Shown piece by piece: positions 1-64,000 of a DNA stretch of 64,000 nucleotides; positions within the stretch are counted from its first letter, which is position 1, and each line of letters opens with the position of its first letter. Source of the DNA: an uncultured delta proteobacterium (lineage in GTDB: Bacteria > Desulfobacterota > Binatia > UBA9968); NCBI GenBank assembly GCA_963847445.1, contig CAWJZV010000030.1, positions 566,257 through 630,256 on the forward strand. The letters run 5' to 3'. The notes below the pieces were generated by a model, which saw nothing but the letters and a program-made list of their open reading frames with translations, did no database searches and was not told the origin of the DNA. The translations under genes and the position numbers were made by a program.

Positions 1-190
1 GATCGATAGATAGCCGATCCGAGGGACCTTCTTCGGCTGCTGAGCCTCAACCCCGACCCCCAACACCACGAGCATCGACAACAAGAACGCCGAACCATTT
101 TATTCTGCAGGGGTTTTGCCTCACCGCTTTTAGATTTTGGATTACCGGAGCGAAACGCACGACAATTACAACGTCGGAAATATTCTTATG
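1..190 (-). CDS. ABC transporter substrate-binding protein (ABC_sub_bind type), N-terminus only, runs off window
   Basis: Minus strand 75->1 reads MLVVLGVGVEAQQPKKVPRIGYLSI, the same leader as the SBPs at 3.3 kb and 23.8 kb. Start uncertain because of a frameshift. Confidence 0.65.
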
Positions 191-205
191 CACTGTCGGA
201 TTCCT

Positions 206-240
206 CAATCCAAAATCCAAACTCGAAAATCCAAAATTCC
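206..240. repeat. AATCCAA/AATCGAA short tandem repeat
   Basis: caatccaaaatccaaactcgaaaatccaaaattc directly after the enoyl-CoA hydratase stop; same family at 5999-6032. Confidence 0.7.
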
Positions 241-1038
241 TCATTTTCCCTTCCACACCGGCGCGCGCTTTTCCGCGAACGCCTTCGGTCCTTCTTTGCT
301 ATCCTCCGTCGTTCCCACCAAGGCTGACAGATCCGACTCCAAGCGAAAACCTTCGTCGATGGACAACTGCACGCCTTTGGTGATCGCTTCTTTGATGAAC
401 ATCACCGACATCGGCGCGCCTTTGAGGATGCGACTGGCCAATTCTTCCGCCGCTTTCATGACATCGGCCGCCGGCACCGCATGGTTGACCAGTCCCAGTT
501 TCTCCGCTTCCGCGCCGCTAACGTTGTCGCCGGTTAGGCAGATTTCCAGCGCCTTGGCCACGCCGACGGTGCGCGCCAACCGCTGGGTCCCGCCAGCGCC
601 AGGAATAATCCCGCGCTTCACTTCAGCCAGCCCCAACTTGGCGTCTTCCGCGGCGATGCGCATGTCGCAGGCCAGAGCAAATTCGAGCCCGCCGCCGACA
701 CAATAGCCGCGAATCGCCGCGATGGTCGGCTTGGTCAGCGCCGCCACGGCGCGGCTCTGCGAGTTGATGGTTATCCCTGAAAGCTTCGCGGCGCGCCGTT
801 CAATCGGCGAGACCGCGCTCTCGGCGCGCTCTTTCAAGTCCATGCCAGCCGAAAACGCCCGCTCCCCCGCGCCCGTGAAGATCGCCAGGCGAATCGCCGC
901 ATCGTCCTCGATCTGTTTGCACGCCTCGACCAGCTCACGCGCCATTTGCCGGTTGACCGCGTTCATCGACTCGGGCCGGTTAAACGTCACCCAAGCGATT
1001 TGATTGCGCACTTCGAATAGAATCGTTTCAAAAGCCAT
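241..1038 (-). CDS. Enoyl-CoA hydratase/isomerase (crotonase family)
   Basis: MAFETILFEV start, AFSAGMDL, GGGLEFALACDMRIA, EVKRGIIPGAGGTQRL motifs with both catalytic Glu. Confidence 0.93.
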   Translation of the reverse strand: MAFETILFEVRNQIAWVTFNRPESMNAVNRQMARELVEACKQIEDDAAIRLAIFTGAGERAFSAGMDLKERAESAVSPIERRAAKLSGITINSQSRAVAALTKPTIAAIRGYCVGGGLEFALACDMRIAAEDAKLGLAEVKRGIIPGAGGTQRLARTVGVAKALEICLTGDNVSGAEAEKLGLVNHAVPAADVMKAAEELASRILKGAPMSVMFIKEAITKGVQLSIDEGFRLESDLSALVGTTEDSKEGPKAFAEKRAPVWKGK

Positions 1039-1060
1039 CTTGTTCCTACCTTTCTTGAAT

Positions 1061-1220
1061 GAAAATCGAAATCCAAAGCACGCAATCTGAAACACATTCA
1101 AATGACCAAAAATTCAAATTCCAAACAGGTTTCGTTCGGATTCGGGGTTTTGAAATTTCCGGATTTTAGGTCCATTTGGCTGCGAGTTTGTTTCGGATTT
1201 CGGATTTCGTGCTTCGAACG
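1061..1220. repeat. Imperfect inverted-repeat mini-element built from AAATCCG/GAAATC units
   Basis: Left arm aagcacgcaatctgaaaca...caaatgaccaaaaattcaaattccaaac pairs with right arm gttttgaaatttccggattttaggtccatttg...tgtttcggatttcggatttcgtgctt. Confidence 0.6.
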
Positions 1221-1273
1221 TTCCGATTGGGTCCTTTGCCGCTCTTTGCGGCTGATCCCTCCGAGTCCGAATA

Positions 1274-2271
1274 CTACCGTCCCTTCGCCTTTCTTTCCTG
1301 CGCGAGCTGCTCGAGAAACGACAAATCCAATAGCTCGCCGACATTCAGTTTCATCCCGGCCAGAGTTTCGATCATTGGCAATCACGTTCTCCATCGCTTT
1401 GGCGGTGATCAGCGGCAGCCCCGGGGTGACTTGACTGTAGGTCCGTCGAGTCTCTTCCAACTCTTCGATCACATTGGAGCGGTAGTATTCGCCGAGATAC
1501 TTATGCACGCGATCCTTGTTTTTTTCGTCGCGGTAAAAGTCCATGCCGTCCGCCAGTCCGCGCATGAAGTTCATGCACCGTCTCTCTATCGGAACGAATA
1601 AACGTTCTCGTCGTCAGCGGTCCGGCGATGGTGTACTCGAAATCTTCCTTGGAGAAGTCGAGGAAGACCGGATAGTTCGCTTTGCGCGCCTTCAGCGTAA
1701 ACGGCGATTGCAGCACGGTGGCGTGAATTTGACCCGCCGTGAGCGCAGTCCAGCGGTCTCCCTGACCGCCAACGCCGACTATTTGCACATCTTTGTCGGC
1801 AGTCAGCCCTAAACGCCGGGCCGCCAACCGCGCGATAAAATCTGTGCTCGACCCCAACTGGCTGACACCGATTCTTTTCCCTTTCAGATCCTCGGGCCGT
1901 TTGATCGATGGATGCGCGGCCAGAATGTAGTCGAGGCGGTTACCCACCGCGCCGATAAACTGCAACTCCTTCGCGCCCTGTGCCCAGGCGGCGACCACCG
2001 TCGACGCGCCCTGCAATTGCAAAGACAGGTCGCCGGAAAGCGCCGCCTGGATACCCATAAGCCCGCCGCGAATATAGATCGGCTCAACTTTGATGCCATG
2101 TTTCTCAAACGACCCGGACTTATGCGCCACCCAAAAATAACTCGCCGACCCGCCTAAAGGGTAACCGACCTTGAGTTCGCGCAAGGGTTTGGCTTGGGCA
2201 ATAACAAGCGCGGGAAGCGGAACTAATACGAACGAGATAAACAATTGCAGCAGTCTGGCGTTCGCTCTCAT
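1274..2271 (-). CDS. ABC substrate-binding protein, NMT1/SsuA family (frameshifted)
   Basis: Signal peptide, SIKRPEDLKGKRIGVSQLGSSTD motif. ORFs 1501-2286 and 1098-1574 join, and the C-terminus LDLSFLEQLAQERKAKGR* is in a third frame. Confidence 0.85.
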
Positions 2272-2318
2272 ACCCGGCACCTCCATGAACTAAAGTTTTT
2301 AACTCGGACTGACTTTCT

Positions 2319-2699
2319 TTAACCCTCGCCCTTTGGGAGAGGGCAAGGGTGAGGGCTCTTCAGCTCTGCACTGATCCTCTCCAGACACGCCTCAAGATTC
2401 GTTAAAACATCGTTGTTCCAAAAGCGAAGCACGCGATACCCGCGCGACTCCAGAAAATCAGTTCTGGCTTGATCCGCCGCGCTTTGCTCCGCATGCTGAC
2501 CACCATCAAGCTCGACCACTATGCCCCGCTCGACACAGCAAAAGTCGGTTATGAACGGACCCATGGGATGTTGCCGGCGGAATTTAGCGCCACACAATTG
2601 GCGGTCGCGCAGCTGCGCCCAGAGTTTTTTCTCCGCGTCGGTGATCTCCCTTCGCAGCTTACGCGCGTGAGTCTTTTGATTAAGTGGATACGGCAGCAT
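2319..2699 (-). CDS. DUF559 (Vsr-like PD-(D/E)xK) endonuclease
   Basis: ARKLRREITDAEKKLW...KFRRQHPMGPFITDF...VELDGGQH...GYRVLRFWNNDV. Confidence 0.9.
   Translation of the reverse strand: MLPYPLNQKTHARKLRREITDAEKKLWAQLRDRQLCGAKFRRQHPMGPFITDFCCVERGIVVELDGGQHAEQSAADQARTDFLESRGYRVLRFWNNDVLTNLEACLERISAELKSPHPCPLPKGEG
2322..2355. repeat. CCCTC...GAGGG hairpin repeat (overlaps DUF559 3' end)
   Basis: accctcgccctttgggagagggcaagggtgaggg; near-identical at 3514-3546, related at 2757-2787, 3433-3466 (inverted) and 34591-34632. Confidence 0.8.
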
Positions 2700-2822
2700 T
2701 CGGGAGAGCCCTCGCCCATAGCCCTCTCCGGTCTTCAGTCCCCATCTCCCTGCATAACCCTCGCCCCCTGGGAGAGGGAAAGGTAGGCATTGCAACGGCG
2801 CCAGAGCAAAGCACGCGCAAAA

Positions 2823-3410
2823 TTACTTGGCCGCCTCTTCAACCAAACTATTGTCGTAAAACTGTTTCACATCGGCGCCTTTCGCTTTGGGATGTTCGAC
2901 AAATTTTTGCGCGTTCGCCATCGCCTTCTCCTCGACTCTCAGCGTCAGGGGGAAAGCGTCCTTGTAGAACTCGTAGCTGCCTTGCAGAGTCGGAATCGTC
3001 GTTGACTCTGGTGAATTTCCTCAGCGCTTTCTTAGTCACGGCGGCGTTTTCTCTGGCCAACGGAACCCCTTCGCCAAGCGCGCGCAAAAAATCCACCGCC
3101 ACCTTGCGGTTCCGGGTGTCCTTCAACCAAGAGTCTCGCGCGGCGGCAGTTGGGAATAGTCCGTATTCGGTCGTCAACGGCCGGAAGAGCAACTGAAACC
3201 CGGCGTTTTTGGCGCGCAAGCCAAAGGGGTAGCCGATCATGCGAAACATCGACTCGACCGCCGGTGAGCGCCGCGAAGGACTCGCCGACGCCGCCATTCG
3301 AGCAACGATAGATAGCCTAGCCGCGGAACTTTCTTCGGCTGCTGCGCGGCGGCGGGATAACTATGAGCAAAGAACAGAACGCATAGAGCCAGTCTAGTGA
3401 TTTTTTTGTG
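2823..3410 (-). pseudogene. Chimeric/truncated SBP: ABC_sub_bind leader fused to the C-terminal half of an NMT1-type SBP
   Basis: AAAQQPKKVPRLGYLSLL is followed directly by GGVGESFAALTGGRVDV..IGYPFGLRAKNAGF...FYDNSLVEEAAK*. Confidence 0.6.
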
Positions 3411-3432
3411 CACGGAGTTTGCCCTCGCACTA

Positions 3433-3546
3433 GCCCTCACCTCTGTCCTCTCCCAGAGGGAGAGGAAGTAAGAATCTCCAAACCCGGCTTCCCGTTTTCA
3501 TCTCCGTATCTTCACCCTCGCCCTTTGGGAGAGGCAAGGGTGAGGG
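3433..3546. repeat. Inverted pair of CCCTC...GAGGG hairpin repeats (REPIN-like doublet)
   Basis: ccctcacctctgtcctctcccagagggagagg ... accctcgccctttgggagaggcaagggtgaggg. Confidence 0.7.
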
Positions 3547-3552
3547 CAAGCT

Positions 3553-3642
3553 TCACCCCGCCAACTCAAAGCACGGCAGCTTGATCGCCGGATTATGCGT
3601 CTGCTCGTAGCGCACATTGACCCGGTCGCCGGTTTTGACCTT
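3553..3642 (-). repeat. 90-bp direct duplication of the 3' end of the DUF35 gene (4321-4410)
   Basis: Manual ungapped alignment gives 82/90 identities, including the stop codon. Confidence 0.9.
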
Positions 3643-4029
3643 CTACCATGCGGTTCGCACAGCGTATTGCGTAATCAGCTTGTCCGGCGTCAATAGCACA
3701 AGACCCTGCACAATCGCTTGGCAAACCAACATTCGATCAAAAGGATCTTTGTGCAAAGCCGGGAGCCGGATTAAGTGCAATGCGGCTTCTTCGTCTAAAT
3801 CAAGAGATTCGATGCCATGCTCTTTGCGCTGCGCCGGCACATATTTTATCGGCGACTCCGGAAGAGGAAGTTTACCCAACGCATGCTTGACCGAGATTTC
3901 CCACGCAGAGACCGAGCTAAGATAAATCTCATTCTCCGGATCGGAGAATAGTTCCCGTGCATCTTTCGACAGGTCTGGGGCGCCGGTCACGGCCCAGAGA
4001 AACGTGGCGGTGTCTAATAAAATCTTCAC
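3643..4029 (-). CDS. vapC: Type II toxin, PIN domain (VapC family)
   Basis: ILLDT..., SAWEI..K, HKDPFDRMLVCQA, LLTPD. Confidence 0.92.
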   Translation of the reverse strand: MKILLDTATFLWAVTGAPDLSKDARELFSDPENEIYLSSVSAWEISVKHALGKLPLPESPIKYVPAQRKEHGIESLDLDEEAALHLIRLPALHKDPFDRMLVCQAIVQGLVLLTPDKLITQYAVRTAW

Positions 4030-4271
4030 GGCTCTTTGCCATTGAATGCATCAATAATATCCGGCGGTAACGGTTCAAAAAACTCGGCTGGAACTGTGAA
4101 CTGCCCTTTCGCTAAACCGATTGGCCGCTTCGTTTTCCGTCGCTTAGGCAATGGACGAATCTCGGCAATGGGAATATTCCGTTTGCACAACAGAATGGTC
4201 TCTCCCCGCTCGAGCTTTTCCAAATAACGGGATAAGTGGGTCTTTGCCTCGTGCACATTCAATTTTATCAT
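4026..4271 (-). CDS. Type II antitoxin, Phd/YefM family
   Basis: NVHEAKTHLSRYL...GETI...PIAEI; overlaps vapC by 4 nt. Confidence 0.9.
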   Translation of the reverse strand: MIKLNVHEAKTHLSRYLEKLERGETILLCKRNIPIAEIRPLPKRRKTKRPIGLAKGQFTVPAEFFEPLPPDIIDAFNGKEP

Positions 4272-4280
4272 AGCTTAAAA

Positions 4281-4307
4281 GTAGACTAATAAGTGAACTA
4301 AGTCTAC
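4281..4307. promoter_or_regulatory. Putative TA autoregulatory operator
   Basis: GTAGACT-N13-AGTCTAC inverted repeat about 10 bp upstream of the antitoxin ATG. Confidence 0.55.
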
Positions 4308-4320
4308 AACCTAATTAGCT

Positions 4321-4740
4321 TCATCCCGCCAACTCAAAACACGGCAGCTTGATCTCCGGATTATGCGTCTGCTCGTAGCGCACCTTGACGCGGTCGCCCA
4401 TCTTGACCTTTTCTTTGTTGTCGCCGAGCAGGCGGCTTTCGATGATCACGCCTTCGTCGAGGATCACGTTGATGTAATAGATCGGCGCCTCTTCTTTGAA
4501 CGCCGGGTTGCGCGGCACGCGGACCAGGGTAAAGCTGTGAATCTTGCCGGTGCCTTTGGCCTCGATCCAACTCATCTCGCCGAAGCAATCGACGCAGGCG
4601 ACGCGCGGAAAGAACTGCACCTTGCCGCAGCTGTTGCACTTTTGCAGAAGAAATTTATTTTTCGCCGCCCCTTCCCAAAACGGCCGGTCGACGGGGTTGA
4701 TCTTGGGTAAACTTTTTTGCGGTGCTCTTGCTTCAGCCAT
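4321..4740 (-). CDS. DUF35 Zn-ribbon/OB-fold protein
   Basis: PFWEG...QKCNSCG...FPRVACVDC; coupled to the upstream thiolase-like gene. Confidence 0.9.
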   Translation of the reverse strand: MAEARAPQKSLPKINPVDRPFWEGAAKNKFLLQKCNSCGKVQFFPRVACVDCFGEMSWIEAKGTGKIHSFTLVRVPRNPAFKEEAPIYYINVILDEGVIIESRLLGDNKEKVKMGDRVKVRYEQTHNPEIKLPCFELAG

Positions 4741-5891
4741 TACTTTCTCCTTTCCATGACCAGCGCGCTGGTTGTGCCGAGGTTGCGCCCGTAGTTGAGC
4801 CAGCCGATGCCGGTGACCAGGGCGCGCTCGGCTTTCGCCACCTGATGGCCATCGGCTTCGCCGCGCAGCTGGCGCAGCGCTTCGACGACATGGAGAAAAC
4901 CGCCGGCCAAGCCCGCTTGCCCGACGGATAATTCGCCGCCGCCGGTGTTGACCGGAAAGTCGCCTTTGTAAGTAAGATCGTGGGCGTCGACGAACTTGCC
5001 GCCGTCGCCTTTTTTGCAGTAACCGAAGTCCTCGATCTGAATCATCACGGCGATCGGATAGTCGTCGTAGATCTCGAACAGGTCGATATCCTCGCGCTTC
5101 ACTTCAGAGAAAATCTTTTCGCCCACCAGTTTCATGCCGAAGGTGGTTTTCTCCGGCAGCATGTTGGCGACCTGATAATGAATCTTCTCGGCGTCGGTAA
5201 CTAAATAAACCAGCTTGTCGGTGAGCTGCTTGGCCTTCTCTTCCGACGCCAGGATAATGCACTCGGCGCCGGAGCAAGGCATGACGCAGTCGAACAAGCG
5301 CACCGGATCGGAGATCATCCGCGAGTTCAGATAATCCGTCATCGACATCGGCTCGCGGAACAGCGCCTGCGGATTGTTGATCGCGTTGAAACGCTGCGCC
5401 ACGGCGATCTTGCCGACCTGCTCCAGGGTCGTGCCGAAGTTCTCCATGTGCAAGCGTTGGATCAACGCCATCAGCGAATTGGGCCCGCCGTAGCCGTAGA
5501 CATCGACGAAATTGCCGCGCTGATACTCCAGCTGCCGTTGATGGGCGACGCTGCGGTCGAAAGAGTTGCCCGCCAGCAGCAAGGCGATATCGAGATGGCC
5601 GCATTCGATGGCGTCCGCCGCCCGGCTCACCGCGCCGACGCCGCTGGCGCCGCCGTAGTCGGCGTTGAGCACCCAATCGAGTTCGAAACCCAACTGCTCG
5701 GCGACATGCGGCGCCGTGTCGGGACTCGCCTGGGTCGTCACCGACAAGCCGTTGATGTCTTTCTTCTTGAGCCCGGTCTGACTCAACGCCGCGCGAATCG
5801 CGATGGCATACTGGCCGAGCAGCGACTCCTCTGATTTGCGCGAGTATTCCGTCGACCCATAGCCGACAAAACAAACTTTTTTACGTCTCAT
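4740..5891 (-). CDS. Thiolase-like protein (SCP-x/Ltp2 type)
   Basis: MISDPVRLFDC, EIYDDY, PVNTGGGELS motifs; no Cys at the GGASG position. Confidence 0.88.
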   Translation of the reverse strand: MRRKKVCFVGYGSTEYSRKSEESLLGQYAIAIRAALSQTGLKKKDINGLSVTTQASPDTAPHVAEQLGFELDWVLNADYGGASGVGAVSRAADAIECGHLDIALLLAGNSFDRSVAHQRQLEYQRGNFVDVYGYGGPNSLMALIQRLHMENFGTTLEQVGKIAVAQRFNAINNPQALFREPMSMTDYLNSRMISDPVRLFDCVMPCSGAECIILASEEKAKQLTDKLVYLVTDAEKIHYQVANMLPEKTTFGMKLVGEKIFSEVKREDIDLFEIYDDYPIAVMIQIEDFGYCKKGDGGKFVDAHDLTYKGDFPVNTGGGELSVGQAGLAGGFLHVVEALRQLRGEADGHQVAKAERALVTGIGWLNYGRNLGTTSALVMERRK

Positions 5892-5916
5892 CTTTTTGCT
5901 CCCTCTCGTCTCTCGG

Positions 5917-5956
5917 TCAAGCGTTCAAAACGTTCAAACGGTTCAAACCGTTTCAG
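5917..5956. repeat. GTTCAA tandem array (free single arm)
   Basis: caagcgttcaaaacgttcaaacggttcaaaccgtttca; same unit as the signal-peptide palindromes. Confidence 0.7.
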
Positions 5957-5998
5957 CGGGAACTGAGTCCGTACTTTCTCACTCGGCTCGTCGTCTCT

Positions 5999-6032
5999 CA
6001 ATCCAAAATCCAAAATCGAAAATCCAAAATCG
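5999..6032. repeat. AATCCAA/AATCGAA tandem repeat
   Basis: caatccaaaatccaaaatcgaaaatccaaaatcg. Confidence 0.75.
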
Positions 6033-6045
6033 ATATGCCTTACCC

Positions 6046-7180
6046 TTACCCTTCACGAAATCTCTCCCCCACCGCCCGATTCAACTCTTCCTCGCGGCCA
6101 TAGAGCAGCCGCATCAAGCGCGCCTCGCGATAAAACCCTTCGAAGGGAAACTCTTTGCAGACGCCGTAACCGCCGTGAATCTGAATCGCGCTGTCGGCGG
6201 CTTGGAAGGCCATGCGCGCGGCGCGTTTCTTGGCCAGCGCCGCCTCGTCGAAGTAAGGCAGATCGTTGTCGGCGCGCCAGGCCGCTTCCAAGGTGATCCA
6301 GGTCGTCGTGCGAATCTCGATGGCCAGATCGGCCAGCATCCATTGAATCGCCTGGCGCTCCGCCAAGCCGCCGGCCGAAGGTGACGCGATTTTTCGCATG
6401 CTCGATGGACGCCGCCAGACAACGCATGCCGATGCCCAACGATCGCGCCGCGATCCGCAGCTGTTCGGCGGCGATGATCGCGCCCGCTTCATACTCGTAG
6501 CCGAGCAGCTGCTCGTTGGCGATGCGGCAATGGGTCAACGTCAGCCTGGCCACGGTCGCATCGGTTGTCAGGTCGGCCTCGTCAAGGATGTTGAGCCCGG
6601 GCGCGTCGCGCGCGATGACGAACAAGCCCAAACGCTGCGTGCCCTGCTCCCGCGCCGGGAAAAGAAACAGATCGGCCGGGGCGCGTACACGTCCAAGCGG
6701 CAATCTTGCAGGATCGCCCCTTCGGGCTCTTGGCGATAAAGCGTGCGCAGGTGAGACAAGCTGCCGCTCTTATGCGCTTCGTCGAATGCCAGCGCCAGCG
6801 ACAGCTCGCCGGCGGCCAGCGCCTGGCCATATTTGGTCTCGAACATGAATGCCGGGAATCGCCACCGGCGCGAAGGGCAACACCGAACGGCCAAACTCGC
6901 GGTGAATCAACACCTGGGCGACATGACCCATGGCCGGTCCGCCCATGGATTCCGGCAGCTCCAAGGCCCACAGACCGACGTCGCGCGCTTTCTTGGTAAG
7001 CTCGGCGGCGACGTTGGCATCGAGCACGCGCCGCTCCGGCGCCCCCGGCGGCAGGAACGGCTGGGCTTGCTTCAAATAGACGCCTTCGCGGGCGATCAGT
7101 TCCTTGTCGACGAACTGCGCCGCGGTTTCTTTGATGAGCTTTTCTTCTTCAGTCAGTTGCAAATCCATAAGATTAATCAT
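6046..7180 (-). CDS. Acyl-CoA dehydrogenase family protein (several frameshifts)
   Basis: LQLTEEEK..., GLWALELPESMGG, QAIQWMLADLA, AIQIHGGYG across ORFs 6770-7180, 6568-6894, 6053-6703 and 6046-6492. Confidence 0.85.
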
Positions 7181-7328
7181 TCACCACGAAGGCACGAAGG
7201 TTAATTTCGAGCCCGAGCAAGGACGTATGCAATACGCCAATGCAATCCGAACTTTGCGCCTTCGCGCCTTTGCGGGAGATATTCCGATTTGCGCCCTTTG
7301 CGTTCTTTGCGGCCAATTCTCTCTACTC

Positions 7329-8526
7329 TCACTGCAATTCCAGCAGCGACGTTCCTTGGCGAAACAGTTCGCGCTGAATGATATGGCGCTGCACTTCCGA
7401 CGGCCCCTCGATGATCCGCCGCGCCCGCGCGTGGCGGAAGGCGCGCGCGATCACATGCTCCTTGCGCAGCGCCGACGGTCCCACCGCTTCGAGCGCGAAG
7501 TCGATGACTTTATGCGCCAGCTCGGTGCCGAAGCAGCTTAACTTTCGCGGCGTCGACGCGCACGTCCATTTTCTCGTCGGCGCGCCAGGAGGCCGAGTAG
7601 GTGAGCGCCTTGAGCGCTTCCAATTCACCTAAAAAATGACCGATGGTGCCAGTGTATTTCTCCGCATCTTTGGCGTCCTGGCGCAGCACCTGGGCGACGG
7701 CGTTGAGCACGCGCAGGGCCATGCCATGGGCGCGGATACCGACTTGGAAACGGCGCGCGCCAAGCCACGCCTGATTGAGCGCCCAGCCGTTGCCCACTGC
7801 GCCCAGCACTTGCGACTTGTGCACCCGGCAGTCTTCGAAAACCAGCTCGCAAGGCTCGGTGCCGGCGATGGTCGCGATGCTGCGCACGACGCGATAGCCC
7901 GGCGTGCCGGTGTCGATGAGAAAACAGGTCACGCCCTCGCGCCCTTTGGTGCCCGGCAAGCGGGCGAACAGTTGGACGAAGTCAGCGACATCGGCGAAGG
8001 TCGGAAACATCTTGGTGCCATTGATCTCGAAATAGTCGCCGTCCGGGGTCGCCGTGGTCTGCATCATCGATGGGTCCGCGCCCGACGCCGGCTCGCTCAG
8101 GCCGAAAGCGGAAGTTTTCTCGCCGCGAATGCACGGCCAGAGATATTTATCGATCTGTTCGCCTTGGCAATTGAACAAGATGTTCGAGACATGATTGCCG
8201 AACTCGAACGGGATCGCGCTCTTCTCCAACTCCTCGGTGACCGCGATCATGGCGACGTTGCTGACTGCCATGCCGCCGTAGGCTTTGGGCACGTCCAAAT
8301 GCCACAAGCCCTTGGCCTCGGCACGCTGCTCCAGCCCTTCCATGATCTCGAGATAGCGCTTGATCTCCGGATCACTGCTCGATTTCACCCGGCTCTTCCA
8401 CCGGCTACCCTCGAAGATATCCGGCGCATAGGCGAACTCGGGCTCCAGCGGCAGCAGTTCGCTATGCACGAACTCGGCGACCGTTTGGCGCAAACTCTCT
8501 TCTTCAGCCGACAAATGAAAATTCAT
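7329..8526 (-). CDS. Acyl-CoA dehydrogenase (frameshift near C-terminus)
   Basis: AFGLSEPASGAD, INGTKMF, RIIEGPSEVQR. Confidence 0.9.
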
Positions 8527-8673
8527 GGCGCGACGCAATCTCCCTCCGCCCCTTTATCACAGCTTGCTCGGACAAAAAAACAGTAAACAGGCATTGACCG
8601 TCGATTCACCCCTGTGCTAATCCGATCAGCTATCGAAACTTCGTACTCAGTCGCCGCAAGCTCCGGAGGTCCC

Positions 8674-9696
8674 ATGTCTGCCGTCAATTTGGCCAACGTC
8701 AACATCATCGACGCCGATGGTCATGTCCTGGACCGCGATGCCAACTTGCGCAAATTTATCCCTGAGCCCTACTGCCGGCGCCAAGGTTCTCTTTTGCCCA
8801 ATGATGTCTGGGACGCCAGCATGTACGGCAAGCTGATCACCAAATCTCCCGATGTGCCGACCCGTCTGCGTGACATGGATACCGAACATATCGATATCTC
8901 CGTGCTGTTTCCCACCGGCGGTTTCGGCGTCACCCAGTTGCCCGAGAAAGACTACGCCGCCGCCTTCTGCCGCGGTTACAACGATTGGATCGCCAGCGTC
9001 TGCGCCGAAAGCCCAAGGCTCAAAGGCGTCGGCCTGGTGCCGTTTCAGGATGTCGACGCCGCGGCCAAAGAAACCCAGCGGGCCATCCGGGAGCTCGGCC
9101 TCGCCGGCATTACCGTCGGCACCTTCGGCATGAAGGAACATCTCGGCCAACCGATGTATTGGCCGATCTACGAAGAGCTGGAAAAAATGAACGTGCCCTT
9201 GCTGGTGCACAACTCGCGCCAGGGTCCGGCCGGCGAAATCCGCTTCGACACCTTCTTATTTCGCCATACCATTGGACGGCCCTTCGAAACTTTGCTAGAT
9301 TGCGCCGCACTGGTTTACGGCGGTGTGCCGGAACGGTTTCCTAAACTGCGCATCGCCTTTCTCGAATGCGGCTGCGGCTGGGTGCCTTATTGGATGGATC
9401 GCATGGACGAAGAATGGGAGAAGCGCAAAGCCGAAGCGCCGCTGCTAAAGAAAAAACCCAGCGAGTATATCACCGCGGGCAATTGGTTTTTTGCCGCCGA
9501 ACCGGAAGAGAGCACCGTGCCTTTTTGTTTGGAAAAGGTCGGCGAAGATGTCATTTTGTTCGCCTCCGACTATCCCCACTGGGATGGTGGTTTTCCTTAT
9601 ATGACGGCGACCGTCAAGGGTAGAAACGACATTAGCGAACCGCAAAAAGGCAAGATCATGCGCGACAACGCCGCGCGGCTTTACGGTTGGCATTAA
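8674..9696 (+). CDS. Amidohydrolase family 2 protein (LigW/ACMSD-like fold)
   Basis: IIDADGHV, LLVH, LECGCGWVP, FASDYPHWD, NAARLY. Confidence 0.9.
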   Translation: MSAVNLANVNIIDADGHVLDRDANLRKFIPEPYCRRQGSLLPNDVWDASMYGKLITKSPDVPTRLRDMDTEHIDISVLFPTGGFGVTQLPEKDYAAAFCRGYNDWIASVCAESPRLKGVGLVPFQDVDAAAKETQRAIRELGLAGITVGTFGMKEHLGQPMYWPIYEELEKMNVPLLVHNSRQGPAGEIRFDTFLFRHTIGRPFETLLDCAALVYGGVPERFPKLRIAFLECGCGWVPYWMDRMDEEWEKRKAEAPLLKKKPSEYITAGNWFFAAEPEESTVPFCLEKVGEDVILFASDYPHWDGGFPYMTATVKGRNDISEPQKGKIMRDNAARLYGWH

Positions 9697-9720
9697 GAAC
9701 ATTAAAAACAGGAGTATAAC

Positions 9721-10219
9721 TTGAAATTTAGACCGGCCGCATTGTTTAGCCTCGTCGTGCTGATTTTCTTCTGCGTGTTCGTGTATGGAGCCCAAGAGTG
9801 GCGCATGCAGGCGCGGCTCTATCCCTTTGCCATCGGCATCCCGATGCTGCTCTTCGCCGTCGTCCAATTCATCCTGGATCTCAAAGGGCGTCAAGGCCAA
9901 GGAATCTGCGGACGGCGCGCCGATGGATTTTCAATTCTCCGCCCAGAAGGAAATGGACCCGGCGTTGGTCAAACATCGAACCATCGTCATGTTCTCCTGG
10001 CTGTTCGGATTCTTCTTCGCTATTTGGCTCGTCGGTTATCCGATCGCGATTCCGCTGTTGGTATTTTGCTATCTCAAATTTCAGTCAGGCGAGTCCTGGA
10101 AGCTGACGATTTTTCTGACGGCCATTTCCTGGGTATTTTTCTATACCCTGTTTGTCAGGCTGCTGACTTTACCGTTCCCCGACGGCTGGCTGCTCACCAA
10201 GCTTGGATTCTTTGACTAA
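9721..10219 (+). CDS. tctB: Tripartite tricarboxylate transporter small permease TctB (frameshift ~9890)
   Basis: About 165 aa with several hydrophobic segments, ARLYP and LFVRLLTLPFPDG end; directly upstream of the tctC array. Confidence 0.75.
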
Positions 10220-10330
10220 GCCGAACCATACAAGCCGTAAACTAGCTGCGCCCAGCGGCACCACCATGCTTGCCTGGGGAATCATAAGCCGTTTCTCCAA
10301 TCGGCTCCCTGGTTCGGGAGGTTGCCACCG

Positions 10331-11383
10331 ATGATCCACCGACAACTCCACGCCACATCGGTTCTGGCTTGCCTGACCCTGAGCCTATGGATTGGCGTCA
10401 ACGCGCAAGCCCAGGTCGACGGCTTCTACAACGGCAAAACCGTGCGCATCATCGTCGGCGCAACGCCCGGCGGCTTTTACGATCGTTGGGCGCGGCTGCT
10501 GGCGCGTTACATACCCAAGTACATCGCCGGCAACCCCAATTTCGTCGTGCAAAACATGCCGGGCGCCGGCTCCGTGGTGGCGGCCAACTATGTTTACCAC
10601 TTGGCCAAACCCGACGGGCTAACGCTAGGCATGCCGCTCAACAGCCTGCACCTCGACCAGCTCGTCGGCCGGCCAGAAGTAAAGTACGATTTGCGCAAAT
10701 TTGTCTATATCGGCAGCCAAGAAAAGACCCCAACGATGATGTACTTTCGCGCCGACAGCCCGATCAAATCGCTCGACGATATCATTCAAGCCAAGGAACC
10801 GCCCAAATGCGGCTCGAGCGGGACGACCAGCACCGCCTATACCGTGTCGAAGCTGCTCAACGAAGCATTCAAGGCCAAGACCATCAGCATAAGCGGCTAC
10901 CAGGGGGGCAGCGAGATCGATCTGGCCGTGGAGCGCGGCGAAATCGTTTGCCGTCAAATGGACGTGCCGCCGCACTTTGGCCGCGAGCCATTTGATGGTT
11001 GGCATAAGCGCGGCTTCGACCGCCATATCTTTCAAGGCGGGCCCAAGCGCGATGCGCGCTTGGCCGAGGTGCCGACGCTGTTCGAACTGCTGGACCAATA
11101 CAAGTCGCCGGCGATCATGCGCAGTCTGACCCGGGTGATTCTCGCCAGCGGCGAAATGGGCCGGCCGATGATGGCGGGGCCGGGAGTACCGGCGGAGCGG
11201 ATCAAAGCGCTGCGCGATGCTTACGGCAGAGCGATGCGCGATCCGGCCCTGATCGAGGAAGCGAAGAAGGGCCAGATGGACTTGGAATATACCGCCGGCA
11301 CAGAGCTTCAAGCACAGATCAACGAAATCATCAGCCAGCCGCGCGAGGTGATCGAGCTGGTCAAGAAAGTTTTGACGGATTGA
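10331..11383 (+). CDS. tctC: TctC/Bug SBP #1 (ordinary signal peptide)
   Basis: FYNGKTVRIIVGATPGGFYD, VVQNMPGAGS, AKPDGLTL. Confidence 0.9.
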   Translation: MIHRQLHATSVLACLTLSLWIGVNAQAQVDGFYNGKTVRIIVGATPGGFYDRWARLLARYIPKYIAGNPNFVVQNMPGAGSVVAANYVYHLAKPDGLTLGMPLNSLHLDQLVGRPEVKYDLRKFVYIGSQEKTPTMMYFRADSPIKSLDDIIQAKEPPKCGSSGTTSTAYTVSKLLNEAFKAKTISISGYQGGSEIDLAVERGEIVCRQMDVPPHFGREPFDGWHKRGFDRHIFQGGPKRDARLAEVPTLFELLDQYKSPAIMRSLTRVILASGEMGRPMMAGPGVPAERIKALRDAYGRAMRDPALIEEAKKGQMDLEYTAGTELQAQINEIISQPREVIELVKKVLTD

Positions 11384-11390
11384 GGCGATT

Positions 11391-12484
11391 ATGAAATTCC
11401 AATTCACAAACCCGTTCAAAGGTTCAAAGGTTCAAACGTTCAAGGTTCTCGGACCGCTAGTCCTTTCCGTCGTTGAACTGTTGAACCCTTTGAACCTTGA
11501 ACCGGCGTTTGCGCAGAGCGCCATTTCTATCAAGACAAGTCCGTGCGCATCATCGTCGGTTTCACGCCGGGCGGCTTCTATGACCGCTGGGCCAGGTTAC
11601 TATCGCGCTATATGCCCAAATACATCCCCGGCAACCCCACCTTCGTCGTGCAAAACATGCCCGGCGCGAGCTCGGTGATCGCCGCCAACTATGTCTATAA
11701 TTTGAGCAAGGCGGACGGCCTGACGCTGCTGGTGCCGATCAATAGTCTCTATCTCGATCAAGTGGTTGGCCGGCGTGAAGTAAAGTTCGATGTCAGAAAA
11801 TTCGAATTCATCGGCACGCAAGAAAAAGCTCCGACCATGCTCTACTTCCGTGCCGACAGTCCGTTCAAAACCCTGGGCGACATCATCAACGCCAAGGAAC
11901 CGCCGAAGTGCGGCTCCACCGGCACGGCGAGCACGGGATACCTGCTCGCCAGGATCATGGACGAAGCATTCAAGGCCAAAATGACCACCGTCACCGGCTA
12001 CCAGGGCGGCAGCGAGATCGACATCGCCGTCGAGCGCGGCGAGATCGTTTGCCGCGGCATGGACATCCCGCCGCACTTTGGCCGCGAACCGTTCGACGGC
12101 TGGCATAAGCGCGGCTTCGACCGGCATATCCTACAGAGCGGCCCCAAGAAAGATCCGCGCATGGGCGACGCGCCGACACTGTTCGAACTGATGGAGCAAT
12201 TCAAAACTCCCGAGGTCATGCGCGGTGTCGCACGGGTGATTCTGGCGAGCGGCGATTTTGGCCGGCCCATGGTCGCCGGCCCCGGCAATCCGCCCGAACG
12301 CATCAAAATCATGCGCGCCGCCTATGCCGGCGCGATGCGCGACCCGGGGCTCATCGAGGAAGCGAAAAAAAGCCAAATGGATATGGAACACACGCCGGGG
12401 GAAGAACTCCAGGCGCTGATGAAGGAATTGTTGAATCAACCGCGTGAAGTGATCGAAAGAGTTAAAAAAGTGTTGTCGGAATGA
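11391..12484 (+). CDS. tctC: TctC/Bug SBP #2 (palindrome-encoded signal peptide; frameshift ~11520)
   Basis: ORFs 11391-11678 and 11543-12484 joined. Confidence 0.88.
11412..11505. repeat. GTTCAA/TTGAAC leader palindrome copy 1
   Basis: ccgttcaaaggttcaaaggttcaaacgttcaagg-loop-cgttgaactgttgaaccctttgaaccttgaaccgg. Confidence 0.9.
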
Positions 12485-12491
12485 GGTTGCT

Positions 12492-13598
12492 ATGAAATGA
12501 TCAAACTCAGCAAGACCCGGTTCAAACGTTCAAAAGTTCAAAGCGTTCAAGCGTAAGCTTCGGATTCAGCTGATTCTTGTTTCTGATCCCTTGAACTTTT
12601 GAACCCCTTGAACCTTGAACAGGTATTCGCGCAAGCGAATTTCTATCAAGGTAAAACCATCCGCATCATCGTTGGCCTGACGCCGGGCGGCTTCTACGAT
12701 CGCTGGGCGCGCCTGCTCGCCCGCATTCATGCCGCTTTACATACCGGGCAATCCCAGCTTCATCGTGCAAAACATGCCGGGCGCGGGCTCGATGATCGCT
12801 ATGAATCATGTCTACGGCGTCGCCAAAGCCGACGGGCTGACCCTCGGCATGCCCAATTACGGCGTCTATCTCGACCAACTGTCAGGGCGTAAAGAAGTCC
12901 GTTACGACATCACCAAGATGTACTACATCGGCTCGCCGGAGAAGAGCGACATCATTCTCTACGCGCGCGCGGACGCCCCATTCAAATCAGTCCAGGACAT
13001 GAGAAAGCTCGCCGAGCCTGCTAAGTGCGGCGCCACCGGCACCGCCGGCGCGGACTACCTGATCGCGAAAGTTCTCGAAGACACCCTTGGGGTCAAGATC
13101 AATACGGTCGTCGGTTATGCCGGCGGCAGCGAGATCGACATCGCCGTAGAGAAGGGCGAAGTGCAATGCCGCGGCATGACCATCGCGCCGCACTTCGGCC
13201 GCGAGCCGTTCGATAGCTGGCATAAGAAGGGCTTCGATCAGCATATCGTGCAAACCTCGGAGAAGCGCGATGCCCGCGTCGCTGAGGTGCCGACGCTTTA
13301 CGAAATCTTCGACAAAGAAAACACCGCCGATGAGAGCCGACGGGTCGCCGATGTGATTTTGCGCGGCGGCGACTTTGGCCGCCCCATGCTGGCTGGTCCC
13401 GGCACGCCGCTCGACCGGGTGAATATGCTGCGCGAGGCTTACGTCAAATCAATGAACAATCCCGAGCTCATCGCCGAGGCGAAGAAAGCTCGTATGGACA
13501 TGGAGCCGGTCACCGGCGAACAGCTGCAAGCGCTGGCGAACAGAGTCATGAACCAACCGCCTGCCGTGCTCAAGCGCGTCAGAAAAATCCTTGAATAG
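12492..13598 (+). CDS. tctC: TctC/Bug SBP #3 (palindrome leader; frameshifts)
   Basis: LNPLNLEQVFAQANFYQGKTIRIIVGLTPGGFYD joined to ORF 12729-13598. Confidence 0.85.
12517..12623. repeat. Leader palindrome copy 2
   Basis: 4 GTTCAA units, loop, 4 TTGAAC units. Confidence 0.85.
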
Positions 13599-13659
13599 AT
13601 ATTTTGCCAATTGCCAATCATCACCATCGCCGGTCGTCAGCGGCCGGACGGGAGGACCC

Positions 13660-14702
13660 ATGAAAGCCCTAATCCTGGTGCTCTGTCTCGTTGGCGCGTG
13701 GACTTCTCCACCTGCCAGCCCAGACACCCTATTACCAAGGCAAGCAAATCAAAGTCGTCGTTGGTTTCACCACCGGCGGTTTTTACGATCGCTGGGCGAG
13801 ACTGCTGTCCCGATATATGCCCAAGCATATCCCGGGCAAGCCCGAGATGATTGTCCAGAATATGCCCGGCGCCGGCTCGGTCATCGCGGCCAATTTCGTC
13901 TATAGCGTCGCCAAAGCGGACGGACTGACCATCGGCTTCCCGAGCAATGCGCATTTACCTCGATCAATTGATCGGCCGCGGCGAAGTTAAGTACGACGTG
14001 CGCAAATTCGCTTGGATCGGCTCCCCGGTCACCGAGCCGATGATCTTTTATGTGCGCAGCGACTCGCCGTTCAAAACGATCCAAGACATCAAGAACGCCA
14101 AGGAGCCGGCGAAATGCGGTTCCACGGGCACGGTCAGCAGCGACTACATCCTGGCGCGACTGCTCGAAGAGACCTTGCCGCCGACCAAGATCAACACGAT
14201 TTTGGGCTATCCTGGAGGCGCCGAAATCGACTTGGCGGTCGAAAAAGGTGAAGTCTCTTGCCGCGGTATGACCGCTTCTCCCTTCTTTGGCCGGGAGCCC
14301 TTTCTCAGCTGGCAGAAGAAAAACTTTGTCCGCGTGCTCTTCTTCACCGGCAGCAAACGCGACAAACGGCTTCCCGATGTGCCGACGCTGTACGAGATAT
14401 TTGACCGGGAAAAGGTTCCCGAAGACCGGCGCCGCATAGCCGAGGTCATCCTTGCAGCCGAAGAGTTTGGCCGTCCGATCATCGCCGGACCCGGCACTTC
14501 AGCCGAGCAAGTCAAAATCCTGCGCCATGCTTTCGATCAATCTTTAAAGGATCCGGAGTTACTCGCGGATACAATAAAACAGAAAATGGATGTCGATCCC
14601 GAGAGCGGCGAGAACCTCGAAAAGCTCGTCGCCAAAACCATGAACCAACCCGCCGACGTTATCGCGCGGGTTAAAAAACTTCTCGGGCAATTAGTTGATT
14701 AA
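13660..14702 (+). CDS. tctC: TctC/Bug SBP #4 (ordinary signal peptide; frameshifts)
   Basis: GGAGG RBS, MKALILVL, GFTTGGFYD; ORFs 13691-13990 and 13947-14702. Confidence 0.87.
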
Positions 14703-14756
14703 ACCAATTTCGATGGTAATTTTCGCGTTAGAAAAAAATTAGGAGGTCAGAACTAG

Positions 14757-15786
14757 ATGTTAAGATTATTAGCAATTTTGTTTTCCTTGATGATCGGCCA
14801 GGCGGCCTACGCCCAGACCCCGTTCTATCAAGGAAAAACCATTACGATTATAGTCGGCACCAAAGCGGGCGATGCCTATGATTTATATCCGCGCATGCTC
14901 GCCGAGTTCATGCCCAAATATATTCCCGGCAATCCCAACATCATTATTCAGAACGTTCCTGGGGCGGCGTCGCTGATCGCGGCCAATCAAGTCTACAATA
15001 TCGCCAAACCGGATGGCCTGACCATCGCGGCCATCTATCCGGCGCTCTACTTCGAGCAGCTCACGAAAAAACCCCAGGTGAAGTTCGACTGGACCAAGTT
15101 CGGCTGGATCGGCAGTCCGGTGAAATCGAACCACATGCTCTACATGCGCGCGGACGCCCCGTACAAATCCATGGACGACATCAAAAATGCCAAGACGCCG
15201 CCCAAGTGCGGCGCCAGCGGCGTGACTTCCACCGGCAACTATCTGCCGAAGCTCATGGAAGAGATCCTCGGCACGAAGTTCGAGATCGTTCTTGGGTATC
15301 AAGCCGGCCAGGACGTGGATCTTGCCGTGGAGCGCGGTGAGATCGTGTGCCGGGCGTTCACGATCACCGCATACATGGCGCGCGAGCCGTTCATTTCGTG
15401 GCGCAAGCGCGGTTTCGTCAATGAGCTGATGCAAACCGGCGCCAAACGCGATCCGCGCTTGAAAAATGCGCCGACGATCTACGAGCTCATGGATCGGTAC
15501 AAAACCGACGCCGCCGGCAGAAGCCTCGGCAAGCTCATCCTGGCGGCAGGCGAGTTTGGCCGGCCGCTGGTCACTCCCCCAGGGTTCCCCGCTGCTCAGT
15601 TCAAGATCCTCCGGGAGGCTTTCGATAAAGCCGTGAGCGATCCTGCGCTGCTGGCAGCCGCGGAAAAACGTCGTCTGGAAATGGATCCGACGGATGGCGC
15701 GGAGATGGAAGCGTTGGCGAAAGAGGTCATGGCCGCAAGCCCTGAGCGTCGTAAAACGAGTGGAAGATCTTTTGGGCGGAAAATAA
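14757..15786 (+). CDS. tctC: TctC/Bug SBP #5 (ordinary signal peptide; terminal frameshift)
   Basis: AGGAGG RBS, MLRLLAIL..AYAQTPFYQGK, GTKAGDAYD; corrected end VEDLLGGK*. Confidence 0.9.
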
Positions 15787-15800
15787 AACACAGCTCCGGG

Positions 15801-15838
15801 TACCCCTCAAGGTTGCATCAGAGCGGCCTTGAGGGGTA
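15801..15838. promoter_or_regulatory. Intra-operon stem-loop
   Basis: Perfect 12-bp inverted repeat tacccctcaagg / ccttgaggggta, with no U-tract. Confidence 0.55.
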
Positions 15839-15874
15839 TGCTCCGGCAAATTTTCGGCGGGAAGGAGAAAATTT

Positions 15875-16903
15875 ATGTTTTCAACTCTCGTTGTATTGGC
15901 CACTCTTGTCTGGAGTTCAACTGTATTCGCGCAAACTCCCTTTTACCAAGGCAAGACCATCAGCATTGCCGCCGGCACCAAGGCCGGCGATGTCTACGAT
16001 CTCTATCCGCGTTTGCTCGCCGAGTATATGCCGAAGCATATTCCTGGCAGTCCCAATATCATCGTGCAAAATATCCCGGGCGCGGCTTCATTGATCGCCG
16101 CCAATCAGGTCTATAATACTGCCAAGCCCGATGGTCTGACTCTTGCGGCGATCTATCCCGCGCTCTATTTCGACCAGCTGATCAAGCGACCGGAAGTAAA
16201 ATACGATTGGGCTAAATGGCAGTGGCTCGGCAGTCCGGTAAAATCGAACCAACTCCTCTACATGCGCGCCGACACACCGTACAAGTCGATGGATGACATC
16301 CGCAAGGCGGCCACGGCGCCGAAGTGCGGCTCCACCGGTATCGCTTCCGCGGGGTACTACATACCCAAGCTGCTGGAGGAAGTGTTGAACGGCAAGATAG
16401 ACATTGTGTCGGGCTACGTGTCGGGACAGGATATCGATCTGGCGGTGGAACGCGGCGAGCTCCAGTGCCGGGCCTTCACGATTACCGCCTACTACGCCCG
16501 CGAGCCGTTTATCTCTTGGCGCAAACGGAATTTCACCAATGTGCTGGTACAAACCGGCAGCCAACGCGATGCTCGGATCAAGGAAACGCCGACCATTTAC
16601 GAGCTGATGGATAAGGCCAAAACCAGTGCGGCCGGACGGACCCTGGCGAAGGTGATCCTGGCCTCGGGGGATTTGGGACGCCCCATCGTCGCCCCTCCGG
16701 GAGTGCCGGCGGATCGGATCAAGATCCTCCGCGATGCCTTCGATAAGACGCTCGCCGACCCGGCGTTTCTTGCGGAAGCGGAAAGGCGTCGGCTCGAAAT
16801 CGATCCGACCAAATGGGATGAAATGGAATCCCTGGCAAAGGAAGTCATGCTTACGCCCGCCGACGTGGTCGCGCGCATGAAAAAGTTGCTGAGTGACGGC
16901 TAA
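15875..16903 (+). CDS. tctC: TctC/Bug SBP #6
   Basis: Intact 342 aa ORF, GTKAGDVYD. Confidence 0.92.
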   Translation: MFSTLVVLATLVWSSTVFAQTPFYQGKTISIAAGTKAGDVYDLYPRLLAEYMPKHIPGSPNIIVQNIPGAASLIAANQVYNTAKPDGLTLAAIYPALYFDQLIKRPEVKYDWAKWQWLGSPVKSNQLLYMRADTPYKSMDDIRKAATAPKCGSTGIASAGYYIPKLLEEVLNGKIDIVSGYVSGQDIDLAVERGELQCRAFTITAYYAREPFISWRKRNFTNVLVQTGSQRDARIKETPTIYELMDKAKTSAAGRTLAKVILASGDLGRPIVAPPGVPADRIKILRDAFDKTLADPAFLAEAERRRLEIDPTKWDEMESLAKEVMLTPADVVARMKKLLSDG

Positions 16904-16932
16904 AGGCAACAACCAGGAACGAAGCCAGCTGC

Positions 16933-17997
16933 ATGATCAACCAAGAGATCAGCGGATCGGTCCTGATCGTGTCGGCTATCGGTCCTGATTGCTCCTCTCG
17001 TCTGCTATTCGACCTGCGCTTTACGCCCAAACTCCCTTTTACCAGGGCAAAACCATCAGGCTCGTCGCCGGCACCCCGGCAGGCAGCGTGTACGATCTCT
17101 ATGCGCGCATGGTCGCCCAATTTCTCCCCAAGCATATTCCCGGCAATCCCAATGTCATCGTGCAAAACATGCCGGGGGTCGCCTCCATGGTTGCGGCCAA
17201 TTACATTTACACCGTCGCCAAACCCGATGGCCTGACCATCGGCTCGATCCAACCGGCGCTCTATTTCGATCAACTGGTCGGGCGCAAGGAAGTCCAGTTC
17301 GACTGGCAAAAATTTACCTGGATCGGCAACACCACGGTGTCGCACCATTTGCTCTACATGCGCAGCGACACGCCGTATAAAACCATCGAAGACATCCGCA
17401 AGGCCGCCGTGCCGCCCAAATGCGGCGCCGAAGGCACTGCGTCATCGGCCTACTACTTCCCCAAGCTCTTGGAAGAAACCATCGGCGCGAAGTTCAACAT
17501 CGTCACCGGTTACAACTCCGGCACCGATGTCGACCTGGCGGTGGAGCGCGGCGAAGTGCAGTGCCGCAGCCTTCACCATCGCCGCCTTCTTTGCCCGCGA
17601 GCCGTTTCACACCTGGCGCAAAAAAGGCTTTGTCCGGGTAATCGTGCAAACCGGCAAGAAACGCGATGGCAAAATACCCGATGTACCGACTCTGGAAGAA
17701 CTCATGGACCAGCATAAGACGTCCGACTCGGCGCGCCGTCTGAGCGCGGTGATCTTGGCCGCCAATGAGATCGGCCGGCCGATCGTCGGCACTCCCGGGA
17801 TTCCGGCCGATCGTGTGAAAATTCTCCGCGAAGCTTTCATGAAGACAGTGACCGATCCAGAGCTCTTGGATGACGCCAAAAAGAAAAAACTCGACTTGGA
17901 TCCGGTCTCCGGCGAGGAGCTGGAGAGTCTCGGCAAAGAGATCATGGCGCAACCGCCGGACGTCATCGAACGCATGAAAAAACTATTGGGAAGTTAA
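16933..17997 (+). CDS. tctC: TctC/Bug SBP #7 (frameshifts)
   Basis: GTPAGSVYD; ORFs 16989-17717 and 17527-17997. Confidence 0.87.
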
Positions 17998-18033
17998 AAG
18001 CGCCAAGACAAACGGATCAAAGGAGAAGCCAAC

Positions 18034-19080
18034 ATGAAAAGACTCGCATTCGTTCTATTCGTCCTGTCTGTCCTATTCAGTCCGCACGGCTTAACCTGCA
18101 TGCGCAGACGCCATTCTACCAAGGCAAGACGATCACGATCATCGTCGCGCGCCAAGGCGGGCGACATCTATGACCTTTACCCACGCCTGGTCGCGGAATT
18201 CATGCGGCAGGCATATTCCGGGAAACCCGAACATCATCATTCAAAACGTCGCCCGGCGCCGCCGGCCTGATCGGCACCAATCAGGTTTACAATATCGCCA
18301 AACCTGACGGTCTGACCCTCGGCGCGATCTATCCGGCGCTCTATTTCGAGCAGCTCGCCAAACGGCCCGAAGCCAAATTCGACTGGACCAAGTTCATCTG
18401 GATCGGCAGCACGGTGAGCTCCAACAGTCACATGTATATGCGCGCCGATACCCCGTATAAAACCATCGAAGATGTCCGTACCGCAGCGACGCCGCCGAAA
18501 TGCGGCGCAACGGGCGTAACCTCGTCGGCCTATTACATGCCGAAACTCCTCGAAGACGCTATCGGCACCAAGTTCGAGATTGTCTCAGGTTATGTCGCCG
18601 GGTCGGATATCGACCTCGCCGTCGAGCGCGGCGAAGTTCAGTGCCGGGCCTTTACGATCAACGCCTTCTTCTCCCGCGAGCCATTTATCACCTGGCGCAA
18701 GAAAAATTTCGTGCGCGTGCTCTATCAGACCGGCAGCAAGCGCGATGCACGGCTCAAGGACGTGCCGTTGTTCAGCTGAATTGATGGACAAGTACAAGAC
18801 GCGCTGAAAGCGTCCGGCGGCTCGCCAAAGTGGTGCTGGCCGCCGATGAATTCGGCCGTCCGCATCGTCTTCCCTCCAGGCGTGCCCTGCCGACCGGGTA
18901 AAGATCATTCGCGATGCTTTCAACAAGACCATCAACGATCCCGCTCTCTTGGCGGAGGCGGAAAAGCGCCGACTCGACATCGACCCGGCAACGGGTGAAG
19001 AACTCGATTCCTTGGCCAAAGAAGTCATGACCGCGACGCCGGACATCGTCGAACGGGTGAAAAAACTGATCGGCATGTAA
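18034..19080 (+). CDS. tctC: TctC/Bug SBP #8 (many frameshifts)
   Basis: MKRLAFVLF leader, KAGDIYDLYPR, PPKCGATG, RVKKLIGM*. Confidence 0.83.
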
Positions 19081-19116
19081 CGGCGCAGGTAGGCCACTGC
19101 CTGCTGCAGAAGGGCG

Positions 19117-20207
19117 ATGCAAAGGTCGCTCAAAGAGTTCAAAGGTTCAAGATTCAAGGTTGCTCAATCTCGAATCGTATCGACCGTCGCTTGATCTTTT
19201 GACACGCCTTTCTGAACCTTGAACCGGCGTCGGCGCCAGACGCCCTTCTATCAAGGCAAGACGATTCGCATCGTCATCGGCTCCTCCACCGGCGGCGGTT
19301 ACGATCTGTGGGCGCGCGTTTTAGCGCGCTACTACGGCAAATACATCCCGGGTAATCCAACAATTCTCGTGCAGAACATGCCCGGCGCGGCGTCGATCGT
19401 CGCGACCAATTATTTGTACAACGTCGCCAAGCCCGACGGTCTGACTCTCGGCGCGCTGCTGCCGGCGATTTACTTCGATCAGCTGGTCGGGCGCAAAGAA
19501 GTGCAGTTCGACTTCGCCAAGATTCCCTGGATCGGCTCGCCGGAACAAAACGACGATCCTGCACTACATGCGCGCCGATTCGCCCTACAAGTCGATCGAC
19601 GACATCCGCAAAGCCAAGGAGCCGCCGCGTTGCGGCAGCTCCGGCACCGGCACGACTGGATTTTATATTCCCCGCCTGCTCGACGAAGTCCTGGGCACGA
19701 AACACACTGTCGTCGCCGGCTATCCTGGCGGCTCCGAAATCGATCTCGCCGTCGAACGCGGCGAAGTGCACTGCTGGTCGCCGCTGATTGCGACGTACTT
19801 CGGCCGCGAGCCCTACATTAGCTGGCAGAAGAAGGGCTTCGTTCGAGTGATCGTGCAGTTCGGCGCCAAGCGCGAGCCGCGCCTGGCCGACGTGCCGACG
19901 ATTTACGAGTTGATGGATCAATTCAAAACTCCCGACGCCGGCAAGCGCCTGACACGCGTGATCCTGGTCGCCGCGACCCTCGGTCGGCCCATCGCAGTCA
20001 CGCCGGGAATTCCGCCCGACCGCTTGAACCTGCTGCGCGATGCCTATCAAAAGACGTTGAAAGACCCCGAACTCATCGCCGAGACCAAACGCCAACGCTG
20101 GGACATCGACCCGCTCACCGGCGAAGAGATGGAAAAACTTTCAAAAGAAGTCATGAGCGCAGCCGAAGGAAGTCATCGAAAGAATGAAATGGGTCTTGGG
20201 AAACTAA
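19117..20207 (+). CDS. tctC: TctC/Bug SBP #9 (degenerate palindrome leader; frameshifts)
   Basis: GSSTGGGYDLWAR; ORFs 19219-19821 and 19568-20215. Confidence 0.85.
19136..19227. repeat. Leader palindrome copy 3 (degenerate)
   Basis: agttcaaaggttcaagattcaagg ... tgaaccttgaaccgg. Confidence 0.7.
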
Positions 20208-20211
20208 CATT

Positions 20212-21301
20212 ATGAATTCAAAGACCGTTCAAAAGTTCAAAGGTTCAAACGTTCAAGGTTCTCGCACTTCTGATCTTCTCCGTCGTTGAACTTTTGAACC
20301 CTTTGAACCTTGAACAAGCGTCTGCGCAGCAGACGCCCTTCTACCAAGGCAAAACCATCACCATGGTGGTCGCTTCCACCGCCAGCGGCGGCTACGATCT
20401 GTGGGCGCGGCTGACGGCGCGTTACATCGGCAAGTACATTCCCGGCAATCCGACCATCGTCGTGCAGAACATGCCGGGCGCGGGCAATATCATCGGCGCC
20501 AACTACGTCTATAGCGTCGCCAAGCCCGACGGCTTGACTCTCGGCGCGGTCAATCCGGCGCTTTACTTCGATCAGCTGGTCGGACGATCCGAGGTGAAAT
20601 TCGATTGGGCCAAATTCAACTGGATCGGTTCGCCGGAGAAAAACGACATCGTTTCCTACATGCGCGCCGACACGCCGTACAAAACCATCGACGACCTGCG
20701 CAATGCCAAAGAACCGCAAAAATGCGGCAGCACCGGCACCGGCAGCACCGGCCATTACATTCCCCGCCTGCTCGAAGAAACCCTCGGCATCAAGACCCAG
20801 ATCGTCAGCGGTTATCCCGGCGCCGCGGATATCGAACTCGCCATCGAGCGCGGCGAAGTGTTTTGCTGGTCGCCGCTCTTGGCCACCTACTTCGGCCGCG
20901 AGCCCTACCGGCGCTGGCATAAGTCCGGCTACGTCCGCGTCATGGTCCAAACCGGCGCCAAGCGCGACCCGCGCTTGAAAGACTCGCCGACGTTGAACGA
21001 ATTGATGCAGCAGTATAAATCCCCCGAGCCGGCCCGCCGTCTCGCCAAAGTGATTCTCACCGCCGCCACCTTAGGCCGTCCCATCGGCGCCGCCCCGGGC
21101 GTTCCGGCAGATCGCGTGAAGATCCTGCGCGATGCCTATGCCAAAGCCATCGCCGATCCCGAGCTGCTCGCCGAAGCGGCCAAGCAAAGTTGGGAAGTCG
21201 ATGCGACCAAGGGTGAAGAGCTGCAAGCGTTATCGAAGGAAGTCATCACCCAGCCCAAGGAAATCATCGAGCGCATGAAGTGGGTGCTTGGGCGGGAGTA
21301 A
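20212..21301 (+). CDS. tctC: TctC/Bug SBP #10 (palindrome leader)
   Basis: PFKSSKVQTFKVLALLIFSVVELLNPLNLEQASAQ in frame with ORF 20294-21301; indel near the ATG. Confidence 0.9.
20225..20315. repeat. Leader palindrome copy 4
   Basis: 4+4 unit structure. Confidence 0.9.
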
Positions 21302-21305
21302 TAAA

Positions 21306-22387
21306 ATGCTAAGCCCGTTCAAGGGTTCAAAAGTTCAAAGGTTCAAGGTTTTCGGACTTCTGATCTTTTCTGTCGTTGAACTTTTGAACCCTTTGAACCT
21401 TGAACGGGCGTCTGCGCCAGACGCCCTATTATTCCAGGCAAGACTCTCAAGATCATCGTCGGGTCAGCGTCCGGCGGCGGCTACGACCTGTGGGCGCGCT
21501 TACTGGCGCTGCATATCGGCAAACATATTCCCGGCCATCCAACCGTGATCGTGCAAAACCTGCCCGGGGCCGGCGGCCTGGTTGCCGGCAATTTTATCTA
21601 TGGTCTGGCCAAACCCGACGGCCTGACCATCGGCGCGTTCAATCCAGCGCTCTATTTCGAACAACTGGTCGGCAAGCCGGAGAGCAAATTCGATTGGACT
21701 AAGTTCAGCTGGATCGGCTCGCCGGAAAAGAATGACGCGCTGCACTACATCCGCGCCGACTCGCCCTACAAAACCATCGACGACCTGCGCAACGCCAAGG
21801 AGCCGCCCAAGTGCGGCAGCACCGGCGGCGGCACCACCGCCCATTACTTTCCCCGGCTGCTCGAAGACACCCTGGGCATTAAAACCACCCAGGTCACCGG
21901 CTATCAGGGCGGTTCAGAAATCGACCTCGCCGTCGAACGCAACGAAATAATCTGCTGGACGCCGCTGATCGCCACCTACTTCGGCCGCGAGCCCTACAAG
22001 CGCTGGCACAGGACGGGATTCGTCCGCGTCGTCGTCCAGACCGGCAACAAGCGCGACGAACGGTTAAAGGATGTACCGACGCTCACCGAACTGATGCAGC
22101 AGTATAAAACCCCTGAGGCCAGCCGCCGGCTCGCCAAAGTCGTGTTAACCGCCGCCAACCTCGGCCGCCCCATCGCCGGCCCGCCGCGCCTGCCGTCCGA
22201 ACAATTAAAAATTCTCCGCGACGCCTACGCGAAATCGATGCAAGATCCCGAGCTCCGCAGCGAAGCCGCCAAGCGCGCCTGGGATGTCGAGCCCCACACC
22301 GGCGCCGAACTTGAAGCGTTGGCGAAGGATGTCATGAACCAACCCAAAGAAGTGATCGAGCGGATGAAATGGGTGTTGGGGAACTAA
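21306..22387 (+). CDS. tctC: TctC/Bug SBP #11 (palindrome leader; frameshifts ~21415-21435)
   Basis: MLSPFKGSKVQRFKVFGLLIFSVVELLNPLNLERASA plus ORF 21545-22387. Confidence 0.88.
21313..21409. repeat. Leader palindrome copy 5
   Basis: Perfect 12-bp terminal IR gcccgttcaagg / ccttgaacgggc. Confidence 0.92.
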
Positions 22388-22438
22388 TCTCTAGGCCGCG
22401 AGTGGACGATTGCGCACAAGTATTAACTCTGCAAAATC

Positions 22439-22534
22439 CGTCACACCGGCGCAGGCCGGTGTCCATTTCCGGCTTCGGCAGACTAGCAAAAAGACCACAA
22501 CCGCCCCTGGATTCCGGCCTGCGCCGGAATGACG
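22439..22534. repeat. CGTC-type REP doublet
   Basis: cgtcacaccggcgcaggccggtgtcca ... tggattccggcctgcgccggaatgacg. Confidence 0.8.
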
Positions 22535-22637
22535 GAACCCGCACACAGACAACTTGCAACCGACAGCACTAAACTGACAAGCTTCAATGCAAAGAATCTC
22601 TGGTCTAATCTGATATACGCTGAGTGTGAGGCCATTC

Positions 22638-23765
22638 ATGACCGTTGGATTTCAAGATTCGCTCAAACGTTCCCCTCGGCGGACTCAGGGCCTGAGTTTA
22701 TCGAAGGCAACAGTTCAAAGGTTCAAGGTTCTCGGACTCCTGCTCTTTTCAGCCCTTGAACTTTTGAACCCCTTGAATCTTGAACGAGTATTCGCGCAGG
22801 CGAATCCCTATCAGGGTAAAACGCTGCGGGTGATCGTCGGTTCATCGAGCGGCGGCGGTTACGATCAGTGGGCACGCCTGATGGCGCAGCATATCGGTAA
22901 ACATCTACCCGGCCATCCGACGGTTATAGTTCAGAATATGGTCGGCGCCGGCGGGGTGGTTGCCGCGAATTATTTATACGGCATTGCCAAGCCCGACGGC
23001 TTGACCATCGGCGGTTTCAACCCGGCGCTCTATTTCGATCAATTGGTGGTGCGGCCGGAAGTTAAATTCGATTGGGCGAAATTCACCTGGATCGGCTCGC
23101 CGGAAAAAAATGACCTCATCCACTTCATCCGTACCGACGCACCGTTCAAAACCATCGACGACTTGCGCAATGCCAAGGAACCGCCGAAATGCGGCAATAC
23201 CGGCACCGGCAATAGCGGTCTCTACGTGCCGCGCGTGCTCGAAGAAACCCTCGGCATCAAGACCACCGTCATCAGCGGCTATCCCGGTGGCGCGGAAATC
23301 GACCTCGCCGTCGAACGCAACGAAGTGGTTTGCTGGTCGCCCTTGAGCGGCACTTACTTTGGCCGCGAGCCCTATAAGCGCTGGCACAACTCCGGCTTCG
23401 TCCGCGCCGTCGTCCAGACCGGCGCCAAACGCGACGAACGACTGAAGGAAACACCGACGCTGAATGAATTGATGCAGCAATACAAAACACCCGATAGCGG
23501 CAAACGGCTCGCCAAAGTGATCCTCACCGCAGCCACTCTCGGCCGCCCCATCGCCGCTCCGCCGCGCCTGTCCGCCGAGCAGACAAAAATTCTCCGCGAC
23601 GCTTATACCAAGACGATGAAGGACCCGGATCTGCTCGCCGATGCCGCCAAACGCGGCTGGGACGTCGACCCATCGACCGGTGCCGAGCTCGAATCGCTGG
23701 CGCGGGAAGTCATCGTCCAACCCAAAGAAGTTATCGAGCGCATCAAGTGGGTATTGGGGAATTGA
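22638..23765 (+). CDS. tctC: TctC/Bug SBP #12 (palindrome leader with nested in-frame insertion)
   Basis: Intact ORF; GSSSGGGYD. Confidence 0.92.
   Translation: MTVGFQDSLKRSPRRTQGLSLSKATVQRFKVLGLLLFSALELLNPLNLERVFAQANPYQGKTLRVIVGSSSGGGYDQWARLMAQHIGKHLPGHPTVIVQNMVGAGGVVAANYLYGIAKPDGLTIGGFNPALYFDQLVVRPEVKFDWAKFTWIGSPEKNDLIHFIRTDAPFKTIDDLRNAKEPPKCGNTGTGNSGLYVPRVLEETLGIKTTVISGYPGGAEIDLAVERNEVVCWSPLSGTYFGREPYKRWHNSGFVRAVVQTGAKRDERLKETPTLNELMQQYKTPDSGKRLAKVILTAATLGRPIAAPPRLSAEQTKILRDAYTKTMKDPDLLADAAKRGWDVDPSTGAELESLAREVIVQPKEVIERIKWVLGN
22661..22786. repeat. Leader palindrome copy 6 with 36-bp nested hairpin (22672-22707)
   Basis: Insert cccctcggcggactcagggcctgagtttatcgaagg splits the left arm. 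Confidence 0.85.
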
Positions 23766-23776
23766 AGAATGGAGTA

Positions 23777-24800
23777 ATGGAATATTACGGTAGTGGAGTG
23801 ATGGAACCTGACAAGCGGCCCCGCAGACAAAAATGGGCGGGGCGTCTTACGCTTTGCGCTTTGCTCTTTGCACTTAGCCTCCCCGCCCAGGCGCAGCAGC
23901 CGGCAAAGGTGTTTAAGATTGGCTATCTCGATATCGGTAGCTCAATGTCCAGATATCAGTCTTTGCGGCGTATCCTCCCTGATCTCGGCTACGTTGAGGG
24001 CAGGAACATCTCCTTCGAGTATCGATCGGCTGACAACAAGCTGGACCGACTTCCCGCCTTAGCTGAAGAGCTGATCCGTCTCGATGTTGACGTACTCGTC
24101 ACACGCGGCACACCTGAAGCCCTAGCTCTCAAGAACGCTACCAGGACAATTCCTATTGTTTTTTACGACGTGACTGATCCTATTGCGGCGGGACTCATTG
24201 ACAGCCTGGCCCGGCCTGGTGGAAATATCACAGGGTTTACCGGGTTGGAGGCGGTGTTGGCAGGCAAACGATTGGAGTTACTGAAGGAAACCGTTGCCAA
24301 ACTCTCCCGCGTCGCGGTGTTATGGAATCCGCAGGATCTAAGCTCGGCGCAACAATGGAAAGCAATGCAACTGTCGGCACGCGACCTGGGGTTACAACTG
24401 CATTCGATGGAAGTCAGCAATCCCGACAAATATGAGAGTGCGTTCAGAGAAGCAACTAAAGCGCGGAGTGGCGCTCTCGCTGTGATAGCCGGAGGGTTGG
24501 AAGACGCGAACAGAAAAAAGATCGCAGAGTTGGCAATAAAGATTCGGCTGCCAACAATATATCCTCGTCCACATTTTGTCGAAAGCGGCGGACTGATGTC
24601 CTACGGACGCGATCCTGAAGATTCTAACAAACGGGTACCAATTATGGTCGACAAGATTCTGAAAGGAACCAAGCCTGCTGACATTCCAGTCGAACAGCCG
24701 ACTAAAGTTCGAGCTGGTGATCAATTTCAAAACCGCCAAGACTCTCGGCCTGACGATTCCACCGATCGTGCTGATGCGGGCGACCAAGGTGATCAAATGA
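23777..24800 (+). CDS. ABC transporter substrate-binding protein (ABC_sub_bind), terminal frameshift
   Basis: AQQPAKVFKIGYL, SLARPGGNITG, KILKGTKPADIPVEQPTK; start uncertain. Confidence 0.88.
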
Positions 24801-24891
24801 AGAAGGCAGTAGGCATGAGGCAATAGGCAACGGTAAAAAAGAAAGATAACCGCGATAGTTTGGATCAGCCCCCTTTTATAGGAGCTAAACC

Positions 24892-25464
24892 TCACCGCCA
24901 AAGATCAGGGAGCGAAATGGATAGACCAGGGAAAAGCAACGGGGTAAACGTTTCGGCGTTTTGAGTTTTAATGACGAGCTGGTATTGGTCGCCGGATAGT
25001 TCGTAGGCTTCGAGAGTCTGTTGATCGGGGTCGATGAGCCAGTAGTGAGGCACGTCGTACTTGGCGTAAAGCTGAGCTTTAGTCTGGCGGTCTGCGCGGT
25101 GCGTTGTGGGTGATAGGATCTCGATGACGAGACTCGGTGCCCCTTCGATGGCCCGCTCTGTGACAATGCCGCGGCGGTCGTCGCCAATGAAGATGAGATC
25201 GGGCTGCACGACGGTCGTGGGAGCGAGTATCACGTCGGTAGGCGCCGCGTAAATATCGCCAAGTTGGTTGGCCACAATATGGTTGGCGAGAATCCGATAA
25301 AGGTGGCCAGAAATGCTTTGATGTTTTGTGCGCGGCGCAGGCGTCACGGCAAGTTCTCCATCGAGGATCTCGTAACGGTTACGGTCGTTAGGCAATTCGC
25401 AGTAATCGTCGTAGGTCAGAACGATCTTGCCTGGCGGAATGCTTTGAGTGGAAGTAGACGACAT
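24892..25464 (-). CDS. Uma2 family (DUF820) putative endonuclease
   Basis: LTYDDY..RYEILDG..P...HQ, VQPDL, LVIEILSP, K..LY, YWLIDP. Confidence 0.92.
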   Translation of the reverse strand: MSSTSTQSIPPGKIVLTYDDYCELPNDRNRYEILDGELAVTPAPRTKHQSISGHLYRILANHIVANQLGDIYAAPTDVILAPTTVVQPDLIFIGDDRRGIVTERAIEGAPSLVIEILSPTTHRADRQTKAQLYAKYDVPHYWLIDPDQQTLEAYELSGDQYQLVIKTQNAETFTPLLFPGLSISLPDLWR

Positions 25465-25578
25465 ATTAGCTTCTTACAACGACTGTGAACTTTATACATG
25501 CAGGTTCTAGCAACTCGAACGGGTTGTCAAGTGAGCCAATGACCCGGCCCTGAGTTCCATGACTCTTGGGAGAACAAC

Positions 25579-26210
25579 GTGATCAAAAAGCTATCCGGAG
25601 ATCGTGAATTCCTGTCCGACAATCGAAAATCCGTCGTGCTTATCGCTATCGGTGCCGCATTCGCGTTGTGCGGCGCTCTCGCCGACGCGCAACAACGAAC
25701 GAAAATCCCCTGGATCGGCTATATGGCTGACGCCGGCTCGTCGCCCAACCAAGCTTTTCTACAAGGGTTGCGCGATCTCGGCCATTTCGAGGGCAAGAAC
25801 ATCGCATTTGTCTTTCGCACGACGGAGGGAAAACTGAACGGCGCGCCGAACTTCTCGCCGAGTTTGTACGCTTAAAGGTTGACATCATTTTCGCCGATGG
25901 ATCGGGCGCGGCGATTGCCGCCAAGAAGGCCACGAGCACGCTTCCGATTGTAATGACCGGTGCTACCGATGCAGTTGGCATGGGCCTCGTCGCCAGCCTA
26001 GCGCGGCCTGGCGGTAACATAACGGGATTGACCAACATCACCGGAGAGTTGGGTGGAAAACTTTTGGATCTAAGATTCTCAAGGGCGCGAAACCAGCTGA
26101 CTTCCGGTTGAAGCACCGATGAAATTCAATCTAGAGATTAACTTACAAACGGCGAAACAGATTGACCTGACGGTCCCTCAGACAGTGCTGTAGGGCGGAT
26201 AAGAGTGACC
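25579..26210 (+). pseudogene. ABC_sub_bind SBP remnant with large internal deletion
   Basis: N-terminus AQQRTKIPWIGY..., SLARPGGNITGLT, then jumps to [14 protein letters not shown]. Confidence 0.75.
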
Positions 26211-26318
26211 AAGAAGGCAGCAGACAAAAGGCAAGAGTAAGAAATCCCCATTGCACTCAGGCTAGACTTCGCGGTACTCATAGGCGGCGTTATCCGCTTG
26301 TTAACCATGAGGTGATTC

Positions 26319-27415
26319 ATGACGCACGGGGAAAAACATCCGTTCCAAAGTTCAAAGGTTCAAGCGTTCAAGGTTCTCGGATTTCTGGTGTTTTCTGTCG
26401 TTGAACTTTTGAACCCTTGGAACCTTGAACCGGCGGCGGCGCAGACGCCGCCGTTTCTATCAAGGCAAAACCATCACGTTCATCGTCGGCACCAAGGCTG
26501 GCGATGTTTACGATCTCTACCCGCGGCTGTTGGCGGAGTACATGCCGAAGTATATTCCGGGAAATCCTAACTTCATCATTCAAAACGTCGCCGGCGCGGC
26601 GTCGCTGATCGCGGCGAACCAGGTGTACGGCATCGCCAAGCCCGACGGGTTGACGCTCGGCGCGATTTATCCGGCGCTTTATTTCGATCAATTGGTGAAA
26701 CGGCCGGAAGTGAAATACGACTGGAGCAAGTTTGCCTGGATCGGCAGTCCGGTGGGCTCCAACCACATGATGTACATGCGCAGCGACACGCCCTTCAAGA
26801 CTATTGACGATGTGCGCGGCGCCGCGACGCCGCCCAAATGCGGCACCTCGCGGCACCACGTCGACCGGCTATTATATTCCCAAACTCTTGGAAGAAGCGG
26901 TCGGCGCCAAATTCGATATCGTCACCGGTTACCAGGCCGGCCAGGACGTAGACCTCGCCGTCGAGCGCGGCGAGGTGGTCTGCCGCTCATTCACCATCAC
27001 GGCGTTTCACGCCCGCGAGCCCTACTTCAGTTGGCGCAAGCGCAAATTCGTCCACGTGCTCTATCAAACCGGCAACAAGCGCGACGGGCGGTTGAAAGAT
27101 GTGCCGACCATGTACGAATTGATGGATCGATACAAAACCACCGAGCCGGTGCGCAAGCTCGCCAAGGTTATTTTAATCGCCAGCGACCTGGGCCGGCCCA
27201 TCGTCGCCCCGCCGGGCGTGCCGGCCGAGCGCTTGAAAATCATCCGCGATGCCTTTAACAAGTCGGTGAGCGACCCGGCATTCTTAGCCGAGGCGGAAAA
27301 GCGCAGGTTGGAAATCGATCCATCGACTTGGGATGAGCTCGAACCCTTGGCCAAGGAAGCCATGGCGACGCCGGCCGATGTGGTTGAACGCATGAAAAAA
27401 GTCTTGGGCATGTAA
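26319..27415 (+). CDS. tctC: TctC/Bug SBP #13 (palindrome leader; frameshifts)
   Basis: MTHGEKHPFQSSKVQAFKVLG..., GTKAGDVYDLYPR. Confidence 0.88.
26340..26432. repeat. Leader palindrome copy 7
   Basis: ccgttccaaagttcaaaggttcaagcgttcaagg ... ttgaacttttgaacccttggaaccttgaaccgg. Confidence 0.88.
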
Positions 27416-27441
27416 AGCCATTGAGGTTAAGGAGGTTGTTC

Positions 27442-28540
27442 ATGAAGTCTGCCGTCAAGCGGCCGTTCAAAGGTTCAAAGGTTCAAACGTTCAACGGTTC
27501 TCGGTTTTCTGGTCTTTTCCATCGTTGAACTATTGAACCCTTTGAACCTTGAACCGGCGGCGGCGCAGACGCCGCCTTTTTATCAAGGCAAGACTATTCG
27601 TATCATCGTCGGCAATCTGCCCGGCGATACCCATGACATATTTGCCCGCGCTTACTCGCGTCACATGGGCAAACATATTCCCGGCTTCCCGAATATCCTG
27701 GTGCAGAACATGCCCGGCGCCGGCGGCATGATCGCGGCCAATCATGTCTACAACGTTGCCAAGCCGGATGGACTGACGCTCGGTTCGCCGTCGCCGGCGT
27801 TGTATTACGCCCAGCTGATCGGCAGCAGCCAAGCCAAATTCGATTGGCCCAAATTCAATTTCATCGGCGCGCCGGAGCGCAACGGCCATTTGTTGTTCAT
27901 GCGCGCGGACTCGCCCTATAAGACGCTCGACGATATCCGCAAAGCCAAGGAGCCGCCCAAATGCGCCGCCACCGGAGTCGGCACCAGCGGCCACGACGTG
28001 CCCAAGCTGTTTGACGAGATGATCGGCTTGAAGTTCAACCTGATCACCGGTTATCCCGGCGGCGCGGAGATGGATCTAGCCATCGAACGGGGCGAAGCGA
28101 TTTGCCGTGCCATCACCATCGCGGCGTTCTTCGCCCGCGAGCCCTTTCAGAGCTGGTATAAGACCGGTGTCGTGCGCGTCATGTTGCAAACCTCGCGTCA
28201 GCGCAACCCAAGAATTCCCGACGTGCCGACGTTGTTCGAGCTGATGGAGCAATACAAAACTCCGGAGATCAAGCGCCGCCAGGTGCTGACCTATCTCGGC
28301 GTTGGCGGTTTCGGCGCCTGGCCCATCCTCGCGACGCCAGGAATCCCGGCGGAGCGCGTGGCGATCCTCCGCGACGGCTTCGGCAAGACCATGAAAGATG
28401 CCGACTTCCTCGGCGAGGCGAAAAAAGCCGGTTGGGAAATCCGTCCGACGAACGGCGAAACCTTGCAGGCACTCGCCAAAGAAGTCATCGAACAACCGCC
28501 GGAAGTGGTCGATTGGCTGAAAAAACTACTCAACAAATAA
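27442..28540 (+). CDS. tctC: TctC/Bug SBP #14 (palindrome leader)
   Basis: AAGGAGG RBS, MKSAVKRPFKGSKVQTF, GNLPGDTHD. Confidence 0.9.
27462..27557. repeat. Leader palindrome copy 8
   Basis: 4+4 unit structure. Confidence 0.9.
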
Positions 28541-28560
28541 CCTGACAATGAGAAGTCTCC

Positions 28561-29683
28561 ATGGCACTTCGACTAACGATCGTTCAAGGGCCTTCCGGTT
28601 CAGCCGAGTTTACGAAGGCAAAAGTTCAAGGGTTCAATCGGATTCTTTTCGGATTTCTTGTTCTGACCCTTGAACTTTTGAACCCCTTGAACCTTGAACG
28701 GGCGTCTGGCCCAGACGCCCTATTATTTGGGTAAAACCATCCGCGTCATCGTCGGTTATCAGCCAGGAGACACCCATGATCTATGGGCGCGCATGTACAC
28801 GCGCTATATGGGCAAGTACTTGCCCGGCAATCCGACCTTTGTGGTGCAAAACATGCCCGGTGCCGGCGGCATGATCGCCGCCAATCATGTTTTCAATCTG
28901 ACCAAGCCCGACGGCCTGACGCTTGCCACCGTCGGCGGCGCGCTTTACTTCAATCAGTTGATCGGCCGTGCGGAAGTTAGATTTGACTGGAACAGGTTCA
29001 CTTGGATCGGCACGCCGGAGCCCGCCGGCCTGCTGGTCTACATGCGCACCGACGCGCCGTATAAGACCTTGGACGACCTGCGCCAGACCAACGATCCGCC
29101 GAAATGTTCCGCCACCGGCTTGGGCAGCGCCGGTTACGACTTGCCGCGGCTGCTCGAAGATGTCTTAGGGCTTAAATTCAAAGTCATCAGCGGCTACCCC
29201 GGCGGCGCCGACCAGGATCTCGCCATGGAACGGGGCGAAGTCCACTGCCGGGCTTTTACCATCGAAGCCTTTTTCGGCCGCGAACCTTATTTCACCTGGG
29301 TCAAGAAAAACTTCGTGCGCGTGCTGTTGCAAACCGAACGAAAGCGCCATCCGAAGTTGCCCGACACACCGACCATCTACGAACTGATGGATCAGTACAA
29401 GATTGACGCGGCCAAGCGGCGCATGGCCAGCGTCTATCTCAGCAGCGGCCGGTTCGGCTCCCGGCCGATCGTGTCGTCGCCGGGGTTATCGGCGGAACGC
29501 GCCAAAATGCTGCGCGACGCCTACGCGAAGACCCTCAAAGATCCCGACTTTCTCGACGAGATCGGCAAACGGAGCTGGAGCGTCGAACCGGTATACGGCG
29601 AAGAATTGCAGGCGCTCGCCAAAGAAGTCACCAGCCAGCCGCCGGAAGTGATCGAGTGGTTAAAAAAATTGTTGTCGAAATAA
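28561..29683 (+). CDS. tctC: TctC/Bug SBP #15 (palindrome leader; frameshifts in leader)
   Basis: GYQPGDTHD; ORF 28694-29683. Confidence 0.88.
28581..28703. repeat. Leader palindrome copy 9 with nested insert (~28591-28618)
   Basis: ccttccggttcagccgagtttacgaagg precedes caaaagttcaa, the same junction as copy 6. Confidence 0.75.
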
Positions 29684-29706
29684 TTCGATTCGAAGCGAGG
29701 TCGGCC

Positions 29707-30805
29707 ATGGCAAATAAATCGAAACAGCGGTTCAAACGTTCAACGGTTCAATCGTTCAACGTTCTCGGACTCCTGATTTTTTCCGTCGTTGAACTTTTGA
29801 ACCCCTTGAACCTTGAACCGGCGTCGGCGCAGACGCCGCCTTTTTATCAAGGCAAAACCATTCGCATCATCGTCGGCTACCAGCCGGGCGACAATCACGA
29901 CCAGTACGCGCGCACCTACGCGCGCTTCATGGGCAAGTATATTCCCGGCAATCCCACCTTCGTGATTCAGAACATGCCGGGCGCGGGTTCGATGATCGCG
30001 GCCAATCATGTCTACAACATGACCAAGCCCGATGGGCTGACGCTGGGCTCCTTCGGCGGCGCGCTGATTATGGCGCAGCTGACCGGACGCAAAGAAGCGC
30101 AGTTCGACTGGCCGAAGTATGGTTGGATCGGTACCCCCTACCGCGCCGGCCACCTGCTCTTTATGCGTACCGACGCGCCCACCAAGACGGTCGACCAATT
30201 GCGCCAGGGGAACGACCCGCCGCGCTGTTCGGCCACCGGCGTCGGCAGCACCGGCTATGACATTCCCCGGCTGCTCGAGGATGCCCTCGGCATGAAATTC
30301 AAGATCATCAGCGGTTATCCTGGCGGCGCCGACCAGGACCTGGCAATGGAACGCAACGAAGTGAACTGCCGCGCCATCACCATCGACGGCTTCTTCGCCC
30401 GCGAGCCGTTCATCTCGTGGGTCAAGAAAGGCTTCGTGCACGTGCTGCTGCACACGGAAAAACAGCGCCACGCCAAGATCCCCAACGTGCCAACCGTCTT
30501 CGAGCTGATGGATCAGTACAAGGTCGCCGAGGCCAAACGCCGCCTGGTCAACACCTATTTGGGACTCTGGGGCTTCGGCTCCATGCCCATCGTCACCACG
30601 CCCGGAGTTGCCCGCCGAGCGGGTCAAGCTGCTGCGCGAAGCGTATTTGAAAACCTTTACCGATCCGGAATTTCAGGAAGACATGGTGAAAAGAGGCTGG
30701 GAACCGCGCCCGGTGAACGGCGACGAACTCGCCGCTCTCGCCAAAGACGTCATCAATCAGCCGCCGGAAATCAGCGAAGCAATCAAACGGATACTCAGTC
30801 AATGA
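29707..30805 (+). CDS. tctC: TctC/Bug SBP #16 (palindrome leader; frameshift ~30605)
   Basis: MANKSKQRFKRSTVQSFNVLGLLIFSVVELLNPLNLEPASAQ, GYQPGDNHD. Confidence 0.9.
29728..29821. repeat. Leader palindrome copy 10
   Basis: cggttcaaacgttcaacggttcaatcgttcaacg ... cgttgaacttttgaaccccttgaaccttgaaccg. Confidence 0.9.
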
Positions 30806-30828
30806 TCGCCTGAAAAAATCATCGACAG

Positions 30829-31036
30829 GCGACTCCGGGACTGCCGCCGGAGCGGGTGCACTTATTACGCGAAGCGTTCGCCAAGATGTTCAAAGACCCG
30901 GAGTTTGTCGCCGAGCTAAAAAACGCAACTGGGAAATGGAACCCGTCGGCGGTGAAGAGCTACAAAGCCTCGCCGAAGAAGTGGTCAAAGCCGGCCGAGT
31001 GTCGCCACGGCGTTGAAACGAATCCTGAGCCAATAA
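30829..31036 (+). pseudogene. 3' fragment of a further tctC paralog
   Basis: ATPGLPPERVHLLREAFAKMFKDPEF...GEELQSLAEEVV...LKRILSQ*. Confidence 0.7.
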
Positions 31037-31139
31037 TCGTAGTCGCTAAATAAAGTTTTGCGGCTAATTAGGTTGACGGGTATCGCTAGATAAGGTAATG
31101 AGCATGAGCCGTTAATCTTAACGACGCCAGGAGAATTTC

Positions 31140-32639
31140 ATGCTTGACGCTTTTATCAGTGGATTTTGGCAAACCGTCGCGTGGCCGGCCTTCGGCTACA
31201 TGCTGATCGGTATCGGTATCGGTTTTTTTGTCGGCTTGCTACCCGGTATCGGCGGACTGTCGACGCTGGCGTTGATGCTGCCTTTCTCCTACTCGATCAA
31301 AGAACCGATTTCCGCCTTTGCATTTCTCCTCGGCATGCTGGCGGTCACCGGCACCACCGGCGATTTAACTTCGATTCTTTTTGGGATCCCCGGGGAGGGG
31401 TCCTCAGCCGCCTTGATACTTGACGGCTACCCGATGTCGAAAAACGGCGAAGCCGGCCGCGCCCTTGGTGCGGCGATCATGAGCTCCGTGCTTGGCTCCG
31501 TGATTGGCGCTCTGTCGCTGGCCCTGTCGATCCCGATCATGCGCCCGCTGGTCCTGCTCTTCGGCTCGCCGGAATTATTTGTCATCGCGATCATGGGCAT
31601 CACCTTCATCGGCACCTTGGCCGGCCCATCGTTGATTAAAGGACTGCTGGCCGGCGGTATCGGCCTCATGCTCGCCTCCATCGGCGTCGATCCGCAAACC
31701 GGCTCGCTGCGCTACACCTTCGGCACGCTCTATTTGTGGGACCGGCTCGATCTCATCCCGGTGGTCGTCGGCCTGTTCGCCATCCCCGAGATCGTCGATC
31801 TCGCTGTCCGCGGCACCAGCATCGCCAGCGGCAAAACGGAAAAGCTGCACGGCGTCATGGAAGGCGTTAAAGATACCTTTCGCCACTTCTGGTTGGTCGT
31901 CCGTTGCAGTTTGATTGGCGTCTACTTCGGCGTCCTGCCGGTGCTTGGCGCCAACGTCGCCCAGTGGATATCTTACGCTCACGCCGTGCAGGGGTTGAAG
32001 GACAAATCCCGGCCGGCAAAGGCGCCATGGAAGGTCTTCTCGGCCCCGCCGCGGCGAACAATTCGACCCGCGGCGGCGATCTGATCCCAACCATTGCATT
32101 CGGCATCCCTGGAAGCGGCGCCATGGCGCTCCTGCTAGGCGCGATGTTGATCGTCGGCTTAAACCCCGGCCCGGAGATGCTCAAGTCGCGCCTCGACGTG
32201 ACCTTCTCAATGGTCTGGGTGCTGATTTTGGCCAACCTCATCGTCGCCGCCTTGTGCTTCATGATTTTGAACCACTTGGCGGCGCTGACGTTTATCCGCG
32301 GCTCGGTATTGATCCCCTTTCTCATGTTCTTGGTGTTTATCGGATCGTTCACCGCCAATAACGATCTCGCCGACATCGTCGTCACGTTGCTCTTCGGCGT
32401 TCATCGGTTATTGCATGGTCAAGTTCGGCTGGCCGCGCCCGCCGCTGATATTGGGCCTAACGCTTGGCAAAATCGCCGAGAACTACCTGTGGATCTCCAC
32501 CGCCGCCTACGGCGCCAAGTGGCTGCTGTTCCCGACCGTGCTCGGACTGATCGCACTGACGATCTTCACCGTCGCCTACCCGACCATCAAAGAACGGATG
32601 GGCAAAGCGAAATACGAACGGCCGGAAGACGCGGTGTAG
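31140..32639 (+). CDS. tctA: Tripartite tricarboxylate transporter large permease TctA (frameshifts)
   Basis: GLLPGIG, SILFGIPG, LDGYPM, G.DPQTG..RYTFG, IPTIAFGIPGS, PRPPLILG. Confidence 0.92.
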
Positions 32640-32880
32640 ATTTACCCGCCACGAAACACGCGAATTCGTCTATAGTCTTGCGCCAGGCGTCTAGGGTTTA
32701 TCCGAACCCGGACGCCGGCGATAAGTCCCGCCGCCATGCCGGCAAGAGGCGATAATGTTCCAGCGTGCAACTCAACACCCTAAACACTGAACCCGCAAAC
32801 CGCATTCAGCAGTTGACAGCCAGTCACATTTCAGTGGGATAAGCAAAGCATCTGACAGATCCAAGGGAGGACAGCAAATT

Positions 32881-34548
32881 ATGGCTCATGATGTAGTCAT
32901 CAAAAACGGCAACGTCATCGACGGCAGCGGCAGTCCGGCTTTCCAAGCGGATGTCGCCATCGATGGCGATAAGATCACCGCCATCGGCAAAGATCTCGGC
33001 GGCGGCAAGAAAGAGATCGACGCCAAAGGGCATGTGGTCGCGCCCGGTTTCGTCGATTCGCATACCCATATGGACGCCTTCGTCGTCCAGTATCCCAACG
33101 GCAATCCGGTGGTGAACTATGGCGTCACCAGCATCGTCATCGGCGATTGCGGCGCCTCCTGCGCGCCGGTGCCGCCCAAACCCGAGCCGCGCAAAGTCCT
33201 GGTCGAATACCTGCGCCGCGTGCTCGACAAGTATGTCGACGACAAGGATTGGCGCTGGAATACCTTCGGCGAATACTTGAATTACCTCGAAGGCAAGATC
33301 GCCATCAACTGTCTGCCGCTCATGCCCCACTCACCGGTGCGTTTGACGGTCATGGGCGAGGCCGCCTACCAGCGCGCCGCCAATCCCGAAGAACTGAACG
33401 CCATGAAGGCGATGGTGCGCGAAGGCATGGAATTGGGCGCCATCGGTTTCTCCACCAGCCCGCGCGGCGGCCCGGCGATTCACGCCGGCACCCCCAGCAC
33501 CTTTGCCGAGCATGACGAGATCATCGAGCTCGCCAACGTCGCCGCCGAGTACAAGGGCTGTTTTCAATTCAACGGCTTCCAGATGGTCCTGCAGCCGGAA
33601 TCCGGCGTGCCGGAAATGTTGACCAAGATCAAAACCCTGCAGATCGGCAATGAATTCCGTGTCCGTCCCGGCGCCAAAGCCGCCGGGCATGGAGTCGATC
33701 AAATACATGGAAGAGGCGCAGAAGCGCGGCCAAGATATTTACGGCGTGGTCATTCCGTACCAGCATATTCGCCGCTTCAATCTCGACGACTGCTTCCTGT
33801 TCAACGGCCTGCCGACCTGGGAGTCGATCAAAAATTCCAGCGATCTCAAAGCCAAGCTCGGCGACAAAGAGACGCGCCGCAAGATCGAGCAAGAGCGCAT
33901 CGCCTGCCAGGGCAAGCTCGAGTTCCCCGAATGGCATGGCTGGGATCGTGTCGTATTCGAGCATCTGGAAAAACCTGAGCTCAAGAAACTCGAACAAAAG
34001 AACATGGCCGAAGTCGCCCGCCTCACCGAAAAACAGCCGGTGGACGCCTTCTTCGACATCTGGATCGAGGACAACTTCAATTCGCAGATCCTTTATCATG
34101 GCCTCGCCAACGCCCATCCGGAACTGCTGGCCGAGATGATCAAGTCCGACACCAGCTTGATCGGCACCGATGTCGGCGCGCATCTCGATCGCTTCTTCTG
34201 GCACGGCGCGCCGACCAAGATCCTGGGCTACTGGCGCCGCGAGAAAAATCTCATGAGCTTGGAAGCCGCGGTGCACAAGACTGACCGGCTATCCGGCGCA
34301 AGAAACTGCGCCTCAACCGCGGCCTGGTGAACGAAGGGCTGCCGGCGGACATGACGGTCTTCGATGCCGACAAGATCGACGATCTGGTCAGCAAGAAGCT
34401 CCCTGACTGGTCGACGCCCAGGAAGTGAAACGCCACCCGCCTGGAATGAAAGCCGTGCTGGTCAACGGCAGCACCGTCGTCGAAGACGGCCAGTGCCTGG
34501 ACGTATTCCCCGGCAAAGTGCGCCGCCAGCAACTCTGTATTGAATTAG
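32881..34548 (+). CDS. N-acyl-D-amino-acid deacylase-like amidohydrolase (frameshifts)
   Basis: IKNGNVIDGSGSP, VAPGFVDSHTHMD, GAIGFSTS, GTDVGAH, VLVNG..FPGK; end approximate. Confidence 0.85.
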
Positions 34549-34669
34549 CATCACCGCACCCGCGGTCGGTCGCGATCTCTTATCCCTTCGCCTCACCCTC
34601 TCCCGTTCCGGGAGAGGGCCGAGGCGAGAGGATTTTTAATTTCAGTTTTAAGAAGGATCACGAGTAACT

Positions 34670-35670
34670 ATGAAAGCCTGCGCCATCGACGTTCATCACC
34701 ATTACGTGCCGGAGAGTTTGCTGGAAGAGGCGAAGAAGCGCGGCCAACATCTCGGCGTTACCTTGACCGAGAAAGACGGCCATCGCTCGCTTTCTTTCGC
34801 CGGCGGACCGCCATTCCAATTGCATCCGGAGTTGCCGGCGATCGACCAGCGGCTCAAGATGATGGAGGACTCCAAACTCGCCATGGCGGCGTTGGAAGCC
34901 CACACCGCGACCTTGGGCTACCGCCTCACCGGCGAGCAGGGCGAGAACTGGTGCAATGTCTACAACGACGGCATCGCCGAGTTGGTAAAAAAATATCCCG
35001 ACCGCTTCGTCGGCATGGCATCGGTGCCGCTGCAAGATCCAGCGCGCGCGGCCAAGGTGCTGGAGCGCGCCGTGCGCGATCTTAACTTGCGCGGCGGCTA
35101 TATCGGCACCAACGTCAACGGCAATTACTATGACTACCGACGAGTTCGATCCCTTCTGGGCCAAGGCGCAAGAGCTCGACGTCATGATCGTCATGCATCC
35201 CGAAGACGTCGCCGGCGCCGACAAAGATGAATCCCTACGGCTTGAAGCTCATCTGCGGCAACCCCGCCGACAGCGCGCTCTGCTTCGGCTACATGACTTA
35301 CAGCGGCGTGTTCGACCGCTTTCCCAATCTCAAACTCTGCATCCTCCACGGCGGCGGTTTCTTCCCCTATCATCTCGGCCGCTTCGACCAGGGATGGCAG
35401 GTCCGCGCCGGCGCCCGCGCCGCCAAGGCCAAGATGGCGCCGAGCTCTTATCTAAAAAACATCTACTACGACAACATGATCTACCGCCTCGACACGATCA
35501 AATACCTGATCGGCCTCGGCGGCATCGACCACATCATGGTCGGCACCGACTACCCCTACGATCTCGGCGATTGGGACGCGGCCAAGAAAGTCGAACAGCT
35601 CGATATCCCGGAAGCCGACAAGATGCTGATGCTGGAAGGCAACGCCAAGAAGCTTCTGCGAATTAAATAG
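34670..35670 (+). CDS. Amidohydrolase family 2 (ACMSD-like), frameshifted
   Basis: IDVHHH, ASVPLQDP, MHP, LHGGGFFPY, VGTDYPYD. Confidence 0.88.
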
Positions 35671-35690
35671 CGACAACTCATATCTCGAAA

Positions 35691-35727
35691 ACAAAGGGCA
35701 GGCGTGGCAATCACGTCTGCCCTTTGT
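35691..35727 (+). terminator. Strong hairpin after the amidohydrolase (probable terminator)
   Basis: acaaagggcaggcgtg-gcaat-cacgtctgccctttgt. Confidence 0.6.
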
Positions 35728-35758
35728 CATTTCGGCGTGTCATGCGAAAATTCACTGT

Positions 35759-36036
35759 CACCGCGAAGGCACGAAGGACACGAAGGTTTCGCATGGATCA
35801 TTTCCGAACTTCGTGATCTTCGTGCCTCCTTCGAAAATACATGTGCGCGATGATCTGCGCGTCGATGAACGACTGCATCTGTTCCGTCATACCGGCGAAA
35901 GCCGGTATCCATCCCCCTCCCACCCCTGGATGCCGGCCTGCGCCGGCATGACGAGTCAAAGGAACATGTGCTGCTGGGAGGGTTGCAATTTCATATCCGT
36001 GGACGAGCGTAAGCTCATGAATCACTTCGTGGTGAA
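35759..36036. mobile_element. CACGAAG/CTTCGTG hairpin repeat carrying a ~197-bp nested non-coding element (35828-36024)
   Basis: Right arm is split between duplicated CT; the insert matches 44733-44939 at both termini and contains a CGTC-REP doublet. Confidence 0.7.
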
Positions 36037-36070
36037 CAAGTCTTAACGGGACACTAAAATGCCGCGAAAC

Positions 36071-36871
36071 TTACTGTCCACCCCGGACTTCCGGGCGAAA
36101 CCTTCCATGACCGCGCCATCAACCTTGCCGGTATATTGCGTGCCGCCGGCAGCTAAATGCGATTTGGTCGCCACGCAGCCTGCCCGCTATCGGCACGGCG
36201 CCGTTGCCGCTCGTCAACGTGCCGGAAAAGCTTTGATAGTTTTGCTTAATGACGAGCTCGCCTTGGGGCAGTTTCCACACGCCGGCGACTTTCGCCGGCA
36301 CGACCCAGAGACGGCCGGAGCAAAACTTTTCGCAGTTATCCGAAGTCGTAAAGCTCTGGTCGGGATTCCAGTCGCCGATGGCAAAGGTGTTGGCGACGAT
36401 GCGCGCGCCGGCTTTAAGCGCCAGCAGCTTCGGCCGCAATCGGATATTCATTTCCGGCGTCAGAAACAATACCACGACGCTGGCTTTCGAGATGTCCGCT
36501 GTCGAACACGTCACCGCGCTCGAATGTCGCGCGATCGCTGACCCGCTCCTTGGCCGCCAGGCTTTTCGAAAGTTCGACCAGCTCGCCGTTGTACTCGATG
36601 CCATGGGCGCGCGCGCCGCGCTTCGCCGCGGCGATGACGTTGCGCCCATCGCCGGAACCGAGATCGACGACGTAGTCTTGTGGCGTGACTGCCGCGACAT
36701 CGAGCATTTTCTGCACCATTGACTCGGGATTGCCGACCCAGACGACATCTTTACCGAGCTGGCCAGACTTGGGTTGGTAGGATTCACCAGCGAGGGATAG
36801 AGAAAAGCCCGCGAAGTCAAGACCAGCACGCCGGCACCGGCCTGAACTCGCCATCGTCGATCCTCGATCAT
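36071..36871 (-). CDS. Class I SAM-dependent methyltransferase, paralog 3 (frameshifts)
   Basis: VVDLGSGDGR, GIEYN, LRPKLL, LWVVPAKVAG. Confidence 0.83.
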
Positions 36872-36903
36872 CTATCCTCGATCCACGAATTTGTACGAGC
36901 GGA

Positions 36904-37727
36904 TTACTTACCCCGGCTGGCGGACCAGGTGCCGCCGGAACTCAAAGTTCCTTGCATACTGCCGCCGCTCACCTGGCCGGCGTAAACCACGCCGCCGGCA
37001 TTGAAGAGAATCTGATCGCCCTTGAGCTTGCCGTTGGCGATCGGCGTGACATCGTTGCCAACTTTCAACGTGCCGCTAATGAATTGATAACTCTGCTGGA
37101 GCGTCAATTCTCCCTGCGCCAGTTTCCACGTCCCGGCAACCTTTGCCGGCACGATCCACAGGAGCGCCGTGCACCAGTTGACGCATTCGCTATCGAGGCT
37201 GTCGCTGCCGTCCTCGCGCCACTCGCCCATGGTGAAAGAGTTGGAAACGATGCGCGTGCCGGGTTTCAAGTCGAGGATCTTCGGCCGCAGTTTGAGATTG
37301 ATCTGCGGCAGGAGAAACATCGTGATCACCGAGGCCTTGGAAAAGTCGCTCTCGAACAAATCTTCTTTGGCGAAGGTCGCCCGCTCGCTCGACGCCGGCT
37401 TTGGCGGCGTTGCGTTTCGACAGCTCGACCATCTCCGGGTTGTATTCGATGCCGTGGGCGCGGGCGCCGCGCTTGGCCGCCATGATGACCGTGCGGCCGT
37501 CGCCCGAGCCGAGATCGATGACGTAATCGCTCGCCGTGACGTTGCCCAGGTTGAGCATCTTTTCGACCAGCTCGTCCGGCGTCGGCACCCAGACCACATC
37601 TTTTCCCGCCTGACCGACGCGCGGTTCATAGCCGCGCGCTGATTGGGCGCTAGATTCGCGCGCGCTTAAGCCAATCAGAATTATAAAGACGAACCGATAC
37701 AACAGACGAGATCTTCATCAAGTTCAT
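36904..37727 (-). CDS. Class I SAM-dependent methyltransferase, paralog 2 (frameshifts)
   Basis: KDVVWVPTP, VIDLGSGDGR, LWIVPAKVAGTW. Confidence 0.85.
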
Positions 37728-37752
37728 ATCCCGTTCCTGATTAGAAAGATTA

Positions 37753-38555
37753 CTATTTACCCGCCCGGGTCGCTTTCCAACTGCCACCGCCCTTGACCAC
37801 GCCTTCGATGGAGTTGCCGTTGACCCGGCCGGAGTATTCGACGCCGCCGGCACTGAAGCTAATCTGGTCGCCGTTGAGCTTGCCGTTGGCGATGGGACTG
37901 GACTTGAGCGTGCCGGTAACCATCTGGTAGGTCTGCTTCAGCGTCAACTCACCCTGGGAAGTTTGCCAGGTGCCTTCGACTTTCGCCGGCACGATCCACA
38001 GATGAGCGGTGCAATAGGACGCGCATCCCTCTTTGACGTTGGCGGTTTCATCCGCGCTCCAATCGCCCATGGTGAACGAATTGGACACGATGCGCGTGCC
38101 CGGTTTCAGATCGAGGATCTTCGGCCGCAGGCGAATGTTGATATCCGGCAACAAGAACATGGTGATCACTTGCGCCTGGGAGAAATCGCTCTCGAATAAA
38201 TCGGCTTTGACGAAACTCGCCTTGTCGCTGACGCCTTCCTTGGCGGCGTTGCGTTTGGACAGCTCGACCATGTCGGGATTGTATTCGATGCCGAGCGCTT
38301 TGGCGCCGCGCTTGGCGGCGGTGATCACCGTGCGGCCGTCGCCGGAGCCGAGATCGATGACGTAATCCTTCGCCGTCACCTTCGCCATGTCGAGCATCTT
38401 GTCGACCAACGCCTGCGGCGTCGGCACCCAGATGACATCCTTGCCTTCTTGGCCGACTTGCGGTTGGAACTCCTGAGCCGGCTTGGCCGGCATAAGAACT
38501 GCCGGCAAGCAGGATAAAAATACTGAAGAGCTGCGAAAATCATCGATGGTTTCAT
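37753..38555 (-). CDS. Class I SAM-dependent methyltransferase, paralog 1
   Basis: KDVIWVPTP, VIDLGSGDGR, LWIVPAKVEGTW; start approximate. Confidence 0.87.
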
Positions 38556-38765
38556 TGGCACTCCTTAAAATGATCGTTGCTTCAAACGTCGCACGGCGTA
38601 AATAAAATGTCCAGCACAATGCCCTGTCGGCGCCGGCCATGATCGATGCCATGCCATGCGATCGCTTGCTTGCTTCGCCGACTCCATCGATGATAAAAAA
38701 TTGACGCGACGCACAGAACGGCGAGTTCGCACCGCACCAGATCAATTTGAATTGGAGACCATTCC

Positions 38766-39922
38766 ATGCGCCAACGATCCGACTACCCGACCTTTTCCGA
38801 CGACGAACTCAAGCGGCGCCATCAGGCTTTCTACGGTTTGATGGAGCAGGAAGGCGTCGACGCCGTGCTGATCTACGGCAGCGGCCGTTACTGCCTCGGA
38901 TATCTATTGGCTGAGCGATTGGCCGAGCAGCCGCGAAGCCTATCTGCTGATGCAAGACCGGCAAAGCGCCGGTGATCTTGATGCAATTGTTCAATCACTA
39001 CCCGATGGCGCGGGTGATGTCGTGGATCGAAGACCTGCGCTGGGCCGGCGCCAACACGACCAATAGCGTCGTCGATCTCTTCGCCGAGCGCGGTTTAGAG
39101 TCGAAAAAGATCGGCCTGGTCGGTGCGATTTCCTACCAAGTCTATAACCGGCTGCGCGAGCAGTATCCCAACGCCAGCTTCGTCGATCTCGGCGGCAAGC
39201 TGCGCATGATGCGGACGATCAAGAGCTCGGCCGAGATCGAACGCATCCAGCTCGCCTCCAAGCTGACCGATCAATCGATCCAAGCGCTGGCCGAAGGGCT
39301 CAGAGAAGGTATGCGCGAAGACGAGATTCCGGCGCTCATCGAACCGGTCTATCTCAAGGCCGGCGGCTACGCCGGCATTCACTTCATCAGCAGCATGCCC
39401 ATGCGCAGCCCCGACTTCTGCGTGCCGTCGCAATTCCATTCCAATCGCAAGCTGCAAAAAGGCGACGCCTTGATCAGCGAAATCAGCGGCGCCTACTCCG
39501 GTTACAGCGGGCAGATTCACCGGACCTTTTCCATCGGCGAAGGGCCGACGCCGGAGTGGCAGAAAATGCACGACGCCGCCATGGAAGCTTTCGATGTATT
39601 GTCCAAGGTGATTAAAGACGGCGCGACGACTACCGAAGCCGAAGAAGCCGCCGAGATCATCCACCGGCGCGGCTACAGCACCTACGACGACCTGGTCCAC
39701 GGCGTCAACCAATATCCGCCGATCTTCCAAACCAAGACGCGCAAACGCCACGACTCCCGCGAAATCACCTTCCGCGAAAACATGGTCATCGTCATCCAGC
39801 CCAACCTGATGACCGACGACGAGAAAATGGGCCTGCAATTCGGCGAGACGCTGGTGGTCAAGAAAAACGGCTGCGAGAGTTTGAACGCCTACCCGCGACA
39901 ATGGGTGACGTGCAAGGGCTAA
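38766..39922 (+). CDS. M24 family (Xaa-Pro peptidase/creatinase-fold) hydrolase, frameshifts near N-terminus
   Basis: ELKRRH..MEQEGVDAVLI, RTIKSSAEI, RTF, HGV, FRENMVIVIQP. Confidence 0.8.
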
Positions 39923-39929
39923 TTCTTCG

Positions 39930-39995
39930 CTCCACCACTCCTTTACTCCATAGCTACCGACCGTATGAAGCGTTGGAGTGATGGAGTATTGGACT
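39930..39995. repeat. CACTCC/GGAGT repeat hairpin
   Basis: ctccaccactcctttactcca ... tggagtgatggagtattgga; related arrays at 23768-23804 and 49929-50010. Confidence 0.6.
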
Positions 39996-40005
39996 AATGG
40001 AAAGA

Positions 40006-40885
40006 TCACCGCACCAGCGAGATCACCACAGTTCCGCTGACACCACGCAGACCGCGCCGATGATGGTTTGCCAGCGTCAGGCTTTCAATGTCGCGCAGAA
40101 ACAACCAGGTGCCGAGCACGATCCACAGCGGGCTCGTGGCGACGATCGGCGAGACCACGACGACGTGACCGACGCTCAGCGCCAGGATCACCAGCAGGAT
40201 GCCCAGAGTTTCAAAAGTGCCGGCTAGAAGAAACGGCCCAAGGGCACGCCGGTCCCAGACTGGCTTCTGTTTTTGTCCCGGCAGCAACGTCGCACTGGCC
40301 AACCAAGGCAGCGCGACGATGCCGATCACCGCGGCAAGATAGAGCGGCTCGTTGGCGAGACCGAGCGTGTAGCGGCGCAACGGATGGCTGACACCGGCGA
40401 GCACGGCGGCGCCCAACGGATAGGCTAGATGCCACCAACGAAACGATGGCGCGCGGTTATCCGCCTGCCATGAGATCAGCGTCACGCCGGCGACGATCAA
40501 GAGTCGTCCCGGCGATCACCGACAAACTAACCGGCTCGCCGAGGAAGAAGATCGCCAGCGAGGTGCTGAACAGCGGATGGGAACCGCGCAAAGTCGTTCC
40601 CGCCGCCGCGCCGACCAGATGAATGCCGGCATAGGTGAGGAAACGCAGCACCGGCTGCAACAAACCGCTTAAGAAAAACAAAAACAGCACCCACCAGGAG
40701 ACTTCCGGAATGCCGCGAAACATCAGCAGCGCGATCCACAACGTCACCGCGTGAATCGCCACCGACACCAGCGTCACGGTGATCGGCGTCGAGTAACGCA
40801 AGCCGCGCTTGGCCGCGATCCCCGAAATTGCGTAGGACAGCGCGGCGCCGAGGGCGATCAGTTGCGGCGGGATATCGGCGAGCAT
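40006..40885 (-). CDS. DMT/EamA family transporter (frameshift ~40500)
   Basis: Two EamA-like hydrophobic repeats; PLFSTSLAIFFLGE, VVSPIVATSPL. Confidence 0.85.
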
Positions 40886-40976
40886 CGAGAAGTCGTGGTC
40901 AGAAAAGTGGAGCGAATAGTTTTAGTGACGCGCATTCAATGGTTATATCTGAACCGCAGCGATATGCCAGATGAGT

Positions 40977-41007
40977 TGTTGGGTTACGCTGCGCTAACCC
41001 AACCTAC
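40977..41007 (-). repeat. GTAG-type REP
   Basis: Minus strand gtaggttgggttagcgcagcgtaacccaac. Confidence 0.65.
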
Positions 41008-41022
41008 AGGCAGGCGTCCATC

Positions 41023-41113
41023 CGTCATACCGGCGTAGGCCGGTAATCCATCTTCGCCTGACGACTCGCAGGCTAGACAGAAAACCTGGATTCCGGCCTG
41101 CGCCGGAATGACG
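41023..41113. repeat. CGTC-type REP doublet
   Basis: cgtcataccggcgtaggccggtaatcca ... tggattccggcctgcgccggaatgacg. Confidence 0.8.
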
Positions 41114-41192
41114 AAAAGAAAAGCCGACATCGAACGGACAGATTCTAAACCTCGAGAATCGAGTTCCGACGCGCCAATTTTCGCCAACCGCG

Positions 41193-41222
41193 TTGACAGA
41201 CTTCGACTCACTCGGATACGTT
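41193..41222 (+). promoter_or_regulatory. Putative sigma70 promoter of the MFS pair
   Basis: TTGACA-N18-TACGTT about 45 bp upstream of the ATG. Confidence 0.45.
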
Positions 41223-41267
41223 GAAAACTCAATCGCCACTGCCGCAACTCTCACAACCGATACACCG

Positions 41268-42536
41268 ATGACCGGCAAACTCACAGCGCAGCTCAATGGC
41301 CTATTCTACGGCTGGCGCATGGTCGCCGCCGGCTGCGCCATGCGCATGCTCGGCGGCGGCTTTCATCTCTACGGCTTTACGATTTTCTTTCTGCCGATCA
41401 CCAACGAACTCGGTCTGTCGCGGGCGGCGACTTCGCTGGTTTTCTCCCTGGCGCGCGCCGAGGGCGCCATCGAAGGACCGCTCGCCGGTTACTTCATCGA
41501 CCGCTACGGCCCGCGGCCGATGATGCTCGCCGGCATTATCTTGTCCGGCTTGGGCTACATGTTGCTCGCCACGGTAGATAGCTACGCGGCGTTTCTGATC
41601 GTTTATCTGGGCGTGATCTCGCTGGCGTTTTCCGCCGGCTTCATGCATTCGCCGATGGTGCTGGCCAACTCTTGGTTTATCCGCCGCCGCGCCATGGCGA
41701 TGACGCTGATCAGCAGCGCCATCGGTATCGGCGGCACGCTGATCACGCCGGTCCTCGCCTTCACCGTCGCTCAATGGGGCTGGCGCTACGGTGCGTTTAT
41801 CGCCGGCATTGGCCTGATCGTCACCGGCGTTCCCGTCGCGCTTTACGTCAAGCGCTCACCCGAATCGATGGGTTTGCTCCCCGACGGCGTGTCGCCAACG
41901 TCTGAGCAAGAGCGCCAAGCGCCAAACAATGGCGCAGCGACTGCCGAACCGGAGCGCGAATTCAACCTGAAGCAGGCGATGAAATCCGCCGCCTTCTGGA
42001 AACTAATTCTAGCGACCACAACCCGCGTCGGCGTGTTCAATTCGATCACCGTCCACTTCGTGCCGATCATGGTCTGGCGCGGCGCCAGCGAAGCCAAAGC
42101 CGCGGCGCTGCTGGCGACCCTGGCGTTGATGAGCCTGCCGTCGCACTTGTTTGTCGGTTGGATCGCCGACCGGGTCAACAAACCCAGACTGATGGCGGCC
42201 TGCATGTTGATCGGCGCCGGGGCGGTGGCGATCTTGGCCTACGGCGATGGCGAGTGGGCGCTGTGGACGTTTACGATTCTTTTCACCTTCGTCGAAGCGC
42301 TGTTCCCGGTGAGCTGGGCGACAGTCGGAGACTATTTCGGCAGAAAACATTTTGCCACGATCCGCGGCAGCATGAGCTTTTTTTATCTCTGGGGTCCGGC
42401 ACTGGGCCCGGTCATCACCGGCTACGTCTACGACCGCCATCAGAGTTACGCGCCCTTGATGAACGCGTACATCGCCATCGCGCTGGTCGCCGGCTTGCTC
42501 TACGCTTCGCTGCGCCAACCGAAATTGCCGGCCTAA
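41268..42536 (+). CDS. MFS transporter
   Basis: FYGWRMV, GYFIDRYGPR, DYFGRKHFATIRG, about 12 hydrophobic segments. Confidence 0.92.
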   Translation: MTGKLTAQLNGLFYGWRMVAAGCAMRMLGGGFHLYGFTIFFLPITNELGLSRAATSLVFSLARAEGAIEGPLAGYFIDRYGPRPMMLAGIILSGLGYMLLATVDSYAAFLIVYLGVISLAFSAGFMHSPMVLANSWFIRRRAMAMTLISSAIGIGGTLITPVLAFTVAQWGWRYGAFIAGIGLIVTGVPVALYVKRSPESMGLLPDGVSPTSEQERQAPNNGAATAEPEREFNLKQAMKSAAFWKLILATTTRVGVFNSITVHFVPIMVWRGASEAKAAALLATLALMSLPSHLFVGWIADRVNKPRLMAACMLIGAGAVAILAYGDGEWALWTFTILFTFVEALFPVSWATVGDYFGRKHFATIRGSMSFFYLWGPALGPVITGYVYDRHQSYAPLMNAYIAIALVAGLLYASLRQPKLPA

Positions 42537-42545
42537 GAGCCGCTG

Positions 42546-43825
42546 ATGCTGCGCCACATTTTCGCCAAACTCTCGGGGTTATATTTCGGCTGGCGCATGA
42601 TCGCCGTCAGTTGCGCCATCCGCGTCCTCGGCGGCGGTCTGCACGCCTATGGACTGTCGGTGTTTTTTCTGCCGGTGACCCATGAACTGGGACTGACGCG
42701 CACGGCGACTTCGTTGGTATTTTCCCTCGCCCGCGCCCAGGGCGCCATCGAAGGCCCCGTCGCCGGCTATTGCATCGATCGCTTCGGCCCGCGCCCGGTG
42801 ATCGCCATCGCCGTCGCGCTCGCCGGCATCGGCTATCTCATGCTCGCCGGCGTGCACAGCTACGCCATGTTGCTGGTCGTCTACATGGGCATCATCTCGC
42901 TCTCCTACCAAGCCGGCTTCATGGACGCCACCATGGCGCTGGCCAATACCTGGTTCATCCGCAAGCGCGCCCTGGCCATGTCGATCACCAGCGGGTCCAT
43001 CGCTCTCGGCGGCGCGCTGCTCACGCCGCTACTCGCCTATGCGGTGCACAGCTGGGGCTGGCGCACAGCCTCCATCGCTGCCGGCATCGCATTCTTGCTG
43101 GCCGGCTTGCCGCTGTCGCTGTTGATCCATCGCTCGCCGGAAAGTCTCGGCCTGTTGCCCGATGGCGCCACACCGGCCGATAAGACCAAGCCGCAACGGT
43201 GAAACAGAATCAGCCGCGCAAACCGCGAGCGAATCCGAGTTCACCCTGGGCGAGACTTTGCGCACCTACCAGTTTTGGCTGCTCGGCGTCGCCACCAGCT
43301 TGCGCGTGATCTGTTCCAGCGCCGTGCTGGTCCACTTCGTGCCGATCCTGGTGTGGAAGGGTTACAGCGAACCCGAGGGCGCATTCTATCTGGGCGTCAT
43401 CGCTTTTTGCGGCATGCCGACCCATTTGCTGATCGGTTGGCTGGGCGATCGTCTCTACAAACCCTGGCTCATGGCCGGCTTCATGGTACTCGGCAGCCTA
43501 TCGGTTTATTTACTTATTCGAAGGCACGCAGAGCTGGCAGCTGTGGATCGCCGTGTTGCTCTTCAGTGTTTTCGAAGGTCTATTTCCGGTTACCTGGGCG
43601 ACCGTCGGCGATTTCTTTGGGCGAAAAAACTTCGCCAAGATTCGCGGCAGCATGAGTTTTCTCTACACCTGGGGCAGCGTCCTCGGCCCGGTGCTCGCCG
43701 GCGCGATCTACGATCGCACGGCTAGCTACGCGGCACTGTTGTGGATCCTCTTCGCCACCTGCTGGATCACCGCTGCCCTTTACGCCATGATGTTGCAACC
43801 CAAACCTCGGGCCCGGCTCTCTTGA
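42546..43825 (+). CDS. MFS transporter paralog (frameshifts)
   Basis: GYCIDRFGPR, DFFGRKNFAKIRG; three ORFs join. Confidence 0.88.
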
Positions 43826-43975
43826 CGAGCTGTACGCCGATGGCTACGGCGCAATATTTGGCGCATTTTCGGACCCGCACCGCGTCCGAACTCATGGGGC
43901 ACGGAAGGTCGACCAACAGACTTGCGAAAAAAACTTGACAACTCCAGCCCAAATCGCGAGGATATAGCCACTTTC

Positions 43976-44563
43976 ATGCCCATTTTCACGCCATCGAGAA
44001 CGATCTCGACGCCGACAAGCCGCCCAGCGAGCGCGCTGCCGCTCCTGCTTGTCATTCTATTGTATAGTTTCGGCTGCTCATCGTCGGACTCGCCCAATAC
44101 CGGGCTATTTTCCATGCCGCAATCACTCAGCGGTAGCGCCACGCCGGCCGCGGCCCGTTCGCTCTCCTCCATGGAAGCGATCAGCCGCGGCGTCGCCGCC
44201 GTGACACCGCCGGGGGCGGCGTTGAAGGATGTTTACTATCAATTTGACAGCGTCGAGCTGGAAGGCGAAGCGATCGAGATCTTGAAGAAAAACGCCGAGT
44301 GGATGAAAGCCAATCCGAAAGCTCGCGTCGAAGTCGAAGGCCACTGCGACGATGTCGGCTCGGCGGAATACAATCTCGCCCTCGGCGCCAAACGCGCCCA
44401 ATCCGCCAAGGACTTTCTCATCAGCCAAGGCATCGCCGCCGAGCGCTTGGTAACCATCAGCTACGGCAAAGAAGCTCCCGCCTGCTTTGATCTCGCCGAA
44501 GACTGCCGCGTGCGCAACCGCCGCGCCCGCTTCGTCATGTTCACCGAACTGCCAACCTCGTAA
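43976..44563 (+). CDS. Peptidoglycan-associated lipoprotein (Pal/OmpA C-terminal domain)
   Basis: Lipobox-like SFGC, VEGHCD, YNLALGAKRA, ISYGKEAP, NRRA. Confidence 0.87.
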   Translation: MPIFTPSRTISTPTSRPASALPLLLVILLYSFGCSSSDSPNTGLFSMPQSLSGSATPAAARSLSSMEAISRGVAAVTPPGAALKDVYYQFDSVELEGEAIEILKKNAEWMKANPKARVEVEGHCDDVGSAEYNLALGAKRAQSAKDFLISQGIAAERLVTISYGKEAPACFDLAEDCRVRNRRARFVMFTELPTS

Positions 44564-44576
44564 ATCCAAGAAAAGT

Positions 44577-44616
44577 CCGTTCCAGTCGTTCCAACCGTTC
44601 CAGCCGTTCAAATCGT
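44577..44616. repeat. 9-bp tandem repeat (CGTTCCAGC-like)
   Basis: Reverse complement matches 55388-55428 (aacgatttgaacggc..gaacgactggaac). Confidence 0.7.
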
Positions 44617-44711
44617 TGACGGAAAGAGATTTCGGAATCGTCAACTAATAACAACGCGCAAAGGATATTGATTTTAACGGGTCTCGATTGACCGCGCCCT
44701 GTTTACTCGTA

Positions 44712-44951
44712 CCTTCGTGAACTTCGTGCCCTCCTTAGAAAATACTTGTAAGGGGAGGGTCTCACAATGAAGAGGTCACCTGGGTTCCGTCATACCCGCG
44801 AAAGCGGGTATCCAGGCTAATTGGGCGCAGACCAAACCTGGATTCCCGCGTGCGCGGGAATGACGCGTCAAGCAGACCGCCTATGGACGGAATCTCATCC
44901 ATTCTCATATTCTGTAGACGAGCGTAGGATCATGAAAGACTTCGTGGTGAG
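44712..44951. mobile_element. CTTCGTG repeat with ~207-bp nested non-coding element (44733-44939)
   Basis: CT duplicated at 44731-32 and 44940-41; termini shared with 35828-36024; internal REP doublet includes ATTCCC-N8-GGGAAT. Confidence 0.7.
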
Positions 44952-45033
44952 TCGTTCACGTTCCGAGCTTGGCGCCCTTTACGTCCCGATCACCCTGAGC
45001 CAGCCGAAGGGTGCGGCCAATCCATTCCGACAT

Positions 45034-47658
45034 TCACTCATAGCCGATCGCCGTCACCACCGGCGTCGCCGCCGCTTTTTTCGCCGGTCCGTAGCCAGCC
45101 AGGAGACAGAGCAGCACCGTGGCGCCGACCACCAGGCCGGCGACATCGTAGGGGTAAAAAAATTGGAATGTCCAGCCGGTGAGCAGCTTGGTGTTGTAAA
45201 CCACATGGTGATAGGCCATCACGCTGCCGGCGAACAAGCCAAGTAACCCGCCGATCAGTCCCATCCAGCCCGCTTCCATGACGATGATGCGGCGCACTTG
45301 CGCTTGGGTCGCGCCGATGGCGCGCAGCACGCCGATCTCGCGGCTGCGGTCGAGGATCGACGCCAGCAGGGTGTTGATGACGCTGAAGATCGCCACCACT
45401 AAAGCGACGATTTCGACGGCATAGTTGACGACGAAGGATTGCTCCATGATGCGCAGCACGGCGGCCTTGAGCTCGCGGTGGGTGCTGATAAAAAGCTGAT
45501 ACTTCTCGCCGTAGCCGGCTTTGATTTTTTCTATCAGCGCCGCCATGTCCACGCCCGGCTCCAGCCACAGATCGAAGGCATCGACCAGTTCGTCGCGCCA
45601 ATATTTCTTGTAGAGCGCGCGATCGATCAGCACGCTGCCGATGTCCGAAGAATAGTCGATGTAAATCCCCAGCACTTTGAAAGTGACCGGTCCGGAAGGT
45701 GTGACCAGTTCGAAGCTGTCGCCCAGCTGCTTGGCGAATCGCGTCTGAAAACTCTCGCTGATGATCGCGCCCTTGGCTTCGCCCATTTCGCGCAAGGCGC
45801 GGGCGCCGTCGCCTTGGGCCATCGGCAAGGTGCGCACGCGCGCCGATTCGACAGCGGAAAAAGACTCGACGACGATCGGCCGGCCTTGATAGTTGGCGCG
45901 CACCAGGCGATAGAGATCGACGATTTTCACCCCCGCTAAAGCGCGCAGCCCCGCCGCCGGCTCTTCGTGCAGCGAAACATTGCGCGGTCCGGCGGTGCGC
46001 GCGCCGGAGCTGATGATGATGTCGGCCGTCACCATCTGATCGACCCAGGCGAGCAGCGAGCCGCGCACGCTATTGACGAAGGCGGCGATGGTGAAAATCG
46101 CCGCCAGGCTGATGATCATGGTCGCCACGGTGATCCCCGAACGCAACGGATTGCGCCGCAGACTATCCGCAGCCAAGCGCGTCTCCACCCAAGAAACCCC
46201 AGGCAGAACCAGCGCCGAGCGCCACAAGAGTTGGGCCACCCAACGAACCATGAGCGGCGCGAAGAAAGCCAGACCGAGGAGAAATATCAACATGCCGATG
46301 ACGCCGGCGCTAAATTGCCGCACCGCACCGCTCAGCTGGGGCGCCAGAATAATCAGCAGCGGCGCAACCGCAAAGCAGACCATGCCGAGCCGGATGGACC
46401 AGGACTTCTTGGCGACAAACACGGGACGCCAAACCGCTTGCCGGGCATTTTCCAGCGGGCTGATACGCAGCGCTTCGACGGCCGGATGCAAAGCGGCGAA
46501 CAAGGCGACACCGACGGCGCTGGCCAGGGCGATGGCCAACTCGCGCGGCGACAAACTACTGCCCGACAAACCGATGGAGGAAAACAAATTGCGCACGGTC
46601 TCGCCCACCGCCAGCAACGCCGCCTGCGCCAATGCCCAACCGAGCAAACAACCGGCAACGGCGCCGACAATCGCCAGGATCAGCGCCTCGGCGACGATCA
46701 AGCGGAGCAATTCGGAGCGGCGCATGCCAAGACAGCGCAGCGTGCCGATCTCGCGCTTGCGTTGCACCACCGACACCGACACCGTGTTGTAGATGAGAAA
46801 AAAGCCGACGAACAGGGCGATCAAACTGACGAAGAACAAGCCGACGCGAAACGATGTCAGCAGCGATTCGATCTGCTCGCCGCGTTTCTTCGGCCGCTCG
46901 ACATCGGCGGCGCCGCGCAGCCGTTGGCGCAGTTTTTCCTGAACCGATTCGACTGTCGCGCCAGCTTCGACGGTCAGATCGACGATATCGAGCTTGCCTT
47001 CCTTGCCAAAGGCCAACTGCGCCACCGGCAGGTCCATCAAGGCGAAGTTGCCGCCAAACACCCGCGCCGTGCCTGCTTCTTTGAGCAACGCGCGCACGCT
47101 GTAGCTCTGTTTCCCCCGGCTGGTGTTGAGCGCCAAGGTTGAACCGATGGACAATCCCAAGCGCCGGGCAAACGACTCGGTGACGGCGATGGAGTCGGGC
47201 TGGGCAATGAAATCGAGAGCCTGGTCGAAGGCGAAACCGTCGCCGGCGAACTGATGATCGCGCATGGTGAAATCGGTCAGCAGATCGACGCCGTAGATGT
47301 ACAGCCGTTCGGCGCGCACGCCGCTCACCGGCAAAAAGCCGTCCACCGCCGCGGCGACATCGAGGACGCCCGCGGTATCGCGCACCAGCGGCAATACCTC
47401 TTCGGCCATGCCGCTTTCACTGTTGGAGACTTGGAGGACCGCCTTGCCGGCGATCTGTTCGATGGTCGATTGAAACGACGTGGTGAGCGCCCGATTGACC
47501 AAGGCGATGGCGACGATGACCGCAACGCCCAACGCCATGCCCAAAAACGTCAGCAGCGTGCGCAGCCGATGATGCCGCACATGGCGCCAGGAGATCAGGT
47601 GCAACAGCCGTAGCATAAGGAATCGTAACCGCTCCTTGTTTGCCAAGGCGACGGCCAA
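45034..47658 (-). CDS. ABC transporter permease, double FtsX/MacB-like
   Basis: RTLLTFLGMALGVA, REIGTLRCLG, REIGVLRAIGA; 874 aa two-repeat architecture. Confidence 0.9.
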   Translation of the reverse strand: MAVALANKERLRFLMLRLLHLISWRHVRHHRLRTLLTFLGMALGVAVIVAIALVNRALTTSFQSTIEQIAGKAVLQVSNSESGMAEEVLPLVRDTAGVLDVAAAVDGFLPVSGVRAERLYIYGVDLLTDFTMRDHQFAGDGFAFDQALDFIAQPDSIAVTESFARRLGLSIGSTLALNTSRGKQSYSVRALLKEAGTARVFGGNFALMDLPVAQLAFGKEGKLDIVDLTVEAGATVESVQEKLRQRLRGAADVERPKKRGEQIESLLTSFRVGLFFVSLIALFVGFFLIYNTVSVSVVQRKREIGTLRCLGMRRSELLRLIVAEALILAIVGAVAGCLLGWALAQAALLAVGETVRNLFSSIGLSGSSLSPRELAIALASAVGVALFAALHPAVEALRISPLENARQAVWRPVFVAKKSWSIRLGMVCFAVAPLLIILAPQLSGAVRQFSAGVIGMLIFLLGLAFFAPLMVRWVAQLLWRSALVLPGVSWVETRLAADSLRRNPLRSGITVATMIISLAAIFTIAAFVNSVRGSLLAWVDQMVTADIIISSGARTAGPRNVSLHEEPAAGLRALAGVKIVDLYRLVRANYQGRPIVVESFSAVESARVRTLPMAQGDGARALREMGEAKGAIISESFQTRFAKQLGDSFELVTPSGPVTFKVLGIYIDYSSDIGSVLIDRALYKKYWRDELVDAFDLWLEPGVDMAALIEKIKAGYGEKYQLFISTHRELKAAVLRIMEQSFVVNYAVEIVALVVAIFSVINTLLASILDRSREIGVLRAIGATQAQVRRIIVMEAGWMGLIGGLLGLFAGSVMAYHHVVYNTKLLTGWTFQFFYPYDVAGLVVGATVLLCLLAGYGPAKKAAATPVVTAIGYE

Positions 47659-47680
47659 TGTTTAACTGGACGCGAGATTA

Positions 47681-49915
47681 TTAGCGCTGATGCCGTTCGC
47701 TTTTCTCGCTCAGCGCTGCGTAGACTTTCTCCGCCGTGATCGGCAGATCGCGTATGCGCACGCCGACCGCGTCTTCGATGGCGTTGGCGATGGCCGGCGC
47801 CACCGGCGAAATCGGATTTTCGCCGATGCCTTTGACTTTGTACGGCCCGACGCCGCTGGCGCTCTCGACGATGACGGTTTTGAGCGGCGGAATATCTTGG
47901 ATGTTGGGAATTTTGTATTCGCCGAAGTTGGCCACTTCGACTCTGCCCTCTTGCACCGGCAGGTATTCGATCAAGCCGTAACCGACGCCCTGCACCACGC
48001 CGCCGTCGATCTGTCCTTGATGGCCCACCGGGTTCATGATCGCGCCGGTGTCATGGGCGGTGGTCAACTTGCGCAGCGTCACTTCCCCGGTGGCTCGGAT
48101 CGACTGAGACTTCCGCGACTTGCGCGGCAAACGCGGTCACCGGCGAATGACCGTCGTCGCGGGTCACCGCTTCGCCGCTGATCGACCGGCCGACGCGCTG
48201 GAGTAATTCATCCCAGCGCTGCCGCTTCTTCTGGTGCATCAGAAACTCGCCGGCAAGAGTAATTTCCGCCTTGGGCCAACCGAGCAGCTTCTCGGCCAGC
48301 GCGAGCAGCTTCTCGCGGGCGTCGCACGCCGCGGTGTAAGCCGCGCCGCTGGCGACCCTGGTGCCGCGGCTGCCGCCGATACCCGAATCGAAAGAGACGC
48401 CGAGATCGGTGTCGAGGGTGTCTATGAGAATTTTCTCCGGATCGCAGCCCAGCACTTCCGCGCCGATCTGCCGAAGCGTCGTGTAAGTTCCCGTGCCCTG
48501 CTCGAACAAACCGGTGTGGATGACGATAGATCCGTCGGGGTTGAGCGAAAGCTGCATCGCCGTGTTGCCGCCGCCGGGACCGCGATAACCCATCGCCACA
48601 CCGCGGCCGACGTTCTTCGCTTTCGGCCCATCGTAGCCGGACGCCTTCAGCGCCGCTGACAGCGTCTCCTTGGCTTTGATGTCTTTGTAGTGACTGCCGG
48701 TGAGCGTCTCGTCCCCTTCTTGCATTAGGTTTTGCAAGCGAAATGCCGCCGGGTCCATGCCGACCTTGCGCGCGACACAATCGATGTGCGACTCCGCCGC
48801 GAACACGCCCTGGGGTTCGCCCGGCGCGCGGAACTGGCCGCCGGGAAGATTGTTGGTGTAGACCCGCGAAACCGCAATCCGCGCATGGGCGGCGCGATAG
48901 CAGCCGCCCGCATGAGCGACGCCGCCGATCACCGCGCCGGGCCGAAAACCGCCGTAGGCGCCGGCATCGAGAAACGCTTCCATCTCATGGGCGACGATGG
49001 TGCCGTCGCGCTTGACGCCGGTTTTCAAACGCATCACGCCGGCGTGGCGCGGCGCGCCGGCGATGAACTCTTCGCGGTATTCCATCACCATCTTCACCGG
49101 CCGGCCGCTGCGCAACGCCAGCAGATAGCAAATCGGCTCGTCGATGGGCGCGCCCTTGCCGCCGAAATCGCCGCCGATGGTGACCGGATTGACGCGAATT
49201 TTATCCTTGGGAATATCGAAGGCCGCCGCCATGCTCGACTTCAACCCCTGCGGCACCTTGCACGGCGACCACATCTGAATGCGCTCCTGCTCGTCGATCC
49301 AGACCAGGCAGCAATGGGGTTCGAGAAATCCCTGATGCACCCGCGGCACGGTGTAGGTGTTCTCGACGATGACATCGGCCTGGGCGAAACCAACCGCGAC
49401 ATCGCCGCGGGTAAACACATCCTGGACAAAAGCGTTGGTCGGCTTGTCGAACTGCTTGGGCAAGCCCTTATAGCTATTCACATCGGGGTGAACCAGCGGC
49501 GCACCGTCCTGCGCCGCTGCGACACCGGATCGAACACCGCCGGCAGCTCCTCGTACTGAACCTCGATCAACTCCAACGCCGCTTCGGCCTGCTCGAGAGT
49601 ATCCGCCGCCACCGCCGCCACCCGCTCGCCGATGAAGCGCACCTTGTCCTGGGCCAAGACGGAAATGTCGCGATAGCGCCGGCCATAGAGAATGCCGCGC
49701 ACGTCATTGCCGGTCAGTACCGCGCGCACCCCCGGCGCCTGCTCGGCGCGGCTAGTGTCGATGCGCACAATCCGCGCATGGGCATGGGGACTGCGCAACG
49801 TCTTCGCCCACAGCGTTCCCGGCAACAACACGTCCGATGTATAGCGCGCGTCGCCGGTGACTTTCGCGGTATTATCGGTGCGCGGAATCGATTGGCCGAC
49901 TACGTGATAGCTCAC
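47681..49915 (-). CDS. Xanthine dehydrogenase family molybdopterin-binding subunit (frameshifts)
   Basis: KVTGDARY, LRSPHAHARI, IGGDFGGK, FRAPGEPQ, GQIDGGVVQG, KGIGE. Confidence 0.9.
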
Positions 49916-49928
49916 ATGAGTTCTCCTT

Positions 49929-50010
49929 CTGGAGTTGGAGTACTGGAGTACTGGAGTGTTGCTTTCCGGAAAACCCATCACTCCATTACTCCACCACTCC
50001 AATCTCCAAT
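49929..50010. repeat. GGAGT/ACTCC repeat hairpin
   Basis: ggagttggagtactggagtactggagt ... actccattactccaccactccaatctcc. Confidence 0.7.
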
Positions 50011-50011
50011 C

Positions 50012-50992
50012 CTACAGATACCCTTTTTTCTTGTAATACTGCACCGCCCCCGGATGGAGCGGCACGCGCAGCGGACATTTTTCCGTGCTGTGGCAGAGAT
50101 TTCTCATGTTGAGCGGCCGGTCGTCGTCGACCGGAATGATTTTTTTTCGTTCGTCGATGGTTTCGATGGCCGCGTAGGCGACGCGGTTGGGCAACCATTT
50201 ATGCGTCACCAACGCCCAGCCGCTGTAGTCGATGGTCAGGGCGTCTTCTTTTAATTGCTTGTAACGCTTCTTCGGCAGCATGGCGCGGCTGTAGCCCAGC
50301 GCTTCGAGCTTTTTCACGATCGCCGGCTCGATGGGAATGATCTCGTAGCCGTTGGCCAGCGCCAGATCCAACCAGCCGCCGTCGGTGCTGACGCCTTCGT
50401 CGAAGATCGCCGTCAGCGAGCGCTTTTTGATCGCGCTCATCCGCTCCTGGGCAAATGGCCGGCCGCACTCTTGGACCCGCCCGCCCCATTTTTTAATCTG
50501 CTCGAAAGAGAATCCATAGAAACCGAGGATCGTCGCGATGGTAAAATAAGTCCCGTTGTCGACGCCGGACAAGCGGGTCGAGACATGCAGCGGAATTTTA
50601 CGCCGGACGATATCGGCGATGGACTTCACGGCCAGATCCTTGGACACCACCAGGGCGATGCGGTCCCAGGACGGGAAGCAGCCGAGCACGCGCAGCTCCA
50701 TCTTCTGCTTGTAATAACCCTTGCCGCGGTAGGCCATCGCCACCATCGCCGACGGATTGACATAGGCGATGTCGACCCGGCGCATGCCGACTTCCAGCGG
50801 CGCGCGCATGCCGCCGTAGACATCGCCGTTAATGCCGATGCTAAACGGCAACGGCCCGGCATCCTTCTTACCCGAGGTTAGGGAAATCTTCAGCTGCGTC
50901 GCCAAGAGATCGGAACACTTGCTGAACAGGCCGGCGGTAAGCTCAAGGCCGGTAATGCCGCGTATCTGCGGCGGCGCCAGATCGGTCATCAT
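50012..50992 (-). CDS. TAXI-family TRAP solute-binding-like protein (no obvious signal peptide)
   Basis: AYRGKGYY, LRVLG, VKSIADI, VPLHPGAVQYYKKKGYL. Confidence 0.78.
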   Translation of the reverse strand: MMTDLAPPQIRGITGLELTAGLFSKCSDLLATQLKISLTSGKKDAGPLPFSIGINGDVYGGMRAPLEVGMRRVDIAYVNPSAMVAMAYRGKGYYKQKMELRVLGCFPSWDRIALVVSKDLAVKSIADIVRRKIPLHVSTRLSGVDNGTYFTIATILGFYGFSFEQIKKWGGRVQECGRPFAQERMSAIKKRSLTAIFDEGVSTDGGWLDLALANGYEIIPIEPAIVKKLEALGYSRAMLPKKRYKQLKEDALTIDYSGWALVTHKWLPNRVAYAAIETIDERKKIIPVDDDRPLNMRNLCHSTEKCPLRVPLHPGAVQYYKKKGYL

Positions 50993-51006
50993 GGGAGTTC
51001 ACCTTT

Positions 51007-52022
51007 TCATCGAGAGACTTTCTTAGTTTCCAGTTCGGCTTTCACCTGCTGCATCAGCTTCAGATTCAATACTTTGTCCTGCGCCAATTCGCCATCGATC
51101 TTGAGCGGTATTTTTATCTCGTAGTCGATGACGTTCCTGAGACCCTCGGCACTAGGCACTCCAGGAATTCCGGCCGACACGGCGCGATTGTAGCGTTTGA
51201 TGCCGTCGATCAAAGCCGGTCTTGGCAACGTTGCCGATCCGTAGCCGTTTTAGCGCGATCTCGGCCGCGCTCCTCGGGATTGTCGCGAACGAACATGAGC
51301 GCACGACCATGGCGCGCAGCCATCTTTTGACTTGCTCGGGATTGTCGCGCAACTTTCGATCGCTGGCGGCGAAGGCCTGAAACGGATAGGGAAACAAATC
51401 GCCGAGAAACGCCAGGGTGCGCAGCCCTTCGTTTTCCGCGAAAGATCACCGTGCCCGGATCGAGCATGGTCGCGTTGATCCTGCCGCTCTTGATCGCGAG
51501 AATGCGCCGGCCGCGTCCGCGCCCATGGCGATGCGCGTGATATCGCTGGGCAAACCGGCTTGTTCGACATACGTTGTGATGAGCCGGTCTTGGCTCGAGT
51601 CCGATCCCGCCGACGCCGATCCTCTTGCCTTTCAAGTCCGCTGCTTTGGCGATCTCGCCGTCGCTGACCAAGTAGAACGTCACCTTGTCGGTTTGAAAGA
51701 AAATCGCCTTGCACCGGCGCCCGCCCGCCGCGGCGCGCATGGCGCTGCCACCGCCGCCGCCAAAATCGACGTTGCCGCTCACCAATGCCGCCGCCGCCAC
51801 CGGGCCGGCCAGGACCAACGTTTCATGTTCGAATCCTTCCTGATGAAACAATCCCCTGCTCTCGGCAACGTACACCGAAAGATAATTGACGCTCGATTGC
51901 GGCACCACGGTGCGAATCTTTTCCGCCGAAACGGTAAACGGAAAAGCCAGCAGCAGGACAAGCGCAAAGATCGGCAACGCCTGAGAATAAATCCATGCGT
52001 GGCACGCAAGCAGCAGAACCAT
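51007..52022 (-). CDS. ABC SBP, NMT1/SsuA family (many frameshifts)
   Basis: YVAESRGLF..EG, AALVSGNVDF, ADLKGKRIGV, LRDNPEQVKRWLRA. Confidence 0.78.
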
Positions 52023-52044
52023 CTCTATTGAGCGCTTATAGCAT

Positions 52045-52128
52045 CCCCCTTTGAAAAAGTGGGACTGAGGGGGATTTAGAGTCCTGCGCAAAAGAAAATT
52101 TTTCCGTCCCGCCTTTTTCAAAAGGGGG
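52045..52128. repeat. CCCCCTTT...AAAGGGGG hairpin doublet
   Basis: ccccctttgaaaaagtggga ... tcccgcctttttcaaaaggggg. Confidence 0.65.
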
Positions 52129-52205
52129 ATCATGCGAAGCCAGGTCTTGAATTCTTTAATGAACTTCTGGAAGGCATATTAGCTCCACCCACTATCATCA
52201 TCAGG

Positions 52206-53064
52206 TCAGCCATCGAGCATCCGCAAAATGTCCGCCAACAGATACATACGCGGCGCGTCGGCCGGCAAATCCGGTCCCATGGCATCTGGCATGGTCACGC
52301 TAAAGTTAAGCCCGCTATCGCGCTTCCGTTCGGCAACGAGTGCGCATCGGTCTTCCACAACTAGCAGTAACGCGGTCACTTCCTGCCACTCAAGCCAAAA
52401 AATATCTTCAGCGCGATCGATCACACCCGCGCCGGTTAGCCGTTGACCGATGCTAACTAAAGCGCGGGTTATGAACTCGCCGCCCTGTTCGGGAACCAAC
52501 GCCAGCGCGGCGCCGGTCAACCGCTTGGCAGTTTCGACCACCGCCAAACCGAATTCAGCAATATTTTGCTGCAACAGCACCGCCGGTGCGATCACACCGC
52601 GAATGGCGGCGAACCATTGATTACCGCGCTCGCGCCGCAGTTGGCGCAGCCGCTGCGCCAGCTCCGAGCGCTGAGCCGGCGAAACTGCCGAGCTCGGCAA
52701 ACCGGCGGTTGTAGCGTTCCACTTCCGGCTTGATCTGGCGCTCCCAGGCGGCTTCGATATTGCGCGTGAAGCGCACGCTCTGGGCATGAATATTTTTTAG
52801 CCGTTGCGCTAAATCGGCTTCGGCCACCGCCGACGGCACCGCGGCAAGATAGACTCGGCCATTGACCAGCCGCGAGCGCAGCGCGTAGAGCGGGAATTCA
52901 ATGCTCTCGAGCGCGTAGGTCAGGCCAAAAACCAGGGCGTGAATCTCCAGCGTGTAGTCCAACGGCCGCGGCAGATAAAACAATCTTCCATCGACACGAA
53001 ACCAACTGAGCCGGTCGTCCGGCAACGGCACCCAGGGTGTCTCGCTCACCGCGCCGAGACTCAC
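52206..53064 (-). CDS. Hypothetical protein resembling the central helical region of PEP-utilising enzymes (frameshift)
   Basis: RLVNGRVYLA and GQRL..AGVIDRAEDIFWLEWQEV segments; no phospho-His or ATP-grasp motif seen. Confidence 0.45.
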
Positions 53065-53142
53065 GAGTCGATTCCTAACTTCATGGTTACGTGACCGTTC
53101 GCCAGTGTCGTTACCTACCCGGATGCTGACAAACCTCGGAGT

Positions 53143-53223
53143 CCTTCGACGGGCTCAGGACCAATGGGTTAGTTCCTAAAATCATTGCGAAACTCCGTTC
53201 ATGCTGCGGCTCTCGAAGCATGA
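53143..53223. repeat. CTTCGAC.GGCTCAG / CTG....TCGAAG hairpin family
   Basis: ccttcgacgggctcagg ... atgctgcggctctcgaagcat; related to the nested insert at 22672-22707. Confidence 0.55.
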
Positions 53224-53244
53224 GTAGTTTTTTTGAGCGGCCTA

Positions 53245-54283
53245 CTACGCGCTGCCAACGCACACCGAGCGGACGGTGTTCGGCCCTTGATAAATCTGCG
53301 CCCAAGAGTCGCCGCGGTCCCGGCTCAGCCAGACATCGCCGCGGGTGGCGCTGTCTTCAGTTCTTTGCCCCTGCGCCTCGCCGGTGCCGGCATAGAGGTG
53401 TTCCGGGTTATCGCCATCCGCCGACAGATTCCAAATCATCCGTTCCATGCTCGCCGGCAGTCCGCCGGTGAGTTGCTGCCAACTGACGCCGCGATCCAGG
53501 CTGCGGAAAATCGCCGACTGCGCTTTTTCCTTGCGCAGCCAAGCCGGCGGCGTGCCGTTGGCAGTGGTCAAGAATAAAGCCGGTGGATTTCCCGGAATCA
53601 CCACCAGATCGTGAAAGTAGCTGCGATCGATACCACGCTCGGCAAACAACCAATCGCGGCCAGTAGCGCTCGCTGCGGTAAAAGCCCCGCGCCGTCGCCG
53701 TGTAGTAGAGATTGGCCTGGAGCGGATCGCCTTTGACCGTATGAATATCGACGTACTCGATGCCGGCGGAAATATCTTCCCAGCTGGCGCCGCCGTCGCT
53801 GGAGCGGAGAATGCCGCCATGTTCCAAGCCGACGCACAGCACCCGCGGATCATGCCAATCGACGAAAATCGACAGCACATGGCTCTCATGGGGAAATTGT
53901 GGAAACCACCACTTCTCGGTGACGTTTTCCGGCTGATCGCGCAGCGCGGTCAATTCTGACCAGTGTTGGCCGCCGTCATTAGAGCGGTACAAGCCCACCG
54001 GCTCGGTGCCGGCATAGACAATATTGGAATCGCTGGGATCGACGGCAACCGAATGGACGTTGCCGGGTAAAACCAATTGCCAGGACTCGCCGCCGTCGCG
54101 CGACGCGTACAATCCGTCCTGTGTGACGCAGGCGTATGCCTGGTTGACGCCGCGCACGGCGCTCATGGCGCGGACAAACTTGCCGGCCAAGACCTCGCGG
54201 TAAGGCAGCCATGCCGCTCCGTCGCCGGTCAAGACCGTGAGTCCGGAATCGCTGCCGATATACAAACGCTTCGTCGTGGTCAT
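53245..54283 (-). CDS. BNR/WD40-YVTN-like beta-propeller protein (frameshift ~53660)
   Basis: Repeated S.DGG.SW Asp-box motifs. Confidence 0.85.
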
Positions 54284-54324
54284 GGGTGGTTAAGGTTCAC
54301 GGGCGATCCTTCAATGCGCTGCCG

Positions 54325-54354
54325 AGCTTAACGTTACTCGCTTGTTTAAGTCAA
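54325..54354 (-). promoter_or_regulatory. Putative sigma70 promoter
   Basis: Minus strand TTGACT-N18-TAAGCT upstream of the propeller gene. Confidence 0.4.
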
Positions 54355-54403
54355 CGAAACAACCGGTTTGCATCCGCTAAAACGAGATAGTACTAACAAG
54401 CCA

Positions 54404-55261
54404 ATGAAAGAATCGCCGCGCAAAAAATCAGTCAATGCCAATCCTTCTCGACATCTCGCCTTTGAAGAATATTTGCTCCAAGACGAACCTTTCTACTTAC
54501 CCGTGGCCCATGAAGTGGAGATCTTTGAAGCGGCCCACTCCAAGCGCTTGCCGATCCTACTCAAAGGCCCCACCGGTTGCGGCAAGACACGTTTTTTAGA
54601 ATATATGTCCCATCGTCTCGGCCCCTTGCCGTTGATTACGGTGGCGTGCCACGAAGATCTGACCGCCAGCGATCTGGTCGGCCGCTATCTATTGGAGGGC
54701 GACGAGACCCGCTGGCTCGACGGACCGCTGACCCGCGCCGTGCAGGCCGGAGCGATCTGCTACCTCGACGAAGTGGTCGAAGCACGCAAAGACACCATCG
54801 TGCTGATCCACCCGCTATCCGATCATCGGCGCATCCTGCCCCTCGAACGGCGCGGCGAAGTGATCGAGGCGCACGAGGATTTTCAGTTGGTGATTTCCTA
54901 TAACCCCGGATATCAATCCGTGTTGAAGGATTTAAAACCGAGCACGCGCCAACGCTTCGTCGCCATCGAATTCGACTATCCATCGGCAGCGATCGAAACC
55001 AGCATCGTCAAACATGAAAGCGGTGTCTCGGAAGAACTCGCCGGACAAATCGTCCGGCTCGGCGGCAAAGTGAGAAATCTCCGCGAGCATGGCCTGCAGG
55101 AAGGCGTCAGCACCCGGCTGCTGGTCTACACCGGCCAGCTCATCGCCGCCGGCCTCGCCCCCCGCCTCGCCTGCCAGTCCGGCTTCGTCCAAGCACTCAC
55201 CGACGACGGCGAAGTGAGCAAAAGCCTCCAGGAAGTCGTCGAAGCGATCTTCGCCGAGTAA
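54404..55261 (+). CDS. CbbQ/NirQ/NorQ family MoxR AAA+ ATPase
   Basis: [61 protein letters not shown]. Confidence 0.93.
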
Positions 55262-55436
55262 ATCATTGAATTGGCAGGGCAACCACACAGGGTTGCCCCA
55301 CAAGTCCAATTCCTCGTTGCTTTCCCTTCGAAGTTGCTCAGGCCATTCTTTGCGGCAAATCAAATAGAATCCGAGTCTTCTTCCGCAAACGATTTGAACG
55401 GCTTGAACGATTTGAACGACTGGAACAGCATTTTCT

Positions 55437-57446
55437 TCACGCTGTCGTCAACTTCGGATACGCCGCGACCAGTCGGAGCGGCAACTCCTCCACTTGGGTC
55501 ACCACTTCGTAGGGAATGTCGTCGCACATTTGGCGCAGATAATCTTCGCCGTCACGGTCGATGGTCAGACAGAATGGCCGGATCCTGCGCCGCTTCGCTT
55601 CGAGCAACGCTTGGCGGGTATCCTGCAGCGCATACTCTTGATCCGCGTCGTCCCTGCCGTAGTCGCGATCGTAGGGCCGGCCGTCGCTCAAGAGAAACAA
55701 TAGCCGCGTGTTCGCTTCGACTCGCTCCAGTTTACCCAGAGCATGGCGGATCGCCGCGCCCATGCGCGTCCCATGCGCCGGTTGAATGCGATCGATGCGC
55801 CGGCCGATCCGCTGCGTCAACGGCTCGTGGAAATCTTTGACCACATGAAACTCGACCTCGGCCCGGCCGCTACCGGAAAAAGCGTAGACGGCATAGCTGT
55901 CGCCGATCTTTTCCAGGGCTTGGCAGAGCACGATGGCCGCCTGCTTTTCAATATCGATGGTGCGCCGGCGCAGCGGCTTGCCGCGTTGATCGACGCCGGC
56001 GGCGATGCGCTTCAAGTAATCGCTGTACGCCTGGGCGCTCGGTCCGCTCGGCCGGTGCGCCTTGGCCGCCTCCAGCTGAACATACTCATTGGTCGTCGCG
56101 CTCATATCGAGCAGCAAAGCCACCGCCACGTCGCGTTGGGTGCGTTCGCGCCGCCAATAAAGCTTCTCCCTCGGCACCCCGCCCGTGCGCCGATCGACGA
56201 ATCGTTCGATCACCGCGTCGAGATCGAGATCTTCGCCGTCGTCGCGCCGCGTCACCTTACGCAACAGCTCGGGAATCCAATGCTCGAAGCGATTGACCAC
56301 CTGGCGCACCAGCGGCCGATGTTCGACCAACGCTTCCATATAGAAGTCCGACGTCCCTTCGTCCATAAAGCGTTCGCGCACCCGACACCAATGCTGCCGG
56401 TATGCGCCGCCGCGAAAGTCCCACTCGGGATAAAGATAGGTAAACGGATGGTCCCGCGTCAACGGCGCCTCGGCAGTCTTGCCATCGGCAAGCAGCGGTG
56501 GCGCTGCATCGTTGCTCGGTTTGACTTCGAACTGCCGCAACCGTTGGCGATCATTATCGAGGCGAAACTCAACTTCCTGGGGCGGTGCAAACGGCATGTC
56601 GTCATCGTCAGACGCGGGCTCGCTCAGTTCATCCGGCGCCTGCTCTCGCGGCGAGCGCGGTCGCGGCGAACATGATCGCAGTCATCGTCACAGTCATGGG
56701 CTGGCCGATTGGGCAAGTTCGCCGCCAGCTCATAAAGCCGCAACGTTGCTTCCGCCGAATCCTCCACGCTGGCGTTCGGCGATCGCACCTTGGCAAGTAG
56801 TGGCGCGGCCAAGTCAATTTCGCTTTTGATTGCCAACGGCGTCACTGCCAGTGGATCGCCGCCCAGGCCCAATTGTACTAGCGCTTCGAGCAACGCTTCG
56901 CGCAACGGCAGCAGCGCAAGGCGCGGCCGCCCGGCGAGAACCGCGTCAGCTATACGAGTGGTAAAGCGCGCGAATTCCTGGATAGGCCGTTAAGATATGG
57001 ACATCGATACGCGCGTCTTCGACCAGCTCAAAAATCGCCGCAGCGAGGTCGATATCGGGAAACAGCTGCCAGAATTTACCGAATTCACCGGCCGCCTCGG
57101 TTAACGGTTTGGCCGCCGGGAGATGGCTGCGCCAATCGTCAAACTGGCGCGCCGGCTTGGCGAAAACGAAATCGAAGGTGCCGAATTCCACATGGCCGGC
57201 TTGATGGGTCAGAATAACCTTGTACCAGTTGAAATTGTCTTTTTCGGAGGGAAAACGATCGATCTTGGCCGGCAGTTCGATGACGATGGCTTGATCGTCT
57301 TGACGGGGCGTCAGCCAACCGGCGCCACGGCCAGCGCCCGCCGCGCGCGGCACCAAGAGGATTTCCCGTCCGCTTAACGCCTTGGCATAAAGCCGCAGCC
57401 TTTCACCGACTGTTTCGAGTTCCGCCGGTATGTTGGTTTCAGCCAT
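55437..57446 (-). CDS. NorD/CbbO-like VWA-domain protein (frameshifts)
   Basis: IELP, HQAGH, FELVEDARID, YPEWD, LLLDMSAT, TRMGAAIRHA, LSDGRP. Confidence 0.88.
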
Positions 57447-57513
57447 GGGAGAGAGACAGAGCTGGGTTATAAATCGCAGCTAATGGGCTGCCAACTGAAA
57501 TTACTTTGGATCT

Positions 57514-57626
57514 CACCACATCCTACGAACCCGTGCGCGGTATTTTCGAAGAAGGCACGAAGGACACGAAGGTTTCGGAAAGTTAATCCTCCGAACTTCG
57601 TGCTCTTCGTGACCTTCGTGGTGAAA
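57514..57626. repeat. CACGAAG/CTTCGTG hairpin; one arm empty, the other with a truncated nested element
   Basis: Right arm cttcgtgaccttcgtggtg is intact; left arm reverse complement reads cttcgtgcCTtcttcgaaaatac...cgtaggat|gtggtg. Confidence 0.6.
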
Positions 57627-57645
57627 AGTTCTCTTCTTCCATGTT

Positions 57646-58710
57646 TCAATAGCCGTACTTCTCCACCACCGGCTGCAGCCGTTCGAGATTTTTCTTCACT
57701 TCGTCGGTTTGGGAAATCTCTTCCCACGCTTCTTTCACCAGATCCTGGCTGACCACCTCTTCGACATCCTGGCGCATGATCGCCTTGGACAATACGCCGG
57801 CTTCTTGATGCTCCTCCAAGATACGCCATACACCTTCCACCGTCAGTTGGCCGTCGAGCGGAAAGAACGCGCTCTCCATGATGCGGATCGGCCGCAGATC
57901 GCGCATGTTCTCCGACGGGTCGGGATTGTTGACGCGAATCTTCGACTCAACCATGCGCTGAAAGGGAAAATTCTCCGGCACGATGCGCATGAAGTGATAA
58001 CCGCGGATGGTCGCCTTCCAGTAGCGCTTGATCAGTTCCGGATTGCGCGCAATGAAAGACTTGCGCGCCACCGTGACCCGATCCGGCCGGCCATGGGGTT
58101 TCGAATCTTCGACGAAGTCATAGAGTTTATTGAAACCTTTCTCCAAAAGCTCGGGCACGAATTGATTGCGCACCAACGCCGCGTCGGTTTCGCCCGCGTG
58201 CAGCGGCTTCCAGGCTTCGCGCATGGAGCCGTACTTGTAGCCGACTTTCCACTCGACATCGGTGGCCGGATTTAAACCGGCCTGGCGCAATTGATGCTCG
58301 ATCCACATGGTCGCGATGCCGCCCTTGTACCAGTCGCCAATCCGCTTGCCCTTCAACTCCCGAATCGATTTGATGCCCGGCGCCGTGACTAAGGTGGCGG
58401 GAAACCAGTTGCGCCAACCGCCGATGATACGCAGCTCATCGTTGCCCAAGGCGCGCTCGGCGAACGGCGTGCGCACATGGACATCGGGAATGATGTCGAT
58501 GTTGAAAGCGATCATGTCGCGCAACACCGTGCCTACTTCGTCATAGCGTTCGCCGTCCGGGCGGCTCGACTCGATTCCTTTCGGGTTGATCTTGGCGTGA
58601 ACGATCTCGACGTCCAACCCTTCTTGGGCAAAAAACCCCGCCTCCAGCGCATTCATCGCCGCCTGCACATGGCCCGCATGCCAACAGCCGTTGCCAACTC
58701 TCAGTTTCAT
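57646..58710 (-). CDS. NMT1/THI5-like periplasmic-binding-fold protein lacking a signal peptide
   Basis: ALEAGFFAQEGLDVEI, IKSIRELKGKRIG, FIARNPELIKRY. Confidence 0.78.
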   Translation of the reverse strand: MKLRVGNGCWHAGHVQAAMNALEAGFFAQEGLDVEIVHAKINPKGIESSRPDGERYDEVGTVLRDMIAFNIDIIPDVHVRTPFAERALGNDELRIIGGWRNWFPATLVTAPGIKSIRELKGKRIGDWYKGGIATMWIEHQLRQAGLNPATDVEWKVGYKYGSMREAWKPLHAGETDAALVRNQFVPELLEKGFNKLYDFVEDSKPHGRPDRVTVARKSFIARNPELIKRYWKATIRGYHFMRIVPENFPFQRMVESKIRVNNPDPSENMRDLRPIRIMESAFFPLDGQLTVEGVWRILEEHQEAGVLSKAIMRQDVEEVVSQDLVKEAWEEISQTDEVKKNLERLQPVVEKYGY

Positions 58711-58725
58711 TGCCTATTTGAGCTC

Positions 58726-58885
58726 CTAGAGGGCGGGTTTCAACCCGCCCCATTTAATTCTTTTTCTGTGGCCTTTGCGTTCTTTGCGGCCAAATCCCAA
58801 GTGCGCAGGATGGCTGGAGCATAAGCGATACCCATCATCCCGAACGTTGGGTATCGGCGCGATGCGCCTTCACCCACCCGACAAT
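58726..58885. repeat. Cluster of GTAG-like REP hairpins
   Basis: agggcgggtttcaacccgcccc; ggatggctggagc..gatacccatc..ttgggtatcg..ttcacccaccc; related to 60015-60042 and 55272-55300. Confidence 0.5.
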
Positions 58886-58907
58886 CGCTGATGCGATGAT
58901 CCTGAAT

Positions 58908-59905
58908 TCAATTTTTCGCCCAATTGAAAAACCCTTCCTTCTCCACTTCGCGCAACGCCGTCGTATCGATAAACTCCGCGGCGCGCCGGCCGCGCAGCTC
59001 CGCCACCGTCGCTTGCATATCGCGAATATCGAGATCCAGGGCCGCTTCCAGCGGAAACATGGTGCGTGGCTTGGCCGCGAAATAATAGTGCGCGTCGTAA
59101 AATTTATCGATCAGCAAGGGGTTGTCCTCTTTCATGTAGCGGCGGATAGCGCGATGAAAGACCTCTTTGTTCTGGCGGCCGATGCGCACCGCTTCGCCAA
59201 AGGCGCGAAACACGGCTTTGACTAACTGAGGCTTGGTTCTTTAAGAATTCACGCGTCACGAAGAAGTCGCCGCCGGAAACTTCGACACCCAATTCCTCCG
59301 TCCCTGCCAATACGTTCAATTTGATGCCGCGCATCTCGACCCTGTCGATATTGCTTTTGGTCGCCATGACAGCGTCGGCTTTGCCGCTGAGCATCATGTT
59401 GATCCGTTCGAACGATGATGTCGTCCCGGTCGGCAACAGGGCCACGTCTTTGTCCGGATTCAAGCCCAGTTTCGGCAACAAGCGGCGCACGACAAAATAA
59501 TCGCCGATGCCGAAACCGCCGATGCCGATGGTTTTGCCCTTCAACTGCTGCACCGAGGTGAGCGTCCGCGAGATCAAACTGTAGCGCGTCGGACCGATGG
59601 TGCCGACGATGACGATGGGCGCGCCGCGCGCCGCCGCGGTGATCGCGATGGTCCCGTTGGCCACCGCCATCTGAATCTCACCCGCCATCAGCGCGGCATT
59701 GTTGATCGCCGAACCGCGAATATTGACGATCTGGGCGTCGAGGCCGAATTTTTCGAAGAGTTTCAGATCCTGGGCGATATACAGCGGCGCCCGGCTCTCC
59801 GACAGCGTCGAGTTTGAAAGAATAAAACGCTCCAGTTTTCTTTCCTGGCCGTCCGCCGTTGCCAGACCCAGAGAGAAGAAACGCGAGGCAAAACCAATAG
59901 CGCAT
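58908..59905 (-). CDS. ABC SBP, NMT1/SsuA family (frameshifts)
   Basis: MRYWFCLA leader, PLYIAQDLKLFEKFG, SVQQLKGKTIGI, FIDTTALREVEKEGF. Confidence 0.8.
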
Positions 59906-60014
59906 GACCTTGTACCTATCTGGAGAACGCCGGAGAGTCAAAAGCCCTATCTCCAAGATTCACCGAGGAGATGGTTCGGCTACGCTTACCACAGATTACG
60001 AGCACGAAATTTTC

Positions 60015-60042
60015 GTAGGAGCGGGTTTGAAACCCGCCCTTC
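60015..60042 (+). repeat. GTAG-type REP
   Basis: gtaggagcgggtttgaaacccgccct. Confidence 0.65.
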
Positions 60043-60182
60043 CTAATTAGCCGAAACCTTCGTGTCCTTCATACCTTTGTGGTGAGATCGCATTTCCTCA
60101 TGAAGCACACCTGCGACACAACCGTTGCAAGTCGCATCGCCTGTGATACAAACCAAACAAACTCACCAAGGGGAACCAAACT

Positions 60183-61535
60183 GTGAAAGCCGAAAGCATG
60201 TTCCAAGTGCGGCGCGAGGATTTGCACAACTTTACGCGCGAAGAAAATGAAATATTAACGCGGGTCGGACCAGCGACGCCCATGGGCAATTTGTTTCGCC
60301 AGTACTGGCTGCCGGTGGTGCCTTCGGCGCATCTGAACGAACCGGGCGGCGCGCCGCTACGCGTCAAACTCCTCGGCGAAGATTTAGTCCTGTTCCGCAC
60401 CCACGCCAACCAGGTCGGCTTGATCGGCGCTTACTGTCCGCATCGGTTGGCGCCGCTCTATTTCGGCCGGGTCGAACAGGACGGCCTGCGCTGTCCCTAT
60501 CATGCTTGGAAATATTCGCCGGCGGGAAAGTGTATTGAAATGCCCAATATCCCGCCGGCCCAGCAGTTCATCGACGAAGTCGAACATCCCGGTTATCCCT
60601 GCGTCGAGCGCGGCGGCATCATCTGGACCTATATGGGGCTCGTCAAGGATTTGCCCGAGCTGCCGGATCTCGAATTTCTCCGGGTCGCCGACGACCAGCG
60701 TGTCTATCGCTTGTTTTTTCAGGAAGCCAATTATTTACAAGTTCTCGAAGGCGGCATCGATCCGACCCATGTCATGTGGCTGCACTCGCCCTACGATCTC
60801 AACGACGAGGAGATGAATGCCCAACAGCCGGCGCAGCAGCGCGCCGCCAACAAACTCGGCGTCAAGAAAACCCCGGAAGATGTCGAGCTGGTCGAGCATG
60901 ACGCGGGCTTTACCTACGGCGCTAGACGTTCGCTTAGCGGCGGCAAGAGTCTGTGGCGCGTCAACCAATTCATCATGCCCTGGTACACCATGCCGCCGGG
61001 CGGCGATCAGAGAGCCGCCCGCGCTTTCATTCCGGTGGACGACGAGAATTGCGTCAAATGGCAAGTACGCTGGTATCCCACGGCGGAGATCGCCGCCAAG
61101 ACCGAGGAAGGCGTGCGCGCATTCTTTGCCGAAGAAGCCTACGACCCGCCGTCCAACGCCATGCCCTTCGGCCATATCCGCATGCAGGCCAAACGGGCCA
61201 ACGACTATCTGATCAATTGGGATCTGCACAAGAGCCGGCGCATCGGCATCGCCGGCGTCAATCTCCAAGATGTCTGTGTCACCGAGAACGAAGGGCCCGG
61301 CCCGATCATGGATCGCACCAAGGAACATCTTTGCGCCGGTGACATCAGCACGATCCGGGCGCGGCTCAAATTGTTGAACTCGGCCAAGGCCCTGCGCGAG
61401 CACGGCACGCCGCCGCCGGGCGCCCGCGACCCGAGCGTCTACCGCGTCCGTGGCGCATCCATGACCGTGCCCGACGACGTCCACTGGTTCGACGGCGTCA
61501 AGGAATCGATCACCGTCCCGCCAATGACAAATTAG
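60183..61535 (+). CDS. Rieske non-heme iron oxygenase alpha subunit (phthalate dioxygenase/LigX-like)
   Basis: CPHR...CPYH Rieske motif, EGGIDPTH...LH and QD iron ligands. Confidence 0.92.
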   Translation: MKAESMFQVRREDLHNFTREENEILTRVGPATPMGNLFRQYWLPVVPSAHLNEPGGAPLRVKLLGEDLVLFRTHANQVGLIGAYCPHRLAPLYFGRVEQDGLRCPYHAWKYSPAGKCIEMPNIPPAQQFIDEVEHPGYPCVERGGIIWTYMGLVKDLPELPDLEFLRVADDQRVYRLFFQEANYLQVLEGGIDPTHVMWLHSPYDLNDEEMNAQQPAQQRAANKLGVKKTPEDVELVEHDAGFTYGARRSLSGGKSLWRVNQFIMPWYTMPPGGDQRAARAFIPVDDENCVKWQVRWYPTAEIAAKTEEGVRAFFAEEAYDPPSNAMPFGHIRMQAKRANDYLINWDLHKSRRIGIAGVNLQDVCVTENEGPGPIMDRTKEHLCAGDISTIRARLKLLNSAKALREHGTPPPGARDPSVYRVRGASMTVPDDVHWFDGVKESITVPPMTN

Positions 61536-61553
61536 AAGTGGTTCAGGAATAAA

Positions 61554-62691
61554 ATGAACCGCGCGAAAATATTCCCAGCGATCCGCCCCTCGCGGCAGAT
61601 TCTCGTCGCCCTATTCTTGCTGCTGCCGCGGTTGTCGTTTCCAGCCGTCGCCCAATCCAATTGGCAAAGCGAATGGAGCCAGCGCCAGGAAGCGGCCAAG
61701 AAGGAAGGCAAGATCGTTTTCAGCATCCCGCCCAGCGTCGAACTGCGTAAAGCATTGGAAACCATCGTGCCGAAAAGATTGGGCTTCGAGGTGGAAATCG
61801 TCCCCGCCGCGGCCGGCCGGGTAGTCCGAAGAATCGCCGATGAATACCATGCCGGCGTGCGCTACTTCGATGTCATCATCAGCACCTTCGACAATCTCGA
61901 ACATAGCCTGATTCCCATGGGCGCGGTGGAGCCCTTGGAAGCGCACTGGATCTTGCCCGAAGTGAGAGAGGCGAAAAATTGGTGGGGCGGCCATCAATGG
62001 ACCGATAACAGCAAACGTTTCGCCTATTCGCCTTTCGCCTTCATGCAGGACAATCTTTGGTACAATTCGGACTTGGTCAAAGCCGAAGAGATTCGTCTCT
62101 ACGACGATCTGTTACTGCCGAAGTGGAAAGGCAAGATCGGCCTGTGGGACCCGCGCCAGGGCGGCGCCTCGGCCGGCAAGTGGGCCTTTCTCTGGGCCAC
62201 CAAAGGCGAAGGTTACTTGAAGAAACTCATCGACCAGGTTGGCGTCATCGCCAGCGAGCGCAAACCGGTCACCGACGCTCTGGCCAAGGGCAGTATCGCG
62301 CTCAGCATCGGCCCGACCTATTACAGCTTCGTCACGTATACGAAAGCGGGATTGCCAGTGAAGCCGTTACCGCCGATCAAGGAAGGCACCTATGTCTCCA
62401 TGGGCAACGGCGGCCCGGTGATGATCAAAAACGCTCCCCATCCCAACGCCGCCAAAGTTTTCGTCAACTGGCTGTTGAGCAAGGAAGGGCAGGAAATTTA
62501 TTCCAAAGCCCAAGGTCAAGCGACGCGACAGACTCGACGTCGATACCAAGGCGATGGAAGAGTTCGGTATCCGCGCCGCCAAGGATCACATCAGCGTCGA
62601 GGACTACCACAAACATGAAAATCAAAGTGAAAACAAACTAAAGTCCGTGCGCCGCCCCGCCCAGGAGTTCGCCAAGAAAATATTGCCGTAG
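61554..62691 (+). CDS. ABC extracellular solute-binding protein (Fe3+/thiamine-binding-like), frameshift ~62530
   Basis: EAAKKEGK, DLLLPKWKGKI, APHPNAAKVFVNWLLSKEGQ. Confidence 0.85.
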
Positions 62692-62724
62692 CGTCCGACG
62701 GATGGAACCCGTAAGCGATCATCT

Positions 62725-64000
62725 TCACCGGCTATCCATGTCATAGCTCGCCAGACACTTATCGACCAACTCCTCGGCGGCGGCCCAATCGAAGTTGCGA
62801 AATTCTCGCAGCTGGATCGCCGGCGGCTCGCCGGCGTAAAACATTTCGTACTGGAGATGGCGCGAAGCGAATTCCGAGCCGACCGCATCCCACAACAGTT
62901 TCAATAATTTTACCCGTTCGTACTGCGCCCGCGTGCGGCCAGCGCACATAACGCTCGACATCCGCCGCCGAAGCGGGCGCGCGCAGCTCGTCCACGCTCG
63001 CCGGCAGCTGGATCAAACTGCCGCCGAGAAGCCCGCGGATCTGGTTGAGCAACGGCGGGTACATCGCTTGCTGGTAGACCTGGCTGGCGTAGAGCAGCGA
63101 GTCTTTGGGACGCATCACGCCGAACTGGTCGGGCTCGGCCGCCGCCTCGGCGCCGAGAATCATGCCCTCGACTGTCGACACCCGCGTCGCCAGGTCGCCC
63201 AGTTGCGCGGCGATCTCGCTCGCCGCCGCGCGCCCGCTCAAATCCATGCACCGCTTCACCAGCCCGACGAGAAACTGCAACTTGGCCAAGGAGCGAATAT
63301 GCGACTGCGTGTTGCCCAAGACATGCGCTGCGGTCGCGCTGAACTGGCCGGCGGTCAGCTCAATATTTTTATAAATAAAAACATCGTCCCAAGGGACAAA
63401 AACATCGTCGAACACCACCAGCGAATCGCTCTCGTCAAACCGGCTTGACAGCGGATAGTCGAACACACTGCAGACGCCGAGGGCATAGGGTCGGCGCGGA
63501 TAGAGTTTCACGCCCGGAGCGCTGTTGGGCACGACGCAAGAGATTGCATAGTCTTCGTCGCCCGGCTTGAGCGGCAGGATTACGGTGACGAAAATATAGT
63601 CCGACATGACCGCGCCGGTGCCGAGCATCTGAGCGCCTCGCACGATAATACCGCCAGCGCTCTCCGCCGCGGCACCGGCGTAAAGATAGGGTTCGCTTTG
63701 CTGGTGCGCCGGCTTGGCGCGATCAATGGTCGGATGGACGATGACATAGCTCAGATAAAGATCTTCGTCCGCCGCCTTGGCGGCAAAGCGCAAAAGATTG
63801 TCGGCAAACCGTTGGCCGCCACGCGCATAGAATTCCGGCGAGCCGGCGAAGCCGGCAAAGAACGACGAGACGTGATCCGGCGAGCGGCCGAGAAATCCGT
63901 AACTGGCGTCCGCCCAGAACTTGATCGCGCGCCGGCGCGCCGCCAGATCTTCGCGCGTTCGTGGCACCAGCAACAATACGTAACTGACGCGTGCACAACA
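62725..64000 (-). CDS. 4-hydroxyphenylacetate 3-hydroxylase (HpaB) family flavin monooxygenase, N-terminus outside window
   Basis: GFLGRSPDH, IVRGAQML.TG, DYPLSSRFDESD, WDAVGSEFASRHLQYEMFYAG. Confidence 0.9.

Follow-up and report, generated by a model that had tools for sequence, protein, structure and literature searches.

A genus-wide GTTCAA palindromic repeat read in frame as a putative export leader of TctC binding-protein paralogs

Why should ten paralogous genes for periplasmic binding proteins begin with an inverted DNA repeat, and does that repeat belong to the genes or merely precede them? The window (the whole stretch of 64,000 nt analysed here, to which all coordinates refer) comes from an uncultured soil bacterium and carries an operon in the order tctB-[tctC x ~16]-tctA:

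9785-10219, + strand: tctB, membrane subunit at the operon head (PF07331, E 6.3e-08)
10322-30990, + strand: tctC array, about 16 tandem paralogs of the Bug-family binding protein (tblastn map, PF03401)
31140-32755, + strand: tctA, large membrane subunit (PF01970 on both ORFs)

The presence of the tctA and tctB membrane subunits beside tctC identifies a tripartite tricarboxylate transporter operon (the PF07331 match covers 9785-10216, and the PF01970 matches, in two frames, cover 31140-32752), and two window genes score 61.5 and 47.1 bits against PF03401 (family cut-off 27). The tblastn map splits several of the tctC paralogs between reading frames, and tctA itself occupies two frames, with the break at about profile position 275. 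The whole genome has 78 matches to the PF03401 profile. Very many Bug/TctC copies per genome are known, for example in Bordetella, and the expansion seen here resembles that type in both protein family (PF03401) and number of copies. Known Bug proteins have ordinary signal peptides; to our knowledge, none has been reported with a repeat-derived leader. An RNA-labelled run (X20) yielded short contig pieces inside gene bodies only (e.g., 21706-22006 and 28239-28506), none of them informative about the leader, which may be DNA carry-over.

The initial annotation placed a palindrome with four units per arm at the start of ten tctC paralogs, and this observation is confirmed: each palindrome spans about 90 nt and consists of GTTCAA units, a T-rich loop, and TTGAAC units. 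The count of four per arm holds for six copies; the others have fewer exact units. Nine palindromes retain at least two exact units in each arm, and the tenth (19137-19224) is degenerate. The copies, numbered in order along the window, are as follows:

11414-11502, + strand: copy 1, 4+4 units, loop 29; the ATG at 11392 shares the leader frame, which is lost ahead of FY (1-nt change)
12520-12620, + strand: copy 2, 4+4 units, enlarged 40-nt loop with stops
19137-19224, + strand: copy 3, decayed, with many substitutions; two left units, one right unit, stops
20227-20315, + strand: copy 4, 4+4 units, loop 29; leader and mature domain in one frame, ATG in another, no in-frame start
21317-21405, + strand: copy 5, 4+4 units, loop 29; two 1-nt shifts after the palindrome
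22713-22785, + strand: copy 6, 2+2 units at 22713-22769, loop 29, extra unit ending at 22785; ORF 22626-23765 uninterrupted
26350-26430, + strand: copy 7, 3+2 units at 26350-26414, loop 29, extra unit ending at 26430; frame lost (1-nt change) right before YQGK
27465-27554, + strand: copy 8, 4+4 units, loop 30; one extra base between left arm and loop changes the frame
28624-28699, + strand: copy 9, 2+4 units, loop 32, loop type B; 1-nt frame change, frame lost within the small hairpin described below
29730-29818, + strand: copy 10, 4+4 units, loop 29; ATG at 29707 in frame all the way to the mature domain

GTTCAA occurs 101 times in the window on both strands, as against 30.1 +/- 5.7 in 100 shuffles, none of which reached 101. 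Left-arm units are spaced 8,8,8 and right-arm units 8,9,7, and five copies folded with their flanks give -38.9 to -52.7 kcal/mol (z -2.6 to -6.3 relative to shuffles).

The tctC palindromes are coding. The proposed reading of the left arm as FKGSKVQTFK, the loop as VLGLLIFSVV, and the right arm as ELLNPLNLE, followed by AxA-Q, is found in one frame of each non-degenerate copy. In this assembly an uninterrupted path from ATG or GTG through the palindrome into the mature domain exists in two of the ten copies (22713 and 29730); some of the interruptions in the other window leaders (1-nt shifts, stops, decay) are probably assembly indels. Candidate indels at 12604, 20302, 21392, 28683, and 29805, in right arms at depths of 100-290, were set aside as other repeat copies piling up. 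The palindrome lies in frame between an ATG and the TctC domain in all 60 homologs drawn from ENA, JGI, NCBI, and Logan (58 of them matching PF03401) and also in 28 of the 38 copies that other genomes of the genus contributed, with the leader interrupted in the remaining ten; the frame break of copy 1 recurs in a copy from another genome of the genus (L015:1552). An in-frame ATG was present in 30 of 45 copies examined, preceded in 24 of those 30 leaders by a Shine-Dalgarno-like tetramer, and the median distance from the ATG to the start of the hairpin is 11 nt. A singleton leader gene (C8:95420) is intact. No leader was found on a non-TctC protein among 64 candidates of 202-644 aa, nor, in the 36 long open frames read in this genome, was the palindrome the N-terminus of a non-TctC gene.

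As a signal peptide the leader is atypical. By a heuristic applied to 90 leaders, the n-region has a median charge of +4 and the h-region a median length of 10 aa with a hydropathy of 2.9; all 90 have Ala at position -1, and at position -3 they have A, V, L, T, S, or I. The leader measures 39 aa, compared with 21 in paralogs, its h-region is 10 aa rather than 14, and its c-region is 13 aa with two Glu rather than 4 aa. Most probably it is a long signal peptide of the Sec type, by which the periplasmic binding protein would be exported, with cleavage at the A-x-A/Q site.

A second, small GC-rich hairpin follows the palindrome, in copy 1 over that very site:

11504-11522, + strand: small GC hairpin of copy 1, over the A-x-A/Q site
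21406-21426, + strand: small GC hairpin of copy 5, 9 pairs
26431-26453, + strand: small GC hairpin of copy 7
27556-27576, + strand: small GC hairpin of copy 8, followed by a T-run
28700-28720, + strand: small GC hairpin of copy 9
29819-29838, + strand: small GC hairpin of copy 10, followed by a T-run

A consensus scan for intrinsic terminators lists six of the ten small hairpins, the T-rich tail being the F-Y codons of the mature protein. High stability (-13 to -21 kcal/mol), exceeding that of recoded versions, marks hairpins of the ASAQTP, ASAQQTP, and AAAQTPP forms; those of the FAQAN form reach -4 to -9.5 kcal/mol and do not beat recoding, so the hairpin is not general. In F-type small hairpins 116 of 120 cells are paired, with three double changes and four breaks, which is no more than suggestive of selected pairing.

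The leader palindrome is one subfamily of a genus-wide repeat. Clusters of at least two GTTCAA units number 420 in the genome, versus 0-19 for eight control hexamers, and the inventory comprises about 102 palindromes and 243 single arms in two spacing families (9-nt and 7/8-nt). The suggested hairpin mini-element does exist outside tctC genes: 89 of the 102 palindromes lie outside predicted genes, which contain the other 13, compared with 2052 of 3000 random sites. Only two of the 89 intergenic palindromes fall in divergent spacers (173 of 926 random intergenic sites do), and the median distance from the upstream stop codon to the palindrome start is 14-22 nt; many palindromes start 2-10 nt past a TAA or TGA and end just before GGAG...ATG. 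In relation to MITEs, which are defined by terminal inverted repeats with target-site duplication and a related autonomous element, the arms act as inverted repeats; read by eye, the flanks show a C...G extension of the stem and not a direct repeat. In the array on contig C24, which served as the control arrangement, three tctC genes have a 9-nt-unit palindrome upstream of the Shine-Dalgarno site, followed by an ATG and a normal signal peptide. Right-arm spacing of 8,9,7 is confined in this genome to tctC leaders; it recurs in 16 of 31 genomes of the genus, mostly at intervals of about 1.1 kb. The tandem unit is present in 18 of 18 sampled genomes of the genus and, as single hits only, in two of 12 genomes from other families of the order. 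Between 27% and 55% of the sampled words were present in runs labelled soil, sediment, and biofilter; the contig comparisons draw on runs X1, X5, X6, and X20.

An adjacent cognate enzyme gene, suggested earlier as a search target, is not found: the genome has four matches to PF01797 (Y1 transposase), none beside the repeats, and on their contigs GTTCAA clusters are either lacking or no closer than 1.5 kb, so that the association typical of REP and RAYT is not seen. Searches of Rfam gave no family at gathering score, the best being miRNA-precursor models at 28.5 and 24.1 bits, as against 65 and 82.

The complementarity of the arms is held at the level of DNA, as the initial annotation had maintained. 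Rare hexamer codons are invariant, including TCA (24 of 24; genome usage 6%), AGT (15 of 15; 10%), GTT (26 of 26; 14%), and CTT (25 of 25; 9%), together with TTG (29 of 29), whereas synonymous codons of the conserved mature N-terminus FYQGKT vary (TTC 19 and TTT 9, TAC 12 and TAT 17, AAA 18 and AAG 11). Within the arms, spacer bases vary freely and hexamer bases do not. DNA identity is higher in the leader than in the mature region in 36 of 36 pairs (medians 0.83 and 0.70). Set against 100 synonymous recodings per leader (mean z -2.8), the native fold surpasses every one in stability in 17 of 30 leaders and does not do so in the other 13. In the alignment of the large hairpin 84.6% of cells are paired, the spacers hardly pairing, and the compensatory changes sought there do not rise above controls (covariation 0.047, compared with 0.044 in shuffles, 121 of 500 being as high). 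Because covariation is lacking, selection on pairing cannot be told apart from gene conversion or from selection acting on the word.

The descriptions of the element as "portable" and as a "recombination handle" gain support from the tree of 91 mature domains, over which leader presence is scattered (at least 8-9 changes); loop type (A or B), likewise scattered, needs nine changes among 31 leaders. Such scatter suggests cassette-like exchange.

We consider it likely that the leaders are domesticated copies of the genus-specific GTTCAA-unit repeat, translated as the export signal of tctC; to this extent the earlier interpretation, tested as far as sequence allows, is supported. In its usual setting the repeat occupies an operon junction, beginning a few bases past a stop codon and ending before the next Shine-Dalgarno site and start. 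In the tctC arrays the start codon of the downstream gene instead lies upstream of the hairpin, and the hairpin is for this reason translated. The left arm then encodes an n-region rich in Lys, and the T-rich loop encodes a hydrophobic core of 10 residues; ELLNPLNLE comes from the right arm, and a short GC-rich stretch adds the A-x-A/Q before the conserved mature N-terminus. A single extra base in the second right-arm spacer (8,9,7 in place of the common 8,8,7) leaves one frame free of the TGA inside TTGAAC. The identity of the hexamers may reflect either a constraint on the word as such, in DNA or RNA, or continual homogenisation by recombination between copies, and the loop would be free to change while it remains hydrophobic. 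The intergenic element presumably came first, and the hairpin may have a role at the RNA level, for example in protecting the 3' end of the upstream cistron or in throttling or coupling initiation. A more ambitious proposal is that the GTTCAA-unit hairpin is a module actively recognised by some factor that reads the hexamer word or the segmented stem, each tctC junction serving for post-transcriptional control (as a barrier to decay, a site of processing, or a means of structure-dependent translational coupling) and the element at once acting as a swappable signal-peptide cassette; we regard this as speculative and rather unlikely.

Other readings differ in what they make of the hairpin and of the genes behind it. 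The hairpin may have no present function in DNA or RNA, the signal peptide being repeat-derived and its arms kept alike by gene conversion or unequal exchange among tandem paralogs. This account fits a large hairpin that lacks covariation and leader and loop types that are scattered over the mature-domain tree; it also fits contigs of related strains that join the flank of one paralog to the palindrome of another; the excess of leader over body identity in every pair is what concerted evolution predicts. Conversion tracts, however, would homogenise spacers along with hexamers, and the spacers vary; the hexamer is also kept in the singleton C8:95420 and across the 16 of 31 species genomes, and intergenic copies hold the same word genome-wide. 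We therefore view a functionless hairpin as possible but doubtful. A non-coding palindrome with the true start beyond it is highly improbable. There is an in-frame TTG within the right arm, where the ORF listing begins four ORFs, but it sits in the stem with no Shine-Dalgarno site, and its product would have no hydrophobic signal; starts downstream of the palindrome are ruled out by the upstream in-frame ATG of all 60 homologs and the Shine-Dalgarno-like sites before 24 of 30 such codons.

Two further readings accept translation of the palindrome. The leader could be an uncleaved signal anchor, or be cleaved elsewhere, so that ELLNPLNLE...A-x-A would link the binding protein to an anchor in the inner membrane; in favor are the short core (10 aa), the length of the stretch from core to A-x-A (median 13 aa, versus 4 in ordinary-signal paralogs), and the acidic residues of that stretch. 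The invariant Ala at -1 (90 of 90), the small or aliphatic residue at -3, and a position of A-x-A with respect to the mature N-terminus that matches ordinary-signal paralogs all argue against it, and we think this quite unlikely. It is also unlikely, for different reasons, that the palindromic tctC genes are mostly dead in this genome and that their leaders are relics of a decaying array. Eight of the ten leaders are interrupted, five of 15 array genes are not readable in one frame, and tctA is split; indel errors can explain neither the substitutions of copy 3 nor the enlarged, stop-containing loop of copy 2. Yet a similar share of the tctC genes in other parts of the genome is broken (28 of 106); at 17568, the exact frame-change point of gene 7, one base is missing from contigs of two other runs; and the gene bodies are about 50% identical to intact paralogs with no stops inside each frame piece.

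The domesticated repeat that we favor has partial parallels among known palindromic elements. Rickettsia palindromic elements (RPEs) occur in the interior of proteins and are not known to serve as N-terminal export signals, to consist of tandem 8-9-nt units, or to be tied to stop/start junctions. Compared by description only, the two are alike in being dispersed palindromic repeats translated in frame within protein-coding genes, and they differ in that the repeat described here forms a predicted N-terminal export signal, is built of tandem 8-9-nt units, and is tied to stop/start junctions. The REP/BIME and ERIC-type palindromes of enterobacteria are abundant, imperfect, untranslated, and found just past stop codons inside operons, and REPs are tied to RAYT (Y1) transposases. 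Most copies of the GTTCAA repeat share the post-stop position, but their arms are arrays of one hexamer, the tctC copies are translated, and no RAYT link was seen. PARCELs likewise combine coding capacity with dyad symmetry, occur often in proteins targeted to membranes, and have been proposed to undergo shuffling within genomes; as described, they are tandem 25-residue domains inside ORFs of unknown function that spread horizontally, whereas the tctC element is a single hairpin forming a putative signal peptide. Searches of article full texts turned up no report of signal peptides encoded by a repeat.

In secreted proteins it is normally the signal peptide that evolves fastest and is least constrained as DNA. 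The tctC leaders show the opposite: the arms of a repeat element double as their n- and c-regions and so fix these, in rare codons, at the level of nucleotides, leaving only the loop to evolve as protein. A selfish or regulatory operon-junction hairpin may thus supply ready-made export signals, since its translation happens to be basic, then hydrophobic, then polar. With dozens of natural variants on one protein family, the tctC leaders offer a concrete system for asking whether strong mRNA structure just after the start codon is tolerated, exploited, or required. They also carry a warning for annotation: gene callers start several tctC genes inside the hairpin, and the signal peptide is therefore lost from the annotation.

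The locus is a tripartite tricarboxylate transporter operon in the order tctB, tctC paralogs, tctA:

9785–10216: tctB, head of the operon
10322–30990: about 16 tandem tctC paralogs
23747–25464: two genes that interrupt the tctC array, one for an ABC-type binding protein (PF04392) and one for a putative Uma2 endonuclease on the opposite strand
31140–32755: tctA, in two overlapping frames (profile match to 32752)

GTTCAA occurs 101 times on the two strands of the window (30.1 ± 5.7 in shuffles), and the excess lies mostly at ten places between 11414 and 29818, each with GTTCAA units on the left and TTGAAC units on the right of a gap of about 29–40 nt, two to four per arm. One of the ten, at 19137, is decayed. 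Complete copies have unit spacings of 8, 8, 8 in the left arm and 8, 9, 7 in the right. The predicted fold consists of four 6-bp helices with small internal loops between them (five copies with flanks fold at −38.9 to −52.7 kcal/mol, z-scores −2.6 to −6.3), and a short GC-rich hairpin lies directly 3′ of this large one. The palindrome matched no Rfam family. One frame of each non-degenerate copy encodes a basic stretch (e.g., FKGSKVQTFK), the hydrophobic VLGLLIFSVV, ELLNPLNLE, A-x-A-Q, and the conserved mature start FYQGKT, bearing out the initial annotation's observation that tctC genes here begin with a GTTCAA/TTGAAC palindrome.

In this assembly, the frame runs unbroken from start codon to mature domain only in the copies at 22713 and 29730; the remaining copies shift frame by single bases, meet stops in the loop, or lack a start in the leader's frame. 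A search of ENA, JGI, NCBI, and Logan with residues 1–50 of the protein of copy 10 (29730) recovered 60 proteins from 64 candidates; the leader is in frame in every one of the 60, and 58 contain PF03401. The leader is also intact in a singleton tctC on another contig of the source genome (C8). Among 38 leader copies found in 15 further genomes of the genus, 28 have an in-frame ATG 5′ of the left arm; a Shine-Dalgarno-like tetramer lies 3–13 nt 5′ of the leader ATG in 24 of 30 copies, and the median distance from ATG to first unit is 11 nt. True starts downstream of the palindrome, which the initial annotation had regarded as fatal to its reading, are therefore rejected, given the in-frame leaders outside this assembly and the upstream ATGs and Shine-Dalgarno-like sites. 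Its interpretation, a hairpin mini-element exapted as an export leader, is supported in its main points.

The cause of the frame breaks in the window is mixed. Inside the array 10 of 15 tctC bodies keep one frame throughout, as do 78 of 106 in the rest of the genome; breakage is thus similar in both and not special to the array. The tctA frame breaks at a single site, near profile position 275 of 423, and rpoB of the source genome is intact. One base is absent at 17568, where gene 7 changes frame, in contigs of two other sequencing runs. The decayed copy 3 (19137) and the enlarged loop of copy 2 (12520) are real sequence differences; related strains have ordinary palindromes at these loci (joints 12491>21317, 21415>12644, and 26453>19246). 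The frame is lost at the same spot (...CCATTTCTATCAAG) in copy 1 (window 11504–11545) and in a leader-type copy of a further genome of the genus, G040 (fetched locus L015:1500–1570); both bodies go on in another frame, that of the window for about 320 codons without a stop. Recoding could account for this common break, as could a real mutation or a systematic assembly error shared by the two.

The leader has the predicted shape of a signal peptide, though a long and unusual one. Across 90 leaders the medians are 39 aa in length, +4 in n-region charge, 10 aa in the h-region (mean hydropathy 2.9), and 13 aa in the c-region; the corresponding medians of 13 ordinary paralog signals are 21, +1, 14, and 4. 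Position −1 is Ala in all 90, and position −3 is A, V, L, T, S, or I. The loop varies widely among copies, with its hydrophobicity kept. Two database proteins, P0001 (395 aa) and P0004, have two complete tandem leaders before one TctC domain, so the palindrome is able to duplicate as a unit inside an ORF.

In the source genome (7.19 Mb in 48 contigs, 91.8% complete), GTTCAA units form clusters of two or more at 420 places; the same count is 0–19 for eight control hexamers and 102 for CTTGAA, whose sequence overlaps the unit. Of these clusters are made up 102 palindromes and 243 single arms, in two spacing families (9-nt and 7/8-nt). As the initial annotation envisaged, copies can be divided into coding and intergenic ones: according to a rough gene finder of our own making, which covers 68% of the genome, 89 of the 102 palindromes lie outside predicted genes and 13 inside, compared with 2,052 of 3,000 random sites inside. 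Divergent spacers hold 2 of the 89 and 173 of 926 random intergenic sites. Elements begin a median of 14–22 nt from the upstream gene end; read directly, many start 2–10 nt past a stop codon and end right before a GGAG-type site and ATG. Three tandem tctC genes on contig C24 show this ordinary arrangement, with palindrome, Shine-Dalgarno site, ATG, and normal signal peptide in that order. An adjacent cognate enzyme gene, also suggested initially, did not emerge, none of the four Y1-transposase matches in the genome being flanked by the repeat.

Directly next to intergenic palindromes there is often a short GC-rich hairpin whose sequence is unrelated (e.g., C33:35010, C30:275626, C4:214329, and C14:174810), the same two-hairpin layout as in the tctC leaders. 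Two of the 243 single-arm clusters lie in the window (5923–5946, plus strand; 55394–55417, minus strand), each with three GTTCAA units at 9-nt spacing and no partner arm; in the mRNA sense, single arms tend to start about 14–17 nt past the stop codon. The spacer with the 5923 arm also holds a distinct short tandem repeat of AATCCAAA-like 8-nt units (5985–6035), so the genome has more than one unit-repeat family. GTTCAA with the next purine looks like the conserved T-arm/T-loop word of tRNAs, which may be coincidence.

What sets translated copies apart is the right-arm spacing. TTGAAC contains TGA, and 8, 8, 7, the commonest right-arm spacing of the 7/8-nt family (10 copies), puts TGA in all three frames; by arithmetic on the sequences, 8, 9, 7 leaves one frame open. 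In the source genome, 8, 9, 7 occurs only at tctC leaders. Across the genus, 16 of 31 genomes have it, mostly at intervals of about 1.1 kb, which places these copies in tctC arrays. All 18 genomes sampled from the genus contain the tandem unit itself, with 7 to about 400 matches apiece (this tally and that of 31 include one genome flagged unpublished, G005), and 2 of 12 from other families of the order have it, as single matches only; a reversed control pattern gave zero matches in all sampled genomes. Records with the leader arm, where they carry a name, are Candidatus Binatia, (uncultured) delta proteobacterium or Deltaproteobacteria, Thermodesulfobacteriota, and a few other names; both NCBI-named homologues begin "Candidatus Bin...", and every such name falls in Candidatus Binatota. 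MAGs labelled Bacteroidales, Flavobacteriales, Cytophagales, and Vicinamibacterales also have tandem arrays of TTGAAC units at 7–9-nt spacing, some longer than 150 nt and none linked to tctC (fetched loci L037, L043, L044, L046, L048, L051, L054, L056, L060, L064, L067, L073, and L080). The hexamer word may recur in unrelated phyla.

Codons within the hexamers are invariant and rare in the source genome: TCA 24/24 (6% of Ser codons), AGT 15/15 (10%), GTT 26/26 (14%), CTT 25/25 (9%), and TTG 29/29 and 27/28 (21%), with GAA at 28/28 and 29/29. Spacer bases vary (CTT/CTC/CTA/CTG; CCC/CCT), and an equally conserved mature motif varies synonymously (TTC 19, TTT 9; TAC 12, TAT 17; CAA 20, CAG 5; AAA 18, AAG 11). 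DNA identity is higher in the leader than in the mature region in 36 of 36 window pairs (medians 0.83 and 0.70; right arm 0.97). For 17 of 30 leaders, no synonymous recoding out of 100 folds as well as the real sequence (mean z −2.8), and 84.6% of cells in the large hairpin pair, spacer pairs being mostly unpaired. The compensatory changes by which the initial annotation would have recognized conserved pairing are absent from the large hairpin (covariation score 0.047; shuffles give 0.044, and 121 of the 500 score as high), which counts against a simple structured RNA. Judged from these alignments, what is conserved appears to be the hexamer word and not merely pairing; its invariance would reflect either recognition or homogenization.

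The history of the leader was examined in an unrooted tree (IQ-TREE quick search, LG+G4) of 91 mature domains, of which 60 follow an ordinary signal and 30 a palindromic leader and one is doubtful. Its rows are all ORFs of 300–345 aa from the F/Y-Y-x-G-K motif in the source genome and fetched loci, to the exclusion of broken genes. At least 8–9 changes, gains and losses counted together, are needed for the palindromic label (about 26 when shuffled), which forms two large clades plus isolated cases within ordinary-signal clades. Loop type (A, 29 nt; B, 32 nt) has almost no phylogenetic signal: among the 31 rows with a leader, the doubtful one included, the 10 B rows need 9 changes. Database proteins with the same mature ortholog differ in leader N-terminus or loop type (e.g., P0007 and P0030 versus window copy 7). 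From the scattered labels and loop swaps, therefore, the leader behaves as a cassette exchanged between paralogs, and such exchange offers a non-selective route to arm conservation too. In the likeliest mechanism, a start codon upstream of an intercistronic repeat hairpin would have brought it into translation as a long Sec-type leader; the arms would be held fixed at the DNA level, and the loop would evolve as a hydrophobic peptide. No account of signal peptides encoded by a repeat came up in the literature searches; we take the nearest published analogues to be the in-frame Rickettsia palindromic elements, intercistronic palindromes of the REP/ERIC type, and PARCELs.

The small hairpin over the predicted cleavage site is partly supported as a secondary feature. 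Its ASAQTP, ASAQQTP, and AAAQTPP forms (−13 to −21 kcal/mol) beat recoding, and the FAQAN form (−4 to −9.5 kcal/mol) does not. Over all forms, leader-type hairpins (n = 45) have a mean of −10.7 and those of ordinary signals (n = 19) one of −8.2 (Mann-Whitney p = 0.033). Pairing holds in 116 of 120 cells across 20 copies of the FAQAN type, with three two-sided changes and four breaks. A terminator-like scan picks up 6 of the 10 small hairpins in the window, the T-rich tail being the F-Y codons.

Follow-up and report, generated by a model that had tools for sequence, protein, structure and literature searches.

A gene-less miniature element bearing the ends of an IS110-group insertion sequence in a split hairpin repeat of an uncultured Binatia bacterium

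The 64,000-nt stretch of DNA analysed here (the window), from an uncultured member of the Binatia, carries a hairpin repeat whose right arm is interrupted by a gene-less insert. What kind of DNA is this insert, and how did it come to occupy this site? The region lies between a split Amidohydro_2 gene, which ends at 35670, and an opposite-strand gene of no assigned family. The hairpin repeat (35759–35825, no strand assigned) comprises the left arm, the loop, the first two CTTCGTG units of the right arm and one spacer base. Its left arm consists of three CACGAAG-type units (CACCGCGAAG at 35759–35768, CACGAAG at 35770–35776 and CACGAAG at 35779–35785). The loop of 23 nt (35786–35808) is followed by the right-arm units CTTCGTG at 35809–35815 and 35818–35824, a single c at 35825 and the dinucleotide CT at 35826–35827. 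An inverted-repeat search found the arms 35767–35785 and 35809–35827 to be 89% complementary. The third CTTCGTG unit is broken by the insert directly after its CT. Beyond the insert, CT occurs again (36025–36026, plus strand) and is followed by the remainder of the split unit, TCGTGGTG (36027–36034, plus strand), which forms the strongly conserved target flank. In silico deletion of the insert together with one CT restored the third unit and yielded a match to intact hairpins elsewhere in the genome. The initial annotation, made from the letters of the window, had described an insert of about 200 bp with a CT duplication that splits the right arm and can be removed to restore it; both its coordinates and its wording are correct.

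Two further features of this locus belong to the upstream gene. The Amidohydro_2 gene is read in two overlapping frames, 34670–35230 and 35227–35670, which cover profile positions 1–122 and 161–289, respectively; the split is a frameshift, either real or due to an assembly error. A GC-rich, terminator-like hairpin of this gene (35693–35725) is located just ahead of the hairpin repeat; several relatives retain it at the orthologous locus.

The insert is a gene-less, 197-bp miniature element of the IS110 family at 35828–36024, which starts with CCTTCGAAAATAC and ends with CATGAATCA. It is assigned to the minus strand, the sense of the recombinase gene in the parent insertion sequence (IS) described below. 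The short terminus, CCTTCGAAAATAC (35828–35840, minus strand), is identical to the terminal 13 nt of the parent IS, in its right end (RE) downstream of the recombinase gene; read together with the core, it matches a guide segment of the parent (CGAAGGAG, G2 below). The long terminus (35984–36024, minus strand) spans 41 nt and corresponds by homology to positions 1–41 of the left end (LE) of the parent, which precedes the recombinase gene. The interior contains an inverted, REPIN-like REP doublet (35885–35953, no strand assigned), which is absent from the parent IS. Its arms, 35885–35911 and 35927–35953, are 27 nt long and 85% complementary, and a further 11-nt pairing extends the doublet. The same doublet is also found as a stand-alone unit elsewhere in the genome, in BLAST matches spanning only query positions 57–128. 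None of the seven inverted pairs detected in the region by the inverted-repeat search joins the two termini. The initial annotation was thus right on both the internal doublet and the lack of a terminal inverted repeat. MITEs in the strict sense possess terminal inverted repeats, which the 197-bp element does not have, and 'MITE-like' is applied to it loosely, as for the published element MITEPpu9. The element contains no conserved open reading frame: those found mechanically are not conserved, and the copies differ by indels.

The genome examined comprises 7.19 Mb in 48 contigs and is 91.8% complete. The motif CTTCGTGGTG occurs 147 times in these 7.19 Mb, compared to about 6.9 occurrences expected from length alone. 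BLAST with a 201-nt stretch gave 25 matches longer than 150 nt, which fell into two main sequence groups; all 25 aligned with the same kind of flanks and began and ended alike. Pairing of the termini revealed 49 two-ended copies of 150–265 bp. CT, which is AG in the recombinase sense, precedes the left (short) terminus in 47 of these copies, as it does at 35826–35827 (plus strand) in the window. It follows the right (long) terminus in 48 of 49, a count that is partly due to construction since the right side was part of the search pattern. An independent nhmmer search was performed with a profile restricted to the long terminus (44 nt), flank excluded. Of the 69 termini that extended to the element end, 63 had CTTCGTGG directly behind them, with no more than one mismatch; the other six comprise a tandem junction, a contig end, a remnant beside a CTCTGTGG flank, a register-shifted copy with the same flank, and two degenerate flanks. 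The initial annotation had proposed that both termini should recur in the genome, and had named copies with different flanks or no CT as evidence against its reading. Both termini do recur genome-wide, and the flank and the CT are retained in nearly all copies.

The insertion site is equally uniform. A strict pattern for three-unit arms detected 143 unoccupied and 31 occupied arms. Inspection of the flanks of the 49 paired copies placed 34 in a recognisable hairpin arm and 15 outside, about five of the latter being located in decayed-looking arms. In the recombinase sense, CACCACGAAG is the sequence of target flank and core in 38/49 copies. The opposite flank, on the cttcgtgc side, is weakly constrained and varies after 1–3 nt across the 49 copies. 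One fixed and one free flank would be predicted if the target guides were of unequal length, one long and the other short. The long terminus opens with TG in 47/49 copies, and the outermost heptad of the arm is the sole heptad used for insertion across all copies. Copies occur in either orientation, and in one case (contig C30, 325166–325624) both arms of a single hairpin are filled by miniature copies. On contig C18 (8986–9330), a 5'-truncated copy is joined in tandem to a full copy via a single CT, with the junction at about 9190. Beyond 272 bp, long-distance pairing of termini within this genome gave nothing but chance pairs.

The window itself contains a second copy of the family. It is 207 bp long (44733–44939, within 44731–44941), belongs to the other sequence group, and is flanked by CT and by CT-TCGTGGTG in a right arm that lacks its left arm.

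The source of these termini was revealed by related genomes. Matches to IS110-family genes were found in 20 of the 31 genomes of the genus, and their loci were scanned for the family termini; three loci stood out (L052, L053, and L068). In L052, from a relative within the genus, a 1535-bp element occupies the right arm of a hairpin, with ...cttcgtgtc-CT on one side and CT-TCGTGGTG on the other. Its first bases are CCTTCGAAAAT and its last are ...GCGTAAGCTCATGACACA; its final stretch of approximately 41 nt is that of the miniature copies. Its 421-aa open reading frame, located on the opposite strand, contains the domains DEDD_Tnp_IS110 (PF01548, E = 1.3e-32) and Transposase_20 (PF02371, E = 2.7e-18). 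In the recombinase sense, the LE is 242 nt and the RE 28 nt long; by the criterion given in PMC11208160, these lengths fit the IS110 group, as against IS1111. Of 121 genomes of the order searched with this protein, 11 gave a match at E <= 1e-40, and the genome of the window was not among them. Nine full-length loci of 1535–1550 bp, with common ends, could be delimited in seven genomes. All nine have ACCAC(G/A)(A/G)AG next to the LE and AG next to the RE, and occupy the same hairpin site as the miniature copies. One of the nine (L053/L083) originates from an unpublished genome (G005), and the conclusions hold without it. Four more copies in public records (L111, L117, L148, and L119) are alike on their readable sides. 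The initial annotation had predicted a long version encoding a DEDD recombinase. Such a version does exist in relatives, with the same termini, hairpin position and dinucleotide, and these partners do not encode another kind of transposase, which the annotation had named as contrary evidence.

The public records with the closest copies (L110–L119 and L148) display 76–100% amino acid identity, and their titles mostly refer to Candidatus Binatia or delta-proteobacterial metagenome-assembled genomes (MAGs). Two records with the same IS, 82–83% amino acid identity and the same flank (L111 and L119) are titled as Actinomycetes and Verrucomicrobiia MAGs; their placement could reflect mis-binning or horizontal transfer.

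Relatives that carry the IS also hold miniature copies, or 41-nt termini in surplus of their IS copy number. Among the matches listed for one of them (G119), 11 of 13 cover the terminus only (query 149–189), compared to four recombinase-gene matches in that genome, three of which are full-length. Another relative (G009) has full-length miniature matches.

The LE of the parent IS holds two guide-like segments, which in the LE alignment are located behind conserved scaffolds: G1 after GAGCCCG and G2 after GAGCACG. G1 (LE positions ~114–122) reads (C/A)CACGAAG, which equals the target flank plus core, in eight of the nine loci, and the segment continues with TG, the first two bases of the element. 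In the ninth locus (L084, from another genus), G1 is CACAGAG and the flank is ACCACAGAG. A k-mer comparison gave a G1 match of 7–10 nt in all nine loci. When the covarying GACACAGAG of L084 is counted, G1 corresponds to GACACGAAG in 8/9 loci, and its fit to the inner heptads is better than to the outermost heptad, where insertion takes place. G2 (LE ~185–192) reads CGAAGGAG, which equals the RE end plus core. The full 8 nt are matched in five loci, and 6 nt (AAGGAG) in the other four, in which the RE ends differ by one base.

A second IS lineage, with 57% amino acid identity and five copies in one chromosome, retains both scaffolds and has different guides. Its G1 is GTTCGGAAT after GAGCCCG, and the flank is also GTTCGGAAT in four of the five copies, the fifth being a tandem; its G2 is TGTAGCAAT after GAGCACG, and its RE end is CGTAGCAAT. 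Both G1 and G2 thus change along with the target and the end, in a variant of the parent (L084) as well as in this second lineage. RNAalifold analysis of seven LEs predicted 60 pairs, five of them with compensatory changes, that form two hairpin modules within a long closing stem. Both guides are placed 3' of their hairpins in this model, with part of G2 paired. An Rfam search of three IS loci, including the parent LE, matched no family and gave nothing near the gathering score; no sequence-level homology of the LE RNA to an Rfam model was found. The parent LE appears to encode a two-module RNA, the predicted layout of which matches the bridge-RNA logic of IS621. As candidates for the short guides we considered UCCU after G1 and GAAUC after G2, and also a 5'-side guide in the first loop. 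The initial annotation had suggested a bridge RNA complementary to both flanks. For one side, a corresponding segment is present: in terms of the plus strand of the window, G1 is the reverse complement of CA-CT-TCGTG and covaries with the target. The flank on the cttcgtgc side is weakly constrained.

The miniature copies retain the ends of the IS and little else. In blastn comparison of the IS loci with the genome, LE positions 1–41 matched the long miniature terminus at 85–95%. In an alignment of 55 rows (49 miniature copies and six ISs), conservation is 80–100% over these 41 nt and over ~14 terminal nt at the opposite end, and then drops to 40–60%. The interiors form several mutually unrelated lineages, each with multiple members and constant termini. 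They contain one REP doublet or another, some with an extra REP, and one lineage of 150–157 bp contains neither. The guides are practically absent from the miniature copies: an internal CACGAAG was found in 1/49 and an internal CGAAGGAG in 0/49. With one mismatch allowed, GAGCCCG and GAGCACG occur within 19/49 and 30/49 copies, respectively, which is uninformative for 7-mers in GC-rich DNA. Having neither the gene nor the guides, the miniature copies would need both recombinase and bridge RNA in trans. Copies at unlinked loci have common interiors that are absent from the IS and up to 98.4% identical. The short form was therefore amplified as a unit, and repeated deletion did not produce it.

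With a probability of roughly 0.85, the insert derives from an insertion sequence of the IS110 group and is a non-autonomous form that lacks a transposase, as had been proposed in the initial annotation. Its termini (13 + 41 nt), hairpin position and core are common to the nine full-length loci that encode a DEDD recombinase. Three other explanations were weighed against this one. The junctions can also be read without any duplication, as those of a Y1 HUH single-strand element (IS200/IS605-type or RAYT) that inserts just 3' of CACCACGAAG; the CT repeat would then be coincidental with the element end, and the Y1 mechanism would yield the same junction sequences. The lack of a terminal inverted repeat, the subterminal and internal hairpins with the inverted REP doublet, and the strong conservation on one flank only would suit such an element. 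The genome also has four Y1_Tnp matches, three of them over the cut-off, including two intact genes of ~275–307 aa. However, the long elements detected with these termini all code for a DEDD recombinase of the IS110 type, and the TnpB-type domain PF07282 has no match in the genome. The termini are constant across lineages, in contrast to the REP doublet, which lies inside the element and changes from one lineage to another. The target specificity of IS200/IS605 elements is usually 4–5 nt, and the 8–10 nt observed here are longer. The RAYT-like Y1_Tnp genes of this genome were rejected as partners: they display no link to the family termini in the genome-wide pairing of these termini, which gave no long pair. 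A Y1 origin is therefore very improbable and, given the identity of the long partners, excluded in practice.

According to another explanation, each short copy would be a solo-ends relic, produced in place by a separate internal deletion of a full-length IS, and would never have moved as a short element. The parent IS was once present in the lineage, as evidenced by an LE remnant on contig C24 (see below), and the window copy is old, inherited together with those of two related species, with its own history not directly readable. Separate deletions would not, however, produce the same non-IS interior, up to 98.4% identical, at unlinked loci. The several interior lineages with multiple members each, and the ratio of 49 paired copies to no full-length element in this genome, also argue against them; this explanation is very improbable and, given the common non-IS interiors, excluded. 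Least probable of all is a host-functional structured RNA or regulatory element that only resembles mobile DNA. The region does fold into long hairpins, and it is located in a 3' intergenic region past a terminator-like hairpin. Yet an Rfam search of the window region gave no match at gathering score, the best being a 23.9-bit match of a miRNA model on the hairpin versus a cut-off of 82 bits. Furthermore, the interiors are unrelated between lineages and rich in indels, and the copies occur in either orientation, sometimes in both arms of one hairpin.

The IS110-derived element in the window is not a recent arrival. Its nearest paralogue is only 83.9% identical, and two further species of the genus (G014 and G002) carry the same insert, in diverged form, at the orthologous locus. 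Being common to these species by descent, the window copy is older than their split. At the same locus, G004 has an oppositely oriented copy that belongs to the other sequence group, and G015 and G046 have no repeat at all. No clean filled/empty pair was found at the three orthologous loci compared (the window locus and those of two young copies), where the differences are larger, composite gains or losses. Across these three loci, the whole repeat cluster is missing in G015, G046, G003, and G004.

The present genome appears to offer no partner for the element. The recombinase of the parent was not found in this 91.8% complete assembly (best tblastn E value 0.30), and neither was a full-length partner or a guide-bearing LE. 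The single IS110-family gene of this genome (contig C15, 7071–9500; L031, L036) belongs to another lineage, its ends are unrelated, and it is interrupted by an IS3-type element with orfA and orfB on the other strand. On these three grounds, lineage, ends and the IS3-type break, it was ruled out as a partner. A truncated remnant of the parent LE is located on contig C24 (185457–185567). It covers LE positions 1–115 at 76–77% identity, lies beside a ACCACAGAG flank, and stops just before the guide segment. The assembled genome thus contains neither a recombinase of the parent lineage nor the guide RNA, and the window copy is old and probably an immobile relic.

A mechanism in the manner of IS621 can be proposed. 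The miniature element consists of the recombination ends only, 41 nt of the LE and ~13 nt of the RE, with unrelated filler between them, here the REP doublet. The complex of recombinase and bridge RNA from a full-length copy would take the joined ends of the miniature element as donor and the outermost heptad of a hairpin arm as target. Strand exchange at the CT (AG) core would then leave one CT on each side. Mobilisation of the miniature element in trans, expression and the predicted fold of the RNA, and circular intermediates are inferred for this mechanism. The joined end-CT-end junction anticipated in the initial annotation was indeed seen, on contig C18 at ~9190 and at the IS locus L080 of a relative from the same taxonomic family, where a full-length IS and its AG are directly followed by a second left-end start. 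The L080 arrangement could represent a tandem or, alternatively, a circle junction that was assembled; these junctions attest tandem arrangements and are no proof of circles.

More tentatively, base pairing with the bridge RNA may be only part of the recognition code of this IS110 lineage, and a cis-acting donor structure and gating by the target hairpin may complement it. The 41-nt left terminus, including a small hairpin, is kept in all miniature lineages and in the ISs, as compared to ~9 + 9 nt that are paired, which points to a cis-acting donor structure for the recombinase. The guide matches the inner heptads at least as well, yet insertion always takes place in the outermost one, where the hairpin has its base, which suggests that the target hairpin acts as a structural gate. 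Were this doubtful proposal true, natural miniature elements would show which minimal donor and which target gate a bridge recombinase requires.

The closest published counterpart is MITEPpu9, the ssr9 module of ISPpu9 (IS110 family) in Pseudomonas putida KT2440; ISPpu9 has AG at both sides (PMC12288879). MITEPpu9 resembles the window element in being gene-less and bounded by sequences similar to both ends of an IS110-family IS, but differs in containing an sRNA gene and in occurring in eight copies, five of which adjoin the IS. The family described here comprises at least 49 dispersed copies with several interior lineages, no known RNA gene, REP doublets, and no parent IS in the assembly. No other descriptions of dispersed IS110-derived miniature families were found in a literature search of limited coverage; a 2026 preprint mentions tandem non-coding repeat units beside IS110 transposases (10.64898/2026.08.14.744561). 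The insert is thus of a kind already known from MITEPpu9 and represents no new class; it is well-supported but fairly ordinary selfish DNA.

The parent IS shares with IS621 and the IS110 group a recombinase with DEDD (RuvC-like) and Tnp domains, a long LE, a short RE, and the lack of terminal inverted repeats. As reported for IS621, it also has REP-like targets, a CT core, two predicted, pseudo-symmetric RNA modules, and guide-like segments that repeat target and donor including the core (PMC11208160, PMC11208158). The target guides of IS621 comprise one of nine bases and one of four (Durrant 2024, PMC11208160). The two long guides of the parent are identical to the recombinase-sense strand, with AG as core; they could correspond either to the LTG/LDG of IS621 or to its RTG/RDG plus handshake positions, read on the other strand with CT as core. 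Unlike IS621, the window element is a non-autonomous form without guides. For ISPpu10, another member of the IS110 family, a target-encoded stem-loop has been described as a second layer of specificity, and its recombinase was reported to act in trans on split donors (bioRxiv 10.64898/2026.03.19.712850). Like the family described here, ISPpu10 inserts next to or in a conserved stem-loop (10.64898/2026.03.19.712850). By analogy, a stem-loop layer of this type is a possible reason for the constant choice of the outermost heptad. REPIN/RAYT systems and miniature elements derived from IS200/IS605 resemble the window element in their inverted REP doublet, hairpins, lack of terminal inverted repeats and single conserved flank. 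In the window element, however, the doublet is cargo and does not form the ends, and the long relatives encode a DEDD recombinase.

The family provides a natural set of 'minimal donors' for a bridge-RNA recombinase lineage, i.e. dozens of gene-less copies with unrelated interiors and 41 + 13 nt retained, together with a natural series of targets (~143 empty and ~40 occupied hairpin arms). The choice of the outermost heptad and the conservation of the terminus beyond the paired bases could guide experiments on the donor and target requirements of IS110-type elements. With regard to annotation, a large share of the intergenic repeats in this genus can be explained as nested selfish DNA, not as regulatory RNA. 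Many of the hairpin repeats are also adjoined by a separate unit of ~55 bp, which contains a small GCGGC...GCCGC hairpin and is bounded by direct copies of CTTCGTGGTG (e.g. positions 1440–1500 of locus L005).
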